Counted from the first letter of the stretch, positions 1 through 64,000 are shown. The stretch: 64,000 nucleotides of DNA from Candidatus Bathyarchaeia archaeon (GCA_050012255.1 JBEKHN010000001.1:328392-392391); one strand, 5' to 3'. Translations and numbers: made by a program. Notes: generated by a model from the letters alone, not told the origin.

Positions 1-767
1 GTGCTCATCACGGCGCAGTCACTGAGAACCTCAACGTAATGTTGTACGTTTGCTGTGTAGGTCAAACCCACGCGAACGCGACTGACACCTGCACCGTAAA
101 GTGTGGTGTCGACGTTGGTGATTGCCAGCTGCCGGACCCCGTTGATCCAGGCGATGTATTCTCCCAGCGTGCTGTGTACTCTGATGTAAAATTCGACGCA
201 GTACCACTTCCCCTCGACTGGATAGATGTTGTCTGTGCTTGCAGAAACGCTTGAACTGCCGTTGAGGCCCACGATGTTGAATCTGTCAACACCATCAGAG
301 CGATAGATGCGGAAGGTGCATTGAAGCTGGCCGCCAACTTCAAAACCGATCAACCCGAACCTGTCATCAGTGTCGTTAAGCGGCAGCCCATTAGCAATGT
401 AGAAGTAGCTTCTCGCGTGGACTTCGCTAACTGCAGGCGATATACTTTGATAAACGGTAGCATATTTAGCGCCAGAAGACAAGGCGTCTGTCTGGAAACG
501 CGCAGCGTAGACACCTTGATAAGGCGTTGTCGACACGACCGTGGCGTTGTCGCCCGTAGTTGTGTAGACGCCGCTCCAAGCCCCGAAGCCGCCGCTTTCA
601 AATTCGTCTTGAAAGAGAACTTGAGCTGCTGGCGGATTATAAATCGAGCCGCTGGAAGGTATGAGGAAAGTATTCTGTAGGCTGAGACTCGCTCCAATGA
701 GGGAAACGACTAGGAGAATGACTAGGAAAGCGATTACTCCTTTGTCTCTTGAAAAACGAAGCCTCAA
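1..767 (-). CDS. Secreted protein with ConA/LamG- or polysaccharide-lyase-like beta-sandwich (runs off left edge)
   Basis: Not in ORF track. Manual translation from TTG at 767 (AGGTGA RBS upstream) is open to base 1: MRLRFSRDKGVIAFLVILLVVSLIGASLSLQNTFLIPSSGSIYN..LFQDEFESGGFGAWSG..GKWYCVEFYI..WINGV. Confidence 0.75.
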   Translation of the reverse strand, partial: MRLRFSRDKGVIAFLVILLVVSLIGASLSLQNTFLIPSSGSIYNPPAAQVLFQDEFESGGFGAWSGVYTTTGDNATVVSTTPYQGVYAARFQTDALSSGAKYATVYQSISPAVSEVHARSYFYIANGLPLNDTDDRFGLIGFEVGGQLQCTFRIYRSDGVDRFNIVGLNGSSSVSASTDNIYPVEGKWYCVEFYIRVHSTLGEYIAWINGVRQLAITNVDTTLYGAGVSRVRVGLTYTANVQHYVEVLSDCAVMS

Positions 768-948
768 GCGATCACCTGGTCATACTGCATTGTGTTTGTC
801 GATGTTTTTATGAGTCGCGGTATATGCTATATTGCTAATTAATAAACGATTCTGCGTTAGTGTTCAACACACATACACAAAATCGGCAACAAGCATGTGG
901 TAGAGTGTCCACTGGACGTTCAGTGTCGAAATGCTCGGTTTGGTCGCT

Positions 949-2031
949 ATGAAGATCCTGCAGGTTTGTCCCGACACGTATTCCGAATTGGGCGGAGTCA
1001 CCGTTCACGTGAGAAACATAGCCGAAAGGCTCGCCAGAAGACATGACGTGACAGTCTTTGCCGTGGCAAATCATGAGCTTCCAAGGTTTGAGGTGAAAAA
1101 TGGCGTAAGAGTGGAGCGGTTTAGATGTTACGCGCCGAGCAACGCTTACTTTTTCTCTTGGGAGATTCCTCTGGAGATGCGCAGAGTCCAGTTCGACGTC
1201 GTTCATGGGCACGGATACCATGCCTTCCCACTTCACTATTCGGCTCTAGCAAAACGCGGCAAGTTTGTTGCAACGCCACATTTCCATGGCGCAGGGCACA
1301 CGCCGCTCAGAGACTGTCTGATTAGACTGTTCAAGCCCTTCGGCGCAAGAACCCTTGAAAGGGCTGAAAAGATAATTGCGGTGTCCGAGTTTGAGAAGGC
1401 ACTGCTGCATAGGCAGTTCAAAATCGACGATGACAAGGTTTTGGTGATACCTAACGGGGTTGATCACGGAGAGTTTTCGAATCTGCAGAAAAGGGAACCA
1501 GAAGCTAAATCCATCTTGTACGTCGGCTTCCTAACGGCATTCAAGGGCCCTCAATACCTGGTGGAGGTTCTGCCACGCTTGGCGGAAGACGTGGTCTTGG
1601 AGATTGTTGGGAGAGGGCCGCTTAGGCCTTTCCTAGAGAAACGTGCGCGCGAGCTGAGAGTTTATGACAGAGTCAGGTTCTATGAGAACTTATCGAGACA
1701 CGAGCTTTTGGAAAGGTTTGCTGAGGCAAGCGTGTTTGCAATGTTGTCTACGTTTGAAGCATACTCCATTGTTGTGGCTGAGGCCTTGACTGCTGGAACA
1801 CCCTGTGTAGTTGCTAACACTTCTGCTCTAAGCGAGTGGGTCGACAACGAAACGTGTTTTGGAGTCGACTATCCCATAGACCTGAATCAATTGGCGAAAC
1901 AGGTCAATCGCGTCCTTGAAAATGGAGTGGATACCACAGCGATGAGGAAGTGGATTGGCACTAAGATACTGGACTGGAACGATGTCGTAGGCCGACTGGA
2001 AAACGTCTATGAAAGAATAGCTGAGGAGTAG
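949..2031 (+). CDS. Glycosyltransferase family 4
   Basis: MKILQV..GG N-terminus, VIPNGVD, EAYSIVVAEALTAGTPCV (EX7E motif); ATG 949 preferred over 931. Confidence 0.93.
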   Translation: MKILQVCPDTYSELGGVTVHVRNIAERLARRHDVTVFAVANHELPRFEVKNGVRVERFRCYAPSNAYFFSWEIPLEMRRVQFDVVHGHGYHAFPLHYSALAKRGKFVATPHFHGAGHTPLRDCLIRLFKPFGARTLERAEKIIAVSEFEKALLHRQFKIDDDKVLVIPNGVDHGEFSNLQKREPEAKSILYVGFLTAFKGPQYLVEVLPRLAEDVVLEIVGRGPLRPFLEKRARELRVYDRVRFYENLSRHELLERFAEASVFAMLSTFEAYSIVVAEALTAGTPCVVANTSALSEWVDNETCFGVDYPIDLNQLAKQVNRVLENGVDTTAMRKWIGTKILDWNDVVGRLENVYERIAEE

Positions 2032-2035
2032 ATTT

Positions 2036-3256
2036 TTGAACATTCTGTTCCTAAGTGAATTCTTTTATCCTCACGGAGGCGGCGCTGAATTCGCCACCTA
2101 TTTGTACGCCAAACTCTTGAGCAAATCAGGGTTCAACGTTGTCGTTGTCACGAACCGATTTGCAGGAGAAAAAGAAAGCTCAAAACGCGGGAATCTAACA
2201 ATACATAGACTGCCTCTTTTTAAGAGCGGCAGTGGAGTCAAATACCCAATCCTGACTAGGATTGATGTTCTGTTTTCTAATTATATGAGGAAACTGTTGA
2301 AATGGGCATCTCTCGTTTATATTCCGAAGTCATGGTACTCTATGATACCTCTGGCGAAAGTTTACAGAAAACCTGTCATTGTTCATGTTCATGATTACAG
2401 CCCGATTTGTCCCCTGGCAATACTTTACAGTTCATCGAATCGTACAGTATGCCAAAACAGGAAAGCATGTTCTGCCCGATGCATTTATCAGTTTGAAATG
2501 GACAAAAAAAGCAGCTTCAAAGATTCTGCTTTGTCTTTGTCGCTCAATTTGTTCGCTAGGTTGCCGATTCAGAAATTCGTTGAACAAGCTGAGGCTATCG
2601 TATGCGTTTCAAAGGCACAACAAAAGATCTTGACTGAAAGCATGCCGCTAATAAGTCACAAGACACACGTGGTCTATAATCCAATGCCGAACATTTCACC
2701 AGTGGAGGTTGACGGAGACGATTTTGGATACCTGGGCGGATTCAGTCTGCTGAAGGGTTTTAATGTGCTGTGCAAGTCTTTATCCTTGGTCAATACTCAT
2801 TCGTTCAAGGTTCACGTAACAGGAACTTCGATAACGCGCGAGATTGGGAGTGAACGTGCCAGACTGGAGTTCTTCAACCGGCTTGGCATCGTTCTTCACG
2901 AAAGGATGAAACATTCTGGTCAGGAGAATTTCTACAGACAGATCAAAGGAGTGATATTCCCGTCAATAGTTCCAGAACCCTTGCCCTACGTCACCGCTGA
3001 GGCTATCCTGAGGGGAAGATTGTTGATTGCCTCAAGGACAGGCGGAATTCCGGAGCAGGTCAAAGGCTGCAAAGGAGCGTTCCTGTTCGAGGCGGGCAAC
3101 TACAACGAGTTGGCTGAAATTCTCGGTTATGCCAAGAACCTGGACAGAAACACGGTCTTGGAGTTAGGCTACCATGACAGAGACGTTTTTCGCAGAACGT
3201 TCAACAACGAAAAAACGCTCGCCGATTTCGAGAAGATAATTAGCAGTTTGACATGA
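2036..3256 (+). CDS. Glycosyltransferase family 4
   Basis: FYPHGGGAE, HDYSPICP, PEPLPYVTAEA..ASRTGGIPE. Confidence 0.9.
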   Translation: MNILFLSEFFYPHGGGAEFATYLYAKLLSKSGFNVVVVTNRFAGEKESSKRGNLTIHRLPLFKSGSGVKYPILTRIDVLFSNYMRKLLKWASLVYIPKSWYSMIPLAKVYRKPVIVHVHDYSPICPLAILYSSSNRTVCQNRKACSARCIYQFEMDKKSSFKDSALSLSLNLFARLPIQKFVEQAEAIVCVSKAQQKILTESMPLISHKTHVVYNPMPNISPVEVDGDDFGYLGGFSLLKGFNVLCKSLSLVNTHSFKVHVTGTSITREIGSERARLEFFNRLGIVLHERMKHSGQENFYRQIKGVIFPSIVPEPLPYVTAEAILRGRLLIASRTGGIPEQVKGCKGAFLFEAGNYNELAEILGYAKNLDRNTVLELGYHDRDVFRRTFNNEKTLADFEKIISSLT

Positions 3257-3326
3257 AGACAGCACATTTGAGCGCGTGCTATTCATTCGATACGCACACT
3301 AGCCTTATATTGCAGAACTAGGCAGG

Positions 3327-3581
3327 ATGTTCAGCATGAAAAAGGTTTTTGGCAAGAATATTCTAGTAGCAAAAGTTGTTGGCGAGGTGCTGTTCTTGTA
3401 TGGATTTCTTGGTTGGGGCTTCGGAGTGCTAGTGGCATTGGTTCGTCCGCAATGGTTGCAATGGAGTCTGTCTCATCTGACACCGTGGCTAAGGCTGGAC
3501 ACCTTCACGATTGTGTCTTTCATCGTTAGCGCCGTCGGATTTTTCATGTGGAGTTTTACCAAAGAATTAAGGTCGAGTTAG
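3327..3581 (+). CDS. Small two-TM membrane protein (paralog of 25223-25498)
   Basis: Near-identical paralog in window; CTTATATT TATA-like box at ~3305. Confidence 0.8.
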   Translation: MFSMKKVFGKNILVAKVVGEVLFLYGFLGWGFGVLVALVRPQWLQWSLSHLTPWLRLDTFTIVSFIVSAVGFFMWSFTKELRSS

Positions 3582-3783
3582 CGCGAGTTTTCACTTCAAT
3601 TGTCTCAAAATCGGTCTTAATCGAGGCTCAAAGCTTGAAACGCCTTGAGGCGTCTTGCCAAAGGGCTCACAAGTTAGTCTTGAGGTGTCTTGAAAGCATG
3701 TCCTTTTTGTGCTTCAAGGGGATCGATACTCGTCCAACGGTTTGTGTGGTGAATGTCCACTTAGGAAAGCAAACGGTGTTGAA

Positions 3784-4506
3784 ATGAAGGTCTATAGAAT
3801 TCCGACCTTAATTCACTTTTTCGGACCTGATGGTTCAGGCAAGTCTACTCACGTTGACATATTGCTGAATCTGCTGAAGGAGCAAGAACCGCGAGTTAAG
3901 AAAATCTGGCTTCGATCTCCTCACACAGTAGCTTTCTTGCTATGGCGTTTGTTTATCAAAGTGGGTTTTTACCGCGTTGTCTCAAACCCGTTTGGTGACC
4001 CTGTCAGACTCCCAGCGGTCAATCGAAAAGGATCGCTTCGAACTCTCTGGGCCTTAGTCGAATTCTTCAGCGTCTTGCCCTTGATCGCGCGCATTCGTTT
4101 TTTGATGTTGAGAGGCTATAAATGCATTGCCGAGAGATACGTTCTCGACACGATTGTAACGGTTGCGTACTTCATAGGAGACATGAACTTCTTGACTAGC
4201 AGAATTTCGAGCCTGCTCTTTCGTTTCATCCCCCCTGACACCTTGTTCATCTTTCTAGATTCGGATTATGGAACAGTGTTCAGAAGGCGCGCACACTTGC
4301 GTGGTAAGAAGAGGTTACGCCGGAACGATGGAAACTACGGTAGTCTTCCCAGAGCTGCTGTTGAACCACAAGAATTCATCAACTTCCAGAGAAACGCCTA
4401 CAAGATACTGTCAAAATCGTTCCATGCGACAGAGATCGATACGTCTTCACGTACAATAAAAGAAACATCCAACGAGATACAGAAACTACTGGAAAGTCAG
4501 GCATGA
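3784..4506 (+). CDS. P-loop nucleotide kinase, thymidylate-kinase-like
   Basis: GPDGSGKST Walker A, IAERYVLD, FIFLD; likely start ATG 3784. Confidence 0.8.
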   Translation: MKVYRIPTLIHFFGPDGSGKSTHVDILLNLLKEQEPRVKKIWLRSPHTVAFLLWRLFIKVGFYRVVSNPFGDPVRLPAVNRKGSLRTLWALVEFFSVLPLIARIRFLMLRGYKCIAERYVLDTIVTVAYFIGDMNFLTSRISSLLFRFIPPDTLFIFLDSDYGTVFRRRAHLRGKKRLRRNDGNYGSLPRAAVEPQEFINFQRNAYKILSKSFHATEIDTSSRTIKETSNEIQKLLESQA

Positions 4507-4597
4507 AGTCTCTGGTGAAATGAGTGGCGAGCGCAAAATCCACGTGATTTAGAGATCGCGCATGTAGTGCAATGTGAACCTTCCGCTCGCCTTGTTT

Positions 4598-5620
4598 CTA
4601 GTAGGTTTCCCGAAATGCGTGGTCCACAAGTTTTCTAAAAAAATCATTTGCAAATTTAGCATCAAACATGTTAGACAATTGTTTTGCCAAGCTCCTTCTT
4701 GTTTCGTTTTGTTTCATCATTTCTATTAGGGATTTGCCGATTGTGATGGGGTGGTACTTGTGTGGCGTCTCAAATTCCTCTCTCTGGAGTCTTGCAGCTT
4801 CAAAATCCTCTTCGCCAATTGTGTCAAGAATCTTCTTGAGAGTATCAGGGACAGTTGCATGCGCGGTACAGTGCAAAAAGGCGGTAATAGCCGCGTGCGT
4901 CTTGGTTGCATGTTTGATGTTGCATTTCTCCGCTGTTCGGACAAAATTTTCCACGTCGATCTGTTTCAGATAATAGATGAATGTGTAGTATTCTGCGAGC
5001 GTGTACATTTGTTCTTTTACTATTGAGTGAGCGATTATGCATATTAAGTCAGCTTCGGGTTTTAAGGTTTTTACAGGTCTGTTGTTCGTCAATTTTTTCT
5101 CTATAATGGAGTCTATGAGCTTACGTTTGTCTATGTAGGTTATTGAGCTTACAGCAATTTGATCATACAAGTCAATTCCTATGCCGTTGTCTCGATCCCA
5201 TATTGTTGTTGACATTGGTCCTTGCACCACTAAACTGTATCCTGCTTCTTGCATCGTCTCCACAGCCTTTGCGTATCCTGCGAAAACGATCACGTCTATG
5301 TCAACTGTTGTGGATCTGTAAGGTCTAATGGTCTTGAAGACCGCGTGCTCAATGTGCGTCTCCGATAAGATGCGTGAGACCCTGGAAATTGAGTTATCTA
5401 TTCTCAAGCGTTTGATGTTTTCGCTTTCATGGATGGAGGAAAAAGTGCTCACACGGTTTCGCGGGTTCATCGTTTGCAGCCTGTCCAGATAGTAAAAAAG
5501 CATCCTGTTTTTTTCCGAGAGCTGATAAAGTCTTATCAATTCCATCTTGGTAAATGTCCTGACCGTTGGCGACGCAAATGGAGACCCTAGTAGTTGCAGA
5601 AGCTCGACCGTTGAGTTCAT
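4598..5620 (-). CDS. Nucleotidyltransferase family protein (NTP_transf_5-like)
   Basis: VFKTIRPYRSTTVDIDV (DxD) and IDLY motifs. Confidence 0.75.
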   Translation of the reverse strand: MNSTVELLQLLGSPFASPTVRTFTKMELIRLYQLSEKNRMLFYYLDRLQTMNPRNRVSTFSSIHESENIKRLRIDNSISRVSRILSETHIEHAVFKTIRPYRSTTVDIDVIVFAGYAKAVETMQEAGYSLVVQGPMSTTIWDRDNGIGIDLYDQIAVSSITYIDKRKLIDSIIEKKLTNNRPVKTLKPEADLICIIAHSIVKEQMYTLAEYYTFIYYLKQIDVENFVRTAEKCNIKHATKTHAAITAFLHCTAHATVPDTLKKILDTIGEEDFEAARLQREEFETPHKYHPITIGKSLIEMMKQNETRRSLAKQLSNMFDAKFANDFFRKLVDHAFRETY

Positions 5621-5732
5621 TTATCTCATCTTTGATTATCCACCTGTTGGTACAATCAAGTATTAGTATTATGCTCTCGAGCGCGCCACTCGAAGAGCCA
5701 TAACCATATACTTTATACAAAACGTTTATGAA

Positions 5733-6278
5733 ATGGTCGAGGAAGGGAGTCTGATGAAATATTCCGTCAAGTTTCTTATCAGGCTGTGTGTTTTGTGGGC
5801 GACAGTATTCATTGCCCTTGATTTGGGAATTATCCGGGTCCCTTCAGTTGTTGCAAGCGATAACACTTCTTTGAAGGTTGGTGAAGCTGATGATGCCTTG
5901 CAGAGGGCTTTTATGGCTGTTTCGGAAGCTGAGAATGCCGGGGCGAACGTTTCCAGTCTGTTGGTTCAGCTAGAAGAAGCAGGTCAAATCTTGGTAGAAG
6001 CCAAATTGGCTTACAACAACGCTAATTTCAATGAAGCTACTGGTGCAGCTGACGAGTGTTCCGTATTAGCGAGTAGCGTCATAAATCAGGCTTCAACTCT
6101 GGAAAGTTCAGCTTTGATCAGTACTCGTGTCCTGTTGTGGCAAATGATTGCATTCGCTGCAGTTGGAGGATTCGTCTTCGCAATAGTCTTGTTGATGATT
6201 TGGGTTAGATTCAGGAAGCACTACGTAAAGAACTTGAACAGCAAGAAGCCAAGGGTTGAGTTCGATGCTGAAGCTTAA
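5733..6278 (+). CDS. Membrane-anchored helical protein
   Basis: N-terminal TM, AENAGANVSSLL helical region, C-terminal TM and basic tail; overlaps next gene. Confidence 0.7.
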   Translation: MVEEGSLMKYSVKFLIRLCVLWATVFIALDLGIIRVPSVVASDNTSLKVGEADDALQRAFMAVSEAENAGANVSSLLVQLEEAGQILVEAKLAYNNANFNEATGAADECSVLASSVINQASTLESSALISTRVLLWQMIAFAAVGGFVFAIVLLMIWVRFRKHYVKNLNSKKPRVEFDAEA

Positions 6279-6873
6279 ACACTACAAAGCGATCTTTGCG
6301 ATCACGGGCTTGGTCGGCATCCTTTTGTTTGCTTCTCCAACGTTGAGTCTTGTGTTACACCTTCCTGGCGGAGAGAAGTTCTCTGAACTCTGGATTTTGG
6401 GACCTACGCACGTGGCCGGAGATGTTCCTTTCAACGTTAGAGCTAATGAAACATACACGATTTATCTGGGCGTTGGCAATTACATGGAATCTTCAGCCTA
6501 CTATATTGTTGAGGTGAAGTTTAGAAATCAAACTGACCCTTTTCCGGATCCGTTGAGCAAGACGCCAAACACTCTTAATCCCATCTTTGAGTATCGCGTT
6601 TTCCTAGGCGACAACGATGTCTGGGAGAGAGAAATTGCGTTTTCCTTCGAAAATGTTTCATTCAAGAACAATACGAGCACAATCTCCAGCATAGTCATAG
6701 ATGGACACGCATTACACGTTGACAAAGATGTTGCGTGGGATCAGACCAACAATGGCTTTAATTACGAATTGTTCTTTGAACTGTGGCTATACAATGCTCC
6801 GGCATCGAGTTTTCAATACAATGATAGAGTAGTAGGACTGCAGTTCAACATGACTGACAATAAGACGCTTTAG
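6256..6873 (+). CDS. DUF1616-like protein (extracellular half)
   Basis: TM then EKFSELWILGP..VPFNV..IYLGVGN..YYIVEVK, LFFELWLY. Confidence 0.7.
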   Translation: MSSMLKLKHYKAIFAITGLVGILLFASPTLSLVLHLPGGEKFSELWILGPTHVAGDVPFNVRANETYTIYLGVGNYMESSAYYIVEVKFRNQTDPFPDPLSKTPNTLNPIFEYRVFLGDNDVWEREIAFSFENVSFKNNTSTISSIVIDGHALHVDKDVAWDQTNNGFNYELFFELWLYNAPASSFQYNDRVVGLQFNMTDNKTL

Positions 6874-6894
6874 GCGAGGGGGTGTTATGGGAAG

Positions 6895-8625
6895 ATGGAC
6901 AAGTCAAATGACGATCGACGGTCACGAAAGGTACAGTTGTTAGTAGTTGCGTTTTTTGTGTTCTTGGTTCTCCTAGTTGTCCAGGTTTTTCTGAGCACGA
7001 AGGACAGTACTGACTCTTGGATCTTGGAGGGTCTTGTTCCGTACTTTATTCTGGTTACTCTAACCTATAGTGCAATTGTGTCCTATTCTTCAAACATGAA
7101 ACTAATAGCTTTGATTAGTGGTTTTTATCTTGTTGCATTGAACGTTATACCAACTCTAAAATACGTTTTTGTCTATGGTTATCATGATCCGTTGGATCAT
7201 TTTGGTTCTATCCAACAAACGATAGCAGCAGGGCATATGTCCGAGGTAGGTGTTTACAGTGAGCAATATGGAGCTGCGCCCGGGCTGCATCTCCTAGTAT
7301 CGGAATTGTCAATGGTGACTGGTTCGAATGCGCTTTTTGCCTTCAAATTATTCCTGGTGGTTTCTCCTTTCATTTTACCACTTGTCGTCTATCTTGTAAT
7401 GAAGAGGTTGGACGCGCCCAACGGGCTTGTAAAGGCGGCTCTGTTTGCTAGCGTGATAACCGCACCAGTAACGTACATTTATACAGGCACAACTTCCGTC
7501 TATCCTCTTTATGAGATGTTCATTTGCTTTTGCTTGCTCTTCTTCTCCTTCGGACCACGTTCGCGTTCAGAATTTGTTACTGCGTTTGTGATAGGGGTAG
7601 GAATAGTGGTGTCGCATGATTCAACTTCCTTCTTTTTGTTGGTGATCGTGTCCTCGACTATGTTATTTATCATATTGGCGAGAAGAATCGGGATTTTTAA
7701 GAGAATTCCAAATCTGTCGATTCTCTTTGCTATGAGCTTTGGGACTCTCGTACTTGCGCATTTCACTTTTACTTCCAGCACTGGTAATCTCACAAGACTT
7801 TTGTCTCTGATGGATCAGATGATTGTGAGGACACTGTTTGGGCACCAATTGGCGGCTGTCAGCTATTATCAAGGTTTTTTCAGTCTAGGTTTAATTGACA
7901 GGATAAAAATTTTCTTGATTACTTACGGAAATGTTGCTATCCTACTCTTACTTGTTGCTGCGGCTCCTTTTGCGTTGTACAAACTTCGTAGAGCGAATGT
8001 GAAACTGCGCGGATTCTACTATAACATGATCTTTCCAGCCTTGCTGGCTTTCTTGTCATTTGCTCTGTATCTTTTTGTTAGCGGCGCTCCAGATAGAGGA
8101 TTGATTTATTTTGCTGCCTTTGCACCATTCCTTGCTGGATTAACAATATACTACCTATTTTTCTCAAGGAGATATCGCTTCGATAATCTGGTCGTGACAA
8201 TCGTCGTTTTCTCTTTGATCTGCGCATGCGTTCTATCTACATTCCCTGTTCAGCCCTTGATGCCAACCGTTTCTACAACACAGGGGAGTTATTATGCTTA
8301 TGACTTGAGACAAGTCAACACCGTATATGATCGATCGCTAGTTCTGTTTGTGAGCGCACATAACTCAAGCCTAAGTATATGGACAGACGATATTCTGAGG
8401 GATCTAACACTCGCCTTAACGAACTCAGATTTTCAGTCTTTACTTACCTCGAACCCAGAGAAAGCTGCATTGTTGCTTCTTTCAGTATCCCATGCCATTC
8501 CATCAGGCAGAAATGCGTTTAGCAATGAGCAATACATCCAGAACGCCTCGCTACAGGATGATATCCTATATTCGAATGGTCTTTCATTTGCGATGTTGAA
8601 CACGAGCAACACTGCATTCCCATAG
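6895..8625 (+). CDS. Polytopic membrane protein, putative GT-C / glycan polymerase-like
   Basis: About 13 hydrophobic segments; GYHDPLDH acidic loop after TM; glycan-locus context. Confidence 0.65.
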   Translation: MDKSNDDRRSRKVQLLVVAFFVFLVLLVVQVFLSTKDSTDSWILEGLVPYFILVTLTYSAIVSYSSNMKLIALISGFYLVALNVIPTLKYVFVYGYHDPLDHFGSIQQTIAAGHMSEVGVYSEQYGAAPGLHLLVSELSMVTGSNALFAFKLFLVVSPFILPLVVYLVMKRLDAPNGLVKAALFASVITAPVTYIYTGTTSVYPLYEMFICFCLLFFSFGPRSRSEFVTAFVIGVGIVVSHDSTSFFLLVIVSSTMLFIILARRIGIFKRIPNLSILFAMSFGTLVLAHFTFTSSTGNLTRLLSLMDQMIVRTLFGHQLAAVSYYQGFFSLGLIDRIKIFLITYGNVAILLLLVAAAPFALYKLRRANVKLRGFYYNMIFPALLAFLSFALYLFVSGAPDRGLIYFAAFAPFLAGLTIYYLFFSRRYRFDNLVVTIVVFSLICACVLSTFPVQPLMPTVSTTQGSYYAYDLRQVNTVYDRSLVLFVSAHNSSLSIWTDDILRDLTLALTNSDFQSLLTSNPEKAALLLLSVSHAIPSGRNAFSNEQYIQNASLQDDILYSNGLSFAMLNTSNTAFP

Positions 8626-9048
8626 ATTTTGAGATGGTTAACTAGCGCGTTTGAATTCTAGTTCAGACATGGTATAACGCTTGCATGAAGAATTCAGAAA
8701 AAATAATAATGTTTCATTGGTGAACGCGTCGATCCGTTAAACGACGTCCTCAAAATGCTCGCCCGCTCAGCAGTAAAGGATTTGACAGAGGTGATACATT
8801 TCTGATATAACAAGAGGTTTTTGTGCTCATGCGCGCGGGCAGATTAAATAATTGTTTTTAATGGGAGAGCCCGGTCTCCTCTTATTGGTTAGAATGAAGC
8901 GCGCGCGACCGACATCCCGATGACGGAATTACTATTACTTAATTTCACCCCCTTTTAAAGAGCGCGATATCCATTCAGCGACCTTAGAACCCTTAGAAAC
9001 ACACCTTAAACAACATTTAGGGTCTCTAACGCGTTTAAGCGGGTTTTT

Positions 9049-9115
9049 TAAGGCGTTTAACGCAAATCCAAGGTCGGTCAACATACATTTCCTAAGGCGT
9101 TTAACGCAAATCCAA
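9049..9115. repeat. 23-bp direct repeat TAAGGCGTTTAACGCAAATCCAA x2, among CCTTA(G/A)A boxes
   Basis: Copies at 9049-9071 and 9093-9115. Confidence 0.85.
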
Positions 9116-9421
9116 CACCGAACTCAAGGACCTTAAAAACCTTAAATCCAGGCCCTAATCATGCCGTAACAGAAAAAGGCTTGCACACCCGATAGCAGCT
9201 ATCGGATGAGCATGGTTCAAAGTCTAGCGGTCGGGCATGGGCCGCACGGCTTAACCAATCCTGGTAGTTTTGTGTAGCCTCTGATCTAATCCTGTCAAAC
9301 CGCTCTTTTGTGGTCCACGTCATGCGTGTCGGAAAGCGCGCGCGCTAAAATGTGCGTGGGGTTATCCAAATAGCTTTTATTATAGTCTCTGCGTTGTACC
9401 CTAGTGTTACGCATACAAAGA

Positions 9422-9620
9422 ATGATTGTTTCGGTGATAATACCCACGTACAAGAGAGTTACTGAAACGAAAAATCTTTTAGACATGATACAACGGCAAG
9501 ACATGGCACCCTATGAGATCCTCGTAGTTGATGACACGCCGTCCAGACAAATTGAAACCTTGTGCCATGACTGTAAAGAAGGACTAGCAAACAAAGGTTG
9601 CGAACTGGTAGCGCGCGCTA
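9422..9620 (+). pseudogene. Truncated GT2 glycosyltransferase (N-terminal ~63 aa)
   Basis: MIVSVIIPTYKR..YEILVVDD, then TAGCGCGCGCTA at 9609-9620; no DxD half follows. Confidence 0.85.
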
Positions 9621-9735
9621 AACCTCAAATTCTCGTAACGCGCAGACAAGTTTTTCTTGAAGAAGCTTACAATCTAATCCAAGGTGCTTGCAGGTCCGTC
9701 TTGGAAACATTCACGATATACCGACAGAGGTTGTT

Positions 9736-10926
9736 ATGCTTATGCGCATCTTCTTTCTAGGTGATGCAGAACCTAGACTCGTGCTCGGAAGCGCGGCTGC
9801 GCTTGCGATGAAGGGCCATGATGTCTTCCATGTAAGCCCATCAAAGAATCTGTTTCCAAGTTTCGCTGAGAAAATCCAAGTTGAAGTTTATGAAGGATTG
9901 CGCGTTCCAATAAACCGGATAGATATACCTGTTATCGGAGAGAAGAATCTTGCTGGTAGAGAAATCAGTCCGCAAGGCGTTTCTGCCTCTGTATTAACGT
10001 TGTTGAAAGAGGTTTCTCCAGATGTGATTGTATCGTATCCAGAAAGCTGGATGCTGGCTCGTTCGCTGAGCAAGAAGCTGTATATTCCGTTGGTTCTCTA
10101 CTTAGTCGGCATCAGAGCACTATATCTATTTACCTACCTGCAGTTTTTTCACAAGTATTCCGACATATTGCGTGCCCCATTTTCTTGCACTTATAATGTG
10201 GCTCTCTCTGAACTATCAGATTTCACGATTGCACCAAAAAAAACCGTAAAGTTCCTCAGATATTTTGGGATTCGAAGAGTTGCTGCGCTTCGCCCTCTTT
10301 TTGCGCGCGTCAATTTCTCGTCAGAACGCGTACGCAGAGGGACTAACATCGAGCTGCCTGAGTCTTATGTACTAAGCATTGCCACAGTCAGTAGAGACAG
10401 GAACCCTGAGATAGACCTAGGCGTTTTTCGGATTGTTATGGCTATTGCACGCAAAACACCAGATGTTTTCTTCGTGGTTGTTGGCACATCGATTAGCGAT
10501 TTAACGAATCTGGGCAAAGCTTCTGCCCTGCCAGGTAATGTGCGGCTTGTGGGAAAGATATTCGACGATGATTTGCTTGCTGTTATGTACAGGAAAGCCA
10601 AGTGTGTTCTGTGTCCGATAGTGTACCCAGGGCTGTCCACTAGAGTTGATGAAGCTCTTTTCTACAAAAGACCCATTGTAATGACCAAGACGACTGCTGA
10701 CTCATATGGTGCGCTTGTGGATCACGAAAATTGCATTGTCGAGCAGGATTTTGGCAAGTGGCCTGCAAAGGTGCTCCAAGTAATGGACGATAGTGAATTG
10801 AGAAAAAAACTCGAAGTGGGTGCGGAAAGATACTACGCCGAAGTATGTTCACCGAAACGGCACGCGCTGATATTGGAACAAATACTTAACTACGTGGTTG
10901 AGTACGCACAAGCACGAAAAAATTGA
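9736..10926 (+). CDS. Glycosyltransferase family 4 (divergent)
   Basis: MRIFFLG, MYRKAKCVLCP..STRVDEALFYKRPIV. Confidence 0.8.
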   Translation: MLMRIFFLGDAEPRLVLGSAAALAMKGHDVFHVSPSKNLFPSFAEKIQVEVYEGLRVPINRIDIPVIGEKNLAGREISPQGVSASVLTLLKEVSPDVIVSYPESWMLARSLSKKLYIPLVLYLVGIRALYLFTYLQFFHKYSDILRAPFSCTYNVALSELSDFTIAPKKTVKFLRYFGIRRVAALRPLFARVNFSSERVRRGTNIELPESYVLSIATVSRDRNPEIDLGVFRIVMAIARKTPDVFFVVVGTSISDLTNLGKASALPGNVRLVGKIFDDDLLAVMYRKAKCVLCPIVYPGLSTRVDEALFYKRPIVMTKTTADSYGALVDHENCIVEQDFGKWPAKVLQVMDDSELRKKLEVGAERYYAEVCSPKRHALILEQILNYVVEYAQARKN

Positions 10927-11222
10927 ACGGAAAATCAGAAAAAGGAAGAATCGGCACACCCCACGCTTCAGTAGTGATTGTGGAACACGCTAAGAAACTA
11001 CTTCAACTGTTCTGATTCTAGTGCAATATGGAGAAACCATAATCCTTAACTGTTTCTTCATGAGATTCAGGAAGGAAGGAATCTTAATTGAACCAGGAGG
11101 TCATTTACTGTTTATTGCTGAAGGTGATCGCGCGTGTCATTGCTGAATGACTGCGACATTGTTGCTCGGGCGCGCGCTCCGGGCTCGAAAAAAGAGCCTT
11201 CTTGGTTGCAGGAGAGATCTAC

Positions 11223-12206
11223 ATGACGAAGTTCAAAAGCATTCTGGTCTGTGGGGGGGCGGGTTTTTACGGAAGCAGCATAGTGGACGTGCTGGTTAAA
11301 GCCGGGGCTGAAAAAGTCATTGTCGTGGACAATCTGTTTCTTGGAAATCTGGAGAACCTCCAATGGGCGCAACGTAATGGCAATTTAATCGTGTATAGGG
11401 AAGACGCGCGCTACATCTCCGTCTTGGAAAGCATAATTGAAAAAGAGAAGCCTGAGGCTGTAATCAACTGCGCTGTCAAATGCCTACCGTACGGCTTTGT
11501 CGACCCAGAGGGTGCGTTTACTGCGGGAGTTGATATTGCGGTAAATCTCTGCAATTTGTTACGCAAGAAAAAGTTTGTGAGACTGGCGCAAGTTTCTTCA
11601 TCAGAATCCTATGGCTCAGCAGAATACGTGCCTATGGACGAGAAACACCCTTTTCATCCTGAGACTTCCTATGCTGCTGGAAAAGCCGCTGCTGATCTCA
11701 TTGTTCTGTCCTATCGAAATATGTACAACTGCGAGGCTACGGTCATAAGACCTTTCAACATGTATGGTCCGAGGCAAAACATGGCTGCATACGCTGCTGT
11801 TATCCCTGTGACGATTCGAAGATTGCTTACTTCAGAGAAGCCCGTGTTAGAAGGAGATGGCGAGCAAACTCGGGACTTTACTTATGTAGAGGATGCCGCT
11901 GAAGGGGCGCTGGCATTGCTGGAGTGTGATGCTGCGTTGGGCAAAGTTGTGAACTTGGGAACAGGAAAAGAGACGAAAATCAAAGACCTCATTGCCATGA
12001 TTTGCGAACATTTCGGCTATCCCTTCGAGCAAATTAAACGTGCACCAACAAGACCAGCCGATGTAAGAAGATTGTGTGCGGGAATAGAACTGGCGAAAGA
12101 ACTGATTGGCTGGAAACCGAAAACCGACTTCAAAGCAGGCATCGAGAAGACATCCAAATGGTTCAGCGAAACGATGAGAATAACAAGCAGAATGACTTAC
12201 TACTAA
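11223..12206 (+). CDS. NAD-dependent nucleotide-sugar epimerase/dehydratase
   Basis: GGAGFYGS, SSSESYG, YAAGK, RPFNMYGPRQ, TRDFTYV. Confidence 0.93.
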   Translation: MTKFKSILVCGGAGFYGSSIVDVLVKAGAEKVIVVDNLFLGNLENLQWAQRNGNLIVYREDARYISVLESIIEKEKPEAVINCAVKCLPYGFVDPEGAFTAGVDIAVNLCNLLRKKKFVRLAQVSSSESYGSAEYVPMDEKHPFHPETSYAAGKAAADLIVLSYRNMYNCEATVIRPFNMYGPRQNMAAYAAVIPVTIRRLLTSEKPVLEGDGEQTRDFTYVEDAAEGALALLECDAALGKVVNLGTGKETKIKDLIAMICEHFGYPFEQIKRAPTRPADVRRLCAGIELAKELIGWKPKTDFKAGIEKTSKWFSETMRITSRMTYY

Positions 12207-12321
12207 CTATTTCAGTGACTGAGACGCCCCGGTAGCGCGCGCTAAAAAGCGCTAGGCATATTAGTCCTCAAAACGAAACACAACTGTGCAGATCATGCTA
12301 CCTTCGGAGTTCTAGGAATCC

Positions 12322-13218
12322 TTGGAGAAAAAAATGTTAGAAAATGTTGATGTTCGTTTGTTGCCTTATTCGTGGATTGGCGTCGACAGAAACGTATTAG
12401 TAGATAAAGCAATTGCTGACATGAAGCATTTAAAATTGGTTTCAAATGAGAGGGTAACTCTTTTCTATAATGATTTAGAGTGGGATACAAAATTCTTTAG
12501 AGCAAAGGCGGGTGAGATTCCCTTCGTCATGCCAAAGGCGGATGCAACAATACATGACAGAGTAGAGATCCTAAGAAAACTCGTTAAAAGGACAGAGTAC
12601 GAGTTCACTACTCTCAGAGTCAATGCCCATGATCTGGCAACTGCACAAGCTGCGGAGCATTTGGGCTACTTTATCGCTGACATTCACACAAGCTACTTCT
12701 TTGATAAGCGCAAGCAAAGTTGCGAACCACTTCCCAACCAATACCAAGCCACAAGCCACGTTTACAAGTGTCCCTATTCTGCCAAGAGCCTTATAGCACT
12801 TGCCCAATCAGTTTTCTCCACCAATTTTGCCCATCGATTCCACAATGATCCACACATACCCAAAGAAAAAGCCGACGAATTATACGTGTTGTTGACCAAG
12901 CATTGCCTAGAAAAGCATAGCTCCGTAATAGTTGTTGAGCATGATGGTAATCCAGTTGGATTTTTGACTCTGCAAGAACACGCTGAAAACATTGACGGTG
13001 TAACAATTGGCAAATTCGGAATGGCAGGGGTCGCTCCAGAAGCTCGGGGAAAACAAATCTATCAGAACATGATTCTACAAGGTCTTCATCTCATTCAAGA
13101 CGACATTGTTGAAACCACGAATACGGGCATAGTGAATCCAGTTCAACGAGCATGGATGAACCTGAAGTTTAAACCAGCATATGTGAAACTTACACTGCAC
13201 AAATGGAGAGTCAAATGA
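12322..13218 (+). CDS. GNAT acetyltransferase, dTDP-fucosamine acetyltransferase (WecD)-like
   Basis: LEWDTKFF, RFHNDP, VAPEARGKQIY, LHKW. Confidence 0.75.
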   Translation: MEKKMLENVDVRLLPYSWIGVDRNVLVDKAIADMKHLKLVSNERVTLFYNDLEWDTKFFRAKAGEIPFVMPKADATIHDRVEILRKLVKRTEYEFTTLRVNAHDLATAQAAEHLGYFIADIHTSYFFDKRKQSCEPLPNQYQATSHVYKCPYSAKSLIALAQSVFSTNFAHRFHNDPHIPKEKADELYVLLTKHCLEKHSSVIVVEHDGNPVGFLTLQEHAENIDGVTIGKFGMAGVAPEARGKQIYQNMILQGLHLIQDDIVETTNTGIVNPVQRAWMNLKFKPAYVKLTLHKWRVK

Positions 13219-13313
13219 AAATGAGAAAGCAAAGCGACGAAAGAAAGAACGCAGTGAAGAGGAACCTATGAACCATTGCACTTCGCTTTGAAGGAGAGTG
13301 AAACGAAACGCAA

Positions 13314-14054
13314 TTGAAGGACAAGGTTTGCTTGGTAACGGGAAGCAGTAGAGGCATTGGAAAAGCAATTGCTTTGGCACTTGCCCATGAAGGCGCAAAA
13401 CTAGCAATCACCTACCATACTCAAAAATCTGACGCGATGGAAACCATGAACGAAATTGCCAGTGTAATTCATTCTAAGCATATCACTATTAGGGCGGATG
13501 TTTCAAAAGAGGAACAAGTCAATAGAATGATTCAGGAAACAGAAAAGACTTTTGGAACCATAGACATCCTAATCAACAATGCAGGCATACATAGAGACAG
13601 CATGTCCTGGAAAATGGATAAGAAAATCTGGAAAGAAGTATTGGCCACCAATCTCATGGGCCCTTTTCTCTGCACAAAACATGTGCTGCCGATAATGAGG
13701 GAGAAGGGTTGGGGCAGAATCATAAACATATCCTCAGTAATTGGAGAAACAGGATTGATAGGAGCAAGCAACTATGCTGCGTCAAAGTCTGGTCTTGTAG
13801 GCTTCACCAAATCCGTCGCCAAAGAAGTTGCAGACAAACACATCACGGTTAACTGTGTTGCCTATGGCTACATGAATGCGGGCATGAACCTTCAGCTTGC
13901 AGAAGAAAACAGACAGAAAGTCTTACAGAATATTCCTTTGAAACGATTTGGGACATTAGAAGAAGCGACAGGCCCAGTTCTGTTTCTATGCACTGACGCA
14001 GCCTCGTATATAACAGGGCAGACGATTCATGTAAACGGCGGATATTACCTCTGA
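13314..14054 (+). CDS. SDR oxidoreductase, FabG-like
   Basis: TGSSRGIG, NNAG, NYAASK, ITGQTIHVNGG. Confidence 0.92.
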   Translation: MKDKVCLVTGSSRGIGKAIALALAHEGAKLAITYHTQKSDAMETMNEIASVIHSKHITIRADVSKEEQVNRMIQETEKTFGTIDILINNAGIHRDSMSWKMDKKIWKEVLATNLMGPFLCTKHVLPIMREKGWGRIINISSVIGETGLIGASNYAASKSGLVGFTKSVAKEVADKHITVNCVAYGYMNAGMNLQLAEENRQKVLQNIPLKRFGTLEEATGPVLFLCTDAASYITGQTIHVNGGYYL

Positions 14055-14076
14055 TACAAGCGATTAAAAGCGCGCT

Positions 14077-14470
14077 CTGGCTATTGACAGATTTCATGCG
14101 GACACAGACCTTTCGGAGAAACTTTCTGACGAGGTATATACTGAATGGCTGAAGAATAGTCTAACCGGGAAATTGGCAGACTACGTTGTGGTCCCAAGAG
14201 TTGACGGCAAAGCCGCCGAGTTCTTGACTTTGAAGCAACATGCTGACAAAGTTGGAGATACTGATATTGGTTAACTGGTCCTAGCGGCGGTCGATACATC
14301 AATCCGCGGCAAGGGTATTTACGCCAACATGATATCGCTTGGGCTGAGAGTTTTGAAGTGGGAAGCAGAAATTGTGGAGACAGGCACTCAAGTCACAAAC
14401 TACGCTGTCCAAAAAGCTTGGGTTCAGGTCTTAAACAAGTGACAACGACACACGTATTTCATAAATGGTT
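14077..14470 (+). pseudogene. C-terminal fragment of a second WecD-like GNAT
   Basis: Manual translation IDRFHADTDLSEKLSDEVY..FLTLKQHAD..G*LVLAAVDTSIRGKGIYANMI..VQKAW..FHKW aligns to 12322-13218; TAA at 14272 plus a frameshift; begins at AGCGCGCT 14069. Confidence 0.85.
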
Positions 14471-14537
14471 AACTAGTCGAAGAGATTATTCCTTGAAAGA
14501 TCAATCTTGACTGCTTGGACGATGAGGAAGAAGAGAC

Positions 14538-14598
14538 TTGAAGCTTGAGCATGGCGGAGTCTTGGTAACGGGCGGCGCTGGCTTCCTAGCGCGCGCTA
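14538..14598 (+). pseudogene. N-terminal stub of a nucleotide-sugar epimerase
   Basis: LKLEHGGVLVTGGAGFL, cut at TAGCGCGCGCTA 14587-14598. Confidence 0.8.
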
Positions 14599-14874
14599 CG
14601 CTATCAACAACTCTGGCGTAGCCGTTACCAGAGGGGTGGGAGGGATCCAACGAATTGGTCTGCATACTATCTTCAAGCGCGAAGAGATGTCGAACAGCGT
14701 TGCCGTTCAATCAAGATAGTATATATACTATTTTGAGCGCGCGCGCTAAGTTTTTGCAGCTTGCCTTCCAATCCGAGTTCGCTTCTTCGTATAGAATCAG
14801 AGTAGAGAATTGGCGTTGCGCGTGGGAAAACTGGGACACAGATCTCTGGAAAACAAAGGAATTGGAGGGCACGA

Positions 14875-15987
14875 ATGAAGAATAAGAAACTGAAGCTTAT
14901 TGAACCCGTTATCGGTAAGGAGGAAATCAGAAGAGTCAGCAAAGTCCTCTGCTCAGGTTGGCTAACCGAAGGACGGCAAACAGAAGAGTTTGAAGAACAA
15001 GTGAGGAAGTACATTGGAGTAGACTACGCGATTGCCACTACTTCCTGTACAACCGCTATTGAACTGGCCTTGAGAGCCTTAGGGATAGGTCCAGGTGACG
15101 AAGTCATAATTCCTGACTTCACGCATCCAGCCACAGGAAACATGGTTAAGTGGGTAGGAGCTACGCCTGTACTTGTCGATGTGGACCTGTTCACGTACAA
15201 CATCGTGCCCGAAGAAATAGAAAAAGCAGTGACTAGGAAAACAAGATGCATAATTCCTGTTTCTTGGGGGGGAAACCCGTTAGACTTTGAGCCACTGAAT
15301 GAAATCAAACTTAAGCACGAACTGTTAATAGTGGAAGACGCGGCGTGCAGCTTGGGTGCTGAATCCAGAGGAAAGAAAACAGGAACCATGGCAGACATTA
15401 CATGCCTGAGCTTCCACCCTAGAAAAATAATAACAACGGGAGAAGGAGGAATGGCAGTGACAGATAACCCTGTCTATGCGAAACGAATACATGATCTCAA
15501 GAAGTTCGGTATGACTACTGGAAAAAAAGGAATCAGATTTACAGGCAATGGAACCAACTACAAGCTGAGCGACGTTTTGGCAGCCATTGGAATAGCTCAG
15601 ATGCAAAAGATAAACAGAATCATAGATAGACGAATTGAGCTTGCCCACACATACGACAACCTACTTTCAAAGGTTGACTCGATCAGGCCTCCACAGAAAA
15701 ATGAGAACGTGAAGCACACGTATCAATCCTATGCAGTCTACATCGAAAAGGAAGGAACAAGAGACAAAGTCATCAAAGACCTTCAAAAAGAGAACATTGA
15801 AACACAAATAGGAACGTATGCTTTGCACATGCAGCCTAGCTATGAACATGTAAAGAAAATCGGGAAATTGACAAGAGCGAAGAAATTATACAAGAACTTA
15901 TTGACACTACCCATGTGTCATTCGATGACGAAGAGAGATCAAGAACGAGTTGTCGCGAAAGTCGAGTCCTCGATGAACGAGTATTAG
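14875..15987 (+). CDS. DegT/DnrJ/EryC1/StrS aminotransferase
   Basis: GIGPGDEVI, VEDAACSLG, SFHPRKIITTGEGG. Confidence 0.95.
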   Translation: MKNKKLKLIEPVIGKEEIRRVSKVLCSGWLTEGRQTEEFEEQVRKYIGVDYAIATTSCTTAIELALRALGIGPGDEVIIPDFTHPATGNMVKWVGATPVLVDVDLFTYNIVPEEIEKAVTRKTRCIIPVSWGGNPLDFEPLNEIKLKHELLIVEDAACSLGAESRGKKTGTMADITCLSFHPRKIITTGEGGMAVTDNPVYAKRIHDLKKFGMTTGKKGIRFTGNGTNYKLSDVLAAIGIAQMQKINRIIDRRIELAHTYDNLLSKVDSIRPPQKNENVKHTYQSYAVYIEKEGTRDKVIKDLQKENIETQIGTYALHMQPSYEHVKKIGKLTRAKKLYKNLLTLPMCHSMTKRDQERVVAKVESSMNEY

Positions 15988-16083
15988 GCAAGACTCGTCT
16001 TCTCACTCAACTCGCGACATAGCACGCGCTTCAACTAGCTGACAGATTTCCTTTCCCGAACCAGCAACTTTCGCAAATACTCA

Positions 16084-16542
16084 TCATCTTTGAAATCTAC
16101 TAGTTTGGACGAGTGTGTTCTTAGTGTTCCTGTTTCCGGGCACCTGCATACATGCCAAACACAGTTCACTCTGCGAGGCCAAACAATCATTTTGCAAAGA
16201 CAGGGCATGACACTCAAGTTGCTTCATAGACAAATCATGCTTCACACCTTCCAACCTGCTTTTAACGTCTTTGCGTAGTCTTCTCTGCTCTTCAAGCTGG
16301 CGTTCAAGCCGGCCAATTTCATTCTTCGCTTGATGCAACTCCCTATATAGTAGCGCCTGTCCGTCGTGCAGCTCACGCACCCTCTTGATCACGAATAGAC
16401 TCAGCAACGCATCATTGAACGGTAAGACGGAGCCACATGAACTAGCATCGTTCGTATTCACTATGCTTTGAAGCTCGATGAGATCCTCAGGCGCAACTTC
16501 TCTTGAAGGCTTCTTATCGTCTCCCACACTTCCGGAGAGCAT
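16084..16542 (-). CDS. Coiled-coil hypothetical protein (possibly a frameshifted continuation of the wHTH gene)
   Basis: Heptad-rich; SLQNDCLA resembles CVQNDGLA in 63370-63714. Confidence 0.5.
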   Translation of the reverse strand: MLSGSVGDDKKPSREVAPEDLIELQSIVNTNDASSCGSVLPFNDALLSLFVIKRVRELHDGQALLYRELHQAKNEIGRLERQLEEQRRLRKDVKSRLEGVKHDLSMKQLECHALSLQNDCLASQSELCLACMQVPGNRNTKNTLVQTSRFQR

Positions 16543-17030
16543 TCACGTAACAGTCTTTCCGACGCGAAAGATGATATGATTCTCTCTTTGTTCATCCACA
16601 GAAAACCCTTTCGTAGCCTCTCCCTCCCTTCAAACCCTTTGCCTTGGATTTCGGTGGAACAGGAGGCAACAGAATAGAGAAGATCAGCGTCGGTCCGCGC
16701 GTCCTGCACAACCCGCTTAACATCTACTACGCCCACGGTAGGATTCGATTTCACGCGCCCGTAGTAGTACATAAGCCGCCTTTTTCCCCTGTCCAAAACC
16801 CAATAAACATAGCCGCGCACCCTGCCCCGCTTATACTCACGCCTGTCAACAAGCCCTTGCCGCCTACACTTCAAAAGAACCATCGAAACATTCTCCCCGG
16901 AAACCCCACGCAGCCCAGCAGCAACATCACTGCTAGTTGCTGTTCCCAACCTAAAGACGCTTTCAAGAACCCGTCTTTTCAAATCACAACGAACAAACAT
17001 CACCATTTTCCTTCTCAACGGTTCCTTCAC
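16461..17030 (-). CDS. Winged-helix DNA-binding protein
   Basis: ATSSDVAAGL..VSMVLLKCRRQGLVDR..YVYWVLDRG. Confidence 0.65.
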   Translation of the reverse strand: MKEPLRRKMVMFVRCDLKRRVLESVFRLGTATSSDVAAGLRGVSGENVSMVLLKCRRQGLVDRREYKRGRVRGYVYWVLDRGKRRLMYYYGRVKSNPTVGVVDVKRVVQDARTDADLLYSVASCSTEIQGKGFEGRERLRKGFLWMNKERIISSFASERLLRECSPEVWETIRSLQEKLRLRISSSFKA

Positions 17031-17168
17031 CCAGTCTTAGGACACACGCACTTTTAGAGTTGACGACTAAACACTAGCACGTAAACACCTGCCAACACCG
17101 GTCAACCCTCTCTACATAGTAGAGACACACGAAAAAAGCCAAGCGCGTTGAGACAAACCGCACGCGCA

Positions 17169-17197
17169 AACGAATTTAGGAACAGGCATGTGCGCTA
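17169..17197. repeat. Solo copy of the MITE terminal repeat
   Basis: AACGAATTTAGGAACAGGCATGTGCGCTA vs 33054-33082 AACGAATTTAGGAACAAGCATGCGCGCTA. Confidence 0.85.
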
Positions 17198-17225
17198 TCA
17201 AGAAGGGATTTGAGCGGCCTCTAGT

Positions 17226-18275
17226 GTGGGAACTGAAATGAACAAGGGAAAGATCATCAAACTTGGCATTCCAGTCTTGAGCCTTTGTTCAAGAGCAGAT
17301 GATTCATTTCTCGTTGTTTCCAAAGGGAAAAAAAGCAATGAACTAGATATTTCTGTTCTCAATTCTTCTGGGATTAGAACTCAAGAATTCGCGACCTTGA
17401 CAGGTTCAAGAAGTTTTCTCATAAACACGATAAAGGGAAAACTGTATGTAGGTGTCGATAACAAGCTCATATTGAATGATCATGGCACATGGAAAACGGT
17501 GATAAAGAGCAAAAACAAATCAAATTTCTTTTGGCACATGTGCGCTTCTGACGAAGGCACAATGTATGCTCAAGAATATGGTGAACATCCATGCAATATC
17601 TACATGTCAGAAGATGGCGAACAATGGAAACACCTCGGCACAGCAAAAGGCATAGACAAAAGAGCGAGGCACTTTCACAGTATTGCCTACGACCAATACC
17701 GAAGAATGTTACTGGCAACGCTCGGAGATGGTAATTACATCAGGATAGCCTCTCTCAGGGATAGTGATTGTAATTGGAGACCCTTCTACAGGGGCGCATG
17801 GCAAGTTGTTTCAATCACCGTTCTGAAGAGCCTAGTAGTTTTCGGTATGGATAGCGCCATTGCCCCTGGTGGTTTAGTCTTATGGCATCCGGAAAACTCT
17901 CGAATTGAAGTCTTACATCTACAATGGAGAGATAAGAGGGTCAAGTACATGCAAATGGCTGACTTGAAGCTTCTAAAAAACGGGATTTGGGTAGCTGCTT
18001 TGGGAAGCCCTCAAGCCATAATTGCCTCATGTGATCTTAGAAATTGGGTTCCTATGTACGTAAAAAGCTTTGACGCTGGTTTCAATCATTCAATTGGCAT
18101 AAGCGAAGGAAAAAACACTGTTGCCTTCACGACTGGCAACAGTGTCATAGTCCTCAAGAAGGATTATCTGTCAACATATGTGACAAGACACAAACCTGTG
18201 ATCCGTGAACATATGGCATTATTTACCAAGCTTAAGGGCATTGGATACGACATCAAATGCGCGCTTTCTCGATAG
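17226..18275 (+). CDS. BNR/beta-propeller protein
   Basis: QEYG, IYMSEDGEQW (Asp-box), RHFHSIAYDQY..TLGDG, FGMD. Confidence 0.7.
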   Translation: MGTEMNKGKIIKLGIPVLSLCSRADDSFLVVSKGKKSNELDISVLNSSGIRTQEFATLTGSRSFLINTIKGKLYVGVDNKLILNDHGTWKTVIKSKNKSNFFWHMCASDEGTMYAQEYGEHPCNIYMSEDGEQWKHLGTAKGIDKRARHFHSIAYDQYRRMLLATLGDGNYIRIASLRDSDCNWRPFYRGAWQVVSITVLKSLVVFGMDSAIAPGGLVLWHPENSRIEVLHLQWRDKRVKYMQMADLKLLKNGIWVAALGSPQAIIASCDLRNWVPMYVKSFDAGFNHSIGISEGKNTVAFTTGNSVIVLKKDYLSTYVTRHKPVIREHMALFTKLKGIGYDIKCALSR

Positions 18276-18500
18276 AGTGCACGGCTAGAGCAAGATTAGA
18301 CTGATCATTCCCGGAGCAAATGAGAACGTTACAGGAATTCTTGAAGCAGGAAAGCTGGTTGAAGAAAAGATTGGATCGTTTGCCAGGTTATAGCGCGTGC
18401 TACTTGGAGTGGACAGCCGCGCGTACTGAATGAATGTTCTATAAACGTATTTATCTTTGTTTGTGGAAGACCTATGTGTTAAAATGAGGAGATAAGATAG

Positions 18501-21500
18501 TTGAGAATATCCCGACTTCATAGACGAAAGTCTAAAGGTATGCTGATCATGTGGATTTTGGCAGCAATGGTCATAGTGCCACTCTCTATACTCGTGCAGC
18601 CCACCGCTGCGGAGAATTGGTGGAATCCAGGATGGAACTACAGAGAAACTGTTGTGGTGAACCATACTCAGGTAAACGCAACATTGCTGAGTTTTCCAGT
18701 TCTCATTGACGTTGTAGATGCTAATCTTGTGAACAAGACTCAGGCCAGTGGCAATGACATTGTTTTCGTTGGTAGCGACAATGGTACGTTCAACCATGAG
18801 ATTGAGTTTTACGATGGCACTGTTGGGCATCTTGTTGCGTGGGTTAGAGTCCCCCAGCTTTCTTCCACTCAAGACACGACATTCTACATGTACTATGGTA
18901 ATCCTTCTGCTCAGAATCAGCAGAATCCAAACGGTGTCTGGGACGCCAACTTCACCATGGTTCAACATCTCGACGAGACAGGAGTGAGTCGCTTTGATTC
19001 TACAACTAATAAAAATAATGGGACAGCTTATGGTGTGAGTAAGGGTTTGGGGAAGATTGATGGGGCTGACGTTTTTAATGGAGTAAACAGTTACCTCAGA
19101 GTGGCTGACGCTCCGAGTTTGGATCCTTCGTCGACCATTATGGTTGAGTTGTGGATGAATCTTTCGTCGACGAATGATTACATCAACCTCATTAGCAAAG
19201 GCAGTTATGACCAGTTTTACTTGAGGCTGGGTTCAGGATATGGAAGTAATTCCTCCGGAAATGCCTACTGGTCCGTTAAGTTCAGCGATGGCAACGTGTC
19301 AGTCATTGAGGGAAATGTTGGCTGGGCTTGGAACATGTGGCATTACGTGGTCGCCACCTTAGATACGAACGCTCAGGTTATGCGAATATATGTTGATGGT
19401 GTCTTGAAGCTAAGTGGCACTTTTGCTTCAGGAAAAAGCATCGCTGCCACGTCGAATCCTATTCTCATAAGCAACCCAAGTTCAAGGCAGATCAAGGGAA
19501 TCATAGAGGAAATTCGCGTCTCAAATGCAGCTCGCTCGAATGCTTATATTCAGACTAGCTACATGAACCAGAAGAGTCCATCAACATTCTGCGCAGTGGG
19601 ATTTCCAGAAACAAACCCGATCCCACCTGCCAACATTTTGATATATGATGCAAACCCAGCAAATGAAACCACAGGCACCTATACAAACCCAACTCTATCC
19701 ATTCGAGCAGTCGACCTCAACGGAGGTACCATGAACATTACCTTTGTGGAAAGAGTGTCTGGCAATTGGATAGACATAGGGGACTACATTGGAAAGGATG
19801 GCGTGTACTCTACGATTTCAGAGAATGTGACAAGTCTTGGCAGTACGTATTACTGGGGCGTCTACGTTACGGATGGCACGAATTCCACAAGCAACTATTA
19901 CTCTTTCACGACCACCACGAAAATACTTACACAAAAATGGTTTGTGAATAGCGCTTGGAGCGGAGTTTCCGGCGCACTCATAGCTGACGTCAATGGAGAT
20001 GGCACGCAAGAGGTTATCCAAGCTGGACAAGGTGGAGTGGTGGCTCTGAACGGTACCAACGGAAATGTTGTCTGGAATGTTTCTGACAGTGGTATAGGCG
20101 ACCATTGTCAACCCGCGATCGCCAACCTAGACGGCGATGGAGACCTTGAAACAGTCGTTCCCCTTCAATCTCCGGCGGGGGTACTCGTTTTGTATGGCAA
20201 TGGTAGCACGTATTGGAGAAGAACCGATCTGGGCGGGGACATGTTTTCCGGGCCTGTAGTCTTCGACATTGATGGGAGTGGTCATCCAACAATCTTTGCA
20301 GCTTCTACAGATGCTTTAAGTGGCCTAGGCCTAAATGGCACTGGAAGGATTACCGCGCTGAGCTATAATGGAACCATATTGCGTCAAACCTTTGCTTGGC
20401 GTCCCTGCAGCGGAGGCCTGTCCATTGCAGATGTGGATGGAACTGGTCGATTTACGCTTTTCATGGGCGACAGATACATGTACCTAAACAGCTCTGAATA
20501 TGGGGACAACGACTATGGAAAAGGAGTCTCTGCATATTGGGCCACGAATTTGACGTTGCGATGGTACAGGCCGGAAATCTTCTGCAGCAGTCAAAAACCT
20601 ATACTGGCCGACGTCAACAATGATGGAAAACTTGAAGTTGTAATAGGCGATATGAACGGTGGGGCCTGGGTGCTGAATGCAACAGATGGAAGCACAATAA
20701 ACGCGATTCCAGGCGTTCCTTACGTTTTACCCACCCACTATCAACCTTCAGTCTACGACATAGACGGTGACGGGCACCTTGAAATGCTGATGGCTGACCC
20801 GCACGATACTGCCTCGAGCGACCTCGTTGTCTTGGACTTGGTTACATGGAAGGTGAAAGCAAGCATTTACATAGGGAAGAACTTCTATGGCCCTCAACTC
20901 GCCGACGTAGATGGCGACGGTCACATGGAAATTATCGCGTGCAACTACGGCAGCATTCTCATCATCGATAGAACGTACCGCGTGATAGACGGCATAGTTG
21001 GGCTTTCGGGAGGAGTCATTTCCCAAGGTACACCAGAAAACATAGATGGATTAGCAGGACTCACAGGAACACTAAACTATGCGGTCGTGCAGGACATAGA
21101 CGGCGACGGCTACAACGAGGTAGTCGTCACATCCCAAAGCGGCACCGTGTACGCATTTGATACCCCCGCACGCACACCATATCCAAGACCCAGAACTGAA
21201 GTTCAATTCTATAGCGAATATAGACGTGGGGCAGCAGAATACGTGCAGCCTCAAACTACGCAGTCACCAGTTATCTCCTCTCTATACCCGCTGAATTCCG
21301 CAACAGCAGTACCCGTCTCAACATCCCAACTGAGTTTTACTCTAACAGACTATCAACGCAACTTGATGAACTATACCGTTACGACTTACCCAAACATAGG
21401 ATCTAGTAATGTGCAAAATGCGGGAAACGGGAGATGCTATCTGAACGTAAGCAATCTGCAGTATTCAACGATGTACGCGTGGACTGTAAACGCAACAGAT

Positions 21501-23726
21501 GGGCTGCATCAGACAAACGCAGCCTATGTGTTCACAACAGAAGACTTGCCAGCACAGGTACCATGGTGGAACCAAGCATGGCCATATCGCAAGGCAATAA
21601 CGATCGACCACAACAAGGTCGCCGCAGACCTTGCAAGCGTACCAATACTCGTGGACACAACGGACAGCGATTTGATTGGAAAGACACAACCTGACGGCAA
21701 AGACATCGTCTTCACGGATGTCAATGGTACCAAACTCAATCATGAAATCGAGTCTTACGACAACAATACTGGGCATCTTGTTGCATGGGTGAACATACCT
21801 AATGTTTCCTCCACGGCAGACACGAAACTCTACATGTATTACGGCAACACTAGTGCCTCCAACCAACAGAACCCTGCCGCTGTTTGGGATTCTAACTTCA
21901 TGATGGTTCAGCATTTGAAAGAAAAAGGTCAAAATCGGTTTGATTCCACCGCTAACGCCAACAACGGAACATTCTACGGCGGGATCGCCAAAGGCGTCAG
22001 GATTGACGGCGCTGACACATTTGCCAACGCTACCAATTACATCGTCGTGCCTGACAGTCCAAGCTTGAACCCTTCATCAGCCATCACTATCGAACTGTGG
22101 ATGAACCTATCCTCAACAGGCAATTACATCAATATTGTTAACAAAGGCAACTACGCACAGTATTACCTGAGGCTGGGCCCTCAGGCAGGATATGCCTACT
22201 GGTACGTTAAGTTCAGCGATGGCACGGCGAAATCCATCGAGGGCAATATCGGCTGGGTATTTGGCGCTTGGCACTACCTAGTGGCTACGTTGGATACTCA
22301 GGCACAAACCATGACAGTTTACCTTGATGGCGTCCAAGAACTTACCGGCACCTTTGGTTCAGGAAAAACCATAGTGGCAACTAGCAACTCCATCATGATA
22401 AGTGACCTTGGTCAAAGACCTATAACTGGCGTTATCGACGAAGTCCGCATCTCAAACGTCGTTCGGTCAGCTGCATGGATACAGACAAGCTTCAACAACG
22501 AAAAAGGCCAATCAACATTTCTCACAATAGGAAGCGAAGAGCTCATTCCTCAAGCCCCACAAGTTTTCTCGCCAACACCTTCCTACAAGGCAACTAACGT
22601 GTTGCCCTCTCTGTCACAGCTCAGCTTCAACCTGACAGACTATCAGGGCAGCCTGATGAACTACACTGTCGCAAGCTATCCGGACATAACTAGCGGTCTC
22701 GTCAGCGGGCTGAATGTTAGCAGCGGCATGTACACCGTCAACGTTAGCGGCCTGCAATACTTCACAACCTACACGTGGACAGTCAACGTGACCGACGGAG
22801 TACACTGGACGAATATGACATTCTCATTTTCAACACTCCCAAGTGTACCACCAACTCAAGCTACACCGCTGCTGGTTCAAAGCGGAACAGGAGACCTAAC
22901 ATGCTACAACCAGACAACCTACGACCCCTACAGTAACGTAACAAACATCTATAACTGGTACAGAAACGGTACTTCCCTTACAAACCTGCTGCTTCCATTC
23001 GACACAAACAGCTCAACGACAGCTACGGACTACTCAGGATACAACAACAACGGCCAGATAATTGGAGGAGTGAGCTGGGTCAGCAACGGAAAAGTCGGCG
23101 GAGCCTACAATTTCAACAGAGGATTTATCCAAATTCCAGGCACGAGCACACTGGACGGCGGAGGTCAATGGTCAGAAATCACAGTGGAGGAATGGATATA
23201 CCTCACAGCATACGAGAACGAAACAAGAACCATAGCGAGAATACCCAGCTACGAAATAGGCATAAGCGGCAACACAATCTACGCTGGGATATGGGTGGTT
23301 ACTGGCAGCCCGATGCTGAGCGGCTACCATAGAGTTACCTACAACCAAACACTCCAGACAAACACGTGGTACCATGTGGCCTTCACATACAAGAGCGGTG
23401 CTAGCCTGACGCTTTACATAAACGGGATTCCAGTAGGCAATCAGACAGTATCAGGCAACATCCAACCAAGTGGCTCCAACCCTTTGTACATAGGCTGGTT
23501 CGACTACTTCAAAGGCAAGATCGACGAAGTTGCAATCTATCCAAGATGCCTAACGCCGCAGCAGATCAACCAAACCTACCTCGACACCAATAATGGCCTG
23601 AGCAACAGCTCGACGATAATGTCTTTGGAAACAAGAACGGGCGAAACATGGACGTGCGAGGTAATCCCCAACGACGGAAACCAGGATGGTATCGCAAAAT
23701 TCTCAAACCCCATCACCATAAGCTAG
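18501..23726 (+). CDS. 1741-aa secreted protein: DUF2341-LamG, FG-GAP propeller, DUF2341-LamG, LamG
   Basis: Signal peptide; WWN..W.YR/DIVF..HEIE..WV..YMYYGN twice; multiple DxDGDG repeats; IDEVRIS LamG ends. Confidence 0.92.
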   Translation: MRISRLHRRKSKGMLIMWILAAMVIVPLSILVQPTAAENWWNPGWNYRETVVVNHTQVNATLLSFPVLIDVVDANLVNKTQASGNDIVFVGSDNGTFNHEIEFYDGTVGHLVAWVRVPQLSSTQDTTFYMYYGNPSAQNQQNPNGVWDANFTMVQHLDETGVSRFDSTTNKNNGTAYGVSKGLGKIDGADVFNGVNSYLRVADAPSLDPSSTIMVELWMNLSSTNDYINLISKGSYDQFYLRLGSGYGSNSSGNAYWSVKFSDGNVSVIEGNVGWAWNMWHYVVATLDTNAQVMRIYVDGVLKLSGTFASGKSIAATSNPILISNPSSRQIKGIIEEIRVSNAARSNAYIQTSYMNQKSPSTFCAVGFPETNPIPPANILIYDANPANETTGTYTNPTLSIRAVDLNGGTMNITFVERVSGNWIDIGDYIGKDGVYSTISENVTSLGSTYYWGVYVTDGTNSTSNYYSFTTTTKILTQKWFVNSAWSGVSGALIADVNGDGTQEVIQAGQGGVVALNGTNGNVVWNVSDSGIGDHCQPAIANLDGDGDLETVVPLQSPAGVLVLYGNGSTYWRRTDLGGDMFSGPVVFDIDGSGHPTIFAASTDALSGLGLNGTGRITALSYNGTILRQTFAWRPCSGGLSIADVDGTGRFTLFMGDRYMYLNSSEYGDNDYGKGVSAYWATNLTLRWYRPEIFCSSQKPILADVNNDGKLEVVIGDMNGGAWVLNATDGSTINAIPGVPYVLPTHYQPSVYDIDGDGHLEMLMADPHDTASSDLVVLDLVTWKVKASIYIGKNFYGPQLADVDGDGHMEIIACNYGSILIIDRTYRVIDGIVGLSGGVISQGTPENIDGLAGLTGTLNYAVVQDIDGDGYNEVVVTSQSGTVYAFDTPARTPYPRPRTEVQFYSEYRRGAAEYVQPQTTQSPVISSLYPLNSATAVPVSTSQLSFTLTDYQRNLMNYTVTTYPNIGSSNVQNAGNGRCYLNVSNLQYSTMYAWTVNATDGLHQTNAAYVFTTEDLPAQVPWWNQAWPYRKAITIDHNKVAADLASVPILVDTTDSDLIGKTQPDGKDIVFTDVNGTKLNHEIESYDNNTGHLVAWVNIPNVSSTADTKLYMYYGNTSASNQQNPAAVWDSNFMMVQHLKEKGQNRFDSTANANNGTFYGGIAKGVRIDGADTFANATNYIVVPDSPSLNPSSAITIELWMNLSSTGNYINIVNKGNYAQYYLRLGPQAGYAYWYVKFSDGTAKSIEGNIGWVFGAWHYLVATLDTQAQTMTVYLDGVQELTGTFGSGKTIVATSNSIMISDLGQRPITGVIDEVRISNVVRSAAWIQTSFNNEKGQSTFLTIGSEELIPQAPQVFSPTPSYKATNVLPSLSQLSFNLTDYQGSLMNYTVASYPDITSGLVSGLNVSSGMYTVNVSGLQYFTTYTWTVNVTDGVHWTNMTFSFSTLPSVPPTQATPLLVQSGTGDLTCYNQTTYDPYSNVTNIYNWYRNGTSLTNLLLPFDTNSSTTATDYSGYNNNGQIIGGVSWVSNGKVGGAYNFNRGFIQIPGTSTLDGGGQWSEITVEEWIYLTAYENETRTIARIPSYEIGISGNTIYAGIWVVTGSPMLSGYHRVTYNQTLQTNTWYHVAFTYKSGASLTLYINGIPVGNQTVSGNIQPSGSNPLYIGWFDYFKGKIDEVAIYPRCLTPQQINQTYLDTNNGLSNSSTIMSLETRTGETWTCEVIPNDGNQDGIAKFSNPITIS

Positions 23727-23978
23727 AGCTAGCATTGAAACAGCATTCGATAAGCCCACTTGACTCCGCCCGCGCGCGCTGCACAAAATAAGTCAGGCGA
23801 TTATATCAGTGTAAGTTGAATAAACTTCATAGCTTCTTTTTCTGCTTTTGAAACAAGTTTGTCCAAGCAGTCAGTTTAGCATTCAAAGATATAGAAAATG
23901 GTATTTCTTAGAAAGTTATTCTACAAAACAAAAAAGATGGACAACGTTTTGTTCCTTTTGGCGTTTCAGACATTTCAT

Positions 23979-24974
23979 TCAATCACCTTTCAATGGAAAC
24001 ATGCTCTGATAGACGCCAAGCCTATCGTTGTCTATTGTTTGAACGCCGTTCCAAATGTTCCATGGAATATTGTTTTCTTCACATCGAAGCAGTAGTTGCC
24101 GAATTATCTGCCATGAAGGGTTATTCGGGTCGTAAGGAATGCTTAGGTCGGGACTGCATTCTCCAAACCATATCGAAATATTGTATTTGCTTCTCAAAGC
24201 GACTAATGGGTCAATAATATTGTGGCTGACCACTTCTGCGCCGTAAGTGATAACCCATTGAAGGTTGCCTAACCAAAGCCCCCAGTGTGATGTGTATACC
24301 ACATTAGGCAGCATCAGATTTTGAATGGTGTCGAAGCTTGGAATATAGCCAGGTGTTTCCCAGATGCATATTCTGTCGGGGTCTATATTTCGAATCGCCA
24401 GCGTAGTATTATAATAGCCTTGAGCGTTCGCTTGTCTAACAGCATCCGTTGAAGCGGGAGGTTCGTTGTCAATTTCAAACGCCGCCACATATGGGTTGCC
24501 TTTGTAGTGGGTTGCGAGTTGTTGCCAGCTTGGTATGAAGTTCGGGTCAGACATCTGAGAATAGGGCGTAGTTGTCAAACCGAAGTCGCCGTGATTGTCT
24601 AGAATGCTTTGGACTCCATTAGCTCCCAGAAAATCTACGATCTCGTCCATCTTGGCAAGGTCGAGAACGTCCGCTGTGGCATTAGACGTGTCCCACGGGA
24701 ACTTGAAGGCAAGTCGATAAGTGTTCAAGCCCATATACTTGATACGTGGAAGATAACGGCTCCAGCCTGTCATATAGTCGGTACTGCTATGCATCAAGTA
24801 ACTTCCACCAGCCCCACGCCACATAGCGCTCGCGTTGTACTTGATACTTCCACTCGTGCTGAGAGTTTCATTCCATGTTGACAAAGACCATGCCTGGGCG
24901 ACCAAGGCTACGAGGATAATTGAGCTGAAGAAGAGAATGTTGACTGCGAGTTCTGAGGGCTTTAGAGTCGTCAT
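23979..24974 (-). CDS. Glycoside hydrolase family 5-like, membrane-anchored
   Basis: GLNTYRL, ILDNH, EIDNEP acid/base, WFGEC nucleophile, WNIW. Confidence 0.85.
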   Translation of the reverse strand: MTTLKPSELAVNILFFSSIILVALVAQAWSLSTWNETLSTSGSIKYNASAMWRGAGGSYLMHSSTDYMTGWSRYLPRIKYMGLNTYRLAFKFPWDTSNATADVLDLAKMDEIVDFLGANGVQSILDNHGDFGLTTTPYSQMSDPNFIPSWQQLATHYKGNPYVAAFEIDNEPPASTDAVRQANAQGYYNTTLAIRNIDPDRICIWETPGYIPSFDTIQNLMLPNVVYTSHWGLWLGNLQWVITYGAEVVSHNIIDPLVALRSKYNISIWFGECSPDLSIPYDPNNPSWQIIRQLLLRCEENNIPWNIWNGVQTIDNDRLGVYQSMFPLKGD

Positions 24975-25222
24975 GCGAAGTCACAAGCGTGTCATAACTA
25001 CTACGATGTCAGATATCGGTCATAATAAACGTTCTTGTCGACAAGTTCTACAAAAATACACAACAACAGATGTCGTTAGGTGAGAACGCAGGTGTCATTC
25101 CATTGCACGGATCAGCCATGCCCCAAAAGAGACAGATTCCCTTGAAAGGCGTGTTTTGAACTCGGAAATGATTGCAGCACGCATAGAAAAATGGCAGCCA
25201 CAATCGCGCGGGAACAAGTCAA

Positions 25223-25498
25223 TCACAAATGATCTGTTAGCGGTGGTTCGGGTGCTAATTCTCTGGTCAGTCTCCACATGAGAAAACCGGCGGCACTTGC
25301 GATGAAAGACATGATCGTGAAGGTGTCCAGTCTCAACCCGGGTGTAAGATGAGACAGACTCCAAGGCAACCATTGCGGACGAACCAATGCCACCAGCACT
25401 CCGTAACCCCAGCCAAGAAACCCGTAGAGGCAAAGCAGTTCGCCAACAACTTTTACGGCCAGAATACTTTTGCCAACAACCCTTTTCATATCTAACAT
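25223..25498 (-). CDS. Small two-TM membrane protein (paralog of 3327-3581)
   Basis: KVVGE..LYGFLGWG.GVLVALVRPQWL.WSLSHLTP.LRLDTFTI. Confidence 0.75.
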   Translation of the reverse strand: MLDMKRVVGKSILAVKVVGELLCLYGFLGWGYGVLVALVRPQWLPWSLSHLTPGLRLDTFTIMSFIASAAGFLMWRLTRELAPEPPLTDHL

Positions 25499-25684
25499 TG
25501 CTTCCAGTTCTCAAATATAAGACTAATGCGCGGGCTTTCTGATTAGCGTACGCGCTTATTCGGAAGCTTCTACAAACTTATTAAAAGAGTATTACTGTTG
25601 TAGTTCGGGTTGTAGCGCGCTAGAGTTCGAGAAGCGAATGAAAGGGCAAAAAAGGCTAAAACCGCCTGCGAGCGTGTTAAGAGC

Positions 25685-26525
25685 ATGTCTTTCAACGATG
25701 TTGCACCCGTTTACGATGACGTATCAATCACGCCGAACTGGGTTTTCGAAAGACTCTACAAAGAGACTTTGGGAAGCAGGTTTCAGTCAGATCCCAAATA
25801 TGCCATACTAGAAGTGGGAATAGGAACGGGCAGAACAGTTGGCCCACTCTTGAGACTAGGCATCACTCTCGTAGGCATAGACGTTTCCAGAAAAATGCTT
25901 GAGAGACTCAAAGAAAAGCTTCGGAAAGAGAGGGTCAAGACCCAACCTAGTCTGGTGCTTTGTGATGCAACAAGACTCCCGTTCCGCAAGTGCTTGTTTG
26001 ACAGAGTCTACGCCGTGAACGTCCTGCCTTTCGTACGAAACTGCAAACGGGCAATAGAAGAAATCAAGTTCGCTCTGAAAACCAGGGGCCTCCTTGTCGT
26101 CGCTATCCACAGCCACCCAGAACTGCAAACCAAACTTGGGAAAACCTATGCGAGGGTTCTAACAGGCGCAGTCCACTCACGAAATGTTCCTGAGACGATA
26201 CTAATACGAATCATCGAATACCTGAGACTCACAAGCATAAAACCATCGAGTTCTTCTAGAAAACAGGCCCACTTCAGAAAACTGGAACCTGTGTTTGAAA
26301 CGCCAGTCAAAATCAAGACAGATCTACACGCTGTCCTGGAAGGAAAAAATCCCCGCCTCTACGATGGCAGATTGCCTGGAAAAACGATTTACTTCGATAC
26401 AAACCTACGTTTCTGCCAGAAAATACAGTGAACTCATGGCGAAATTAAACGAGTGGAGAAACGAAAACACGGGGAAGATAGTGCAGATCCCAAGAGAATT
26501 CTCCTACACGAAAGTCCAATTCTGA
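25685..26525 (+). pseudogene. Class I SAM methyltransferase, apparently frameshifted near 26240-26295
   Basis: ILEVGIGTGR, GIDVS, DATRLPF; a more plausible C-terminus lies in ORF 26295-26525 in another frame. Confidence 0.6.
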
Positions 26526-26749
26526 AAGACCACTTAAACATGGAGTTGAAATGGCCGAAAGCGTCCTCAACAACCTCAAACCTTAATTGGCGCGCTGCTA
26601 GACGATTTTACAAGAGCGAACCTGGAATCAAAGGCACGCTAACTCTAATTAAACTCACTAAAGCTAAAGCAAGACTTAATACTTTCGCTTGAATGCCTAG
26701 TTACCTTACGAAAAGGTCAGTATCAACGAACTTTTCGGAGTCGAACTCA

Positions 26750-28315
26750 GTGACAGAAGATCTGCTGCAACTCGCGGAAGATTCAACTCGGGGCAGTACC
26801 TTCCTAATCTACGGAAGTGCCATCTCAACAATAGTCATGGCAATCGGAACAATACTAATCTTAAGATTTCTCGGCCCGGACTTGTACGGTGAATACGCTC
26901 TCGCGCTCGTCGTTCCCACGCTCCTCTATTCCTTCACAGACCTGGGCCTGAACGAAGGAATAATCAAGTACGTCGCCAGCTTGCGAGCGAAAGGGGAAGA
27001 AGAGCGAGCGAAGAGGATAATCGGCCACGGACTAGCACTGAGAACAGTCATCGGTCTGGCCATCTTTGCCATAGACTTCTTTTTTGCTGACCTGTTTGCA
27101 ACTCTCATCAACAGACCAGGCCTAGGCTTCCTTATTCGAATAGCCTCTGTCTCAATAGTCTTCCAAGTAGTGTTTACTACCGCAGCTTCAGCTTCTGTCG
27201 GCTTAGACAGGGCAGAATACAACGCCACAATAACAGGCTTGAACGCGTTCGCGAAAACAGTGATTCAGGTTGCACTTGTCCTCCTAAGCTTCGGCGTTGC
27301 CGGCGCTCTGATCGGATACGTTGGCGGCTATGCAGTCGCCAGCCTCGTAGGCCTGGGCCTAATCCTCACCAAGATGCGTGCTTCAAACAAGTACAAAGGC
27401 ACAGATAAGTTCTTCAAGAATGCCAAGACTTTGGCAACCTATGGATTTCCACTCTATATATCGGTGCTCTTGACAAGCCTAAGCCCCCTCTACCAGAACC
27501 TCATAATCGCATACTACACGCCCACAAACGTCGACATAGGCAACCTCAGATCCGCAGCGAATTTCGTCACGCTAATAACAGTACTCACCATACCCATCAG
27601 CACAGCCCTGCTCGCATCCTTCTCCAAGCTTGACTCTTCAACCCACAAAAAGATCCAGGATTTCTTTAAAATCGCAAACAAGTACATGTGCCTCATAATA
27701 GTTCCCACAGCAACACTCATCATCGTCTTCTCAAAACAGATAGTTCAGATAGTGTATGGTTCCAGTTACCAGTCTGCACCTCTCTTTCTCTCTTTGAGCA
27801 GCCTGACCTACTTCCTTGTTGCCATCGGTTTCGGAGTCTTGGGCAGCCTGTTCAACGGTCTCGGAGAAACCAGAACCACCTTCAAAATGACCCTTATCGG
27901 TTTTCTGGTCTTCACAGTGTTGTCTCCTCTCATGATCAGACCTTGGGGCGTGCCAGGCATGTTAATTGCCTCTCTCATAAGCAGCACAGCATCAGCTTTA
28001 TACGCGACGGACGCTGCTCGAAGAAAATACAAAATCGAATTCAGCACAATCGCGATAATCAAGACTTACGTGATCTCCGCAATTGCCAGCGTTCCAGGAC
28101 TAGTCATCGTCTACATGACAGCACTTCCCAATGTCCTGAAACTTGCCGCCGGAGCACTGCTCTACCTCTTCGCCTACGCGACATTGCTTCCCTTGACTGG
28201 AACCGTGACTTCTTCCGAACTCCAGAAGGTCAAGGAGATTACCCAGAGGATAAGAATGCTGGGCTTCATAGCTAGGCCCTTGATCAAATACATGGAAAGA
28301 TTCAGTATGCAATAA
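26750..28315 (+). CDS. Oligosaccharide flippase (Wzx/MOP family)
   Basis: RFLGPDLYGEY, DLGLNEGIIKY, ~14 TMs; GTG 26750 likely start. Confidence 0.9.
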   Translation: MTEDLLQLAEDSTRGSTFLIYGSAISTIVMAIGTILILRFLGPDLYGEYALALVVPTLLYSFTDLGLNEGIIKYVASLRAKGEEERAKRIIGHGLALRTVIGLAIFAIDFFFADLFATLINRPGLGFLIRIASVSIVFQVVFTTAASASVGLDRAEYNATITGLNAFAKTVIQVALVLLSFGVAGALIGYVGGYAVASLVGLGLILTKMRASNKYKGTDKFFKNAKTLATYGFPLYISVLLTSLSPLYQNLIIAYYTPTNVDIGNLRSAANFVTLITVLTIPISTALLASFSKLDSSTHKKIQDFFKIANKYMCLIIVPTATLIIVFSKQIVQIVYGSSYQSAPLFLSLSSLTYFLVAIGFGVLGSLFNGLGETRTTFKMTLIGFLVFTVLSPLMIRPWGVPGMLIASLISSTASALYATDAARRKYKIEFSTIAIIKTYVISAIASVPGLVIVYMTALPNVLKLAAGALLYLFAYATLLPLTGTVTSSELQKVKEITQRIRMLGFIARPLIKYMERFSMQ

Positions 28316-28437
28316 CAGCCGCCCTTATTTACTTCACAAGTCAAATTAGGATCTGACGCAGATAGACCCTCAACACGGTTTTGCCGCGCGTTGGCATGGG
28401 TCTTTCCCATTAACCCCGGTAAACAGGAGAGAACCAT

Positions 28438-29838
28438 TTGCTACTCAACACGCTTGCTCGTTGCTATGAGCTTTCAAGAAATCAGTGGCTAAAAGAGACA
28501 GAACTCCAAAAACTTCAGGAGAAGAGGCTGAGGGCAATAGTCAAGCACGCGTACGAAAATGTTCCCCTCTTCAGAAGAAAATTCGATCGAGCCGGCCTTA
28601 AGCCCACGAGCGTCCAAGGCCTTGAAGACTTGACGAAGTTGCCCCTAACCACCAAACAGGAGATCAGAGCCGGAATCCCCCACGAGAGCATTTCGAAGAA
28701 ACAAGATTTCAACGAATACCTCTGCGTGTCTACGTCCGGAACCAGTGGCGGACCCATGCCTGTTTTCTACGATGACCGCTTCATGGAATACAGCGTTGCA
28801 AACTGGTATTTCCGGAAATACAACGCCATTGGAATTAAGCCATGGGAGAAGGTTATGCGCGTGGAGTACAGCATGCCAGAACCGACCGTTCTTCATGGGA
28901 AGAAAAAAGAAGAGAATCATGAGTTCAAGCCAAGATCGATTACCAGAACCGCGTTGGGCACCACTTCATACGGGCTATTGCAACGCCGACAGGCCACGGT
29001 TTACATCAAACACGGCGGAGAAGATGTACTGCCGCAAATAGTCAAATTCAAACCCAGCCTGCTCCGCGCCAACTCATCATACCTACGGCTAATCGCAGAA
29101 ACAATGGCAGACAGAGGGATTTCCCTGAATCCCAAAGCTGTCAGAACAAGCGGTGAAGTCACTGACGAGTCTGCTAGAGAATACTTAGAATCCGCATTCG
29201 GATGCAAAGTTTTTGATGAATACTCAACTTGGGACTCTGGACATGGTGCTTGGCAATGTAAAAAAAGAGAAGGGTACCACGTCGACGCAGACTTTCTCAT
29301 CATGGAGATTCTACGAAACGGCGAACCCGCAGCGCCTGGAGAACATGGAGAAATCGTCGTAACCGGCTTACTCAACTATGCAATGCCCCTGATTCGTTAT
29401 CGAGTCGGCGACGTAGGCATTATGGACGATGAGAAGTGCTCATGCGGAAGGGGGTTCCCACTTTTGAAGTCCATTGAAGGCAGAATTGTCGACTGTTTCA
29501 CGTTGCCTAATGGTACGTCGGTTCCGCCCAAGGTCTTAATGAACGTGGTTCAGGGCACACATGGCGTGTCCAAATATCAAGTTGTACAGGAGAGTCGAAA
29601 CAAGTTCACCGTTTGTCTCATGAGAAAAGAGAATGACCCAGATGTTTCGATCAAGGAGTTAACAGCTAATCTGCAAGAGGTCCTTGGACACGACGTGGAA
29701 ATCGAAGTCTTCGTTGGCGGCCGAGAAAACCTCAAAGCCAAATTTAGACCTGTGATATCAAAGCCCACGGTTGAGGACGAGCTTCGCTGGGCCAAACCTC
29801 ACGGCGCCCTAACCCAGCCGGAGCAAGAAACCCTATAG
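28438..29838 (+). CDS. Phenylacetate-CoA ligase family (CapK-like) adenylating enzyme
   Basis: STSGTSGGP, TSGE, MPLIRYRVGD, IEGR. Confidence 0.9.
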   Translation: MLLNTLARCYELSRNQWLKETELQKLQEKRLRAIVKHAYENVPLFRRKFDRAGLKPTSVQGLEDLTKLPLTTKQEIRAGIPHESISKKQDFNEYLCVSTSGTSGGPMPVFYDDRFMEYSVANWYFRKYNAIGIKPWEKVMRVEYSMPEPTVLHGKKKEENHEFKPRSITRTALGTTSYGLLQRRQATVYIKHGGEDVLPQIVKFKPSLLRANSSYLRLIAETMADRGISLNPKAVRTSGEVTDESAREYLESAFGCKVFDEYSTWDSGHGAWQCKKREGYHVDADFLIMEILRNGEPAAPGEHGEIVVTGLLNYAMPLIRYRVGDVGIMDDEKCSCGRGFPLLKSIEGRIVDCFTLPNGTSVPPKVLMNVVQGTHGVSKYQVVQESRNKFTVCLMRKENDPDVSIKELTANLQEVLGHDVEIEVFVGGRENLKAKFRPVISKPTVEDELRWAKPHGALTQPEQETL

Positions 29839-30295
29839 CGCACTTTGCGCGTGAACAAGAATTGGAATCAACCCTCACGCTCGAATGCGCTACCAAAAAG
29901 CTGGGCTATAGCTCACAGAATGCTGTCAAGGCGGGTCTCAACTTCGTGAATCGTACAAGGGCACCGATTTTCGCGCGTGCTAGAAAGGAAAAAACGAATT
30001 CATCCTAACTTCAGCGCGCGTGCCAAACCAATACTCAGATTCCAAGAACGAATACTTCAAACCACGACTAAAGCCAAAGCAACGTGAAATGCTGCGCGCG
30101 CTCATGAGTCATGAAATGCGCAGAGCAATGGAATTAGCGCACGTTTATCTGCGGCAGGATAAATCTTAAGTTCTTGGTCTGCACCAACATCGTCGTGTGG
30201 TTATGGACGCACCCGCGACGCGGTTACGGGTGCGCGCGCTCATGATCAGCAGGGAAATCTATCTCCCACACAAGCAGAGCCGGATCTGATCCTAC

Positions 30296-30730
30296 ATGCC
30301 CATTGAACGCAGTAAAATACATCAGTCAGTACGAATATGGCATCCTGAGCTAGTGAACATATACGATAGTGAAATTGGCGAAGACACCCGAATAGCCAGC
30401 TTCGTAGAGATAGGTGGAGCTAAGATAGGCTCACGTTGCAAGATCGAGGCGCATGTCTTCATTCCGCCTGGAACAGTTGTTGAAGATCAGGTGTTCATAG
30501 GTCCCAACTCAACCATCACTAACGACAAGCATCCTGACCTCTTGAAGTCTTGGGATGGCTGGGAAATAAAGCCTGTCACCATAAAGCGCGGAGCGGTGAT
30601 AGGCGCTAATGCTGTAATCGTTGCAGGCGTAACAATAGGAGAAGAGGCCAACATAGCTGCTGGAGCCATCGTGACAAAGGATGTTCCACCAAGGACCAAG
30701 GTCAAAGGAATCCCAGCACGCCCATACTGA
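30296..30730 (+). CDS. Hexapeptide-repeat N-acetyltransferase
   Basis: VFIGP..TND, IGANA, AGAIVTKDVPP..GIPAR. Confidence 0.9.
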   Translation: MPIERSKIHQSVRIWHPELVNIYDSEIGEDTRIASFVEIGGAKIGSRCKIEAHVFIPPGTVVEDQVFIGPNSTITNDKHPDLLKSWDGWEIKPVTIKRGAVIGANAVIVAGVTIGEEANIAAGAIVTKDVPPRTKVKGIPARPY

Positions 30731-30917
30731 GCACCCTTCAGATTACACGCGAAGACCAGAGAACAAAAGGTTTGGAGAAGGTTCTTGAGCTCTTACTACG
30801 ATTTCGCGCGCGCCAGAGAAAAAAAGAAATCCTCCTAACTTCAGAAACCAGTTGGGCCTCAACAGAAAAAGAAATATCCTGATCATAAGACTAACGTACA
30901 TAGAAGGCAAAGGGTTG

Positions 30918-32000
30918 ATGGAAAGACAACGATTGATCACGGTTTTATTAATCGCAGTCGTACTGTTGGTCCCAATGGTTCAACTGTTCTTGAAAACCTC
31001 ATCTAGGAATGTGTCGGCCCTCGAAACGACGATACCCATAGGACTGTACTGGGACGCAAACCTCACCAGACCAGTGGATCGAATCGACTGGGGGACTCTG
31101 GCGCTTGGCGAGGAAAAAAAGGTTGAAATTTACGTAAAGAACGAGGGAAACGAACCGTTCATTTTAACTCTCACGCCAGTGAACTGGCAAGGTGACAACA
31201 CCTCAAACTGCATGACCTTCAGCTGCGAAAGGCCCAACATCAGACCAGGCGAAACCGTTCAAATCGCTCCAAGCCTACTAATATCCTCCAACGCTTCAGG
31301 ACTCTCCAGTTTCAGCTTTGACATCGCCTTCTCGGAAGCCTCAATCACGATAGCCGATTTTGATACCTTTTTCTCCAACAACCCAAATGTAAGAATGATC
31401 TATCCTTCGGACAACTCCGACAAACCGCTCAACTGTAACGCGGCAATGGTGAGCGATTGGACAGCGTCAGCGTTCGTTTCCACAAAACTCACGAACTTTA
31501 CGGAGGGACTCGACACGAAGACTAGTTTTGTGAACCAAACCAACGGAAAACCAGTTGGCGCCTCAGGGACAGGCATAATAAGTTTTGGCGGTCCCATGGT
31601 AAACCTAGTTGTGATTTATGCAGAGAGTAACAACACTACCTTGCCCGATAAGGCACCCATCAAATTCCATAACGACAATGGACTTCTCTCCTTCCAATAC
31701 TCGAATGGCTCAGCTGTTTCAGGGACAAGCATGCAGGGTGGAATCGTCAGCACAAATCAAGACATGTTTGTCATCGAAACATTCCAAGACGGAGGCGGCA
31801 GATACATCATGCTGTGCTACGGCTTCGGATGGAAAGGAACGTATGCCGCAGGCAAGTATTTTTACACAATAATATACCCTAACCTCGGATCATACAATGA
31901 AGCCTGGATCGTTGTAAAATGGGATGACACAAACAACAACGGATTCGTAAACGCTCCCGGCGACGGAGACACCTACACGATGATTGCAAAAGGCAACTAG
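30918..32000 (+). CDS. Membrane-anchored secreted protein (S-layer-like)
   Basis: N-terminal TM; IDWG..YVKNEGN; FGGPMVN; YGFGWKGTYAAG; many NxS/T sequons. Confidence 0.7.
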   Translation: MERQRLITVLLIAVVLLVPMVQLFLKTSSRNVSALETTIPIGLYWDANLTRPVDRIDWGTLALGEEKKVEIYVKNEGNEPFILTLTPVNWQGDNTSNCMTFSCERPNIRPGETVQIAPSLLISSNASGLSSFSFDIAFSEASITIADFDTFFSNNPNVRMIYPSDNSDKPLNCNAAMVSDWTASAFVSTKLTNFTEGLDTKTSFVNQTNGKPVGASGTGIISFGGPMVNLVVIYAESNNTTLPDKAPIKFHNDNGLLSFQYSNGSAVSGTSMQGGIVSTNQDMFVIETFQDGGGRYIMLCYGFGWKGTYAAGKYFYTIIYPNLGSYNEAWIVVKWDDTNNNGFVNAPGDGDTYTMIAKGN

Positions 32001-32277
32001 CAAATGCGGCCGTGGCATTATCAAAGACTTTTCTCCAGTTGAACCAAAATGAACTGCAAACCAGCACGCGCTCTTAGTCACGCTGAAAGAAAAGACTATC
32101 AACTCAGCGAATAAAGGAAGGAACAGGAATATGGATCCATTAATAGAAAGAGTTCTCGACATTCTCAAGATGCTCCTGTCGGGCAGACTAATCAAGGAAA
32201 TACGCCAAGTCAAACTGAAAATCAAGAATTGCATGACGGCTGAGCAAGACCAGCTCTCGGATAGAACGGGCCAAGAA

Positions 32278-32937
32278 ATGAAAGTGAGTATTGTGATACC
32301 CACATTAAACGAATCCAAATTTATCTCTAATCCTCTCAAGTCGCTACAGGCAGGGCAATACTCTAACTACGAAGTCATAGTTGTGGACTGCATGAGTGAA
32401 GATGACACCGTAGAAAAAGCAAGAAGAGCTGGGGCACGAGTGCTGGTTTCCAGCAAGAAGAACGTTGGTTATCAGGTTCACCTGGGCTTTCTAGATGTCA
32501 AAGGCGACATAATAATCAAAACAGACGCAGACACCATCTTTCCAAGAGATTTCCTCACAAAAACAGTAAAGGCATTCAAAAACCAAAAAACAATGATATA
32601 CCACGCCGGCCACATCTACTACGACGGAAACATAATAATGAACTTGATGGCCCATCTCTACGACAAGTACTGGCGAAAGCCCTGGGCCACAACCGGACAT
32701 TTCATCGCAGTAAGACGAGAAGCTTACGAAAAAGTCACCTTCAACCCTCTGCCCAAGAGTCAAGATTATGACTTCGGCCAAAGAGCCTATGACACGTTAG
32801 GTCCAGAAGCCTTCGCCTACAATCCAAATTCAACGGTACTCATCTCATCCAGAACAATAAAGAAACTAGGCCTACTAAGGTACGTACTCTACGGCGGCTC
32901 CTTCAGGATAAGGGAGCGCGCGCATGCCTGTTCCTAA
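32278..32937 (+). CDS. GT2 glycosyltransferase
   Basis: MKVSIVIPTLNE, EVIVVD, TDAD; stop codon lies inside the MITE left TIR. Confidence 0.88.
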   Translation: MKVSIVIPTLNESKFISNPLKSLQAGQYSNYEVIVVDCMSEDDTVEKARRAGARVLVSSKKNVGYQVHLGFLDVKGDIIIKTDADTIFPRDFLTKTVKAFKNQKTMIYHAGHIYYDGNIIMNLMAHLYDKYWRKPWATTGHFIAVRREAYEKVTFNPLPKSQDYDFGQRAYDTLGPEAFAYNPNSTVLISSRTIKKLGLLRYVLYGGSFRIRERAHACS

Positions 32938-33080
32938 ATTCCGTCAGCATGTTAGCTTCTGCCGTTGGCTGCTTCAATCTGTTGACAGCTATGTAACTTT
33001 CGATGTGTGAATTATCGTCTACATACATGAACCAATCAGGCAGCTTTTGAAGGAACGAATTTAGGAACAAGCATGCGCGC
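32918..33080. mobile_element. ~163-bp MITE-like element with ~24-bp terminal inverted repeats
   Basis: GCGCGCATGCCTGTTCCTAAATTC ... GAATTTAGGAACAAGCATGCGCGC; no ORF inside. Confidence 0.75.
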
Positions 33081-33209
33081 TACAACCTGAACTACAACGG
33101 TAATACTCTTTCAATCAGTTTGCAGGAGCTTCCGAATAGAAATCAGCGCGCGCTAGAGGTGCTAGGTGAGAAAAAGGAGGAGATTGGGGTAGTTTGTTTG
33201 GTTTTGCTG

Positions 33210-35240
33210 TCAACTTAATGTCCATGTCCAAGTGTCTGAGCTTATCAAGGCATTAGTTGTTGGGTTTCTTAATTCTGCGATCCATGTGTAGGTGCCGTGT
33301 GGAGCGGTGGGAATCGTGAACGAGTTCCAGAGGTAGGTGCCTGAGTTAAAGCTTGCGGGTAATGTAGTTGTCATGTCAAGCAATGGCCCATACGTGCCTC
33401 CGCCTGGTAGTCCAAGCTTTATTATGGCTCTGACAGGTGTGGCTGGACCTATGTTCCTAACCTGGACGTAAACGTACATTGTTTCTCCGATGGTGTAGGT
33501 GGCTTTGTTTGTCCAGATGTCGATCGAGGGAGTTTCATAGTATGCAGTGTATGTTCCAGCTGAACTGACCGTTATGGTCGTGCCCGTGCTGCCTGTGCTC
33601 CATTGTTTAAAGTGGTGACCCATCGCATCTTTACTTGGAACTGTGAAAGTGTGGGTTCCAGTCAAGCCTGTAAAGGTGTAAGCAGTATTGTAGCCCGTCG
33701 GCGAACCATCCTTGGTAATGGGTACACTTACATATGCAGCTTCGGTATTGCAATAGGCATTAATAGTGGCAGAGTAGGTTGCCGTTGTGCCTGTGAGTAC
33801 TATGTCGTCTAAGTATGCTCCTTCGTAGGTGACTGATAAGTCGCTGTGGAAGATGAAGCCAACATAAGTGGCAGTAGTGGGAATGGATACGCTGCTGTAC
33901 AGCCAACCGCCAAGGTTGCCAGTGTGAGAATCAACGTAGTACCATACGCCGCCGCTATAGTACTCGACCCTAAGGGTGTCGAAGCCTGATTCGCTGTTGA
34001 GCCAATAGTAGTAGCTAAGCGTGGCAGAGCTGTAGGCACTCAGGTCGACCGCCCTATACATGTAAGCGTCCATGTAATTGTCATATTGATGTTGTACACT
34101 GTTAGCTACGGTTGTTGTGCCTACTAGGCTTACATCGTCTATGTATGCTCCTTCGTAGCTGGCGATTATGGAGTCGCTGTAGAAGTAGAAGCCAACGTAA
34201 GTGGCAGTAGTGGGAATGGATACGCTGCTGTACTGCCAACCGCCACTGTTGCCAGTACGAGAATCAATGTAGTACCATGTGCTACCGGACCAGTACATGA
34301 CCCTAAGGTAGTCGTAGCCTGATTCGCTATTGAGCCAATAGTAGTAGCTAAGCGTGGCAGAGCTGTAGGCACTCAGGCTAGCATATCTATACATGTAAGC
34401 GTTCATGTTAAGATCATACATGTGGACATTAGAGTTGTTTTTATATCCGTAAAGCTGCACGTCGTCTACGTATGCACCAATTAAACCAGAGATGCTAGAG
34501 TCGCTGTAGAAGCGGAAGCCAACATAAGTGGCAGTAGTAGGAATGGATACGCTGCTGTAGTACCAATAATTGCCGAGATCACCAGTATGTGTGTCGGCGT
34601 AAGTCCATGTGCTACCGGTCCAGTACATGACCTGAAGGTAGTCGTAGCCTGATTCGCATCTACAATAGTAATAATAGCTTAGATAGACAGTGGAGTAACC
34701 GCTAAGGCTAACTGGGATAGCTCTATACATGTAAGCGTTCATGTTATCGTCGTAATTGGTTGCATATGGATCCGGATAGCCGTTGCACCAACCACTCCAA
34801 GATCCCGCGTGAGCGCGTGCAGACACGTCATCCCAGTAGTCGTAACCGTTAAGAGAAGCCCAGTCGCCAACAGTCCACGCAGTTCCAGGGAAGGCACCCT
34901 CAAAAGTTTCAGTGAAAATTGTTGTCGCGGTTGTTTGACTTCCTACTTGTGCGCACCAGCCACTCCAAGATCCCGCGTGAGCTCTGTAGCTTGTGTCATC
35001 CCAGTAGTCATAGCCGTTAACAGAATTCGAGTCGCCAACACTCCAAGCAGTTCCAGGGAAGGCACCCTCAAAACCTTCGCTGAACACTACTCCTGCGGGT
35101 TGAACATCTGTTGTTGCAACTCTAGATTCCTCTCCATTTACCTTTGCCTTTACTGCAAGAGACATTAGTGGCGCTGCTGCAATGAGCATCAGCAAAACCA
35201 ACACAGATAACAGAATCATTTTTCTTCTCATTCTTTTCAC
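33210..35240 (-). CDS. Secreted Tyr/Ser-rich repeat protein (MAM-like jelly-roll repeats) with C-terminal Ig-like domains
   Basis: Signal peptide; 2x FEGAFPGTAW..GWC; 3x AYMYR..ESG(Y/F)D..SIPTTATYVGF..GAYxDD. Confidence 0.85.
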   Translation of the reverse strand: MKRMRRKMILLSVLVLLMLIAAAPLMSLAVKAKVNGEESRVATTDVQPAGVVFSEGFEGAFPGTAWSVGDSNSVNGYDYWDDTSYRAHAGSWSGWCAQVGSQTTATTIFTETFEGAFPGTAWTVGDWASLNGYDYWDDVSARAHAGSWSGWCNGYPDPYATNYDDNMNAYMYRAIPVSLSGYSTVYLSYYYYCRCESGYDYLQVMYWTGSTWTYADTHTGDLGNYWYYSSVSIPTTATYVGFRFYSDSSISGLIGAYVDDVQLYGYKNNSNVHMYDLNMNAYMYRYASLSAYSSATLSYYYWLNSESGYDYLRVMYWSGSTWYYIDSRTGNSGGWQYSSVSIPTTATYVGFYFYSDSIIASYEGAYIDDVSLVGTTTVANSVQHQYDNYMDAYMYRAVDLSAYSSATLSYYYWLNSESGFDTLRVEYYSGGVWYYVDSHTGNLGGWLYSSVSIPTTATYVGFIFHSDLSVTYEGAYLDDIVLTGTTATYSATINAYCNTEAAYVSVPITKDGSPTGYNTAYTFTGLTGTHTFTVPSKDAMGHHFKQWSTGSTGTTITVSSAGTYTAYYETPSIDIWTNKATYTIGETMYVYVQVRNIGPATPVRAIIKLGLPGGGTYGPLLDMTTTLPASFNSGTYLWNSFTIPTAPHGTYTWIAELRNPTTNALISSDTWTWTLS

Positions 35241-35315
35241 CTCCCTTCGCAGGCGCTATATTCATTCATGAAATAGCGGTAGCTTATTTGTGAATTAACA
35301 GATAAAAGTTTTATG

Positions 35316-35330
35316 TAGAACAGTGTTCTG
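35316..35330. promoter_or_regulatory. TAGAA-N5-TTCT(G) operator next to the TATA box of 33210-35240
   Basis: One mismatch to the palindrome repeated at 23909, 35794, 54511, 56224, 60545. Confidence 0.55.
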
Positions 35331-35864
35331 TATGATTCTTCCATTCGGCAGCTTCGGCAACGTATAAACAGCTGCAGGCGGATAGTTCCCGCCCAAAATT
35401 GTGATGCTAAATAGCGCGCGCGCAGCCTCAAAACTAACTTTTCCCATTCTCTTAGACTATTTTTAATTTCGCGTGCTATGCGCAATTTCACAATTGACTT
35501 CAATGTGTAAATCTGTGGCTTCTGCTGGATTGGCACGCACGTTCTTGTAAATCATGGAAGATACAAATTGGATGAAAGTGATGTATATGTGGAAGGATAG
35601 GGGCTCATATGCTCAACAGTAGTATAGAAACATACCACGAGCATAGAGAAGCATAAACTAGCACGCAACATCGTGCTACAATGGTCATACAATCTCGCCT
35701 TAGGTGTGGATTCCACAAGACACAATTTTGTCCATTGTGGAATACAAGATTTCAAGCGCGCGCGCAGCAAAAGAGCGCGTGCGAAGTTTTCTATAGAAGA
35801 CCTTTCTATAGAATTACTCCTCGTATGGATATTAGGAAGATTGAGTAATAAAGTCTGGGTTGAA

Positions 35865-36080
35865 ATGAAAGTGCGCTGTGTATCTGAAGAAAACAAGATT
35901 CGTCTTGAAATTGAAGAACGAGGAAGAATCAAGGTGTTGAGGCTGGAAGAGAAGCAGATTTGTTGGGAAGGGTTCAGAGAGCTGCGTGGAGAACTGGTAC
36001 GTGGTGTCCCTAGACGGAATGGAAAAGACTGTCTAAAATACTGCCGCCATGAAGGCTGCGATTTTGGCAAACGCGGCTAA
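35865..36080 (+). CDS. Small hypothetical protein
   Basis: ATG 35865 MKVRCVSEENKIRLEIEE..; preceded by TAGAA-N5-TTCTA at 35794-35808. Confidence 0.4.
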   Translation: MKVRCVSEENKIRLEIEERGRIKVLRLEEKQICWEGFRELRGELVRGVPRRNGKDCLKYCRHEGCDFGKRG

Positions 36081-36184
36081 GTGGAGCTACATTTTTGGAT
36101 GCAAGCGAGCGCAATGATCCTTTCACTTGACTAGTTCCTTTATGAACAATCATGACGATGAAGAAATGAGAGCGGGGAACCACA

Positions 36185-37195
36185 TTGGAGTTTCTTGACA
36201 AAACCTCTTCGGAACACAGATTGGTTGAGGATTTCTTGCTGAAAGCGCTGAAATCGGGCGCGTCAGACGAGTTGTACGAGATTGTCAAACATCAGGTTGC
36301 AGCCGGCGGCAAACGAATCAGACCTGCGATGACCATATTGTGTTGCATGGCCGTTGGCGGAAAGAGTGAAGCTGCTATTCCTGCAGCCGCTGCGATCGAG
36401 TTGGTTCACAATTACACGTTGATTTTCGATGACATAATAGACCGGTCTGAGTTGAGGAGAGGCTTGCCAACAGTCAGAGCAAAGTATGATAATGTTATGG
36501 CTATACTGGCTGGAATGCATTACAGAGAGGCAATTTTCGAAGCAGCAAAGCAGAGTCCGAGGCCGACAGAGATTGAAGAGATCTTGAGTAGTGCGCTCAG
36601 AAACATCATCGAAGGAGAAAGGCTGGATATCTTGTTTGAACAAGCGGGGCGAGAAGCGGAATACATTCAAAAAATGATGTACAAGTCCATAAGTGAAAAG
36701 GACTATTTCGAAATGATCGGAAAGAAAACTGCCGCTTTGTTTGAGGCCGCCTGTAAGGTGGGAGGTGTTGTAGGCAACGGACCACCAGATCAAGTGGATG
36801 CATTATCAAGATTTGGCTGGAACTGCGGACTAGCTTTTCAGGTTACAGACGACTTGTTAGATATCACCGCAAAGAAGGAAGAATTGGGCAAAGAAATAGG
36901 AAAAGATATCAAAGAGCACAAACTCGGAAACCTAGTCATTCTTCACAGTTTGAAAGAACTCTCTGAAGTCGAAAGGAACAGGCTTTTTGAAATATTGAGA
37001 TCCCGCGTGATTGGTGAGGCCGAAGTGAACGAAGCCATCAGAACTATATCTTCAACAAGCGCTGTCAAGCAGGTATGTAAGGTCTCTAAGGATTTTGCAT
37101 CACGTGCAAGAACAAGCCTGAACATCCTTCCGATTTCTGAAGCGAAGAATACATTGTTGGAACTGGCAGTCTTCATAGATAGAAGGAGTTTCTGA
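36185..37195 (+). CDS. Polyprenyl diphosphate synthase (GGPP synthase family)
   Basis: GGKRIRP, FDDIID..RRG (FARM), KTA, AFQVTDDLLD (SARM), GKDIKE. Confidence 0.93.
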   Translation: MEFLDKTSSEHRLVEDFLLKALKSGASDELYEIVKHQVAAGGKRIRPAMTILCCMAVGGKSEAAIPAAAAIELVHNYTLIFDDIIDRSELRRGLPTVRAKYDNVMAILAGMHYREAIFEAAKQSPRPTEIEEILSSALRNIIEGERLDILFEQAGREAEYIQKMMYKSISEKDYFEMIGKKTAALFEAACKVGGVVGNGPPDQVDALSRFGWNCGLAFQVTDDLLDITAKKEELGKEIGKDIKEHKLGNLVILHSLKELSEVERNRLFEILRSRVIGEAEVNEAIRTISSTSAVKQVCKVSKDFASRARTSLNILPISEAKNTLLELAVFIDRRSF

Positions 37196-37283
37196 TGCGC
37201 AGCGCACTAGAAGTGCGTGTTGAATCGCGCAATCTCACAAAAACTGAATACTGTGGGCACAAGGAAATATGGAGTGAAAACAG

Positions 37284-38615
37284 ATGAAGCTACTTAAGGT
37301 CAGCCTTATGGTATTACTTTTGCTCGTTTCCTATTCGACTTTGCATGCTCCCATAAAAAATGCTTCTGCAAGCTCAAAGGAGAGCATCCAAATCTCTCCA
37401 GACGGGAACGGAATCAGAATCGTTGTTGGAGATATTGAACTCTATTTCAATGCGAGCAATGGCGGAGAAATCACGGAATATTTCGATCTGACCGTTGATC
37501 CTTATCGTTCAAGAAATCTGGTAAACGTTAAATGGGCACCCTACTACAATCTTCTTCCGTTGTTCACGTCTTTGTTCTATAAGCCTCCCAACATCACGTT
37601 GGTTCTTTCGACTGGTGGGGATCGTAGTGCCAAGCTTTGGGTGATTAGTAACTCTAGCGAATACGTGATTCTACAGTCTTCTTCAAGGATCATCGGAAAT
37701 GCGGGTGAAGTTGCCAAAGATGTTCACGGAGACACTATTTATGTGAATTCCACATGGATTGTACACGACACTGGTCTTGTCTCGGTTGAGAGAACTTTTC
37801 TTGTTCCAAGTTACGCGACTGTTCCTTCCGGGTGGAGATGGTATCCCTTTTACCTGACTAGGACGGCAGGCTTCGATTACAACGGGACCTTTTTCATGTT
37901 CAACACGACATACGCCCGCGCTTCAGTCGTTAACCAAGCCACATATAGAGACATGTTCAGCCTGTTCAGTGTTCTACCCAAGGACGCGGGGCACGTCTCG
38001 GGAGTTGCCTTGCCCTTTTCTAACACTAGCATCGGAGGAGATGGAACGCACAACATCCTCATCGCCTACAAATATGACGAATTGACGAGTGTCGATGAGT
38101 GGAGATCAGACAACTACTATAGTCAAAGTAATAATGTAGTAGAAGGCGGCGCAGTACACGAGTTTAGTAAAGCTACGAACATTTCCACTCACACTTATCA
38201 CATGATCGTCAATTTCACACGTCAGCCCATAGACGAGAAGAGAGTTCAGGACTTTGCAAACTACTATGCAGACAACCCATCTATCGCCTTGCCCATCGAA
38301 TGTTCTGTCACTGCAAACAAAGACCTCTACACGCCCGGGGACTACTATGCCTTCTATGGATCTGGAACATCACACTATGATTTGACGCGCCTCACCGCCA
38401 GACTCACCGTAATGAACAGCTCAAGCCGGATCGTGTATCGACGAGACTATGGACCAGCGAACACCCCTGCTGAACAAACCTTCAACGTGACACTGCTGAC
38501 AGGAACCGCAGCTCCAAAGCCAGACAACTACACGGTTTCGTTTCAGATTTTCTCCCCGTTTGGAATAGTCATATCGTCGAGCAGCAAGGCAATCACAGTA
38601 ACTACCGCACTCTAA
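37284..38615 (+). CDS. Secreted hypothetical beta-rich protein
   Basis: Signal peptide, many sequons, C-terminal Ig-like segment. Confidence 0.75.
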   Translation: MKLLKVSLMVLLLLVSYSTLHAPIKNASASSKESIQISPDGNGIRIVVGDIELYFNASNGGEITEYFDLTVDPYRSRNLVNVKWAPYYNLLPLFTSLFYKPPNITLVLSTGGDRSAKLWVISNSSEYVILQSSSRIIGNAGEVAKDVHGDTIYVNSTWIVHDTGLVSVERTFLVPSYATVPSGWRWYPFYLTRTAGFDYNGTFFMFNTTYARASVVNQATYRDMFSLFSVLPKDAGHVSGVALPFSNTSIGGDGTHNILIAYKYDELTSVDEWRSDNYYSQSNNVVEGGAVHEFSKATNISTHTYHMIVNFTRQPIDEKRVQDFANYYADNPSIALPIECSVTANKDLYTPGDYYAFYGSGTSHYDLTRLTARLTVMNSSSRIVYRRDYGPANTPAEQTFNVTLLTGTAAPKPDNYTVSFQIFSPFGIVISSSSKAITVTTAL

Positions 38616-38683
38616 CGAAAAGAGTTGGACGTACATCACAGTTACAGAGGGAAGGTACTGCACCGACCACCCAGTATTAATCA

Positions 38684-39895
38684 GTGCCAGAAAAGAGGAA
38701 AATCACCTTGGAAAAATATGACGTGGTGATCATTGGAGGAGGAATCGCCGGACTCTCCACTGCTCTACCTATATGCAGGAAGACCGATGTGAAGCTTCTC
38801 CTCGTCGAGAAAGGTCCTATTGGAGACCCAACAAAGACTTCGCCCTTCACTTTTCCAGACGTAGTTGAACGTTTCCAACTATCTGACGCTGTGCTCCAGA
38901 AATACAAACGATTCACCTATAGATCCCCGACTGGGGTCACTGCGTCTTTTGAATATGAAAGCCCTGCCTTCGTAACCTTGGACTACCAGAAAGCTTGCGG
39001 TATAATGCTTAAAATGATGTTAAAGGAAGGCAATGCGGCCGTAATGGAAAACACTGAAGCCCTTGACTTGGAAGCAAGCAAAACTGACCTGAAACTGGCC
39101 CTTTCAAACTCGAAGAGTGTTGTATGCAATGTTTTGGTCGATGCATCAGGAAGCAACTTCTTCATATCGCGTAAACTTCGAACCAAGCTTCCTACACTTT
39201 ACAGCCACCCCTACGGCGAGTTTCTTGAAGGATGCGAAATTGAAGATCCAGAGGAAATGTGCATCTTTTCTGGCAACAAATACGGAAATGGTGGGGGATG
39301 GATGTACCCCATCGACAGGAAGACAGCGCGGTTCGGCTTTGCAACAGTTACCCGATCAAGTGTTTATCCAAGGGACATTGTCGAAAAAAACTTCAGAGAA
39401 GCAATCAGAAACTTCTATCCTTATAACGAGATGCTATCAGGCGCCCAGAGAAGAAGATCAGAATTTGGAACAATACCCTTTGGCCCCATCAATAATCTTG
39501 CGCATAGGCAATTCCTGATTGTCGGAGACGCCGCAGGTCAAGCAACACCATGGTACGGTGAAGGAGTACGACCTGCCTTGGAAAGCGGCGAGATGTGCGG
39601 CAAAACCATTGCTGAGGCCTATCAAAATGGACAACTTAACGCCAGAACCTTAAACAACTACCAGCGCTTATGGGACGCCAAAAACAGAAAAACGTATTCA
39701 AACCGTACAAGAGCTGGCTTCAGATCATACTTCAGAAATCAAGAACAGTGGGACAATTCCGTCAGATACCAAGCTTCGCTAGCACCCCAAGAAATGATGG
39801 CTATAATCAGATATGGCAAATGGCCAACCTCTCAATCAAACATACTTCTTCGGTTTTATCACCGCATGCGCAGTGTCATAGGCCTATCGCAATAA
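38684..39895 (+). CDS. FAD-dependent oxidoreductase, geranylgeranyl reductase/lycopene cyclase superfamily
   Basis: DVVIIGGGIAG, VDASG, GGWMYP, VGDAAG..GEG. Confidence 0.88.
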   Translation: MPEKRKITLEKYDVVIIGGGIAGLSTALPICRKTDVKLLLVEKGPIGDPTKTSPFTFPDVVERFQLSDAVLQKYKRFTYRSPTGVTASFEYESPAFVTLDYQKACGIMLKMMLKEGNAAVMENTEALDLEASKTDLKLALSNSKSVVCNVLVDASGSNFFISRKLRTKLPTLYSHPYGEFLEGCEIEDPEEMCIFSGNKYGNGGGWMYPIDRKTARFGFATVTRSSVYPRDIVEKNFREAIRNFYPYNEMLSGAQRRRSEFGTIPFGPINNLAHRQFLIVGDAAGQATPWYGEGVRPALESGEMCGKTIAEAYQNGQLNARTLNNYQRLWDAKNRKTYSNRTRAGFRSYFRNQEQWDNSVRYQASLAPQEMMAIIRYGKWPTSQSNILLRFYHRMRSVIGLSQ

Positions 39896-39963
39896 TAAGG
39901 TTCGCGTAACCGCCTACTCGACAGACTTAGCATAAGTACGCCTCTTGAATCTGTGGATGCAAA

Positions 39964-41067
39964 ATGACAAACAAACCCGCACGAATTGTCATTCTGTGGA
40001 ACGTCAAGAGAATTCTAGGCAAGATGAGGGAAATGCTGTTCTATAAGAAGCTTGACTGGAATTTCATAAGCAAACCCCTGAAAGAAGACCCCAGTGAACT
40101 CTTCAACATCCATCGCCCCACCATTGAAGATTATGGGTTGAGGTACCGTGTTGATGGAAAGGCTAAGACCTGCTATGACTGGTGGTACTCCGCCATTCTC
40201 AAAGACACAGAAGAAAAACTCTATTTCTTCATTCTTGCCTTTCATCCAAAATGGAGCTTCTTCAGAATCATCCGAACAAACATGCGCGCGCGCGCTAAGC
40301 AGAATTCTCTTCCCAAATTTCCTGGTCTTGGATGTGACTTCCATGAGAAAATTGGTTATTCTGAACACGACGAAGCGATTGACATATGGGTTTCGAAAAT
40401 CACAAAACCAGAATCTTCAAAGAGAACATTTGCGAGAGTTACTATCAAACCTTGCAAGAGCCACCTGATTTTGAAAACAGACGACATGACTCTGGATCTG
40501 AATTTTACCAGTCTAGGCATGCCTTTCTGGATAAACAGGGGACGCGAAGCGATATGCTCCCCCAAAGGTGATTCAATGAGTGGATTCTATGACGTTTCCC
40601 AAATTGAAGGTTCTCTCAAGCATCTAGCAGAGAAAACAGCAATCAGTGGTGTTGGCATTAACGAGCATCTGATGTCGTTCATCCCCCCTGAACGTTTCTG
40701 GAAAAGGATAGACGGTATTTTCTTCTGCACCGACCAGGTCTACTGTGCAATATGGTACCTAGAAAACCAAATCGAAGCAAGACGTTTCGAGTACAAAGAC
40801 GGTGCAGTTTTCATCCGAGCAACCCAAGAATACCTAATACCAATAGATCTGAATGTCGAATACCTAGAATTTGACAACCACAAACAGGTCCCTATAAAGA
40901 TTCGCATCCAAGTAGATACAACAAAGGGAAAGTTGAACGCAGTGGCAGAGGCTATAGCCGAGACAGAAAAGCAGTTAGCGCTTAAGATCACAGACGGCAA
41001 CTTCATTTTTGAAGATGGAAGAAGATTGAGGCTGACAAACGGTTACGGTCAGCACGCTTTACATTAG
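39964..41067 (+). CDS. Hypothetical protein, possible CrtC/tocopherol-cyclase-like barrel
   Basis: YDWWY motif, G.G..EH, beta-rich; fold call is inference. Confidence 0.65.
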   Translation: MTNKPARIVILWNVKRILGKMREMLFYKKLDWNFISKPLKEDPSELFNIHRPTIEDYGLRYRVDGKAKTCYDWWYSAILKDTEEKLYFFILAFHPKWSFFRIIRTNMRARAKQNSLPKFPGLGCDFHEKIGYSEHDEAIDIWVSKITKPESSKRTFARVTIKPCKSHLILKTDDMTLDLNFTSLGMPFWINRGREAICSPKGDSMSGFYDVSQIEGSLKHLAEKTAISGVGINEHLMSFIPPERFWKRIDGIFFCTDQVYCAIWYLENQIEARRFEYKDGAVFIRATQEYLIPIDLNVEYLEFDNHKQVPIKIRIQVDTTKGKLNAVAEAIAETEKQLALKITDGNFIFEDGRRLRLTNGYGQHALH

Positions 41068-41227
41068 TCATGTGCTTCTGCTTAGGAATTCCGGCTACCT
41101 GAGAGAGCAAAGTCGCCATCGTAATATAGTCTCAGGCAGCCCGCGCGCTTTCAGTTGTCTGGAAAATGTTATAAACCCGCGCTTTTTTCTTTTCATTTCA
41201 CTAGTGTAAAGAATAGAGGTGAGGCTA

Positions 41228-41359
41228 ATGAGTGAAAAACTTCTTCAAGAGATCAGAGATGAACTTCGCAAATCCAATTCAACTCTGAGCAAGATGTTGG
41301 AGGGATTTGAAGAATACGTGGAGTTTAGGAAAAAACAAAGCCGATTAACAACCAAATGA
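41228..41359 (+). CDS. 43-aa small protein
   Basis: MSEKLLQEIRDELRKSNSTLSKMLEGFEEYVEFRKKQSRLTTK; GAGGTGAGG RBS and TTATAAA at 41169. Confidence 0.6.
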   Translation: MSEKLLQEIRDELRKSNSTLSKMLEGFEEYVEFRKKQSRLTTK

Positions 41360-41577
41360 GATAAAGTGCCAGCATATTGCCAACCGACGGATAGAAGCTT
41401 CAAAGGTGTATTCTCTAGAGTCAGAAACGTCTGATGTAAAGAACGCCTATAACTAGGACACTTTTTTTACGCTTGTGTAACCAGATAGATTTGAGGTGAA
41501 CGATACGCCAGGCATTGAAAGGTTGATCGATATTGGGAACAAAGTAGATTCAAAGGCACTTTTACGAAACATAGCAC

Positions 41578-42255
41578 GTGCGCTTAAAAACCCCAAAACC
41601 AAAATCCTCAGAGAAAACATTCGCGAGATGCATAATAGAACCTGGTAAGAGCCACCTGACTTTAAGAACGATCACCACCTCAGTGGACCTGAATTTCACT
41701 AGCCTAGGTTTGCCTTTCTGGATAAACAGGGGACGCGAAGCGATAGATTCCCCGAGAGGCGATACGATGAGTGGATTCTACGACGTTTCCAAAGTCGAAG
41801 GTTCACTTGAGCATGATGCGGAGAAACAAGGGATAAGTGGTGTGGGTGTCGACGAGCATCTGATGTCATTCACCCCGCCTGAACGTTTCTGGAAGAGGAT
41901 AGACGGAGTTTTTTCTGCACTGACGAGGTCTACTGTGCGTTGTGGTATCTGGAAAATGAAATAGACGCAAGGGGATTCGAGTACAAGGATGGCGCGGTTT
42001 TCATCCGTGCGACTAGAGAATACTTGATACTAATCGATTTCAAGATCGAATACTTGATTTGACGACCTCAAGCAGTTTCCCATAAAGATTCGCATCTTAG
42101 CAGATACAACAAAAGGAAAGTTGAACGCAGTGGCACGGGCTATGGCTGAGACAGAAAAGCAATTGGCGCTCAAGATCATCGATGGCCAGTTTGTTTTTAA
42201 AGACGGAAGAAAATTAAGGCTAACAAATGGATATGGTCAGCACGCTTTACATTGA
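41578..42255 (+). pseudogene. 5'-truncated, frameshifted paralog of 39964-41067
   Basis: LG.PFWINRGREAI.SP.GD.MSGFYDVS..LTNGYGQHALH; frameshifts near 41910 and 42057; starts at decayed motif TAGCACGTGCGCT. Confidence 0.9.
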
Positions 42256-42453
42256 AAGCTGTGCCATTAAGTGAATAAAGATTGGTGTTTAGTCTTCATG
42301 ATTTTCTTTATGTTTTTTCACTTCCTATTTCATCAATTCAAAGAAAAGGTTGATGCCAATCGCGCGCGCTCGACGCCTTTTACACAAGCTGGAACTAATG
42401 AATCCTTATAAAGAACGTTGATCTTCAGTGAAAATAATGTTCGCGTGAAAGAA

Positions 42454-43941
42454 ATGACAAGCATCAAAACTTTGCTGATTAATGTCCAAGGTCCTTCAAC
42501 ATATCCCCATTTGGGATGTGCCCATCTACTGTCTTCTTTGAAATCAGCAGGACATGAGGTAGACTTTTTGGATCTTGCATTTGTCAAAGATGCTAGACAA
42601 GGACGAAGAAAATTGCTGGAGAAGTTGTCTAGCAATCAATTTTCCCTTGTTGGTTTCTCTCTAAATGAGAAAGAAGAAAGCTATAAAATGGCATTTGATC
42701 TTGCAAAGAATACAAAAACTTCTTATGGTCTCCCCGTTATTTTTGGAGGTGCGCTTTTCGGACACCCAGAACTATGTGTCGAATATCTTTCACTGCCCTT
42801 TGTCGACTTCGTCGCAAGTGGAGATGGGGAACTAACACTTCCCCGCTTAGTTGAGGCTCTGAACCGCCCGAAACTAGAGGAAGTACCAGGGCTTTGGAGA
42901 AAAACAAAGAACGGAAAAATCATCGCGCCTCGAACAGAAAGCTCTATTGAAGATCTTGATTCTGTCCCCTATCCTTGCTATGACGACTTCAACCTGCAGG
43001 AATATTCCCCTGCTCTTCCCATCTTGACCAGTAGAGGTTGCCCATGGGGAAAATGTAGATTTTGCAATGATATTGCTGGGGCAGCTTGTCATTTCACATA
43101 TAGAGAAAGATCCGCTGAAAATGTCTTTGCAGAACTGAGTTACCTTAAACGCAAATACTCTTCAGTAAAGATCTTCCCTTGGAACGATCAGATGATATGC
43201 TTTAATCTTACTAGACTTAGGGAAATTTGTGACTTGATACGTGAGTCGGATCTTGAGATTTTCTGGGCTGGAGGAATCTATTCTATGCCCGGTCTAGGCA
43301 GGGAAGTATTTCAAGACATGTTTTCGGCTGGTTGTCGCGCAATTAGCTTTGGCGTTGAGAGTGGAAGTCAAAGGATCTTATGGAGGATGCTCAAGGGGAC
43401 AACAGTGAAAACGAACGAACGAATCATTAAAGATGCGAATAGGGCTGGCTTGAAGGTTCGCACAGGTTTCATAGTTGAGTACCCAGGTGAAACACGTGAG
43501 GATGTAGAGAAAACTATTGCTTTCCTGAGAAAAACAATTGACTACATAGATAGTGTGACAATTAGCCCTTTCTCGTTGAGACTTGGTTCGCATATTCAGC
43601 GACACATAGAAGAGTACGTACCCGCAGGTCTTCTTCGCGACATCAAGCGGCCTCCATTCACCACAAAGTTTGCCTATCCAGTGAAATTGAAGAGAGAACA
43701 CGTAGAGAGTGTTCAAAGGCTTGAGGAATTTGTAGAAGATGCAGGGAAACAAAGGGAACTCACTGTTTGCGGCTATAATGTTGCATACTTCCAGTCTAGA
43801 GATGGGTTGAGATCCGCCCTGCGGCCGATGTATGCTCGGGGTATTCGTATATGGAGGCATTCCTTCAAATCCATGGGGTATTTGTATGTGCAGAGACTCC
43901 TTCGGAGGTATTATCGAATGCGCTCGCGCGTTCGCTTGTGA
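42454..43941 (+). CDS. Cobalamin-binding radical SAM protein
   Basis: PHLG..L..AGH, GDGE, SRGCPWGKCRFC, FGVESGS, PGET. Confidence 0.92.
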   Translation: MTSIKTLLINVQGPSTYPHLGCAHLLSSLKSAGHEVDFLDLAFVKDARQGRRKLLEKLSSNQFSLVGFSLNEKEESYKMAFDLAKNTKTSYGLPVIFGGALFGHPELCVEYLSLPFVDFVASGDGELTLPRLVEALNRPKLEEVPGLWRKTKNGKIIAPRTESSIEDLDSVPYPCYDDFNLQEYSPALPILTSRGCPWGKCRFCNDIAGAACHFTYRERSAENVFAELSYLKRKYSSVKIFPWNDQMICFNLTRLREICDLIRESDLEIFWAGGIYSMPGLGREVFQDMFSAGCRAISFGVESGSQRILWRMLKGTTVKTNERIIKDANRAGLKVRTGFIVEYPGETREDVEKTIAFLRKTIDYIDSVTISPFSLRLGSHIQRHIEEYVPAGLLRDIKRPPFTTKFAYPVKLKREHVESVQRLEEFVEDAGKQRELTVCGYNVAYFQSRDGLRSALRPMYARGIRIWRHSFKSMGYLYVQRLLRRYYRMRSRVRL

Positions 43942-44319
43942 GCGCGAGCTGCGCTAAGCTTTCATACTTTCCGGCGCTCAAAAAGCAAATACCTTGCGCA
44001 CACCCCTTTTTATGTTTTGCATGAAACTGTCTTCGGAACCACGGGTTACTCAATCGACAATGATCTTCAGTTCGGGAATCTCCCTTTTTATTGAAGCCCC
44101 TGTCGCGCTTAGGACTGGACGAAGAACTTTCAACTGATACGTCTTTCAGACCGACGATGACTTCAGCAGGAACACATCTTGTTGACTGTGGTGCAGCTTC
44201 GACATTTATTGGCAACGTTGAGCGACTTCCATTAACCACAGCATTCACCTGTCAAATGAAGTTGAAGAAAGGGCACGGGGAGCGTATTGAAAGGCTCAAG
44301 GAATTGGTAGCGCGCGCTA

Positions 44320-44919
44320 AATTTGAATACTCCTTCATTATTACATTATTATATTCATTATGCATACTTCTGTCAATTCATGGACTTTGATTCAATTGAT
44401 ACGATGATGGAGATTGGAAGCGGCTCAGGAAAACAAATCGAAGTCATAAGAAAGCTTCACCCAGATGTTTGCTTTTATGTAATTGATGTACCACCGCAAC
44501 TATATGTATGTGAACAGTACTTGTCTGTCTTGTTCCCTGATTCAGTAGTCTCGTACAGAAGAACACGAACAATGAAAATCATTCCTGAGGAACGTCAGGG
44601 AAAAGTGTTCATTATCGGAAATTGGAAAATCCCTGAATTGGCAAGTTTGAACTATGACTTATTTTGGACTAGCGCAAGCTTCCAAGAAATGGAACCTGAT
44701 ATTGTATTAAACTACCTGAAATATGTAAACCAACAAGTGAACAAGTATGTGTTTCTTTGTGAAGTAATGGAAGGGCAACAGCTTGCCAATGTGAAAGGTG
44801 AATACGGAGTTCTCGAACGGACAAAGCTTGAGCATTACAGAATAGGACTTCGAGATTTTAGACTTCAAGATTTGTCGAGAGCTGTCTTTCCTAGCTACAT
44901 ATCGCGTGCGCCACTATAG
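44320..44919 (+). pseudogene. Fragment of a putative sugar O-methyltransferase
   Basis: EIGSGSG, IDVPPQL, SFQEMEP..YL; no N-terminus, begins after TAGCGCGCGCTA 44308-44319 and ends at CGCGTGCGC ~44903. Confidence 0.65.
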
Positions 44920-45072
44920 TTTTTCGTTTCGGTTCAGAAAACAATCGAAATATCCTCCTCAAGTAAGTGTAAGATGCGCGCGGTGATCAACATTCTCACA
45001 TTTCAGTTTGAACGGCCTAGACTAAGAGGTAACTATAAGAACTGTGTATGCAACATAAGAATCGTGGTCAAT

Positions 45073-47787
45073 TTGCGTAGAGAGTTTCCTATTTTCGTTA
45101 CCTTTCTTCTCTTGATAGGTACAACTGGATGTATAGTTCACCCCAGTATGCTCAATGTGCCTGCTACTAATAGTCACATTATAGACTTTCCAATATTTCC
45201 GGAAGATGAAGAGCCTAAATTGCTGACTAAGCCTGATCTATCTCAAGAATGGCTTTGGTTAAGTGCAAAATGTTGGGATACAAGAGGAGAAGACGTGCTA
45301 ATTGTGCTGTCCGTTGCCAAGCAATTTGCGTACCTTTTACTCCGTATAGAAGGTAGACAAGGGAGGATAGATTTCGATATTACAGAGTCTAGTTATGAAA
45401 ATGGATTTTTAACAGTAGGCACAACATATCCACGTCTTGTATTTGACCTACACAACCCTCACAGATGGACTGTTTATATTGATGAAAATAGGACACTTGT
45501 AGTAGAACAGACCTATCGTGGCGCACCTTTATGGTACTGTAAAACTACGGACGCCAAGGATATGCTTAGAATAACCAATTCCTCGTTTTTTGGAGGCTAT
45601 GACGGTCCGTCCTCGATAACTGGCTATTACACAGAAGGAGAGGAAACAATCAACTTTTCAGGATATGGCATATACGAACATACATGGCTTTATGGCGAAC
45701 AGGGCGCTTGGATTGGAGCCGACGCCAGATGGATGTTTTTCCATGATGACCTATGGTATGGCATCGTGGTGCTCACAACCGACACCAAAACAGACGAAAT
45801 TTTGACGAGGACTGGACGCCTTGCCATTGAAGGCGATCCCTCCAAAGTATATAGATTTGATGATTTTGAGTGGCAGGATGATGGGAAACAATACCCCACA
45901 GCAATTAGGATTTATGGAAATTACACCGACTTACAGGGTAATTATGTTGGACAAGTTGATTTATCTTCTTCAACTTATACTTATTTTGGCATTTGGTTGG
46001 TGACCGATTTTGCTGGTGTAATTGGTGATGCTTTATTTGATGGTTTTAGTTGGAGCGAAATTCATAAGCCTTCACGCGCGCCGTGCATTGGCGACATCAA
46101 CGGCGACGGTGTTGTTGACATTTTTGACGCAATAATCTTGAGCAATGCCTTCAACAGTGTGCCCACCAGTCCTAGCTGGAATCCCAACGCAGACCTAAAC
46201 AATGACGGCAAAGTGGACATTTACGATGCCTTGATATTCTCGAACAATTGGAACGCCCAATCGGAAATTAACCAAGGTGAAATCCTCAATTACTTGGATT
46301 ATAATTTGAACCATCGTCAAGAGATAGGGTTGTTAGATTTCGTATTTACGCTTGACAGCTACGACATGCTTGGGATAGAAATTCCAAACAGAACTCAGAC
46401 AATAGAATATCTGAATAGCATACAATCAGACGAGGGAACTTGGCTGACTGGGCAAAATCATTATGTTCCGATAACGGCTCAGGTTCTGATGTTTTACAAT
46501 AGATCAGGAGTAAAGCCGGCAAAATCTCTGGAACCTTTCTTCTCAACTATCGATACTTGGGAAGAGGTCGTTAAACACGTTCAAACCTACGACTCAGGGA
46601 ACATTTGGGGTGGACTATGGGGATATGTCACATGCTATGTTGTTTATAAGGGAGAGAGCCCTCCTTGGACGAAAGAATTTTTGGACGCAGCAAATAGCCA
46701 CTTTGACACGTGGGCTTACGATAATCATCAAAGAACGCATCTTATAATGAATCTCTTTCAATTGGGTGCATCTGTCCCAAGAATCAATGATGTTTTGAAC
46801 ATTGCGCTAAATCAGCAGAAAGGAGATGGCAGCTGGGACTCCTCTTTACCAGAAACGGCTTTCATGGCAGGAGCCTTGCAACTAATAAGAAACCAGACAA
46901 CCGTTGACCAAACTTTGATAGACTCTGCTATTCAAGGGTCTATCAACTTTACTGAAGGCTGTTACAGAAGGATTGAATCTGGCGGTAAATTTTATGCAGG
47001 TTTCGCATCCAATCTCACTGAACAGAATCCTAATCCTTGGGCAACTGGACTGGGCATATACTCGTCTTTGAATCCTGAAAGCGACGTTTGGCTAAGATGG
47101 TTTGCACGTGTGCATGGAAGCTTCGTGTATTTTCCGGAAAAGCCAATAGTCAACGAGCAGATAGACTTCAACGCGTCAGCCAGCTACTCACCAGGAGGAA
47201 ACGTAACAAGCTACGAATGGAACTTTAACGACGGTAACACTGCAAAAGTAACGGTGCCTATGATGAACCACACTTATGCTCTGCCAGGGAACTACGCTGT
47301 AACTCTAAACGTGACGGACGACAACAACCTATGGAACATGACGACAAAAACAATAAGAGTGTATTCTGAGCGCGTTTATACGTTCAGTGTTTCATGGCAG
47401 GGCTTGAATTATACGATAATCGCTTTGAGCAACTCGACTGTAGCGAACTTCAATTTCAATTATTCGTTGAAACAAATAAGTTTCAACGTGACAGGCTTAT
47501 TTGGCACAATGGGCTACTGTAACGTTTCCATTCCGAAAACATTTATGTCGTGCGATTTTCCAAGCCAATGGAACGTGAGTGTTGACGGCTCTCCAATAGA
47601 CGATCTTAGGGTCACAGAGGATACCAACACATACTTGTTCTTCACCTATGGTCACTCTACGCATGAGATAATTGTTGTGGCTGTTAATGTTGTGCCAGAA
47701 TTTCCATCGGTCGTAGCCCTGCTCTCGATTTTGATGGTTGTCTCGCTCGGTTATGTCGCCGCAACAAGAAGACATCCGAGAGATTAG
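45073..47787 (+). CDS. Mosaic surface protein: barrel domain + dockerin + prenyltransferase-like alpha-barrel + PKD + PEF-CTERM-like anchor
   Basis: GDINGDGVVDIFD/DLNNDGKVDIYD; QSDEGTW, QKGDGSW; YEWNFNDG..VTLNVTD; VVPEF+TM+RRH. Start uncertain (44974 or 45073). Confidence 0.85.
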   Translation: MRREFPIFVTFLLLIGTTGCIVHPSMLNVPATNSHIIDFPIFPEDEEPKLLTKPDLSQEWLWLSAKCWDTRGEDVLIVLSVAKQFAYLLLRIEGRQGRIDFDITESSYENGFLTVGTTYPRLVFDLHNPHRWTVYIDENRTLVVEQTYRGAPLWYCKTTDAKDMLRITNSSFFGGYDGPSSITGYYTEGEETINFSGYGIYEHTWLYGEQGAWIGADARWMFFHDDLWYGIVVLTTDTKTDEILTRTGRLAIEGDPSKVYRFDDFEWQDDGKQYPTAIRIYGNYTDLQGNYVGQVDLSSSTYTYFGIWLVTDFAGVIGDALFDGFSWSEIHKPSRAPCIGDINGDGVVDIFDAIILSNAFNSVPTSPSWNPNADLNNDGKVDIYDALIFSNNWNAQSEINQGEILNYLDYNLNHRQEIGLLDFVFTLDSYDMLGIEIPNRTQTIEYLNSIQSDEGTWLTGQNHYVPITAQVLMFYNRSGVKPAKSLEPFFSTIDTWEEVVKHVQTYDSGNIWGGLWGYVTCYVVYKGESPPWTKEFLDAANSHFDTWAYDNHQRTHLIMNLFQLGASVPRINDVLNIALNQQKGDGSWDSSLPETAFMAGALQLIRNQTTVDQTLIDSAIQGSINFTEGCYRRIESGGKFYAGFASNLTEQNPNPWATGLGIYSSLNPESDVWLRWFARVHGSFVYFPEKPIVNEQIDFNASASYSPGGNVTSYEWNFNDGNTAKVTVPMMNHTYALPGNYAVTLNVTDDNNLWNMTTKTIRVYSERVYTFSVSWQGLNYTIIALSNSTVANFNFNYSLKQISFNVTGLFGTMGYCNVSIPKTFMSCDFPSQWNVSVDGSPIDDLRVTEDTNTYLFFTYGHSTHEIIVVAVNVVPEFPSVVALLSILMVVSLGYVAATRRHPRD

Positions 47788-47804
47788 GAAGGAGACGAAA
47801 TCGT

Positions 47805-48695
47805 TTGAAAAAAGGTGAAGTCACACGATACGTTGGCGGTTTGCTTGCTTTGGTGGATGTTCTCGGATGGCAAAAGTGGTTCGGAGCAGCTGTCCTGGGG
47901 TTTGCTTTTGCACTTGGCTTAAGCAGCAGTTGTTCGCTGCTTCAATTTCAAGGATTGGTTGTCGCAATTCCACTGATTCTGTGTTATATTCAATCTGTCA
48001 ACGATTGTTTTGACGTGGAAATAGACAAGATGAAGGAGAAAATCATGGGGAAGGAGCTGATAGTTTCAAACATAATTTCGAGAAAGATGGCGTTGGTGAT
48101 GACTTTCTCGTTTCTCCTGGTTGGGCTTGTGTCCGCCGGATTTGCTTCTGTGAGTCTTTTTATAGTTGCATCTGCGATGGCATTGTTGGGGACGCTTTAT
48201 TCGGTTCCCCCTTTCAGGCTCAAGATGAAGTATCCGTTCTCCACCTTGATACAATTCGCAGGCTGCTTTTTGCCTTTCCTCGCCGGCGTTGCTTCCATAA
48301 ACTCCGTAACGCTCCAAGCATTAATATTATCTTCAATCTTTGCAGTTCTGGCCATGATTCATAGGTTTGCCCACGAGATCAAAAACTACAAAGCCGATCT
48401 CGTGACAGGAAAAGAAACCGTGGCAGTCAGGAAGGGGTTAGAAACCACGACAAAGCTTTTCAGATTGTCCGCAATGCTCGGAGTGGTCGAGTATGCTGCT
48501 TTCTTTGTTCTAGGCTGGTTCAATACAGTTTCACTGTTCCTTTTTGTCCTTTATCTAGCCCTCATCATCGCACCCTAGGTTTGGCTCCGCCACATGCCTG
48601 AGCGTTTGAAAACGGTGTTCAGTCGTATAATAGTATTCTCCAGTTTCATTCTGCTGCTTGCCGTCCTTCTGTTGTATGGGAAGATTCTGGTTTGA
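47805..48695 (+). CDS. UbiA-family prenyltransferase with in-frame TAG at 48576-48578
   Basis: NDCFDVEID, YSVPPFRLK, D..TGKET; the frame continues past TAG for 38 codons including a TM helix. Confidence 0.8.
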
Positions 48696-49513
48696 TCGAA
48701 TCTCTTTTCCCAACATCCAACACGGCTAGGCGTGCCGAAACTAATAGTACAGCGGCGGGTATGAAAGCAATGTGCACGGTGGTATATCATTTCGGTAATG
48801 GAATCGTTGCCTGCGGTTCTCCGTGCAAGATTCTTTCCACGACTTCAAGAAAGATTTCCAAGTCCATTTTGATCCTGGCTCTTTTTTCGCCTCTGATTCC
48901 ATACTCGTATCTATCCTTGGAAGTGCAGACGTTTCCTTTGAGTGGAATGACAAGGCCCCTAATATTGAATCTCCAGTGAACTGTTAAAGTGATCTTGGCC
49001 ACCGTGTATGGGCCATGCTATGGCAATTAGTCTCTTGTACTTGGCTTGCTGTTTTCAAGCAGTCTGAGTACACTGGCGTGGTCGGTCGCTATTCTGAAGT
49101 CGAAGTTGATTCTCTTTGATTCTTTCTGCGCGCGCTTCTTTGACACAAAGATCACCCTACTGTTGATGTCGCGTGCGCCCACAGTTCTATCAACACGTGT
49201 TCTGAAACGAGCCAAGCTAGACTTGGTGGAAATGCGCGTTCCTTCCTTCGGATTTGATTATCTTCATTGATTTAACCATAATCCACTGTCCCTGAGCAAA
49301 CATATCAATGATATTTCTATGGAGGACACAATACTCACAGGGTCATAATACACTTCGCCCCATTGACGTTTTGTTCTTCTTCTCACGTGGGCAACTAATT
49401 CGGGTGGCTGGCTCTTCCTGACTCGAGAATAACTCTTAAGAGAGCCTTTCTCTTTCAAAACTCCAAGAACAAGAACACCACGTATTCTTGACAGTTCGAG
49501 GAAGAATCATAAA

Positions 49514-51628
49514 TTGAGCAAAAGCCAAAAAACTTTCACGGTGCGCATTCCAAGGCTGACCCAAAGCGATTTATGGCTGGCGGCAAAGGCCTCCACGCTT
49601 ACAGTGGCCGTTGCAGCGCTATACTACCAGGATCTGGCGCTTATCTTCAATGATGCCCTCAAAAACGACGCAACAAGCTACATACTCGTCATACCAATAC
49701 TTTTAGCTTACCTCATTTATCGCAAAAGAAAAATGCTCAGAGCAACCGTCGCGATAAGCGCGCAAGAGGAATCCAAGAAAAACTACTACGCGACACTGGG
49801 GGGGATCCTGCTTTCCTCGGCCGCAGTAATACTATACTGGTACGGAAGCTACACCTTCACCCCTTTAGAATATCACATTTTCAGCATGCCCCTACTAGTA
49901 GCAGGCCTAACACTGGTGCTGTTCAACCCTCAAACGTTGAGACAAGCACTATTCCCAATAGTCTTCCTTTTCCTTCTGGTTCCGCCTCCATCAGAAATCC
50001 TTTACGGCTTCGGCTCGGCGCTCAGCGTGTTCAGCAGCGAAGCCTCAGCCGCCATAGTCCAACTCTTTAGAATACCGGCAACTCTGACAGGAGAATACGG
50101 GACACCAACCATCATCATAACCCGCCCAGACAACACCACGATACCTTTTACAGTTGACATCGCCTGTTCAGGAATATACAGCATCATCGGATTTTTCGTG
50201 TTCGCCGCGTTTGTAGCGTTCATCGTGAGAGATAAAACGTGGAAAAAACTCTCAATATTCCTCATCGGTCTCCCGCTAATCTATTTCCTCAACATCGTGC
50301 GTATCACGACTTTGCTGGCAATAGGTTATCAAGTGGGTGCAGACCTAGCGCTTCAAGTGTTCCACCTCCTGGGCGGATGGATCCTGATTTTCATAGGCAC
50401 CCTCCTGCTTTTAGTAGCTTCTGAGAAGCTGTTCAAGACGCGGTTGTTCTCCCCCAGGGGAAAGAGCGAATGCCCCGAATGCGCGGCAAACATATCAAGC
50501 CATGATGAAGCGTGTTCCGCCTGTGGAAAAATCAAGAAATACCCACGGCTCGCAATCAAACGAGAAGACGTAGTCAAGATCGCAGGCATTGCAATCGTAA
50601 TAGCTCTTCTCTTGTGGATCCAGATGCCTACATTCGCCTTGGCCCGCAGCCCTGCCCCTATACTCGTCACAACGTCGGAAGGCACAACGGGAAACACGGA
50701 ACTCTTCCCTTCCATCAACGGCTACAACCTATCATTCGAATATCGGGACACCACATTTGAACAAGCGGCGCAACAAGACTTCTCGCTCATCTTCTTCTAT
50801 ACCCCGCAAGAAAGCTATAAGGTACCTGTCTGGCTGGGAGTCGAAATCGCGTCCACCACAGAGAGCCTGCATCGTTGGGAGACCTGTCTCATAACATGGC
50901 CTGAGACCCATCAATCTCAACCACAGGTGAGGCAGCTGGAACTGAGGGACGTGAAAATCATGGACAATCCTCCAGTCACTGCTCGCTACTTCGCATTCCA
51001 GTACCTAACAGACAATCAGACACAGCTGGTTCTCTACTGGTACGAAAACACCTTCTTCACCATAAACAACTCAACCCAACAGAAATATGTTAAGCTGAGT
51101 CTAATCACCTACCCCGACAGCCCACAAGACGTTTCAAACATAGAACTTCAGCTTCTTCCCATGGCCGAAGCAATCTCAGCCCATTGGGAACCGGTCAGAA
51201 CCTGGGCCATCGCCAGCATACTCATAAGCCAACACGGAACAGAATTGCTCGCGACGACCACCATACTCCTCATAGTGCTAGTCATGCTATACCTCAACGA
51301 AACAAAGAAGCAGTCAAACGCAAGCCTGAACGCTTATCAGAAACTCTCTAGACAGAATCAACAGCTGGTCGATGCAGTTCAAAAAAGCGAGAGACACAAC
51401 ATGCCAACTCTCAACAGGATTAAGCAGAACTACGAAGCAACCAGTGGCCGCAAAACTGACGCAGAAGCCTTACAGCGGAGGCTCAGTGACCTGGAAAAAA
51501 CAGGCATAATCAAAAGAGTAACTGGAACCGACCAAGACGAGCCAATCAAGACCTGGAAAACCCAAACAGACTTTTTCCTCTACAGAATATTTGGAATCAA
51601 GAACAAAGCTGCAGAAGGAAACGTATGA
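49514..51628 (+). CDS. Exosortase/archaeosortase family protein fused to Zn ribbon, EpsI-like and wHTH-like domains
   Basis: VDIACSG, NIVRI, FHLLGG (Cys-Arg-His triad); CPEC..CSAC; LHRWETCL, VLYWY. Confidence 0.9.
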   Translation: MSKSQKTFTVRIPRLTQSDLWLAAKASTLTVAVAALYYQDLALIFNDALKNDATSYILVIPILLAYLIYRKRKMLRATVAISAQEESKKNYYATLGGILLSSAAVILYWYGSYTFTPLEYHIFSMPLLVAGLTLVLFNPQTLRQALFPIVFLFLLVPPPSEILYGFGSALSVFSSEASAAIVQLFRIPATLTGEYGTPTIIITRPDNTTIPFTVDIACSGIYSIIGFFVFAAFVAFIVRDKTWKKLSIFLIGLPLIYFLNIVRITTLLAIGYQVGADLALQVFHLLGGWILIFIGTLLLLVASEKLFKTRLFSPRGKSECPECAANISSHDEACSACGKIKKYPRLAIKREDVVKIAGIAIVIALLLWIQMPTFALARSPAPILVTTSEGTTGNTELFPSINGYNLSFEYRDTTFEQAAQQDFSLIFFYTPQESYKVPVWLGVEIASTTESLHRWETCLITWPETHQSQPQVRQLELRDVKIMDNPPVTARYFAFQYLTDNQTQLVLYWYENTFFTINNSTQQKYVKLSLITYPDSPQDVSNIELQLLPMAEAISAHWEPVRTWAIASILISQHGTELLATTTILLIVLVMLYLNETKKQSNASLNAYQKLSRQNQQLVDAVQKSERHNMPTLNRIKQNYEATSGRKTDAEALQRRLSDLEKTGIIKRVTGTDQDEPIKTWKTQTDFFLYRIFGIKNKAAEGNV

Positions 51629-52485
51629 TCCGAATCAGGACAGACAATCGGAAACTCACCATGACAGGCCCTAAGGTCGCAGGTAGCCTGCTTCTCATTC
51701 TTGGGATTGTTCTCCTCGGCCTCTCAATAGGCTACTCGGCCTCTATCCCAGCATTCGCAGGCCTAGGCCTCATCTTTTGGGGCATAATCCTCATCTACAT
51801 ACAAACCGAGGACTACGCAAAGAGCACGGTGCTAGACGCAACCGCTAAGTCACTTCTTACAAGCCTAAATCAGACGCTGGAAGAACTCGACTACAGAGGC
51901 AAGGCCGTATACCTGCCACCAAAATACCTCAACGATCCAGAAGCCACAAAAATCTACCTGCCTAAGCAACCAGGCATCAGGCTTCCTCCGCCAGATCAAA
52001 CGCAAAAACTCGAAAGACAAACGTCACAAAGAAACCCCCAAGGAATGCTCATCGTGCCTCCGGGAGCAGACCTCACGAAGCTCTTTGAAGAAGCCCTGGG
52101 CGCGAAGCTCATAGGAAAGACGCTCAAAGATCTCGAAGAAAACATGCCAAAACTGCTTATCGAAGACCTAGAACTTGCCACAGAATTCACAATCCAAACC
52201 CCAGCAGAAATCAGCCCACAAGAAACAGGAAAAACAGAGGGTGCCGACCAGAAGAATCATGACACGATACATGTCAGAATTACCACAGACCTCTATCCTA
52301 CGACGCGTAAGCAAGCCCAGCAACAACTCATGATGCACGGTAACATCGGCTGCCCAGTCACAAGCGCGATAGCGTGCACCCTGGCAAAAGCAACAGGCAA
52401 ACCAGTAGTCATTGAAAACCAGCAAACCACCAAAGATGGCAAGACAACAGAAACAGAATACCGAATCCTAGAAGATGAGACATGA
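51625..52485 (+). CDS. Membrane protein translationally coupled to the exosortase
   Basis: Two N-terminal TMs, AVYLPP, PPG..L, GCPVTSAIAC; ATGA overlap. Confidence 0.75.
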   Translation: MIRIRTDNRKLTMTGPKVAGSLLLILGIVLLGLSIGYSASIPAFAGLGLIFWGIILIYIQTEDYAKSTVLDATAKSLLTSLNQTLEELDYRGKAVYLPPKYLNDPEATKIYLPKQPGIRLPPPDQTQKLERQTSQRNPQGMLIVPPGADLTKLFEEALGAKLIGKTLKDLEENMPKLLIEDLELATEFTIQTPAEISPQETGKTEGADQKNHDTIHVRITTDLYPTTRKQAQQQLMMHGNIGCPVTSAIACTLAKATGKPVVIENQQTTKDGKTTETEYRILEDET

Positions 52486-52697
52486 TGGCTTTTCCATTAG
52501 GCTTATGGGACATAAGCCTGCTTCTTGCCGTAGCAGCAATTATTCTCCTTATCACCTCAGAACTGCTCTCCCCTTACTATGGAACAGCAAACCTGAAAAT
52601 CAGCAGAAAAAGACTAAGAAACTCGGCCCTGGCAACCTCAATACTCTTTCTCGTCACAGTAGCAATCAGAATAGCCAGCATAATCCTCGGTTTCTGA
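52482..52697 (+). CDS. Small two-TM protein in the exosortase operon
   Basis: ATGA overlap; ITSELLSPYYG. Confidence 0.7.
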   Translation: MMAFPLGLWDISLLLAVAAIILLITSELLSPYYGTANLKISRKRLRNSALATSILFLVTVAIRIASIILGF

Positions 52698-52823
52698 ATT
52701 AGTATGACCCGCGAACTAGCAGAACGCAAGGAAAACTGGAGAAATCCTCTATAACAAAAAACCTTATACACTTATAAACTCCAAACATTGTCGATACGTA
52801 TTAAAAGAAAGGAGAAGGAAAGT

Positions 52824-53555
52824 ATGAATAAGAAAATCTTGCTCATAGCATTGCTTCTAGTCTTAGCTTCGCCAATGGTAGCTTTTGCAGCACAGGACCA
52901 GATCAGAGTCATTCCTGTAGGCAGTTCCGATACAGGAATGGCAAGAATCACAACAAGCTCCGCAAGCCTTGAGATCTTCGTGACGAGCAGCAACAAGAAC
53001 AAAACCAATGTCTGGTTATTCATTGCATTAGACGACGCTACCTACAACGGCCTGACAAGCATCACCCTATCAGGAACACAAGGCCCGGCAACTTTAACCA
53101 AGAGCAGCTTCACAAGCATCGCCCTCTCAGGCGGAGGAAAGGTTCCACTAACAAACGATGGCAACTACACTGGCGACGGACACACTTACCCAGGATGCGC
53201 TGACAACGCGCGCTGGACCGTTAGCGCGATTATTTCGCAGATGCAACAAGTCTACAGCGCAGCTAACTCCATACACTACGGCCTCGTGTACGGTTTTGAC
53301 AAGATCACAACAGTGCCACAGGCTTTCACCGTCACAGTCAACGCGCCACACATCAATGTTCTGGTACTTGCTCAAGGACTATCCGAAGGCGCAACCACTG
53401 CCAGCACAATAACAACGCTAACAGTGATTCCTCTCGACAGCAACAGCCCATTCAGCGGCAGCACGCTCGTGGTTCCAGAAGTTGGCACGATCCTTGCGGC
53501 CATAGCGTCCCTTGGCGCGTTCGGACTGTACATATCCAAGCGTCGGAAAAAGTGA
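52824..53555 (+). CDS. Secreted protein with VVPE-CTERM sorting signal
   Basis: Signal peptide; ends VVPEVGTILAAIASLGAFGLYISKRRKK. Confidence 0.85.
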   Translation: MNKKILLIALLLVLASPMVAFAAQDQIRVIPVGSSDTGMARITTSSASLEIFVTSSNKNKTNVWLFIALDDATYNGLTSITLSGTQGPATLTKSSFTSIALSGGGKVPLTNDGNYTGDGHTYPGCADNARWTVSAIISQMQQVYSAANSIHYGLVYGFDKITTVPQAFTVTVNAPHINVLVLAQGLSEGATTASTITTLTVIPLDSNSPFSGSTLVVPEVGTILAAIASLGAFGLYISKRRKK

Positions 53556-53602
53556 AGCACAGGCTACTATGCATTAAAGGGTAAATAAGACTGAAGCAGC
53601 TC

Positions 53603-53620
53603 GGCGCACGCAAGTGCGCC
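53603..53620. terminator. GC hairpin with GCAA tetraloop
   Basis: GGCGCAC-GCAA-GTGCGCC, ~50 bp after a stop codon; function unproven. Confidence 0.35.
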
Positions 53621-53682
53621 AAACGAGCCTATTTCTCAATAGCTTATATTGAACTTTTGGTGAAGATATACTTCTGGGGAAA

Positions 53683-54321
53683 GTGCTATTGGTACAAGAA
53701 TCTGCACAGCAGAGATTGGTAGAAGCAATCCTCCAAATTACCAAAGAAAAAAAACCAGCAACCGTAAACCAACTCGTCGAACAAGCACAGACGCAGATCC
53801 CTTCTGCCTCTCAGAAGGGGATCCTTGAGACAGTAATCAGCCTCCATGAAGAAGGCAAGTCAAGAATCAACGCGCAACTGCTGCCTTACCCGAAAACGTC
53901 ATCTTATTTCAAAAGCAACAAAGCCCTTTGGTTTTGGATCACGCTTGCGGCAACCGCGGCAGCAATCATCAGCGCCTTCACGATACCCGAAGACGCTTAC
54001 CCTCTTGTTGTCATCCGCTACTTTTTCGGTGCGCTGCTAGTACTGTGGCTTCCGGGCTATGCATTCATCAAAGCACTATTCCCTTTAACTCTTCCCATCA
54101 AGGCCTCCGAAAAAACCCTTGACAATATAGAACGAGCAGCACTCAGCGCAGGCATGAGCCTCGCTCTCGTGCCAATCATTGGACTTCTCCTCAACTATAC
54201 GCCATGGGGAATACGCCTCACTCCAGTGACTCTAAGCTTAGCTGTACTAACGCTTGCATTCGCAGTTGCGGGTTTGGTGAGAGAAGAACGCGCTCAGAAA
54301 CCAGCGACAGACGTACACTGA
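53683..54321 (+). CDS. DUF1616-like protein (membrane half)
   Basis: LPGYA..ALFP..ER.ALS.GMSLA.VP..GL.LNYTPWGIRL.P. Confidence 0.8.
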   Translation: MLLVQESAQQRLVEAILQITKEKKPATVNQLVEQAQTQIPSASQKGILETVISLHEEGKSRINAQLLPYPKTSSYFKSNKALWFWITLAATAAAIISAFTIPEDAYPLVVIRYFFGALLVLWLPGYAFIKALFPLTLPIKASEKTLDNIERAALSAGMSLALVPIIGLLLNYTPWGIRLTPVTLSLAVLTLAFAVAGLVREERAQKPATDVH

Positions 54322-54510
54322 CAGTAGACACTGCACGCGCGCCTGAAATGGAGAAAACCACCAGATAAACCTATTTTTCGCGTCTGAAGGCAGCGCGACA
54401 CTAGCTTCTTTTTTCCATGCCTACCCCTGGACAGCGTGAGCGCTAAACCCAAATTGCGCGCTCTAAACGGTTGCTTGTCAGCTCTTGGCTTATTCCTTTG
54501 TTAGCTGAAG

Positions 54511-54525
54511 TAGAAGGAAGTTCTA
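54511..54525. promoter_or_regulatory. TAGAA-N5-TTCTA operator
   Basis: Perfect palindrome upstream of TTTATAAA ~54558. Confidence 0.6.
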
Positions 54526-54600
54526 TAGAAAACCTATAGTATAGTCATTCATATGTCTTTATAAAAGCGGTCAGTCCTCACCTTATTTGGTTGTGATAAA

Positions 54601-55227
54601 ATGCGGAAGCTAATTTCACTAAGCATAGTTGCCTTGGTTGTTCTAACACTCTCCATGACAATTTCAACCGTCAAAGCAGAAACAGCAGGATCCAGCCCAA
54701 CAACCCTGAATACGACAAACTTGCTTCTTGTTTCATGTGACAAGAACGGAAACAAGAAAGACGTTTTCCAACTAAATGAAAACGTATACGTCAAAGGCGG
54801 CTACTTCATCTTCGCACAGTCCAACGGATTGGTGGACATCTACGTTGTAGCGAATGGTGTAATACGGGGCGAACCCGTCCCAGCTAGTAGCATAGTATCC
54901 AGCGCGATAGCCGTACAGCTCAGCGGAAAATCATTGCCCGTAACGAAGATTTGGGATGCCCCTCTGAAGAAGGGAAAATACGACGTATGGGTTGACGTGA
55001 ACCGAAACGGCAAGCTGGACTCGAAAGATGCATACTTCTATCTTGGAATCGAAAGTTTCACAGAATCGTCTTATCAAGTTTCCTGCGGACCCATCATATG
55101 TGACACGTCTCTCTTCACGGTCGTACCCGAAAGCTACATGGGTGTCGCAGGCACAATTGCGGCAATGATAGGCGCACTGGCAATCTTCAGATTAAAGGCT
55201 CCTAACATCTCAAAGAAGCATATTTGA
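54601..55227 (+). CDS. Secreted protein with VVPE-CTERM sorting signal
   Basis: Signal peptide; GKYDVWVDVNRNG; ends VVPESYMGVAGTIAAMIGALAIFRLK. Confidence 0.85.
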   Translation: MRKLISLSIVALVVLTLSMTISTVKAETAGSSPTTLNTTNLLLVSCDKNGNKKDVFQLNENVYVKGGYFIFAQSNGLVDIYVVANGVIRGEPVPASSIVSSAIAVQLSGKSLPVTKIWDAPLKKGKYDVWVDVNRNGKLDSKDAYFYLGIESFTESSYQVSCGPIICDTSLFTVVPESYMGVAGTIAAMIGALAIFRLKAPNISKKHI

Positions 55228-55470
55228 CGGAAAAAGATCGAGCAGACTTGCGAAGCTAAGTCCACACCATTACTGTTCTTTTGGAGAATTCTTCAGTACG
55301 TGCTGTTGCCTGGTATAGCACGCGAAGCTTAACTGCACTTACCCTAGTATTGGCAACGGTAGCGTTCATAAGAGAAAATCGGGCCCGAAGACCACAATCG
55401 ACCAAGAACCTACGGCAAATGCTGATTCCAAATTCATAAATTCCTTAACTAGGCCTCCACGTTCATCCTT

Positions 55471-55662
55471 TTGGAAGCAGTCGATAAATTGCCAAAACGA
55501 AAACTTGCCTTTGTGTTTCTGCCTGCCATCTTATTCCTATGGATAATCGGCTGGACTCTGTTTTGTGTCGGCAAGAAAACGATGAACAGACAGACCACGT
55601 CGCCGGACCTTCAAACCATAGCAAATCTGCCTGAGACAGAAGCGCGCCCGCTTGTACAATAG
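55471..55662 (+). CDS. Small single-TM protein
   Basis: FLPAILFLWIIGWTLF hydrophobic helix. Confidence 0.45.
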   Translation: MEAVDKLPKRKLAFVFLPAILFLWIIGWTLFCVGKKTMNRQTTSPDLQTIANLPETEARPLVQ

Positions 55663-55885
55663 TACCATCTGTGTCGCTAGAAAAGCATAGCGCACATCAA
55701 AACGGATCACGCAAAACGTGTCGCCCTTCTTTTTGCGCAGTCTAAAACCGCTCCGCGGAAGCACTGAGCCATCAGGCGTTACAAATCTATAGCAATCTTC
55801 TAGAGGAATTGATCAGAAATCCTTTTGCGAATCTTGAACACTTATTTCTAATGTATCAAATCATTTGGTCGCAAGGAGACTTGAC

Positions 55886-56140
55886 ATGTCAAGAAAACGG
55901 TGGCTAGTGCTTCTATCCGTATTGTTTTTGACGATACTTCTAGCTTTTTTCATACTCTCCAGCCACCGGGGACCTTCGAGCCCTGTGAACGCAAGCCCCA
56001 GTCCGGAAACCCCTCAAGGGAACAATAACCAAAAACCTCCACAGTTTGTTGTTCCAGAAACTCCCTTAGGAGTAGTAAGCACCATGATGGCTCTTGCCGC
56101 AGGCTTCGCATTTTTCACAATCACCAAGAAAAGGAAATAG
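55886..56140 (+). CDS. Minimal VVPE-CTERM protein
   Basis: TM + Pro/Ser/Asn linker + VVPETPLG..TM..KKRK; AGGAG RBS. Confidence 0.8.
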   Translation: MSRKRWLVLLSVLFLTILLAFFILSSHRGPSSPVNASPSPETPQGNNNQKPPQFVVPETPLGVVSTMMALAAGFAFFTITKKRK

Positions 56141-56223
56141 CACTTAAACCAGTTAAACATGCGCGTGCAGACTCTTCTATATCGGAAAACGAAAGTAGCA
56201 TTCTGAATGCCCGCCAGCTTGAA

Positions 56224-56238
56224 TAGAACTTTGTTCTA
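56224..56238. promoter_or_regulatory. TAGAA-N5-TTCTA operator
   Basis: Perfect palindrome upstream of 56452. Confidence 0.55.
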
Positions 56239-56451
56239 TGACTTGATAGAGGAAAACTTAATCTGCCACAGACCGTCGGATTCTACATCGAGCGTGCGAA
56301 ATCGATGGGAAACAAGTTGAGGAAGGTCGTTTCTCTCATGATGGTATGAGCGATTCTTCTTTCAACGTATCAAACTTCAAAGATGAAAATGCGCGAACTC
56401 TGGCAAAGCAGATGGAATGGGCTAGCCAAATAGGATCAGGAGATCTGAAAG

Positions 56452-57579
56452 ATGGCACTCAATACAAAGACTAAGAGAAGTCTCGCAGTAGGTTTCGCGA
56501 TCTTGGCGTTTTCATCGATTCTGGTTAATCTTGTTGCGACTCGCGCGGCCCCTTCCGGCGGAGTGAACTTGCCCTCAACGATAGTGAGAATTGAAGTCAT
56601 CAATGGTACGGCGACCTACTTCAACATAACGTTGAGCGAGGTTCCCATGGGCTACGACGTAGCGAACGGGACATACCCTGGATGGTGTGTGGACCAAACA
56701 GCAATTATGGCACGAAGCCCTGTGACTCATGAAGTGAGATTATACTCCAGCCTCAACCCTCCGGGTACGTTGGCAACTCAGAGATGGGACATGGTTAACT
56801 ACATCCTAAACCACAAGCAAGGAACTCTCGATGACATCCAACAAGCAATATGGAACTTCGTGAACGGCATCGGTAACTACACTCCCTCAAGCACGGTGGC
56901 CAAGGCTATCGTGAACGACGCCCTCGCGAACGGCAACGGCTTCATTCCCGAAAGCAATCAAACGATAGCGGTCATCTGTCTCCCAGTTGTATTGTCTCCC
57001 GACGTTCAAGTCAGCATTATCGAAGCGGTCGCGCTGACTTCATCAGTACATGCAGCGACAGTGATTATTGAACCAGAACGCGTCGCTGTGCATGACCCAG
57101 ATACGTTGAACCTGAAGGGCAGAGGCACCTGGGTCAATTGCTCTATTACCCTTCCTGAAGGCTACAACGCAAGTGACATTGACGCTTCGACCTTACTGTT
57201 GAATGGCACCGTCACAGCGGACTTGGGGTCCGTAAGCGTTCAGGATTCTCAATTGATGGCGAAGTTTAACAGAACATTAGTTTCCCGCCTAATACTATCA
57301 AAAGGTATCATGTTCGGCAACGTAACATTGACTGTGACCGCTCAACTTTACAACGGAACAATATTCGAAGGCAACGACACTATCGGAGTTGAGATGCCTG
57401 GAGACGTAACCATGGACGGCAAGGTTGACATCTACGACGCCATAGCCGCGGCCACCGCATTCGGCTCTTACCCCGGACACCCAGAGTGGAACAGCGCAGC
57501 TGATGAAAACGATGACGGCACAGTCAACATATTTGACGTCATCATCATAGCAGGTAACTTCGGAAAAACATACGCGTAA
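56452..57579 (+). CDS. Secreted protein with C-terminal dockerin
   Basis: Signal peptide; GWCVD..IQQAIW; GDVTMDGKVDIYD..ADENDDGTVNIFD. Confidence 0.88.
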   Translation: MALNTKTKRSLAVGFAILAFSSILVNLVATRAAPSGGVNLPSTIVRIEVINGTATYFNITLSEVPMGYDVANGTYPGWCVDQTAIMARSPVTHEVRLYSSLNPPGTLATQRWDMVNYILNHKQGTLDDIQQAIWNFVNGIGNYTPSSTVAKAIVNDALANGNGFIPESNQTIAVICLPVVLSPDVQVSIIEAVALTSSVHAATVIIEPERVAVHDPDTLNLKGRGTWVNCSITLPEGYNASDIDASTLLLNGTVTADLGSVSVQDSQLMAKFNRTLVSRLILSKGIMFGNVTLTVTAQLYNGTIFEGNDTIGVEMPGDVTMDGKVDIYDAIAAATAFGSYPGHPEWNSAADENDDGTVNIFDVIIIAGNFGKTYA

Positions 57580-57660
57580 CTCCTTTCTCTTTTATTATCG
57601 AACTCGCCACAAGGACGGGCTGCACAACAAATTATATGCTTCAAACGCTTCGCGCGCGCT

Positions 57661-57915
57661 GACGTGGCTGTCACCGACTTTACCCCGGATTCTGACCGGG
57701 TCTACTAGGGCAAGCTCTGTAATCCTGGCGTGAACGTCCTAGGAGAAACGCCCGAGAATTTCACCGTCACCCCCCCTACACGCTTTCAACGACACTGCAA
57801 TCCCTTCTAACAGTACGATTGGAACTCAGTCAGTAACGGACCTGTCTCTGAACGAGATCCTTGTCCTCAGGTTTGTTTGGAACACTCTGGGAGTGATGCC
57901 ATGCCACTGGTACAA
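57661..57915 (+). pseudogene. Isolated, degraded CARDB/Ig-like domain
   Basis: DVAVTD..VY*G..ENFTVT/..IGTQSVTDL..LRFVWNT.GV.PC; flanked by CGCGCGCGC at 57651 and 57916. Confidence 0.7.
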
Positions 57916-58181
57916 CGCGCGCGCAAGGTTTCGCCCAAAAGCCTTGAGTTGTCCGACAGGCTATACAATTGACGTTTTCCTTTGTCTGTTTGCTCAGCTT
58001 AGAGACAAGTGCTTGGGTGAGCTGTGTCATTTTGACGTGGTGCATTTTTGCGAAGGGCCTCTTAGCTTCTGGATTATGTCGGCAATCACTACAAACATTT
58101 TCCATGTTCTTCTTTCTCCTTTCGATTACAAATACGGTATTGTAAGCTAAAGGCGCGCGCTAGACCAAAAAAAGAGGGATG

Positions 58182-60470
58182 TCAGCGTACGACTAGCGTG
58201 ATGTCAGTGGTGCATGGCATATTGCTTGATGAGCCAGCGTAGCTCATTCTGTACACGTACGTGCCAATTGATAGAGCTGTGAAACTCTTTGAGAATATTC
58301 CGTACGTGTTTGTAGATACCGTTCCGAGTTGGGTCCAGTTGAGCCCGTAGTCGCTGCTGTATTGGAGACTTATCGTCGCAGATCCTATTCGATTGCTGAA
58401 CTGGTCAACCAAAATGCCTTTGAGCGTAACAGTGGCTCCCGGAGGTGCGAGGTTCGGAAAGAATCTAGCGTATATCTCTGTTGGAGTTTTGACCATTAGT
58501 ATCTTCCAAGAGGAGCATGGCAAGTACTGGGGAGAGCCTGTATACTCAGCTGTAACGTTAAACTGGCCTCCAGATCCAACCTGGCCGGAAGCCTTGAACC
58601 AGCCCGTGGCATTTGTTGTAAGCGTTCCGACTGAGGCGCCGTTCAGTTTGAGTCTAATAGTTGCACCTCCAATGGGCAAATTCTCTATCGTCGACAGGTT
58701 TCCAATTAGAGTGACAGTTTGTCCGACTGAAGCAGGATTGGGGATAAGGTTGAAAGACATTTGTGTCTGGAAGTTTGCGCCCAGTACAGTGGCGCTGCCA
58801 TTGACAACGGTGATTGGCATTGAAATCGCATTCATATCACAGCAGACCACCTTTGTCAGGGTGAGCGCTGTCTGGCCCGCGGCGATGCTCGTGAAGTTGA
58901 TTGTCGCCCAAGTTCCATTGGCAGATATGAAGGCATAACCGCCTTGGATAGCTCTCTGGAGGTCCATCCAAGTAACTGCGTAGTCCGCATGACCTCCTGT
59001 ATTATTTTTACTAAGCTTTAAGGTCCAGATGTTGTCCCATTCTAACTCGGGTGCAGCCTTGTGAAACGCTACCTCTTGTATCCATGAACAATTCAGGATA
59101 GAAGAATTCCAATTCAGTGTGAATTGACAGCCAGCTGCTCCACTGGAGCCCTCAGGCAGGTTCTCAAACGTAACGTTCACGGAGAACGTCTGCCCAACCC
59201 CAACGATGGTGTTCTCAGGTTTCACACGCATGTATGATACTGGCGGAGTCGTGCCCGTGAGCGCTTTGTAAGCATTGATTCTGCCATAGCCATAGTAGAT
59301 GTCTTTGCCTAGTGTGCCGAGGTCGTCAACACCTGCATCCAGACAGGTTCTAAGCTGGCTGTTTGTTAAGGACGTGTTGTGACCCCAAACCAAGGCCGCT
59401 AGACCTGCCACATGTGGACAAGCCATAGAAGTGCCCGACATGTAGTCGTAATTCATGCTCTCGTAGTATGGTGGATCGTTCATAGTCACGTGGTAAGTCG
59501 GCATTGTTGAAAGGACACCGACTCCTGGCGCCGCAAGCTCTATCTTATTGCCATAGTTGCTGAAGGAAGCCTTCACGTCACTGCTGTCTGATGCCGATAC
59601 GGCTATTACCATGCTTAGACTTGCTGGGTAGAATGGTGTCGTGTCAATGCTCATATTGTTATTTCCCGCCGCTGCCACAAGCAAGTCGCCATTGTTCCAT
59701 GCATAAGTGCATGCGCTGTCTATCAAGCTTGAGTAATCGGTTCCGCCCAGACTCATGCTTATCACCTTGGCGCCGTTGTCAGTGGCATGCGTTATTCCAG
59801 ATGCGATGTTACTCCATGAACCATAACCAGTGTTATCCACCACTTTCTCTGCCAAGAAACTGCTCTGGCCTACCCCGGCTACACCGATGCCGTTGTTGAT
59901 CACGGCCGCGACGATACCTGCACAGTGGGTCCCATGGCCGAAGTCATCCCTAGGATCGGGGTCATTGTTAACCCAGTCATAACCACCAGCTTTGTAGTGA
60001 GCGGCTAGGTCTGGGTGATTGTAGTCAATCCCCGTGTCTACGATTGCGACCACAACGCTAGTTGAACCCTTATAGGTGTCCCAAGCTTGATCAGCCTTGA
60101 TTCTAGGCATGTTCCACTGGTAACTCCAATATGGGTCGTTGGGCGTATAGACTGCTTTATACATCCCGTTTCGCTCAGCATACCTGAAACCTGAAATGCT
60201 CTTTGCATTTTGGATGAACTCCTCCTCTTTGCCAACTGCCACTTGAACAACCATCGCATTCAAATCGGCAATCTGTTTCACAACGGTACCGCCCATACTC
60301 TCAACAGCTTGAATGCTGCTGACTGAAACGGCTTGAAGACCCACAATCACTTCGCCCGGAACGAAAGTCTGTAGCTCCGCGCCTTTGGCAATTCTAAGAT
60401 TTTGAGGCAACGCTGCGAATAGCATCGCAATAATTGTGAATACGCATAGCACAATTCTTTGCTTTTTCAT
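58182..60470 (-). CDS. S8 subtilisin-like protease with cohesin-like and Ig-like domains
   Basis: VDTG, HGTHCAG, GTSMACPHV; VGQTFSVNV..QFTLNWN..L cohesin-like. Confidence 0.93.
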   Translation of the reverse strand: MKKQRIVLCVFTIIAMLFAALPQNLRIAKGAELQTFVPGEVIVGLQAVSVSSIQAVESMGGTVVKQIADLNAMVVQVAVGKEEEFIQNAKSISGFRYAERNGMYKAVYTPNDPYWSYQWNMPRIKADQAWDTYKGSTSVVVAIVDTGIDYNHPDLAAHYKAGGYDWVNNDPDPRDDFGHGTHCAGIVAAVINNGIGVAGVGQSSFLAEKVVDNTGYGSWSNIASGITHATDNGAKVISMSLGGTDYSSLIDSACTYAWNNGDLLVAAAGNNNMSIDTTPFYPASLSMVIAVSASDSSDVKASFSNYGNKIELAAPGVGVLSTMPTYHVTMNDPPYYESMNYDYMSGTSMACPHVAGLAALVWGHNTSLTNSQLRTCLDAGVDDLGTLGKDIYYGYGRINAYKALTGTTPPVSYMRVKPENTIVGVGQTFSVNVTFENLPEGSSGAAGCQFTLNWNSSILNCSWIQEVAFHKAAPELEWDNIWTLKLSKNNTGGHADYAVTWMDLQRAIQGGYAFISANGTWATINFTSIAAGQTALTLTKVVCCDMNAISMPITVVNGSATVLGANFQTQMSFNLIPNPASVGQTVTLIGNLSTIENLPIGGATIRLKLNGASVGTLTTNATGWFKASGQVGSGGQFNVTAEYTGSPQYLPCSSWKILMVKTPTEIYARFFPNLAPPGATVTLKGILVDQFSNRIGSATISLQYSSDYGLNWTQLGTVSTNTYGIFSKSFTALSIGTYVYRMSYAGSSSNMPCTTDITLVVR

Positions 60471-60544
60471 AGATTGATTTCTCCTTTTCTGAGTGAATTC
60501 TGGTTTGTGTGATAGTTGTATTTTAAACTTCTAAAACTTACTTA

Positions 60545-60559
60545 TAGAAGTAGATTCTA
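60545..60559. promoter_or_regulatory. TAGAA-N5-TTCTA operator upstream of the S8 gene
   Basis: TATAGAA-GTAGA-TTCTATA. Confidence 0.6.
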
Positions 60560-60729
60560 TATCTTTCATGATTGTGAGCAGAGTAATGCTAGATTAGTTT
60601 TTTAACAGAAGAGTCTTGTGTCATCAGTTGATCAAACTCTTATGAGCGCGCGCGCGACATCAATGCAGACTTCGCCCGCGCTTTGAGTAGTGGGGTCGCT
60701 TAGGTCAATGCCCACGTTTGAACCTCCAT

Positions 60730-61044
60730 GCGCGCGTTCGCGCGCTTACGACCTCGAAGATGAGGCCGGTGACGATGTAATCGTGTATCTCTTGTTCCCT
60801 GTTTGAGGCTCTGAGGGTTGCGATGTACTTTGTCATGGCGCTGTTTATGCCCCAGTCCCTGAACAGGTTGATCAGCGTTGCGAGGACGATCGCGATTCCG
60901 TAAAGCCCGTACTCGTCGGTCGTCAGAAGCCTGCCCAAGATTATGGATCCTACCGCCAAGATTACCGTAGACACTACCACGCCCTATGAGCAGCTGGAAG
61001 CTTCCAGTAGCTGAAGTCTTACCCATCTCCAACGCTTTTTCCAT
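60730..61044 (-). pseudogene. Truncated, frameshifted flippase (paralog of 26750-28315)
   Basis: MEKALEMGKTSATGSFQLLIG / VVSTVILAVGSIILGRLL..EYGLY..DWGINSAMTKY; cut at GCGCGCG..CGCGCGC 60730-60745. Confidence 0.88.
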
Positions 61045-61308
61045 GTTTTTCACCTGCTCTTGTCTGTTTGTGTTTTTTGATTCTCGGCTGTTGTTGCAAG
61101 GGCGATGCTCGGTATCTGGGGGTTGTCTCGGCTTCGGTGTGGAGCTGCGCATTTGGCAGTGGGGTTTGTTGCGGCCGATTCTGTGTAGCGCATTCCTGGT
61201 TGACGATAAAAAGTCATTATTGTGTTTTTAAGGTTTTTCTGCCTGGTTGTTTCGAAACATGTGGGAATATTTATATGAGTGGGTCTATTATTATGTCGTG
61301 GGAACAAG

Positions 61309-61560
61309 ATGAGCGATACCACTGTCAAAGTCGACGAGAAAGGCAGAATAATCATTCCAAAGAACATCAGAGAAGCCGCCGAGCTTAAAGAAGGAAGTTA
61401 CGTTACCATCAAATCCAAGGGAAAAATCATCATAATGGAACGCCTAGAGCCTGTTGCTGACAAATACTACGGCGCCTTCAAAGTGACCGAGTGGCCGGAA
61501 AACATGGATGAATTCATGGTTGAGGTCATAAAGAAATGGTGGACAGGTCAGGTTACGTAG
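61309..61560 (+). CDS. vapB: AbrB/MazE-type antitoxin
   Basis: VKVDEKGRIIIPKNIRE; overlaps the PIN gene. Confidence 0.88.
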   Translation: MSDTTVKVDEKGRIIIPKNIREAAELKEGSYVTIKSKGKIIIMERLEPVADKYYGAFKVTEWPENMDEFMVEVIKKWWTGQVT

Positions 61561-61958
61561 ACATCAACATATTCGTGTACTGGCTTGGCAGACACCCAAA
61601 ATTCGGCGAAACAGCGTACAAATGGATTAAAAAGATTGAAAACTCCCCACGCGGAGAATACGTCACGTCCAGCCTCACACTCTACGAAACACTGGTGATC
61701 ATAGCTGGCCTAACAGGCAAGAGCTTGAAGGACAAGGCTTTCATAGAAGAAATTGTCAACTGCATGACACACATCAAAGGCTTAATGATTGAACCGCTCA
61801 GACATGAAGACTTCACCAGAGGAGTGGACCTGATGAAGGAATACAACCTCGACTACGAGGACGCTATCCATTTAGCTGTAGCAATAAGAACAGGCGCAAA
61901 AGAAATATTGTCAAACGACAAAGATTTTGACTTAGGCCCAATAAAAAGAAACATGTAG
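61536..61958 (+). CDS. vapC: PIN-domain toxin
   Basis: YVDINIF, E, DAIHLA, SNDKDF. Confidence 0.92.
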   Translation: MVDRSGYVDINIFVYWLGRHPKFGETAYKWIKKIENSPRGEYVTSSLTLYETLVIIAGLTGKSLKDKAFIEEIVNCMTHIKGLMIEPLRHEDFTRGVDLMKEYNLDYEDAIHLAVAIRTGAKEILSNDKDFDLGPIKRNM

Positions 61959-62162
61959 AATCCGTCCAAAAAAATCCATGCACCATTAAACCTGGCGAAG
62001 CACAAGGACTCGATCGATCAGTTCGGTGGACTGGAACAAAGGCTGTGTGTCCGCCTGCTTCGTCTTCGAAAATTACTACGTCAAACTCGTACGTTGCATG
62101 ATCCTTAGCGTGGAAACTAGCGCGAGGGCATGGGAAAATTTAGAGGAACTTTTGGGGAGAGA

Positions 62163-62558
62163 TTAGGTTAAGCTGTGAAGTTTCAATGTTTTTATGTGCG
62201 GTTTTGCCTTTTCCGTTAATTCGTTGTCTTCGGTAATTAGGGGTGTTTTCTTGTTTTTGGCGTGGTATATGTATGATGCGTCATAGAAGGTTATTTTTAG
62301 ATTGTCTGCTATGCTTAATGTTTCTTCTTCGTGGCAGTTTATGGTTAGGGTTTCCATTAGGTTAAGCACGTTCTTTATGAGTTTGACAAGTTTTCCCGTT
62401 TCTTCGCGGTTTATCCGCTTGTGAAGCGTGTGTTCTTTCCATAGGATGTTTCCTAACTCGTATCTTGTTAGGTCTAGTGTTGAGTTACTAGCTAGGACTT
62501 CGACTGCGTTTTCTTTTATTGCCTTGAATATTGTTGAGGAATCAAAGATGTAGCTCAT
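62163..62558 (-). CDS. vapC: PIN-domain toxin
   Basis: IFDSS, YELGN, TFYDASY, LITED. Confidence 0.92.
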   Translation of the reverse strand: MSYIFDSSTIFKAIKENAVEVLASNSTLDLTRYELGNILWKEHTLHKRINREETGKLVKLIKNVLNLMETLTINCHEEETLSIADNLKITFYDASYIYHAKNKKTPLITEDNELTEKAKPHIKTLKLHSLT

Positions 62559-62797
62559 CTGTGTTCTCTGTCCTCTCTGATGCTTTGTATTATGGTTTCC
62601 ATGGGGATTTTGTCAAGGGTGGCTTTTATGCTTCGTATTTCCTCTTTGAGCTTTTGAACTTGTTTTCTTTTTATTTCTTCTTCTATGGCCCTCCGTAAAA
62701 GCTCAGAGGGTTTAATGCCCAGCTGCTTCATCTTCTCCTTCATTGTTTGGGGGACTTTTACTGAAACGGTTTCGTACTTACCCATTATTACTACCAC
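62555..62797 (-). CDS. vapB: RHH-type antitoxin
   Basis: TVSVKVP..KEKM..SELLRRAIEEE..IREDRE; ATGA overlap with vapC. Confidence 0.85.
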   Translation of the reverse strand: MVVIMGKYETVSVKVPQTMKEKMKQLGIKPSELLRRAIEEEIKRKQVQKLKEEIRSIKATLDKIPMETIIQSIREDREHR

Positions 62798-62924
62798 TCT
62801 GTACTACAAGTTGTAAGAATATAAGGTTTACCATTATCTCGAAGGCCAGCGCGCGCTTATTAATGCTTTTACGTGCAAGCTTTTATAGTAAGTAACTTGG
62901 TAGTGGCTTGCGAGGCTGAAACGT

Positions 62925-63299
62925 GTGAAGTTGAACTGGAAAAGCGGAAAGACTGTGGCATACGTTTTGTTGACCGTAGGCGTCGTTGTGATTTTCTTCG
63001 CAGTCTTTGAGATGATATTTGTTTTCACAGGCAGCAGCGCTCCTCCGAAACTGTTCAATTTCTCGGACATTTCCTCAAACGGTACGCTGGTGATTTCAGG
63101 CCAAGACATGAACAAGGCTGCCGGCATGGCTTTTTGGTTCGTACTAATGGCTTTCATCATGTGGGCGGGTGGAAAAATTGCATCCTTAGGCGTCAACCTG
63201 CTGAGGGAGATTAAAGTCGAAATAAAAGGGGCTTTAAAGACAGTCGAAGAAAAAGAACCAGCAAAGACCGAACCGGCAAAGACCGAACCGAAGAAATAG
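62925..63299 (+). CDS. Two-TM membrane protein
   Basis: Two hydrophobic helices; EPAKT repeat tail; flanked by motifs at 62848 and 63320. Confidence 0.7.
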   Translation: MKLNWKSGKTVAYVLLTVGVVVIFFAVFEMIFVFTGSSAPPKLFNFSDISSNGTLVISGQDMNKAAGMAFWFVLMAFIMWAGGKIASLGVNLLREIKVEIKGALKTVEEKEPAKTEPAKTEPKK

Positions 63300-63369
63300 T
63301 CATAAAGAGCAATTCTGGCAGCGCGCGTCTTTTGCCTCAGTTTCAACCTTCTAGCTATGTTTTTGTGTC

Positions 63370-63714
63370 TTGTTCTGCCGTGTTTGTTTGTCGGAGGAGT
63401 TTGCTTTGGTTTTCGGTCTAACTCGGAGGTCCAAATACGAAGAGGTGCAGAGGCAGAGAGACGAGTTACAGGCGTATATGAATGTCTTGTCGGGCGAGGT
63501 GGGGACTCTTCGAAAAGAGGTTGCAGAGTTAAGAAAGGAGACGAAGGCGTTTAAACAAAGAATCTGGCACCTTCAACGAGAGACGAACAGCCTGTGTGTT
63601 CAAAACGACGGACTCGCAGATCATGTTGAAATCCTTACTAAGGAAAGGGAGATCTTTCAAAAAACCATTGAAAGCCTTTGTCAAGCGACAAGGAAACAAA
63701 AGCACGCGCTTTGA
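63370..63714 (+). CDS. Coiled-coil hypothetical protein
   Basis: Heptad pattern; start uncertain; ends at decayed motif AGCACGCGCT. Confidence 0.55.
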   Translation: MFCRVCLSEEFALVFGLTRRSKYEEVQRQRDELQAYMNVLSGEVGTLRKEVAELRKETKAFKQRIWHLQRETNSLCVQNDGLADHVEILTKEREIFQKTIESLCQATRKQKHAL

Positions 63715-63770
63715 CTTCCAAGTAGCCTTTTATGGCTTCCTTAATGTTTTTTAAGGCTTCGTCTCTTGTT
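63711..63770 (-). pseudogene. HicB-family antitoxin fragment (~20 aa)
   Basis: TRDEALKNIKEAIKGYLEV between two motifs (63701 and 63771). Confidence 0.75.
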
Positions 63771-63861
63771 TAGCGCGCGCATGTGCTGGAATGATTATGA
63801 TGATTTGGCCAGAATCCCAGACTGTCTGTTAGCATTATGAGAGGGCTGTGGGTTTCTGGTC

Positions 63862-64000
63862 TCAGAAGATTCTTTTTATCCATGGAATTTTGTCGAAGTC
63901 ACCGTCGTTTGAGTAGATTTCCTTTAGGTTGAGCCTCTTCATCTGTGCGGCGATTACCATGTCGTCCCACATGGACCATGGCAGGTTGAGTTGTGATTGG
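63862..64000 (-). CDS. vapC: PIN-domain toxin, 3' end (partial at window edge)
   Basis: WDDMVIAAQMKR..EIYSNDGDFDKIPWIKRIF*. Confidence 0.85.
   Translation of the reverse strand, partial: QSQLNLPWSMWDDMVIAAQMKRLNLKEIYSNDGDFDKIPWIKRIF

Follow-up and report, generated by a model that had tools for sequence, protein, structure and literature searches.

The highly iterated palindrome HIP1 is spread through coding and non-coding DNA, and HIP1 and other highly iterated palindromes of cyanobacteria are reportedly also the subject of work by Xu et al. in 2018. REP sequences are hairpin-forming repeats of 20 to 40 nt that are associated with a Y1 transposase (RAYT). In the sections of Elhai (2015, PMC4390886) considered here, HIP1 and alternate HIPs are G+C-rich palindromes of 8 nt that form the most over-represented word of a genome, and they are lineage-specific, being replaceable or lost among relatives. 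The word GCGCGCGC is like them in these respects and does not occur in the text of that paper. It is an octameric palindrome at hyper-abundance, and to that extent is a HIP in Elhai's sense. It has the look of a rearrangement scar, and not of a new gene-shuffling machine.

Abundance and placement of the octamer

The window is the whole stretch of DNA that was analysed, 64,000 nt from a peat archaeon (Candidatus Bathyarchaeia archaeon). It contains 32 matches to GCGCGCGC, against a mean of 0.51 and a maximum of 3 in 100 dinucleotide-preserving shuffles, and 14 matches to CGCGCGCG, against 0.55 expected. The matches collapse into 25 distinct alternating-CG runs of at least 8 nt (Table 1). The original prediction had counted about 25 where fewer than one is expected, and had placed TAGCGCGCGCTA at 9609, 12233, 14587 and 44308 with GGTAGCGCGCGCTAAA shared by three of these four copies; all of this is borne out. 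The 2.35-Mb genome contains 393 runs. GCGCGCGC is its top 8-mer (868 counted on both strands), and the proposed genome-wide count against a Markov model (first-order) gives an observed/expected ratio of 16. A frequent form is (T)A-GCGCGCGC-T(A), and the unit spans 8 to 12 nt without a conserved flank. Genomic runs of 6 to 12 nt number 517, 171, 201, 123, 63, 2 and 2, respectively. Since lengths peak at 8 to 10 nt and then stop, the runs do not reflect slippage, and a dinucleotide microsatellite, for which smooth decay is expected, was ruled out.

Table 1. Alternating-CG runs and neighbouring features in the window
Feature	Coordinates	Strand	Basis
Run, 9 nt, intergenic	8899..8907		run scan
Run, 10 nt, intergenic	9336..9345		run scan
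Open frame with truncated GT2 domain ending at motif	9386..9757	+	Pfam match
GCGCGCGC as GGTAGCGCGCGCTAAA, at truncation point of GT2 fragment	9611..9618		run scan, Pfam
GCGCGCGC, 25 nt upstream of epimerase ORF start (11202)	11170..11177		run scan
GCGCGCGC (GGTAGCGCGCGCTAAA), 29 nt past epimerase stop	12235..12242		run scan
GCGCGCGC (TAGCGCGCGCTA), in 800-bp non-coding gap	14589..14596		run scan
Run, 10 nt, in same 800-bp gap as 14589..14596	14737..14746
Run, 9 nt, 45 nt past stop of 1741-aa ORF	23771..23779		source-run contig bridges
GCGCGCGC, intergenic	30094..30101		run scan, contig comparison
GCGCGCGC, intergenic	30232..30239		run scan, contig comparison
Run, 9 nt, intergenic	30805..30813		run scan, contig comparison
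GT2 glycosyltransferase ORF, 3' end entering MITE	32131..32937	+	ORF call, Pfam
GCGCGCGC abutting left inverted repeat of MITE	32916..32923
MITE, ~160 bp: GCGCGC-ATGCCTGTTCCTAAATTCC ... GAATTTAGGAACAAGCAT-GCGCGC	32918..33081
GCGCGCGC (AGCGCGCGCT), intergenic	33146..33153		run scan
Run, 10 nt	35414..35423		run scan, contig comparison
Run, 10 nt	35756..35765		run scan, contig comparison
Run, 12 nt, within ORF 39964-41067	40284..40295		run scan
Run, 9 nt	42361..42369		run scan
GCGCGCGC (GGTAGCGCGCGCTAAA), at first base of O-methyltransferase-like ORF without N-terminal part (weak match)	44310..44317
GCGCGCGC, intergenic	49128..49135		run scan
Run, 9 nt	57651..57659		run scan
Run, 9 nt	57916..57924		run scan
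GCGCGCGC, ~20 nt past 3' end of 762-aa ORF 58182-60470 (minus strand)	58153..58160
Run, 11 nt	60646..60656		run scan
GCGCGCGC between blocks 62133-62844 and 62849-63290	62849..62856		alignment to G001
GCGCGCGC, intergenic	63773..63780		run scan

The stretches 22000-33894 and 35044-40549 are each spanned by Logan contigs from the source run that show 0 differences, which answers the objection that the junctions are assembly chimeras. In run X2, the homologous contig carries three additional letters inside 40284..40295, such that this run is not unbroken there.

By our own, crude gene calls (81% coding), 316 of the 393 runs are intergenic, 70 are coding and 7 straddle a gene boundary, and run density is 7.1 per 10 kb in intergenic DNA versus 0.37 in coding DNA, a difference of about 20-fold. 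Within the window, 22 of 25 runs are intergenic by these crude calls, in line with the predicted placement between genes or at the ends of broken ones. Intergenic density also differs about fivefold between DNA that is unaligned to G001, the closest complete relative, and DNA that is aligned to it (11.5 versus 2.4 per 10 kb). At 16.9 per 10 kb, the intergenic DNA of the window is modestly above the 11.5 of all strain-specific intergenic DNA. The motif had been proposed as a feature of an island, but its 393 runs are genome-wide, and it is found throughout the genus and again elsewhere in the phylum.

A strong intergenic bias could indicate a functional cis-element, such as an uptake signal, a supercoil buffer that forms Z-DNA, or a site bound by a regulator or nucleoid protein, and a palindrome would suit a dimeric binding protein. 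However, promoter-type and terminator-type spacers are equally dense (0.73 per kb in tandem, 0.60 in divergent and 0.88 in convergent spacers), and strain-specific DNA is richer in the motif, which is also found where deletions have occurred and within truncated genes. Nor are its positions conserved: inside aligned blocks the motif is retained in 19 of 46 copies, where the mean block identity predicts 55% (0.927^8). The retention of individual copies does not exceed the neutral expectation, and we consider a cis-element extremely unlikely.

Of the broken genes that had been described at motifs, one is supported. The frame at 9386-9757 covers positions 1-63 of the 168 in the GT2 Pfam model (residues 16-80) and stops at the motif at 9611, as predicted for 9609. 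The O-methyltransferase-like ORF (44311-44916) does start at the motif, but its match, to model positions 56-106 of 210 only, is weak and below the cut-off (E 0.0025). No Pfam match supported the proposed epimerase, CARDB and HicB fragments in a non-exhaustive set of frames (14504-14710 minus, 57743-58147, 57471-57701 minus, and 63533-63751). The reported peptide tail RERAHACS, at the end of the GT2 ORF at 32131..32937, arises because the reading frame continues into an inverted repeat of the MITE.

Homology breakpoints and the direction of change

The genomes compared are all MAGs except one, and MAGs often miss repeats; breakpoints were defined against G001, which is 93% identical. Of 307 intergenic motif sites, 84 (27%) have a homology break no more than 6 bp from the motif, compared with 68 of 1500 controls (4.5%), and alignments cross 35 of the 307 motif sites versus 751 of the 1500 controls. 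Thus, the proposed comparison of synteny breakpoints upholds the claim that the motif marks junctions. Both flanks are collinear at 45/310 motif sites, 1401/3000 random sites and 358/759 sites of other all-G/C octamers, and more than 50 bp of other sequence takes the place of the collinear site in 18/45, 75/1401 and 32/358 of these, respectively. Clean replacements of octamer versus long segment occur at 10/310 motif sites, 5/3000 random sites and 0/759 other all-G/C octamers. In the window, the blocks that flank the run at 62849 are 7.4 kb apart in G001, which has the motif only at the right-hand junction. Homology to contigs of two other peat metagenomes starts at 35782, 17 nt from the run at 35756..35765.

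The direction of change could be assigned for five deletions, two gains and three insertions among ~60 motif-versus-segment polymorphisms, using as outgroup 400 kb of G007 and parsimony, which may mislead if excision is frequent. In all five polarised replacements (C2:65894, C8:16973, C12:23341, C1:21344 and C11:34962) the long segment is ancestral; unique segments of 250 to 800 bp were replaced by the octamer with base-precise junctions, and the octamer therefore marks a derived deletion. Segments are single-copy in 8 of 12 cases. Two pure gains of 8 to 10 bp were polarised (G001:1590958 and G000 C3:19943), and all three polarised IS or MITE events are, by parsimony, insertions. Births of the motif are mostly 8-bp insertions or fillers rather than substitutions.

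These events bear on the original proposal of an integron-like, site-specific system in which the motif is the crossover core and pieces are captured and joined in a surface-variation locus. Breakpoints do coincide with the motif, and 4 of 35 clean cases have an inserted segment that is motif-flanked on both sides, such as a MITE / 1.4 kb / MITE composite in G001. A further point in its favour is that some runs adjoin the 3' ends of tRNAs. However, in ~25 of the 35 clean cases the replaced segment has at most 3 nt of motif-like sequence at either end, which excludes a crossover between two motif copies for those cases. The polarised events, five deletions of ancestral DNA and three IS/MITE insertions, are also not capture and joining, and the motif is genome-wide rather than confined to an island. 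A search for an integron-like or genus-wide shared recombinase, whose co-distribution had been anticipated, found none; the sole tyrosine recombinase present in multiple copies occurs 6 times in G000 and is absent from G001. We regard an integron-like system as quite improbable.

Mobile elements, relatives and candidate enzymes

An IS of 1.07 kb with inverted terminal repeats encodes a 328-aa protein that carries the domains of IS5-family transposases, DDE_Tnp_1 (PF01609, E 2e-23) and an N-terminal DUF772 (PF05598, E 7e-11), while the NCBIfam IS models all score below cut-off (the best IS5_4 score is 94.9 versus 140, and IS1182 scores 147.8 versus 270). Four MITE families of 165 to 305 bp are non-autonomous derivatives with the same tips. 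One of these MITEs lies in the window, and two other metagenomes contain it with identical boundaries and different surroundings. The IS and MITEs are always bracketed as GCGCGC/element/GCGCGC (G000 has 64 such ends, G001 has 38), and each module boundary of the G001 composite is also GCGCGC. Filled sites have 6+6 nt and empty sites the 8 nt of GCGCGCGC; in 5 of 5 filled/empty pairs the empty site is the motif or has 1 or 2 mismatches to it. The inverted repeats are clear, and target-site duplications of 0, 2 or 4 bp fit equally because the insertion site is palindromic. An IS630/Tc1/mariner element was rejected: its DDE_3 transposase (PF13358) is found in 0 of 31 genomes, and TA is not obligatory on both sides, being present at 52% and 50% of MITE ends; in intact copies, TA on one flank is paired with GT or CA on the opposite flank.

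Expansion of the motif is seen in 11 of 11 genomes of the genus. AGCGCGCGCT has 7 to 114 copies in each of 10 congeners (114 motif copies in G001) and 0 or 1 in 20 other genomes of the order. The expansion recurs patchily elsewhere in the phylum, as in g49, an independent motif-rich genus with seven motif-rich species, of which 14 genomes were examined.

If GCGCGC were the true tip of the IS and MITEs, excision that leaves 4 nt per tip (GCGC + GCGC, plus the adjoining A/T), sealed by the Ku and LigD of the genus, would produce the octamer as a transposon footprint, and IS-mediated adjacent deletion followed by excision would replace a segment with it. At the IS tips, the invariant GCGCGC lies outside a variable WW dinucleotide, and it also brackets an IS copy of 82% identity in G104, where solo motifs are almost absent. 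Both observations fit a part of the element better than a borrowed target, and thus favour the footprint. The filled and empty lengths agree with it, truncated MITEs are joined to GCGCGCGCGC, and flank preference is similar, with A at position -1 in 75% of MITE ends versus 80% for solo half-sites. A full operon of LigD_Prim-Pol, Ku and ligase-phosphoesterase is present, with Ku in G000 and 7 of 10 congeners versus 1 of 20 other genomes. To our knowledge, however, footprints are not a property of IS5-family elements. Only 4 of 393 runs adjoin an element terminus, and flanks differ in that TA is found at 50-52% of MITE ends versus 29-36% of solo half-sites, with T at position -2 in 56-61% of MITE ends. 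G104 has Ku and the IS, yet only one AGCGCGCGCT. G004 and G008 (39 and 56 motif copies) have no terminus, homologue or PF01609 match. Among the 14 g49 genomes, neither Ku nor this transposase was found (0/14 each), nor any exact terminus match, and PF01609 is present in 3 of 7 motif-rich versus 1 of 7 motif-poor species. There is precedent in the consulted text on IEE of E. coli O157, in which end joining of the primase-polymerase type acts with a transposase in IS loss and adjacent deletions that vary from a few nt to >40 kb (PMC9943667). On balance, a footprint seems rather unlikely. A scar that depends on Ku/LigD end joining was rejected: Ku is in 8 of 11 genomes of the genus, but in 0 of 14 g49 genomes and not in G157.

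A different process would be HIP-like, with a methyltransferase and biased T:G mismatch repair pushing point mutations toward GCGCGCGC, a mechanism that has been proposed for HIP1 of cyanobacteria. Alternate HIPs are tied to cognate methyltransferases in the consulted part of Elhai (2015, PMC4390886), and the patchy distribution of the motif resembles that of mobile restriction-modification genes. Two C5 methyltransferases are present in G000, and M.HhaI (GCGC; E 1.5e-57) is the closest match of one. Both have a glycosylase nearby for which 1KEA, titled 'possible G-T mismatches repair enzyme', is the best relative of solved structure (E 1.3e-43). At one site, G001:1628176, the motif seems to have arisen stepwise through substitutions. 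Other births mostly did not take this route, the motif is nearly excluded from coding DNA, and a search for Vsr found none. Contrary to the expected co-distribution with a GCGC/CGCG methyltransferase, homologues (C5 class only) are in just 2 of 11 genomes of the genus, and G001, with its many copies, has none. We consider a HIP-like origin very improbable.

None of C5 methyltransferases, Ku/LigD end joining and this IS is required for the motif, and none is enough to account for it; g49 is motif-rich without Ku and the IS.

A proposed explanation and its closest parallels

Our preferred, although tentative, reading is that GCGCGCGC is a junction word that is written at rearrangements, accumulates where tolerated, decays, and serves as an IS/MITE insertion site. 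The octamer would enter the DNA of this archaeal genus upon rearrangement, with copies piling up where selection tolerates them, in non-coding and strain-specific DNA, and then decaying through point mutation. Both ends of a break may gain the same short G/C-alternating end, and joining of these self-complementary ends would leave the octamer as filler. The same end on both sides would explain the perfect palindrome, including the flanking A...T. We infer this end-tagging step, as no word-writing enzyme was found. The IS/MITE family would then take the octamer as a preferred insertion site. It is also possible, if doubtful, that a horizontally patchy activity in several archaeal lineages writes a fixed octamer, (A)GCGCGCGC(T), into break-repair junctions; the agent might be an enzyme that tags or joins ends, or else a mobile unit of very small size. 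If so, each deletion and insertion could be read back from the octamer, and the writing activity would make landing pads for a specialised IS5-family element.

Unlike HIP1, GCGCGCGC is depleted 20-fold in coding DNA (0.37 versus 7.1 per 10 kb), its copies lack conservation and arise through insertion or as filler at deletions, and no cognate C5 methyltransferase co-distributes with it (2 of 11 genomes, C5 class only). Integron attC and attI sites are similarly short sites at gene boundaries of a variable locus, but here there are no integrase or attC hairpins, replaced segments mostly lack flanking sites, and polarised events are deletions. As regards REP/RAYT, the unit here is 8 to 12 nt and without a conserved flank. 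IEE-dependent excision differs in that no constant filler is mentioned in the consulted text (PMC9943667), and the Ku/LigD genes here are not co-distributed with the motif outside the genus. The palindromic GC clusters of yeast and other mitochondria, as described in the consulted part of Wu and Hao (2015, PMC4478555), are also short, G+C-rich and sporadic in non-coding DNA, with fast turnover, no known enzyme of their own and a link to rearrangement; they are hairpin-forming units of 30 to 50 nt in organelles, whereas the unit here is 8 to 12 nt, too short to fold, and in an archaeal chromosome. The mobile elements resemble the IS5 family in having DDE_Tnp_1 with DUF772, inverted terminal repeats, and MITEs with shared tips, but every copy here is bracketed by one palindromic hexamer, with the octamer at empty sites.

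Abundance, placement and spread of the octamer

The octamer GCGCGCGC is a lineage-specific, insertion-born and unconstrained palindrome of alternating C and G. The window contains 32 matches to it versus 0.51 expected from dinucleotide-preserving shuffles, and 14 matches to CGCGCGCG versus 0.55. Unbroken alternating-CG runs in the window number 25, are 8 to 12 nt long and lie where the original prediction placed them. Four copies of TAGCGCGCGCTA, three of which have GGTAGCGCGCGCTAAA in common, were also correctly recognized. The motif is not a feature of the variable surface-gene island, as had been proposed, since 393 runs of 8 nt or longer are found across the whole source genome, G000 (2.35 Mb in 38 contigs, 48% G+C, 98.5% complete with 5% contamination, no 16S gene found in the assembly; the window is C1:328392-392391). 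GCGCGCGC is the top 8-mer of this genome, with 868 occurrences on both strands, or 16 times the first-order Markov expectation. Another 8-mer, GCATATAC, is likewise among the most over-represented.

Runs of 6 to 12 nt number 517, 171, 201, 123, 63, 2 and 2, respectively. The bump at 8 to 10 nt and the abrupt stop after it, a behaviour found for no other dinucleotide repeat in G000, rule out microsatellite slippage and indicate that the unit is a defined word. Crude gene calls of our own (2236 genes, 81% coding) place 316 runs between genes, 70 in coding sequence and 7 across a boundary, for densities of 7.1 intergenic versus 0.37 coding runs per 10 kb. Among 176 exact octamers, flank bias is confined to the adjacent bases (A at -1 in 68%, T at +1 in 60%) and no conserved flank was found beyond these positions, which rules out an extended MITE or REP repeat around every copy. 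Only 247 of 1838 half-sites (hexamer or longer) abut any repeated sequence. One-mismatch variants occur 25 to 78 times each, versus 434 perfect copies per strand, and losses of the octamer look like point decay.

The complete genome of a close relative, G001 (one contig of 2,346,764 bp), aligns to 61% of G000 with 92.7% identity. Only 46 of the 393 runs fall within aligned blocks, and the motif is kept in 19 of these. Neutral retention would be 55% (0.927^8, from mean block identity, with spacers evolving faster), and therefore single copies are not under constraint. Motif density is also alike in tandem, divergent and convergent spacers (0.73, 0.60 and 0.88 per kb), which rules out a promoter or terminator role. 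Given this lack of constraint and this even density, the proposal that the octamer is a functional cis-element fits the data poorly and is barely plausible.

Several other features adjoin motif copies. At 14 places in G000 that adjoin 9-nt alternating runs, CGCGCGCGC-TAAGA leads straight into an array of a 13-nt tandem repeat (GCATATACGTTTT); some of these arrays come after a solo inverted repeat bracketed by the motif. Some copies directly abut the 3' ends of tRNA genes, as at G000:C6:56174, where G001 has a 2-kb segment instead. In the island, a 1741-aa ORF (window 18501-23726) has a run 45 nt downstream, and no Pfam match was found for the ORFs at 3709-4506, 4598-5620 and 6895-8625.

Each of the 10 congeners of G000 carries 7 to 114 copies of AGCGCGCGCT, and 20 genomes from different genera of the same family and order have 0 or 1. 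Among 300 genomes sampled across the phylum, the word has also expanded separately elsewhere: G157, from a sister genus, has 30 copies, and in g49, a genus of another family, 7 species have 16 to 118 copies and the other 7 sampled have 0 to 3. Judging from coordinates only, motif positions in g49 are clustered as in the window. DNA of the G000 type is found in peat metagenome runs, and a search of genome contigs for related loci returned only an unrelated Serratia locus. Gene content marks the organism as an archaeon: HdrA is present, and G000 and G001 each carry four TATA-binding-protein paralogues (G000:C1:287137-287700 and others).

Junctions and their polarity

The octamer marks deletion junctions and strain-specific DNA. 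The window's island is nearly all missing from G001. Alignments of 600-bp queries centred on intergenic motif sites cross the site in 35 of 307 cases and end within 6 bp of it in 84, versus 751 and 68 of 1500 random intergenic control sites. When the two 250-bp flanks are mapped separately, G001 has them in collinear order at 45 of 310 motif sites, compared with 1401 of 3000 random sites and 358 of 759 all-G/C octamers of other sequence. Replacements of more than 50 bp affect 18, 75 and 32 of these collinear sites, respectively, and clean-junction replacements number 10, 5 and 0 among all sites of each class. Motif density per 10 kb is 11.5 in unaligned and 2.4 in aligned spacers, and 0.82 and 0.12 in unaligned and aligned coding sequence. 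The excess of breakpoints and replacements over controls confirms the original intuition that the motif sits at junctions, and extends it genome-wide, beyond the island to which it had been tied.

A longer segment lies opposite the motif at 21 of 61 mapped G000 sites, and at 38 of 75 in the reverse comparison; the pattern of octamer versus segment is symmetric between the two genomes. The flanks L and R could be mapped precisely in 35 cases, where L-GCGCGCGC-R in one genome faces L-X-R in the other; X is 61 to 3292 bp of mostly unique, single-copy DNA, in some cases a whole small ORF. In 25 of these cases neither end of X carries more than 3 nt resembling the motif, and in 4 the motif flanks X on both sides. 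Among cases with no motif at X that could be polarised by outgroup comparison, X is ancestral in 5 of 5, so the octamer marks a derived deletion. Polarised events total 10, using 400 kb of outgroup sequence and genomes that are, with one exception, MAGs.

Polarised deletions and pure octamer gains
Event	Position	Outgroup evidence
Deletion	C2:65894	X also in G007
Deletion	C8:16973	X right end common to G007 and G010
Deletion	C12:23341	X right end common to G007
Deletion	C1:21344	both X ends common to G007
Deletion	C11:34962	X in G003, G008, G009
Pure 8-10 bp gain, polarised	G001:1590958	
Pure 8-10 bp gain, polarised	G000 C3:19943	

The mostly motif-free ends of X and the uniform polarity toward deletion contradict the suggestion that DNA pieces are captured and joined by crossover at the motif. 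Crossover between two motif copies cannot yield the observed products, and integron-like shuffling, which fits the data poorly, is thus very unlikely. The outgroup G007 has its own 517-bp deletion (G007:C7:3605-3616, locus L312) inside a segment wholly lost by G000; its junction, CCGCGTGCAAAG, is possibly a decayed motif copy.

Nine motif junctions of the window are not chimeras of binning or assembly, a concern attached to the original prediction. Logan contigs of the probable source run, built from the same reads, span 22000-33894 and 35044-40549 with no differences and bridge these nine junctions. Two further metagenome runs from peat contain a homologous block that starts at 35782, 17 nt from the alternating run at 35756, and the homologous contig of run X2 has three extra letters interrupting the 12-nt stretch at 40284.

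The perfect palindrome, often with flanking A...T, suggests that both DNA ends would receive the same short end ahead of joining. We tentatively favour, at somewhat short of an even chance, a putative end-tagging or end-joining activity as the source of this shared end, with the insertion sequence described below as a later specialist on the resulting word.

An IS5-type element and its MITEs

The octamer also brackets an insertion sequence and small non-autonomous derivatives of it (MITEs). A dispersed repeat adjoining rpoB led to four MITE families of ~168, 186, 200 and 305 bp, all with the ends (T)A-GCGCGC-WWGC-GTGTTCCTAAAWT ... AWTTTAGGAACAnGCAT-GCGCGC-T(A). Ends of this type number 64 in G000 and 38 in G001. 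The 200-bp copy beside rpoB (L020:3621-3822, G000:C12), whose site is empty in G001, G007 and G010, belongs to a family with 24 or more matches in G000 and 27 or more in G001. A terminus scan of metagenomes recovered a 1.07-kb element with the same ends, whose 328-aa ORF contains DDE_Tnp_1 and DUF772 domains. By these domains of its predicted protein, the element is an IS5-family member in the broad sense, with scores below cut-off for every NCBIfam IS model. Homologues are intact in G009 and G003 and degraded in G000, G001 and G007, and none was found in G002, G004, G005 or G008. A search at 50% identity or more found no multi-copy transposase ORF in G000 or G001.

In the window, a MITE at 32918-33081 abuts the run at 32916 and truncates a GT2 gene at its 3' end, and the ORF tail RERAHACS* is the inverted repeat of this MITE read as protein. 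The same MITE occurs in other contexts in peat metagenomes, with identical boundaries. In five of five filled/empty pairs, the empty site is the octamer or a version with one or two mismatches, and the filled site is GCGCGC, element, GCGCGC. All three element insertions polarised by parsimony went into an existing motif; one is a composite of MITE, 1.4 kb of unique DNA and MITE, with GCGCGC at each boundary. Because the site is palindromic, a 0, 2 or 4 bp duplication and element-borne hexamers all fit the sequences. MITE or IS termini also lie ~100 nt from many G000 contig ends (C15:107, C16:241, C20:108, C25:107, C8:94, C9:89), making these repeats a main cause of assembly breaks.

Alternatively, the shared end could be a footprint: what a cut-and-paste element leaves of its two inverted tips. 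Outside the variable WW position at element tips the hexamer does not vary, and GCGCGC still brackets an 82%-identical copy in G104, a phylum genome outside the source genus; both observations keep element-borne tips in play. That G104 copy is accompanied by only one motif, and the transposase is absent from g49 (0 of 14 genomes, no exact terminus matches). PF01609 hits come from 3 of the 7 motif-rich g49 species and 1 of the 7 motif-poor ones; G004 and G008 have none. The element therefore fails as a general generator in g49, G004 and G008, and we consider a footprint origin rather unlikely, although far from negligible.

Candidate writers and known systems

None of the candidates for the writer, the putative activity that places the octamer into DNA, is necessary or sufficient, whether C5 methyltransferase, IS630-type element, Ku/LigD or IS5-type element. 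Two C5 methyltransferases are encoded in G000, one of them most similar to M.HhaI; close to each is a glycosylase whose best solved relative is 1KEA, a "possible G-T mismatches repair enzyme". The original prediction suggested looking for a recombinase or a GCGC/CGCG methyltransferase or nuclease co-distributed with the motif. The C5 class occurs in only 2 of the 11 genomes of the genus and not in G001, despite 114 motif copies there. On this distribution we reject a C5 methyltransferase with a Mig-like glycosylase as writer. A mutational drive like that proposed for HIP1 fits poorly for the same reason, and because no Vsr was found; we regard it as highly improbable. The two methyltransferase-glycosylase loci resemble restriction-modification systems and are strain-specific (L003, G000:C6:37262-39021; L002, G000:C7:1772-5887, with HhH-GPD/Fe-S glycosylases); flanking ORFs of 239 to 357 aa have no Pfam match and may be endonucleases. 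A tyrosine recombinase, one copy of which adjoins the C7 locus, is present six times in G000 (G000:C7:3-860 and five others, often at contig ends) and not in G001, and probably represents an integrative element at which the assembly breaks.

An IS630-type origin is ruled out, as PF13358 is found in 0 of 31 genomes. An end-joining operon at G000:C10:11503-14554 encodes a LigD primase-polymerase, Ku, and an ATP-dependent ligase fused to a LigD 3'-phosphoesterase, thereby adding a full Ku/LigD operon to an archaeal genus. We found Ku in G000 and in 7 of its 10 congeners, the three without a hit having the least complete genomes, and, elsewhere in the order, in 1 of 20 genomes. Although promising within the order, Ku/LigD fails as a necessary partner elsewhere: none of the 14 sampled g49 genomes has Ku, nor does G157, and G104 (one motif copy) and G209 (none) do have it. 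There is a substantial chance that the writer is something new.

If our reading is true, the octamer is a natural tag of structural change. Every copy would then record an earlier deletion, insertion or visit by an element, and one genome would suffice to reconstruct the history of gene loss. The motif and its elements would also account for many of the truncated genes and odd ORF tails met when such genomes are annotated. The octamer would also be the first hyper-abundant short palindrome, in the literature searched, to be born by junction insertion and not by mutation bias, which is relevant to the origin of HIP-like words, a question of long standing. The element, for its part, is an insertion sequence whose copies occupy only one palindromic word.

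In the article text searched, we came across no account of a GCGCGCGC-rich prokaryote, nor of an octamer serving as filler where DNA was deleted; lists of over-represented words accompanying the HIP papers may contain relevant cases. HIP1 is like the octamer in form, being an octameric palindrome and the top word of its genome, but differs in genomic distribution and mode of birth. Mitochondrial GC clusters behave like the octamer, but are hairpins of 30 to 50 nt. IEE-dependent IS excision resembles the octamer junctions in its variable adjacent deletions, although the parts of that work seen do not mention a constant filler.
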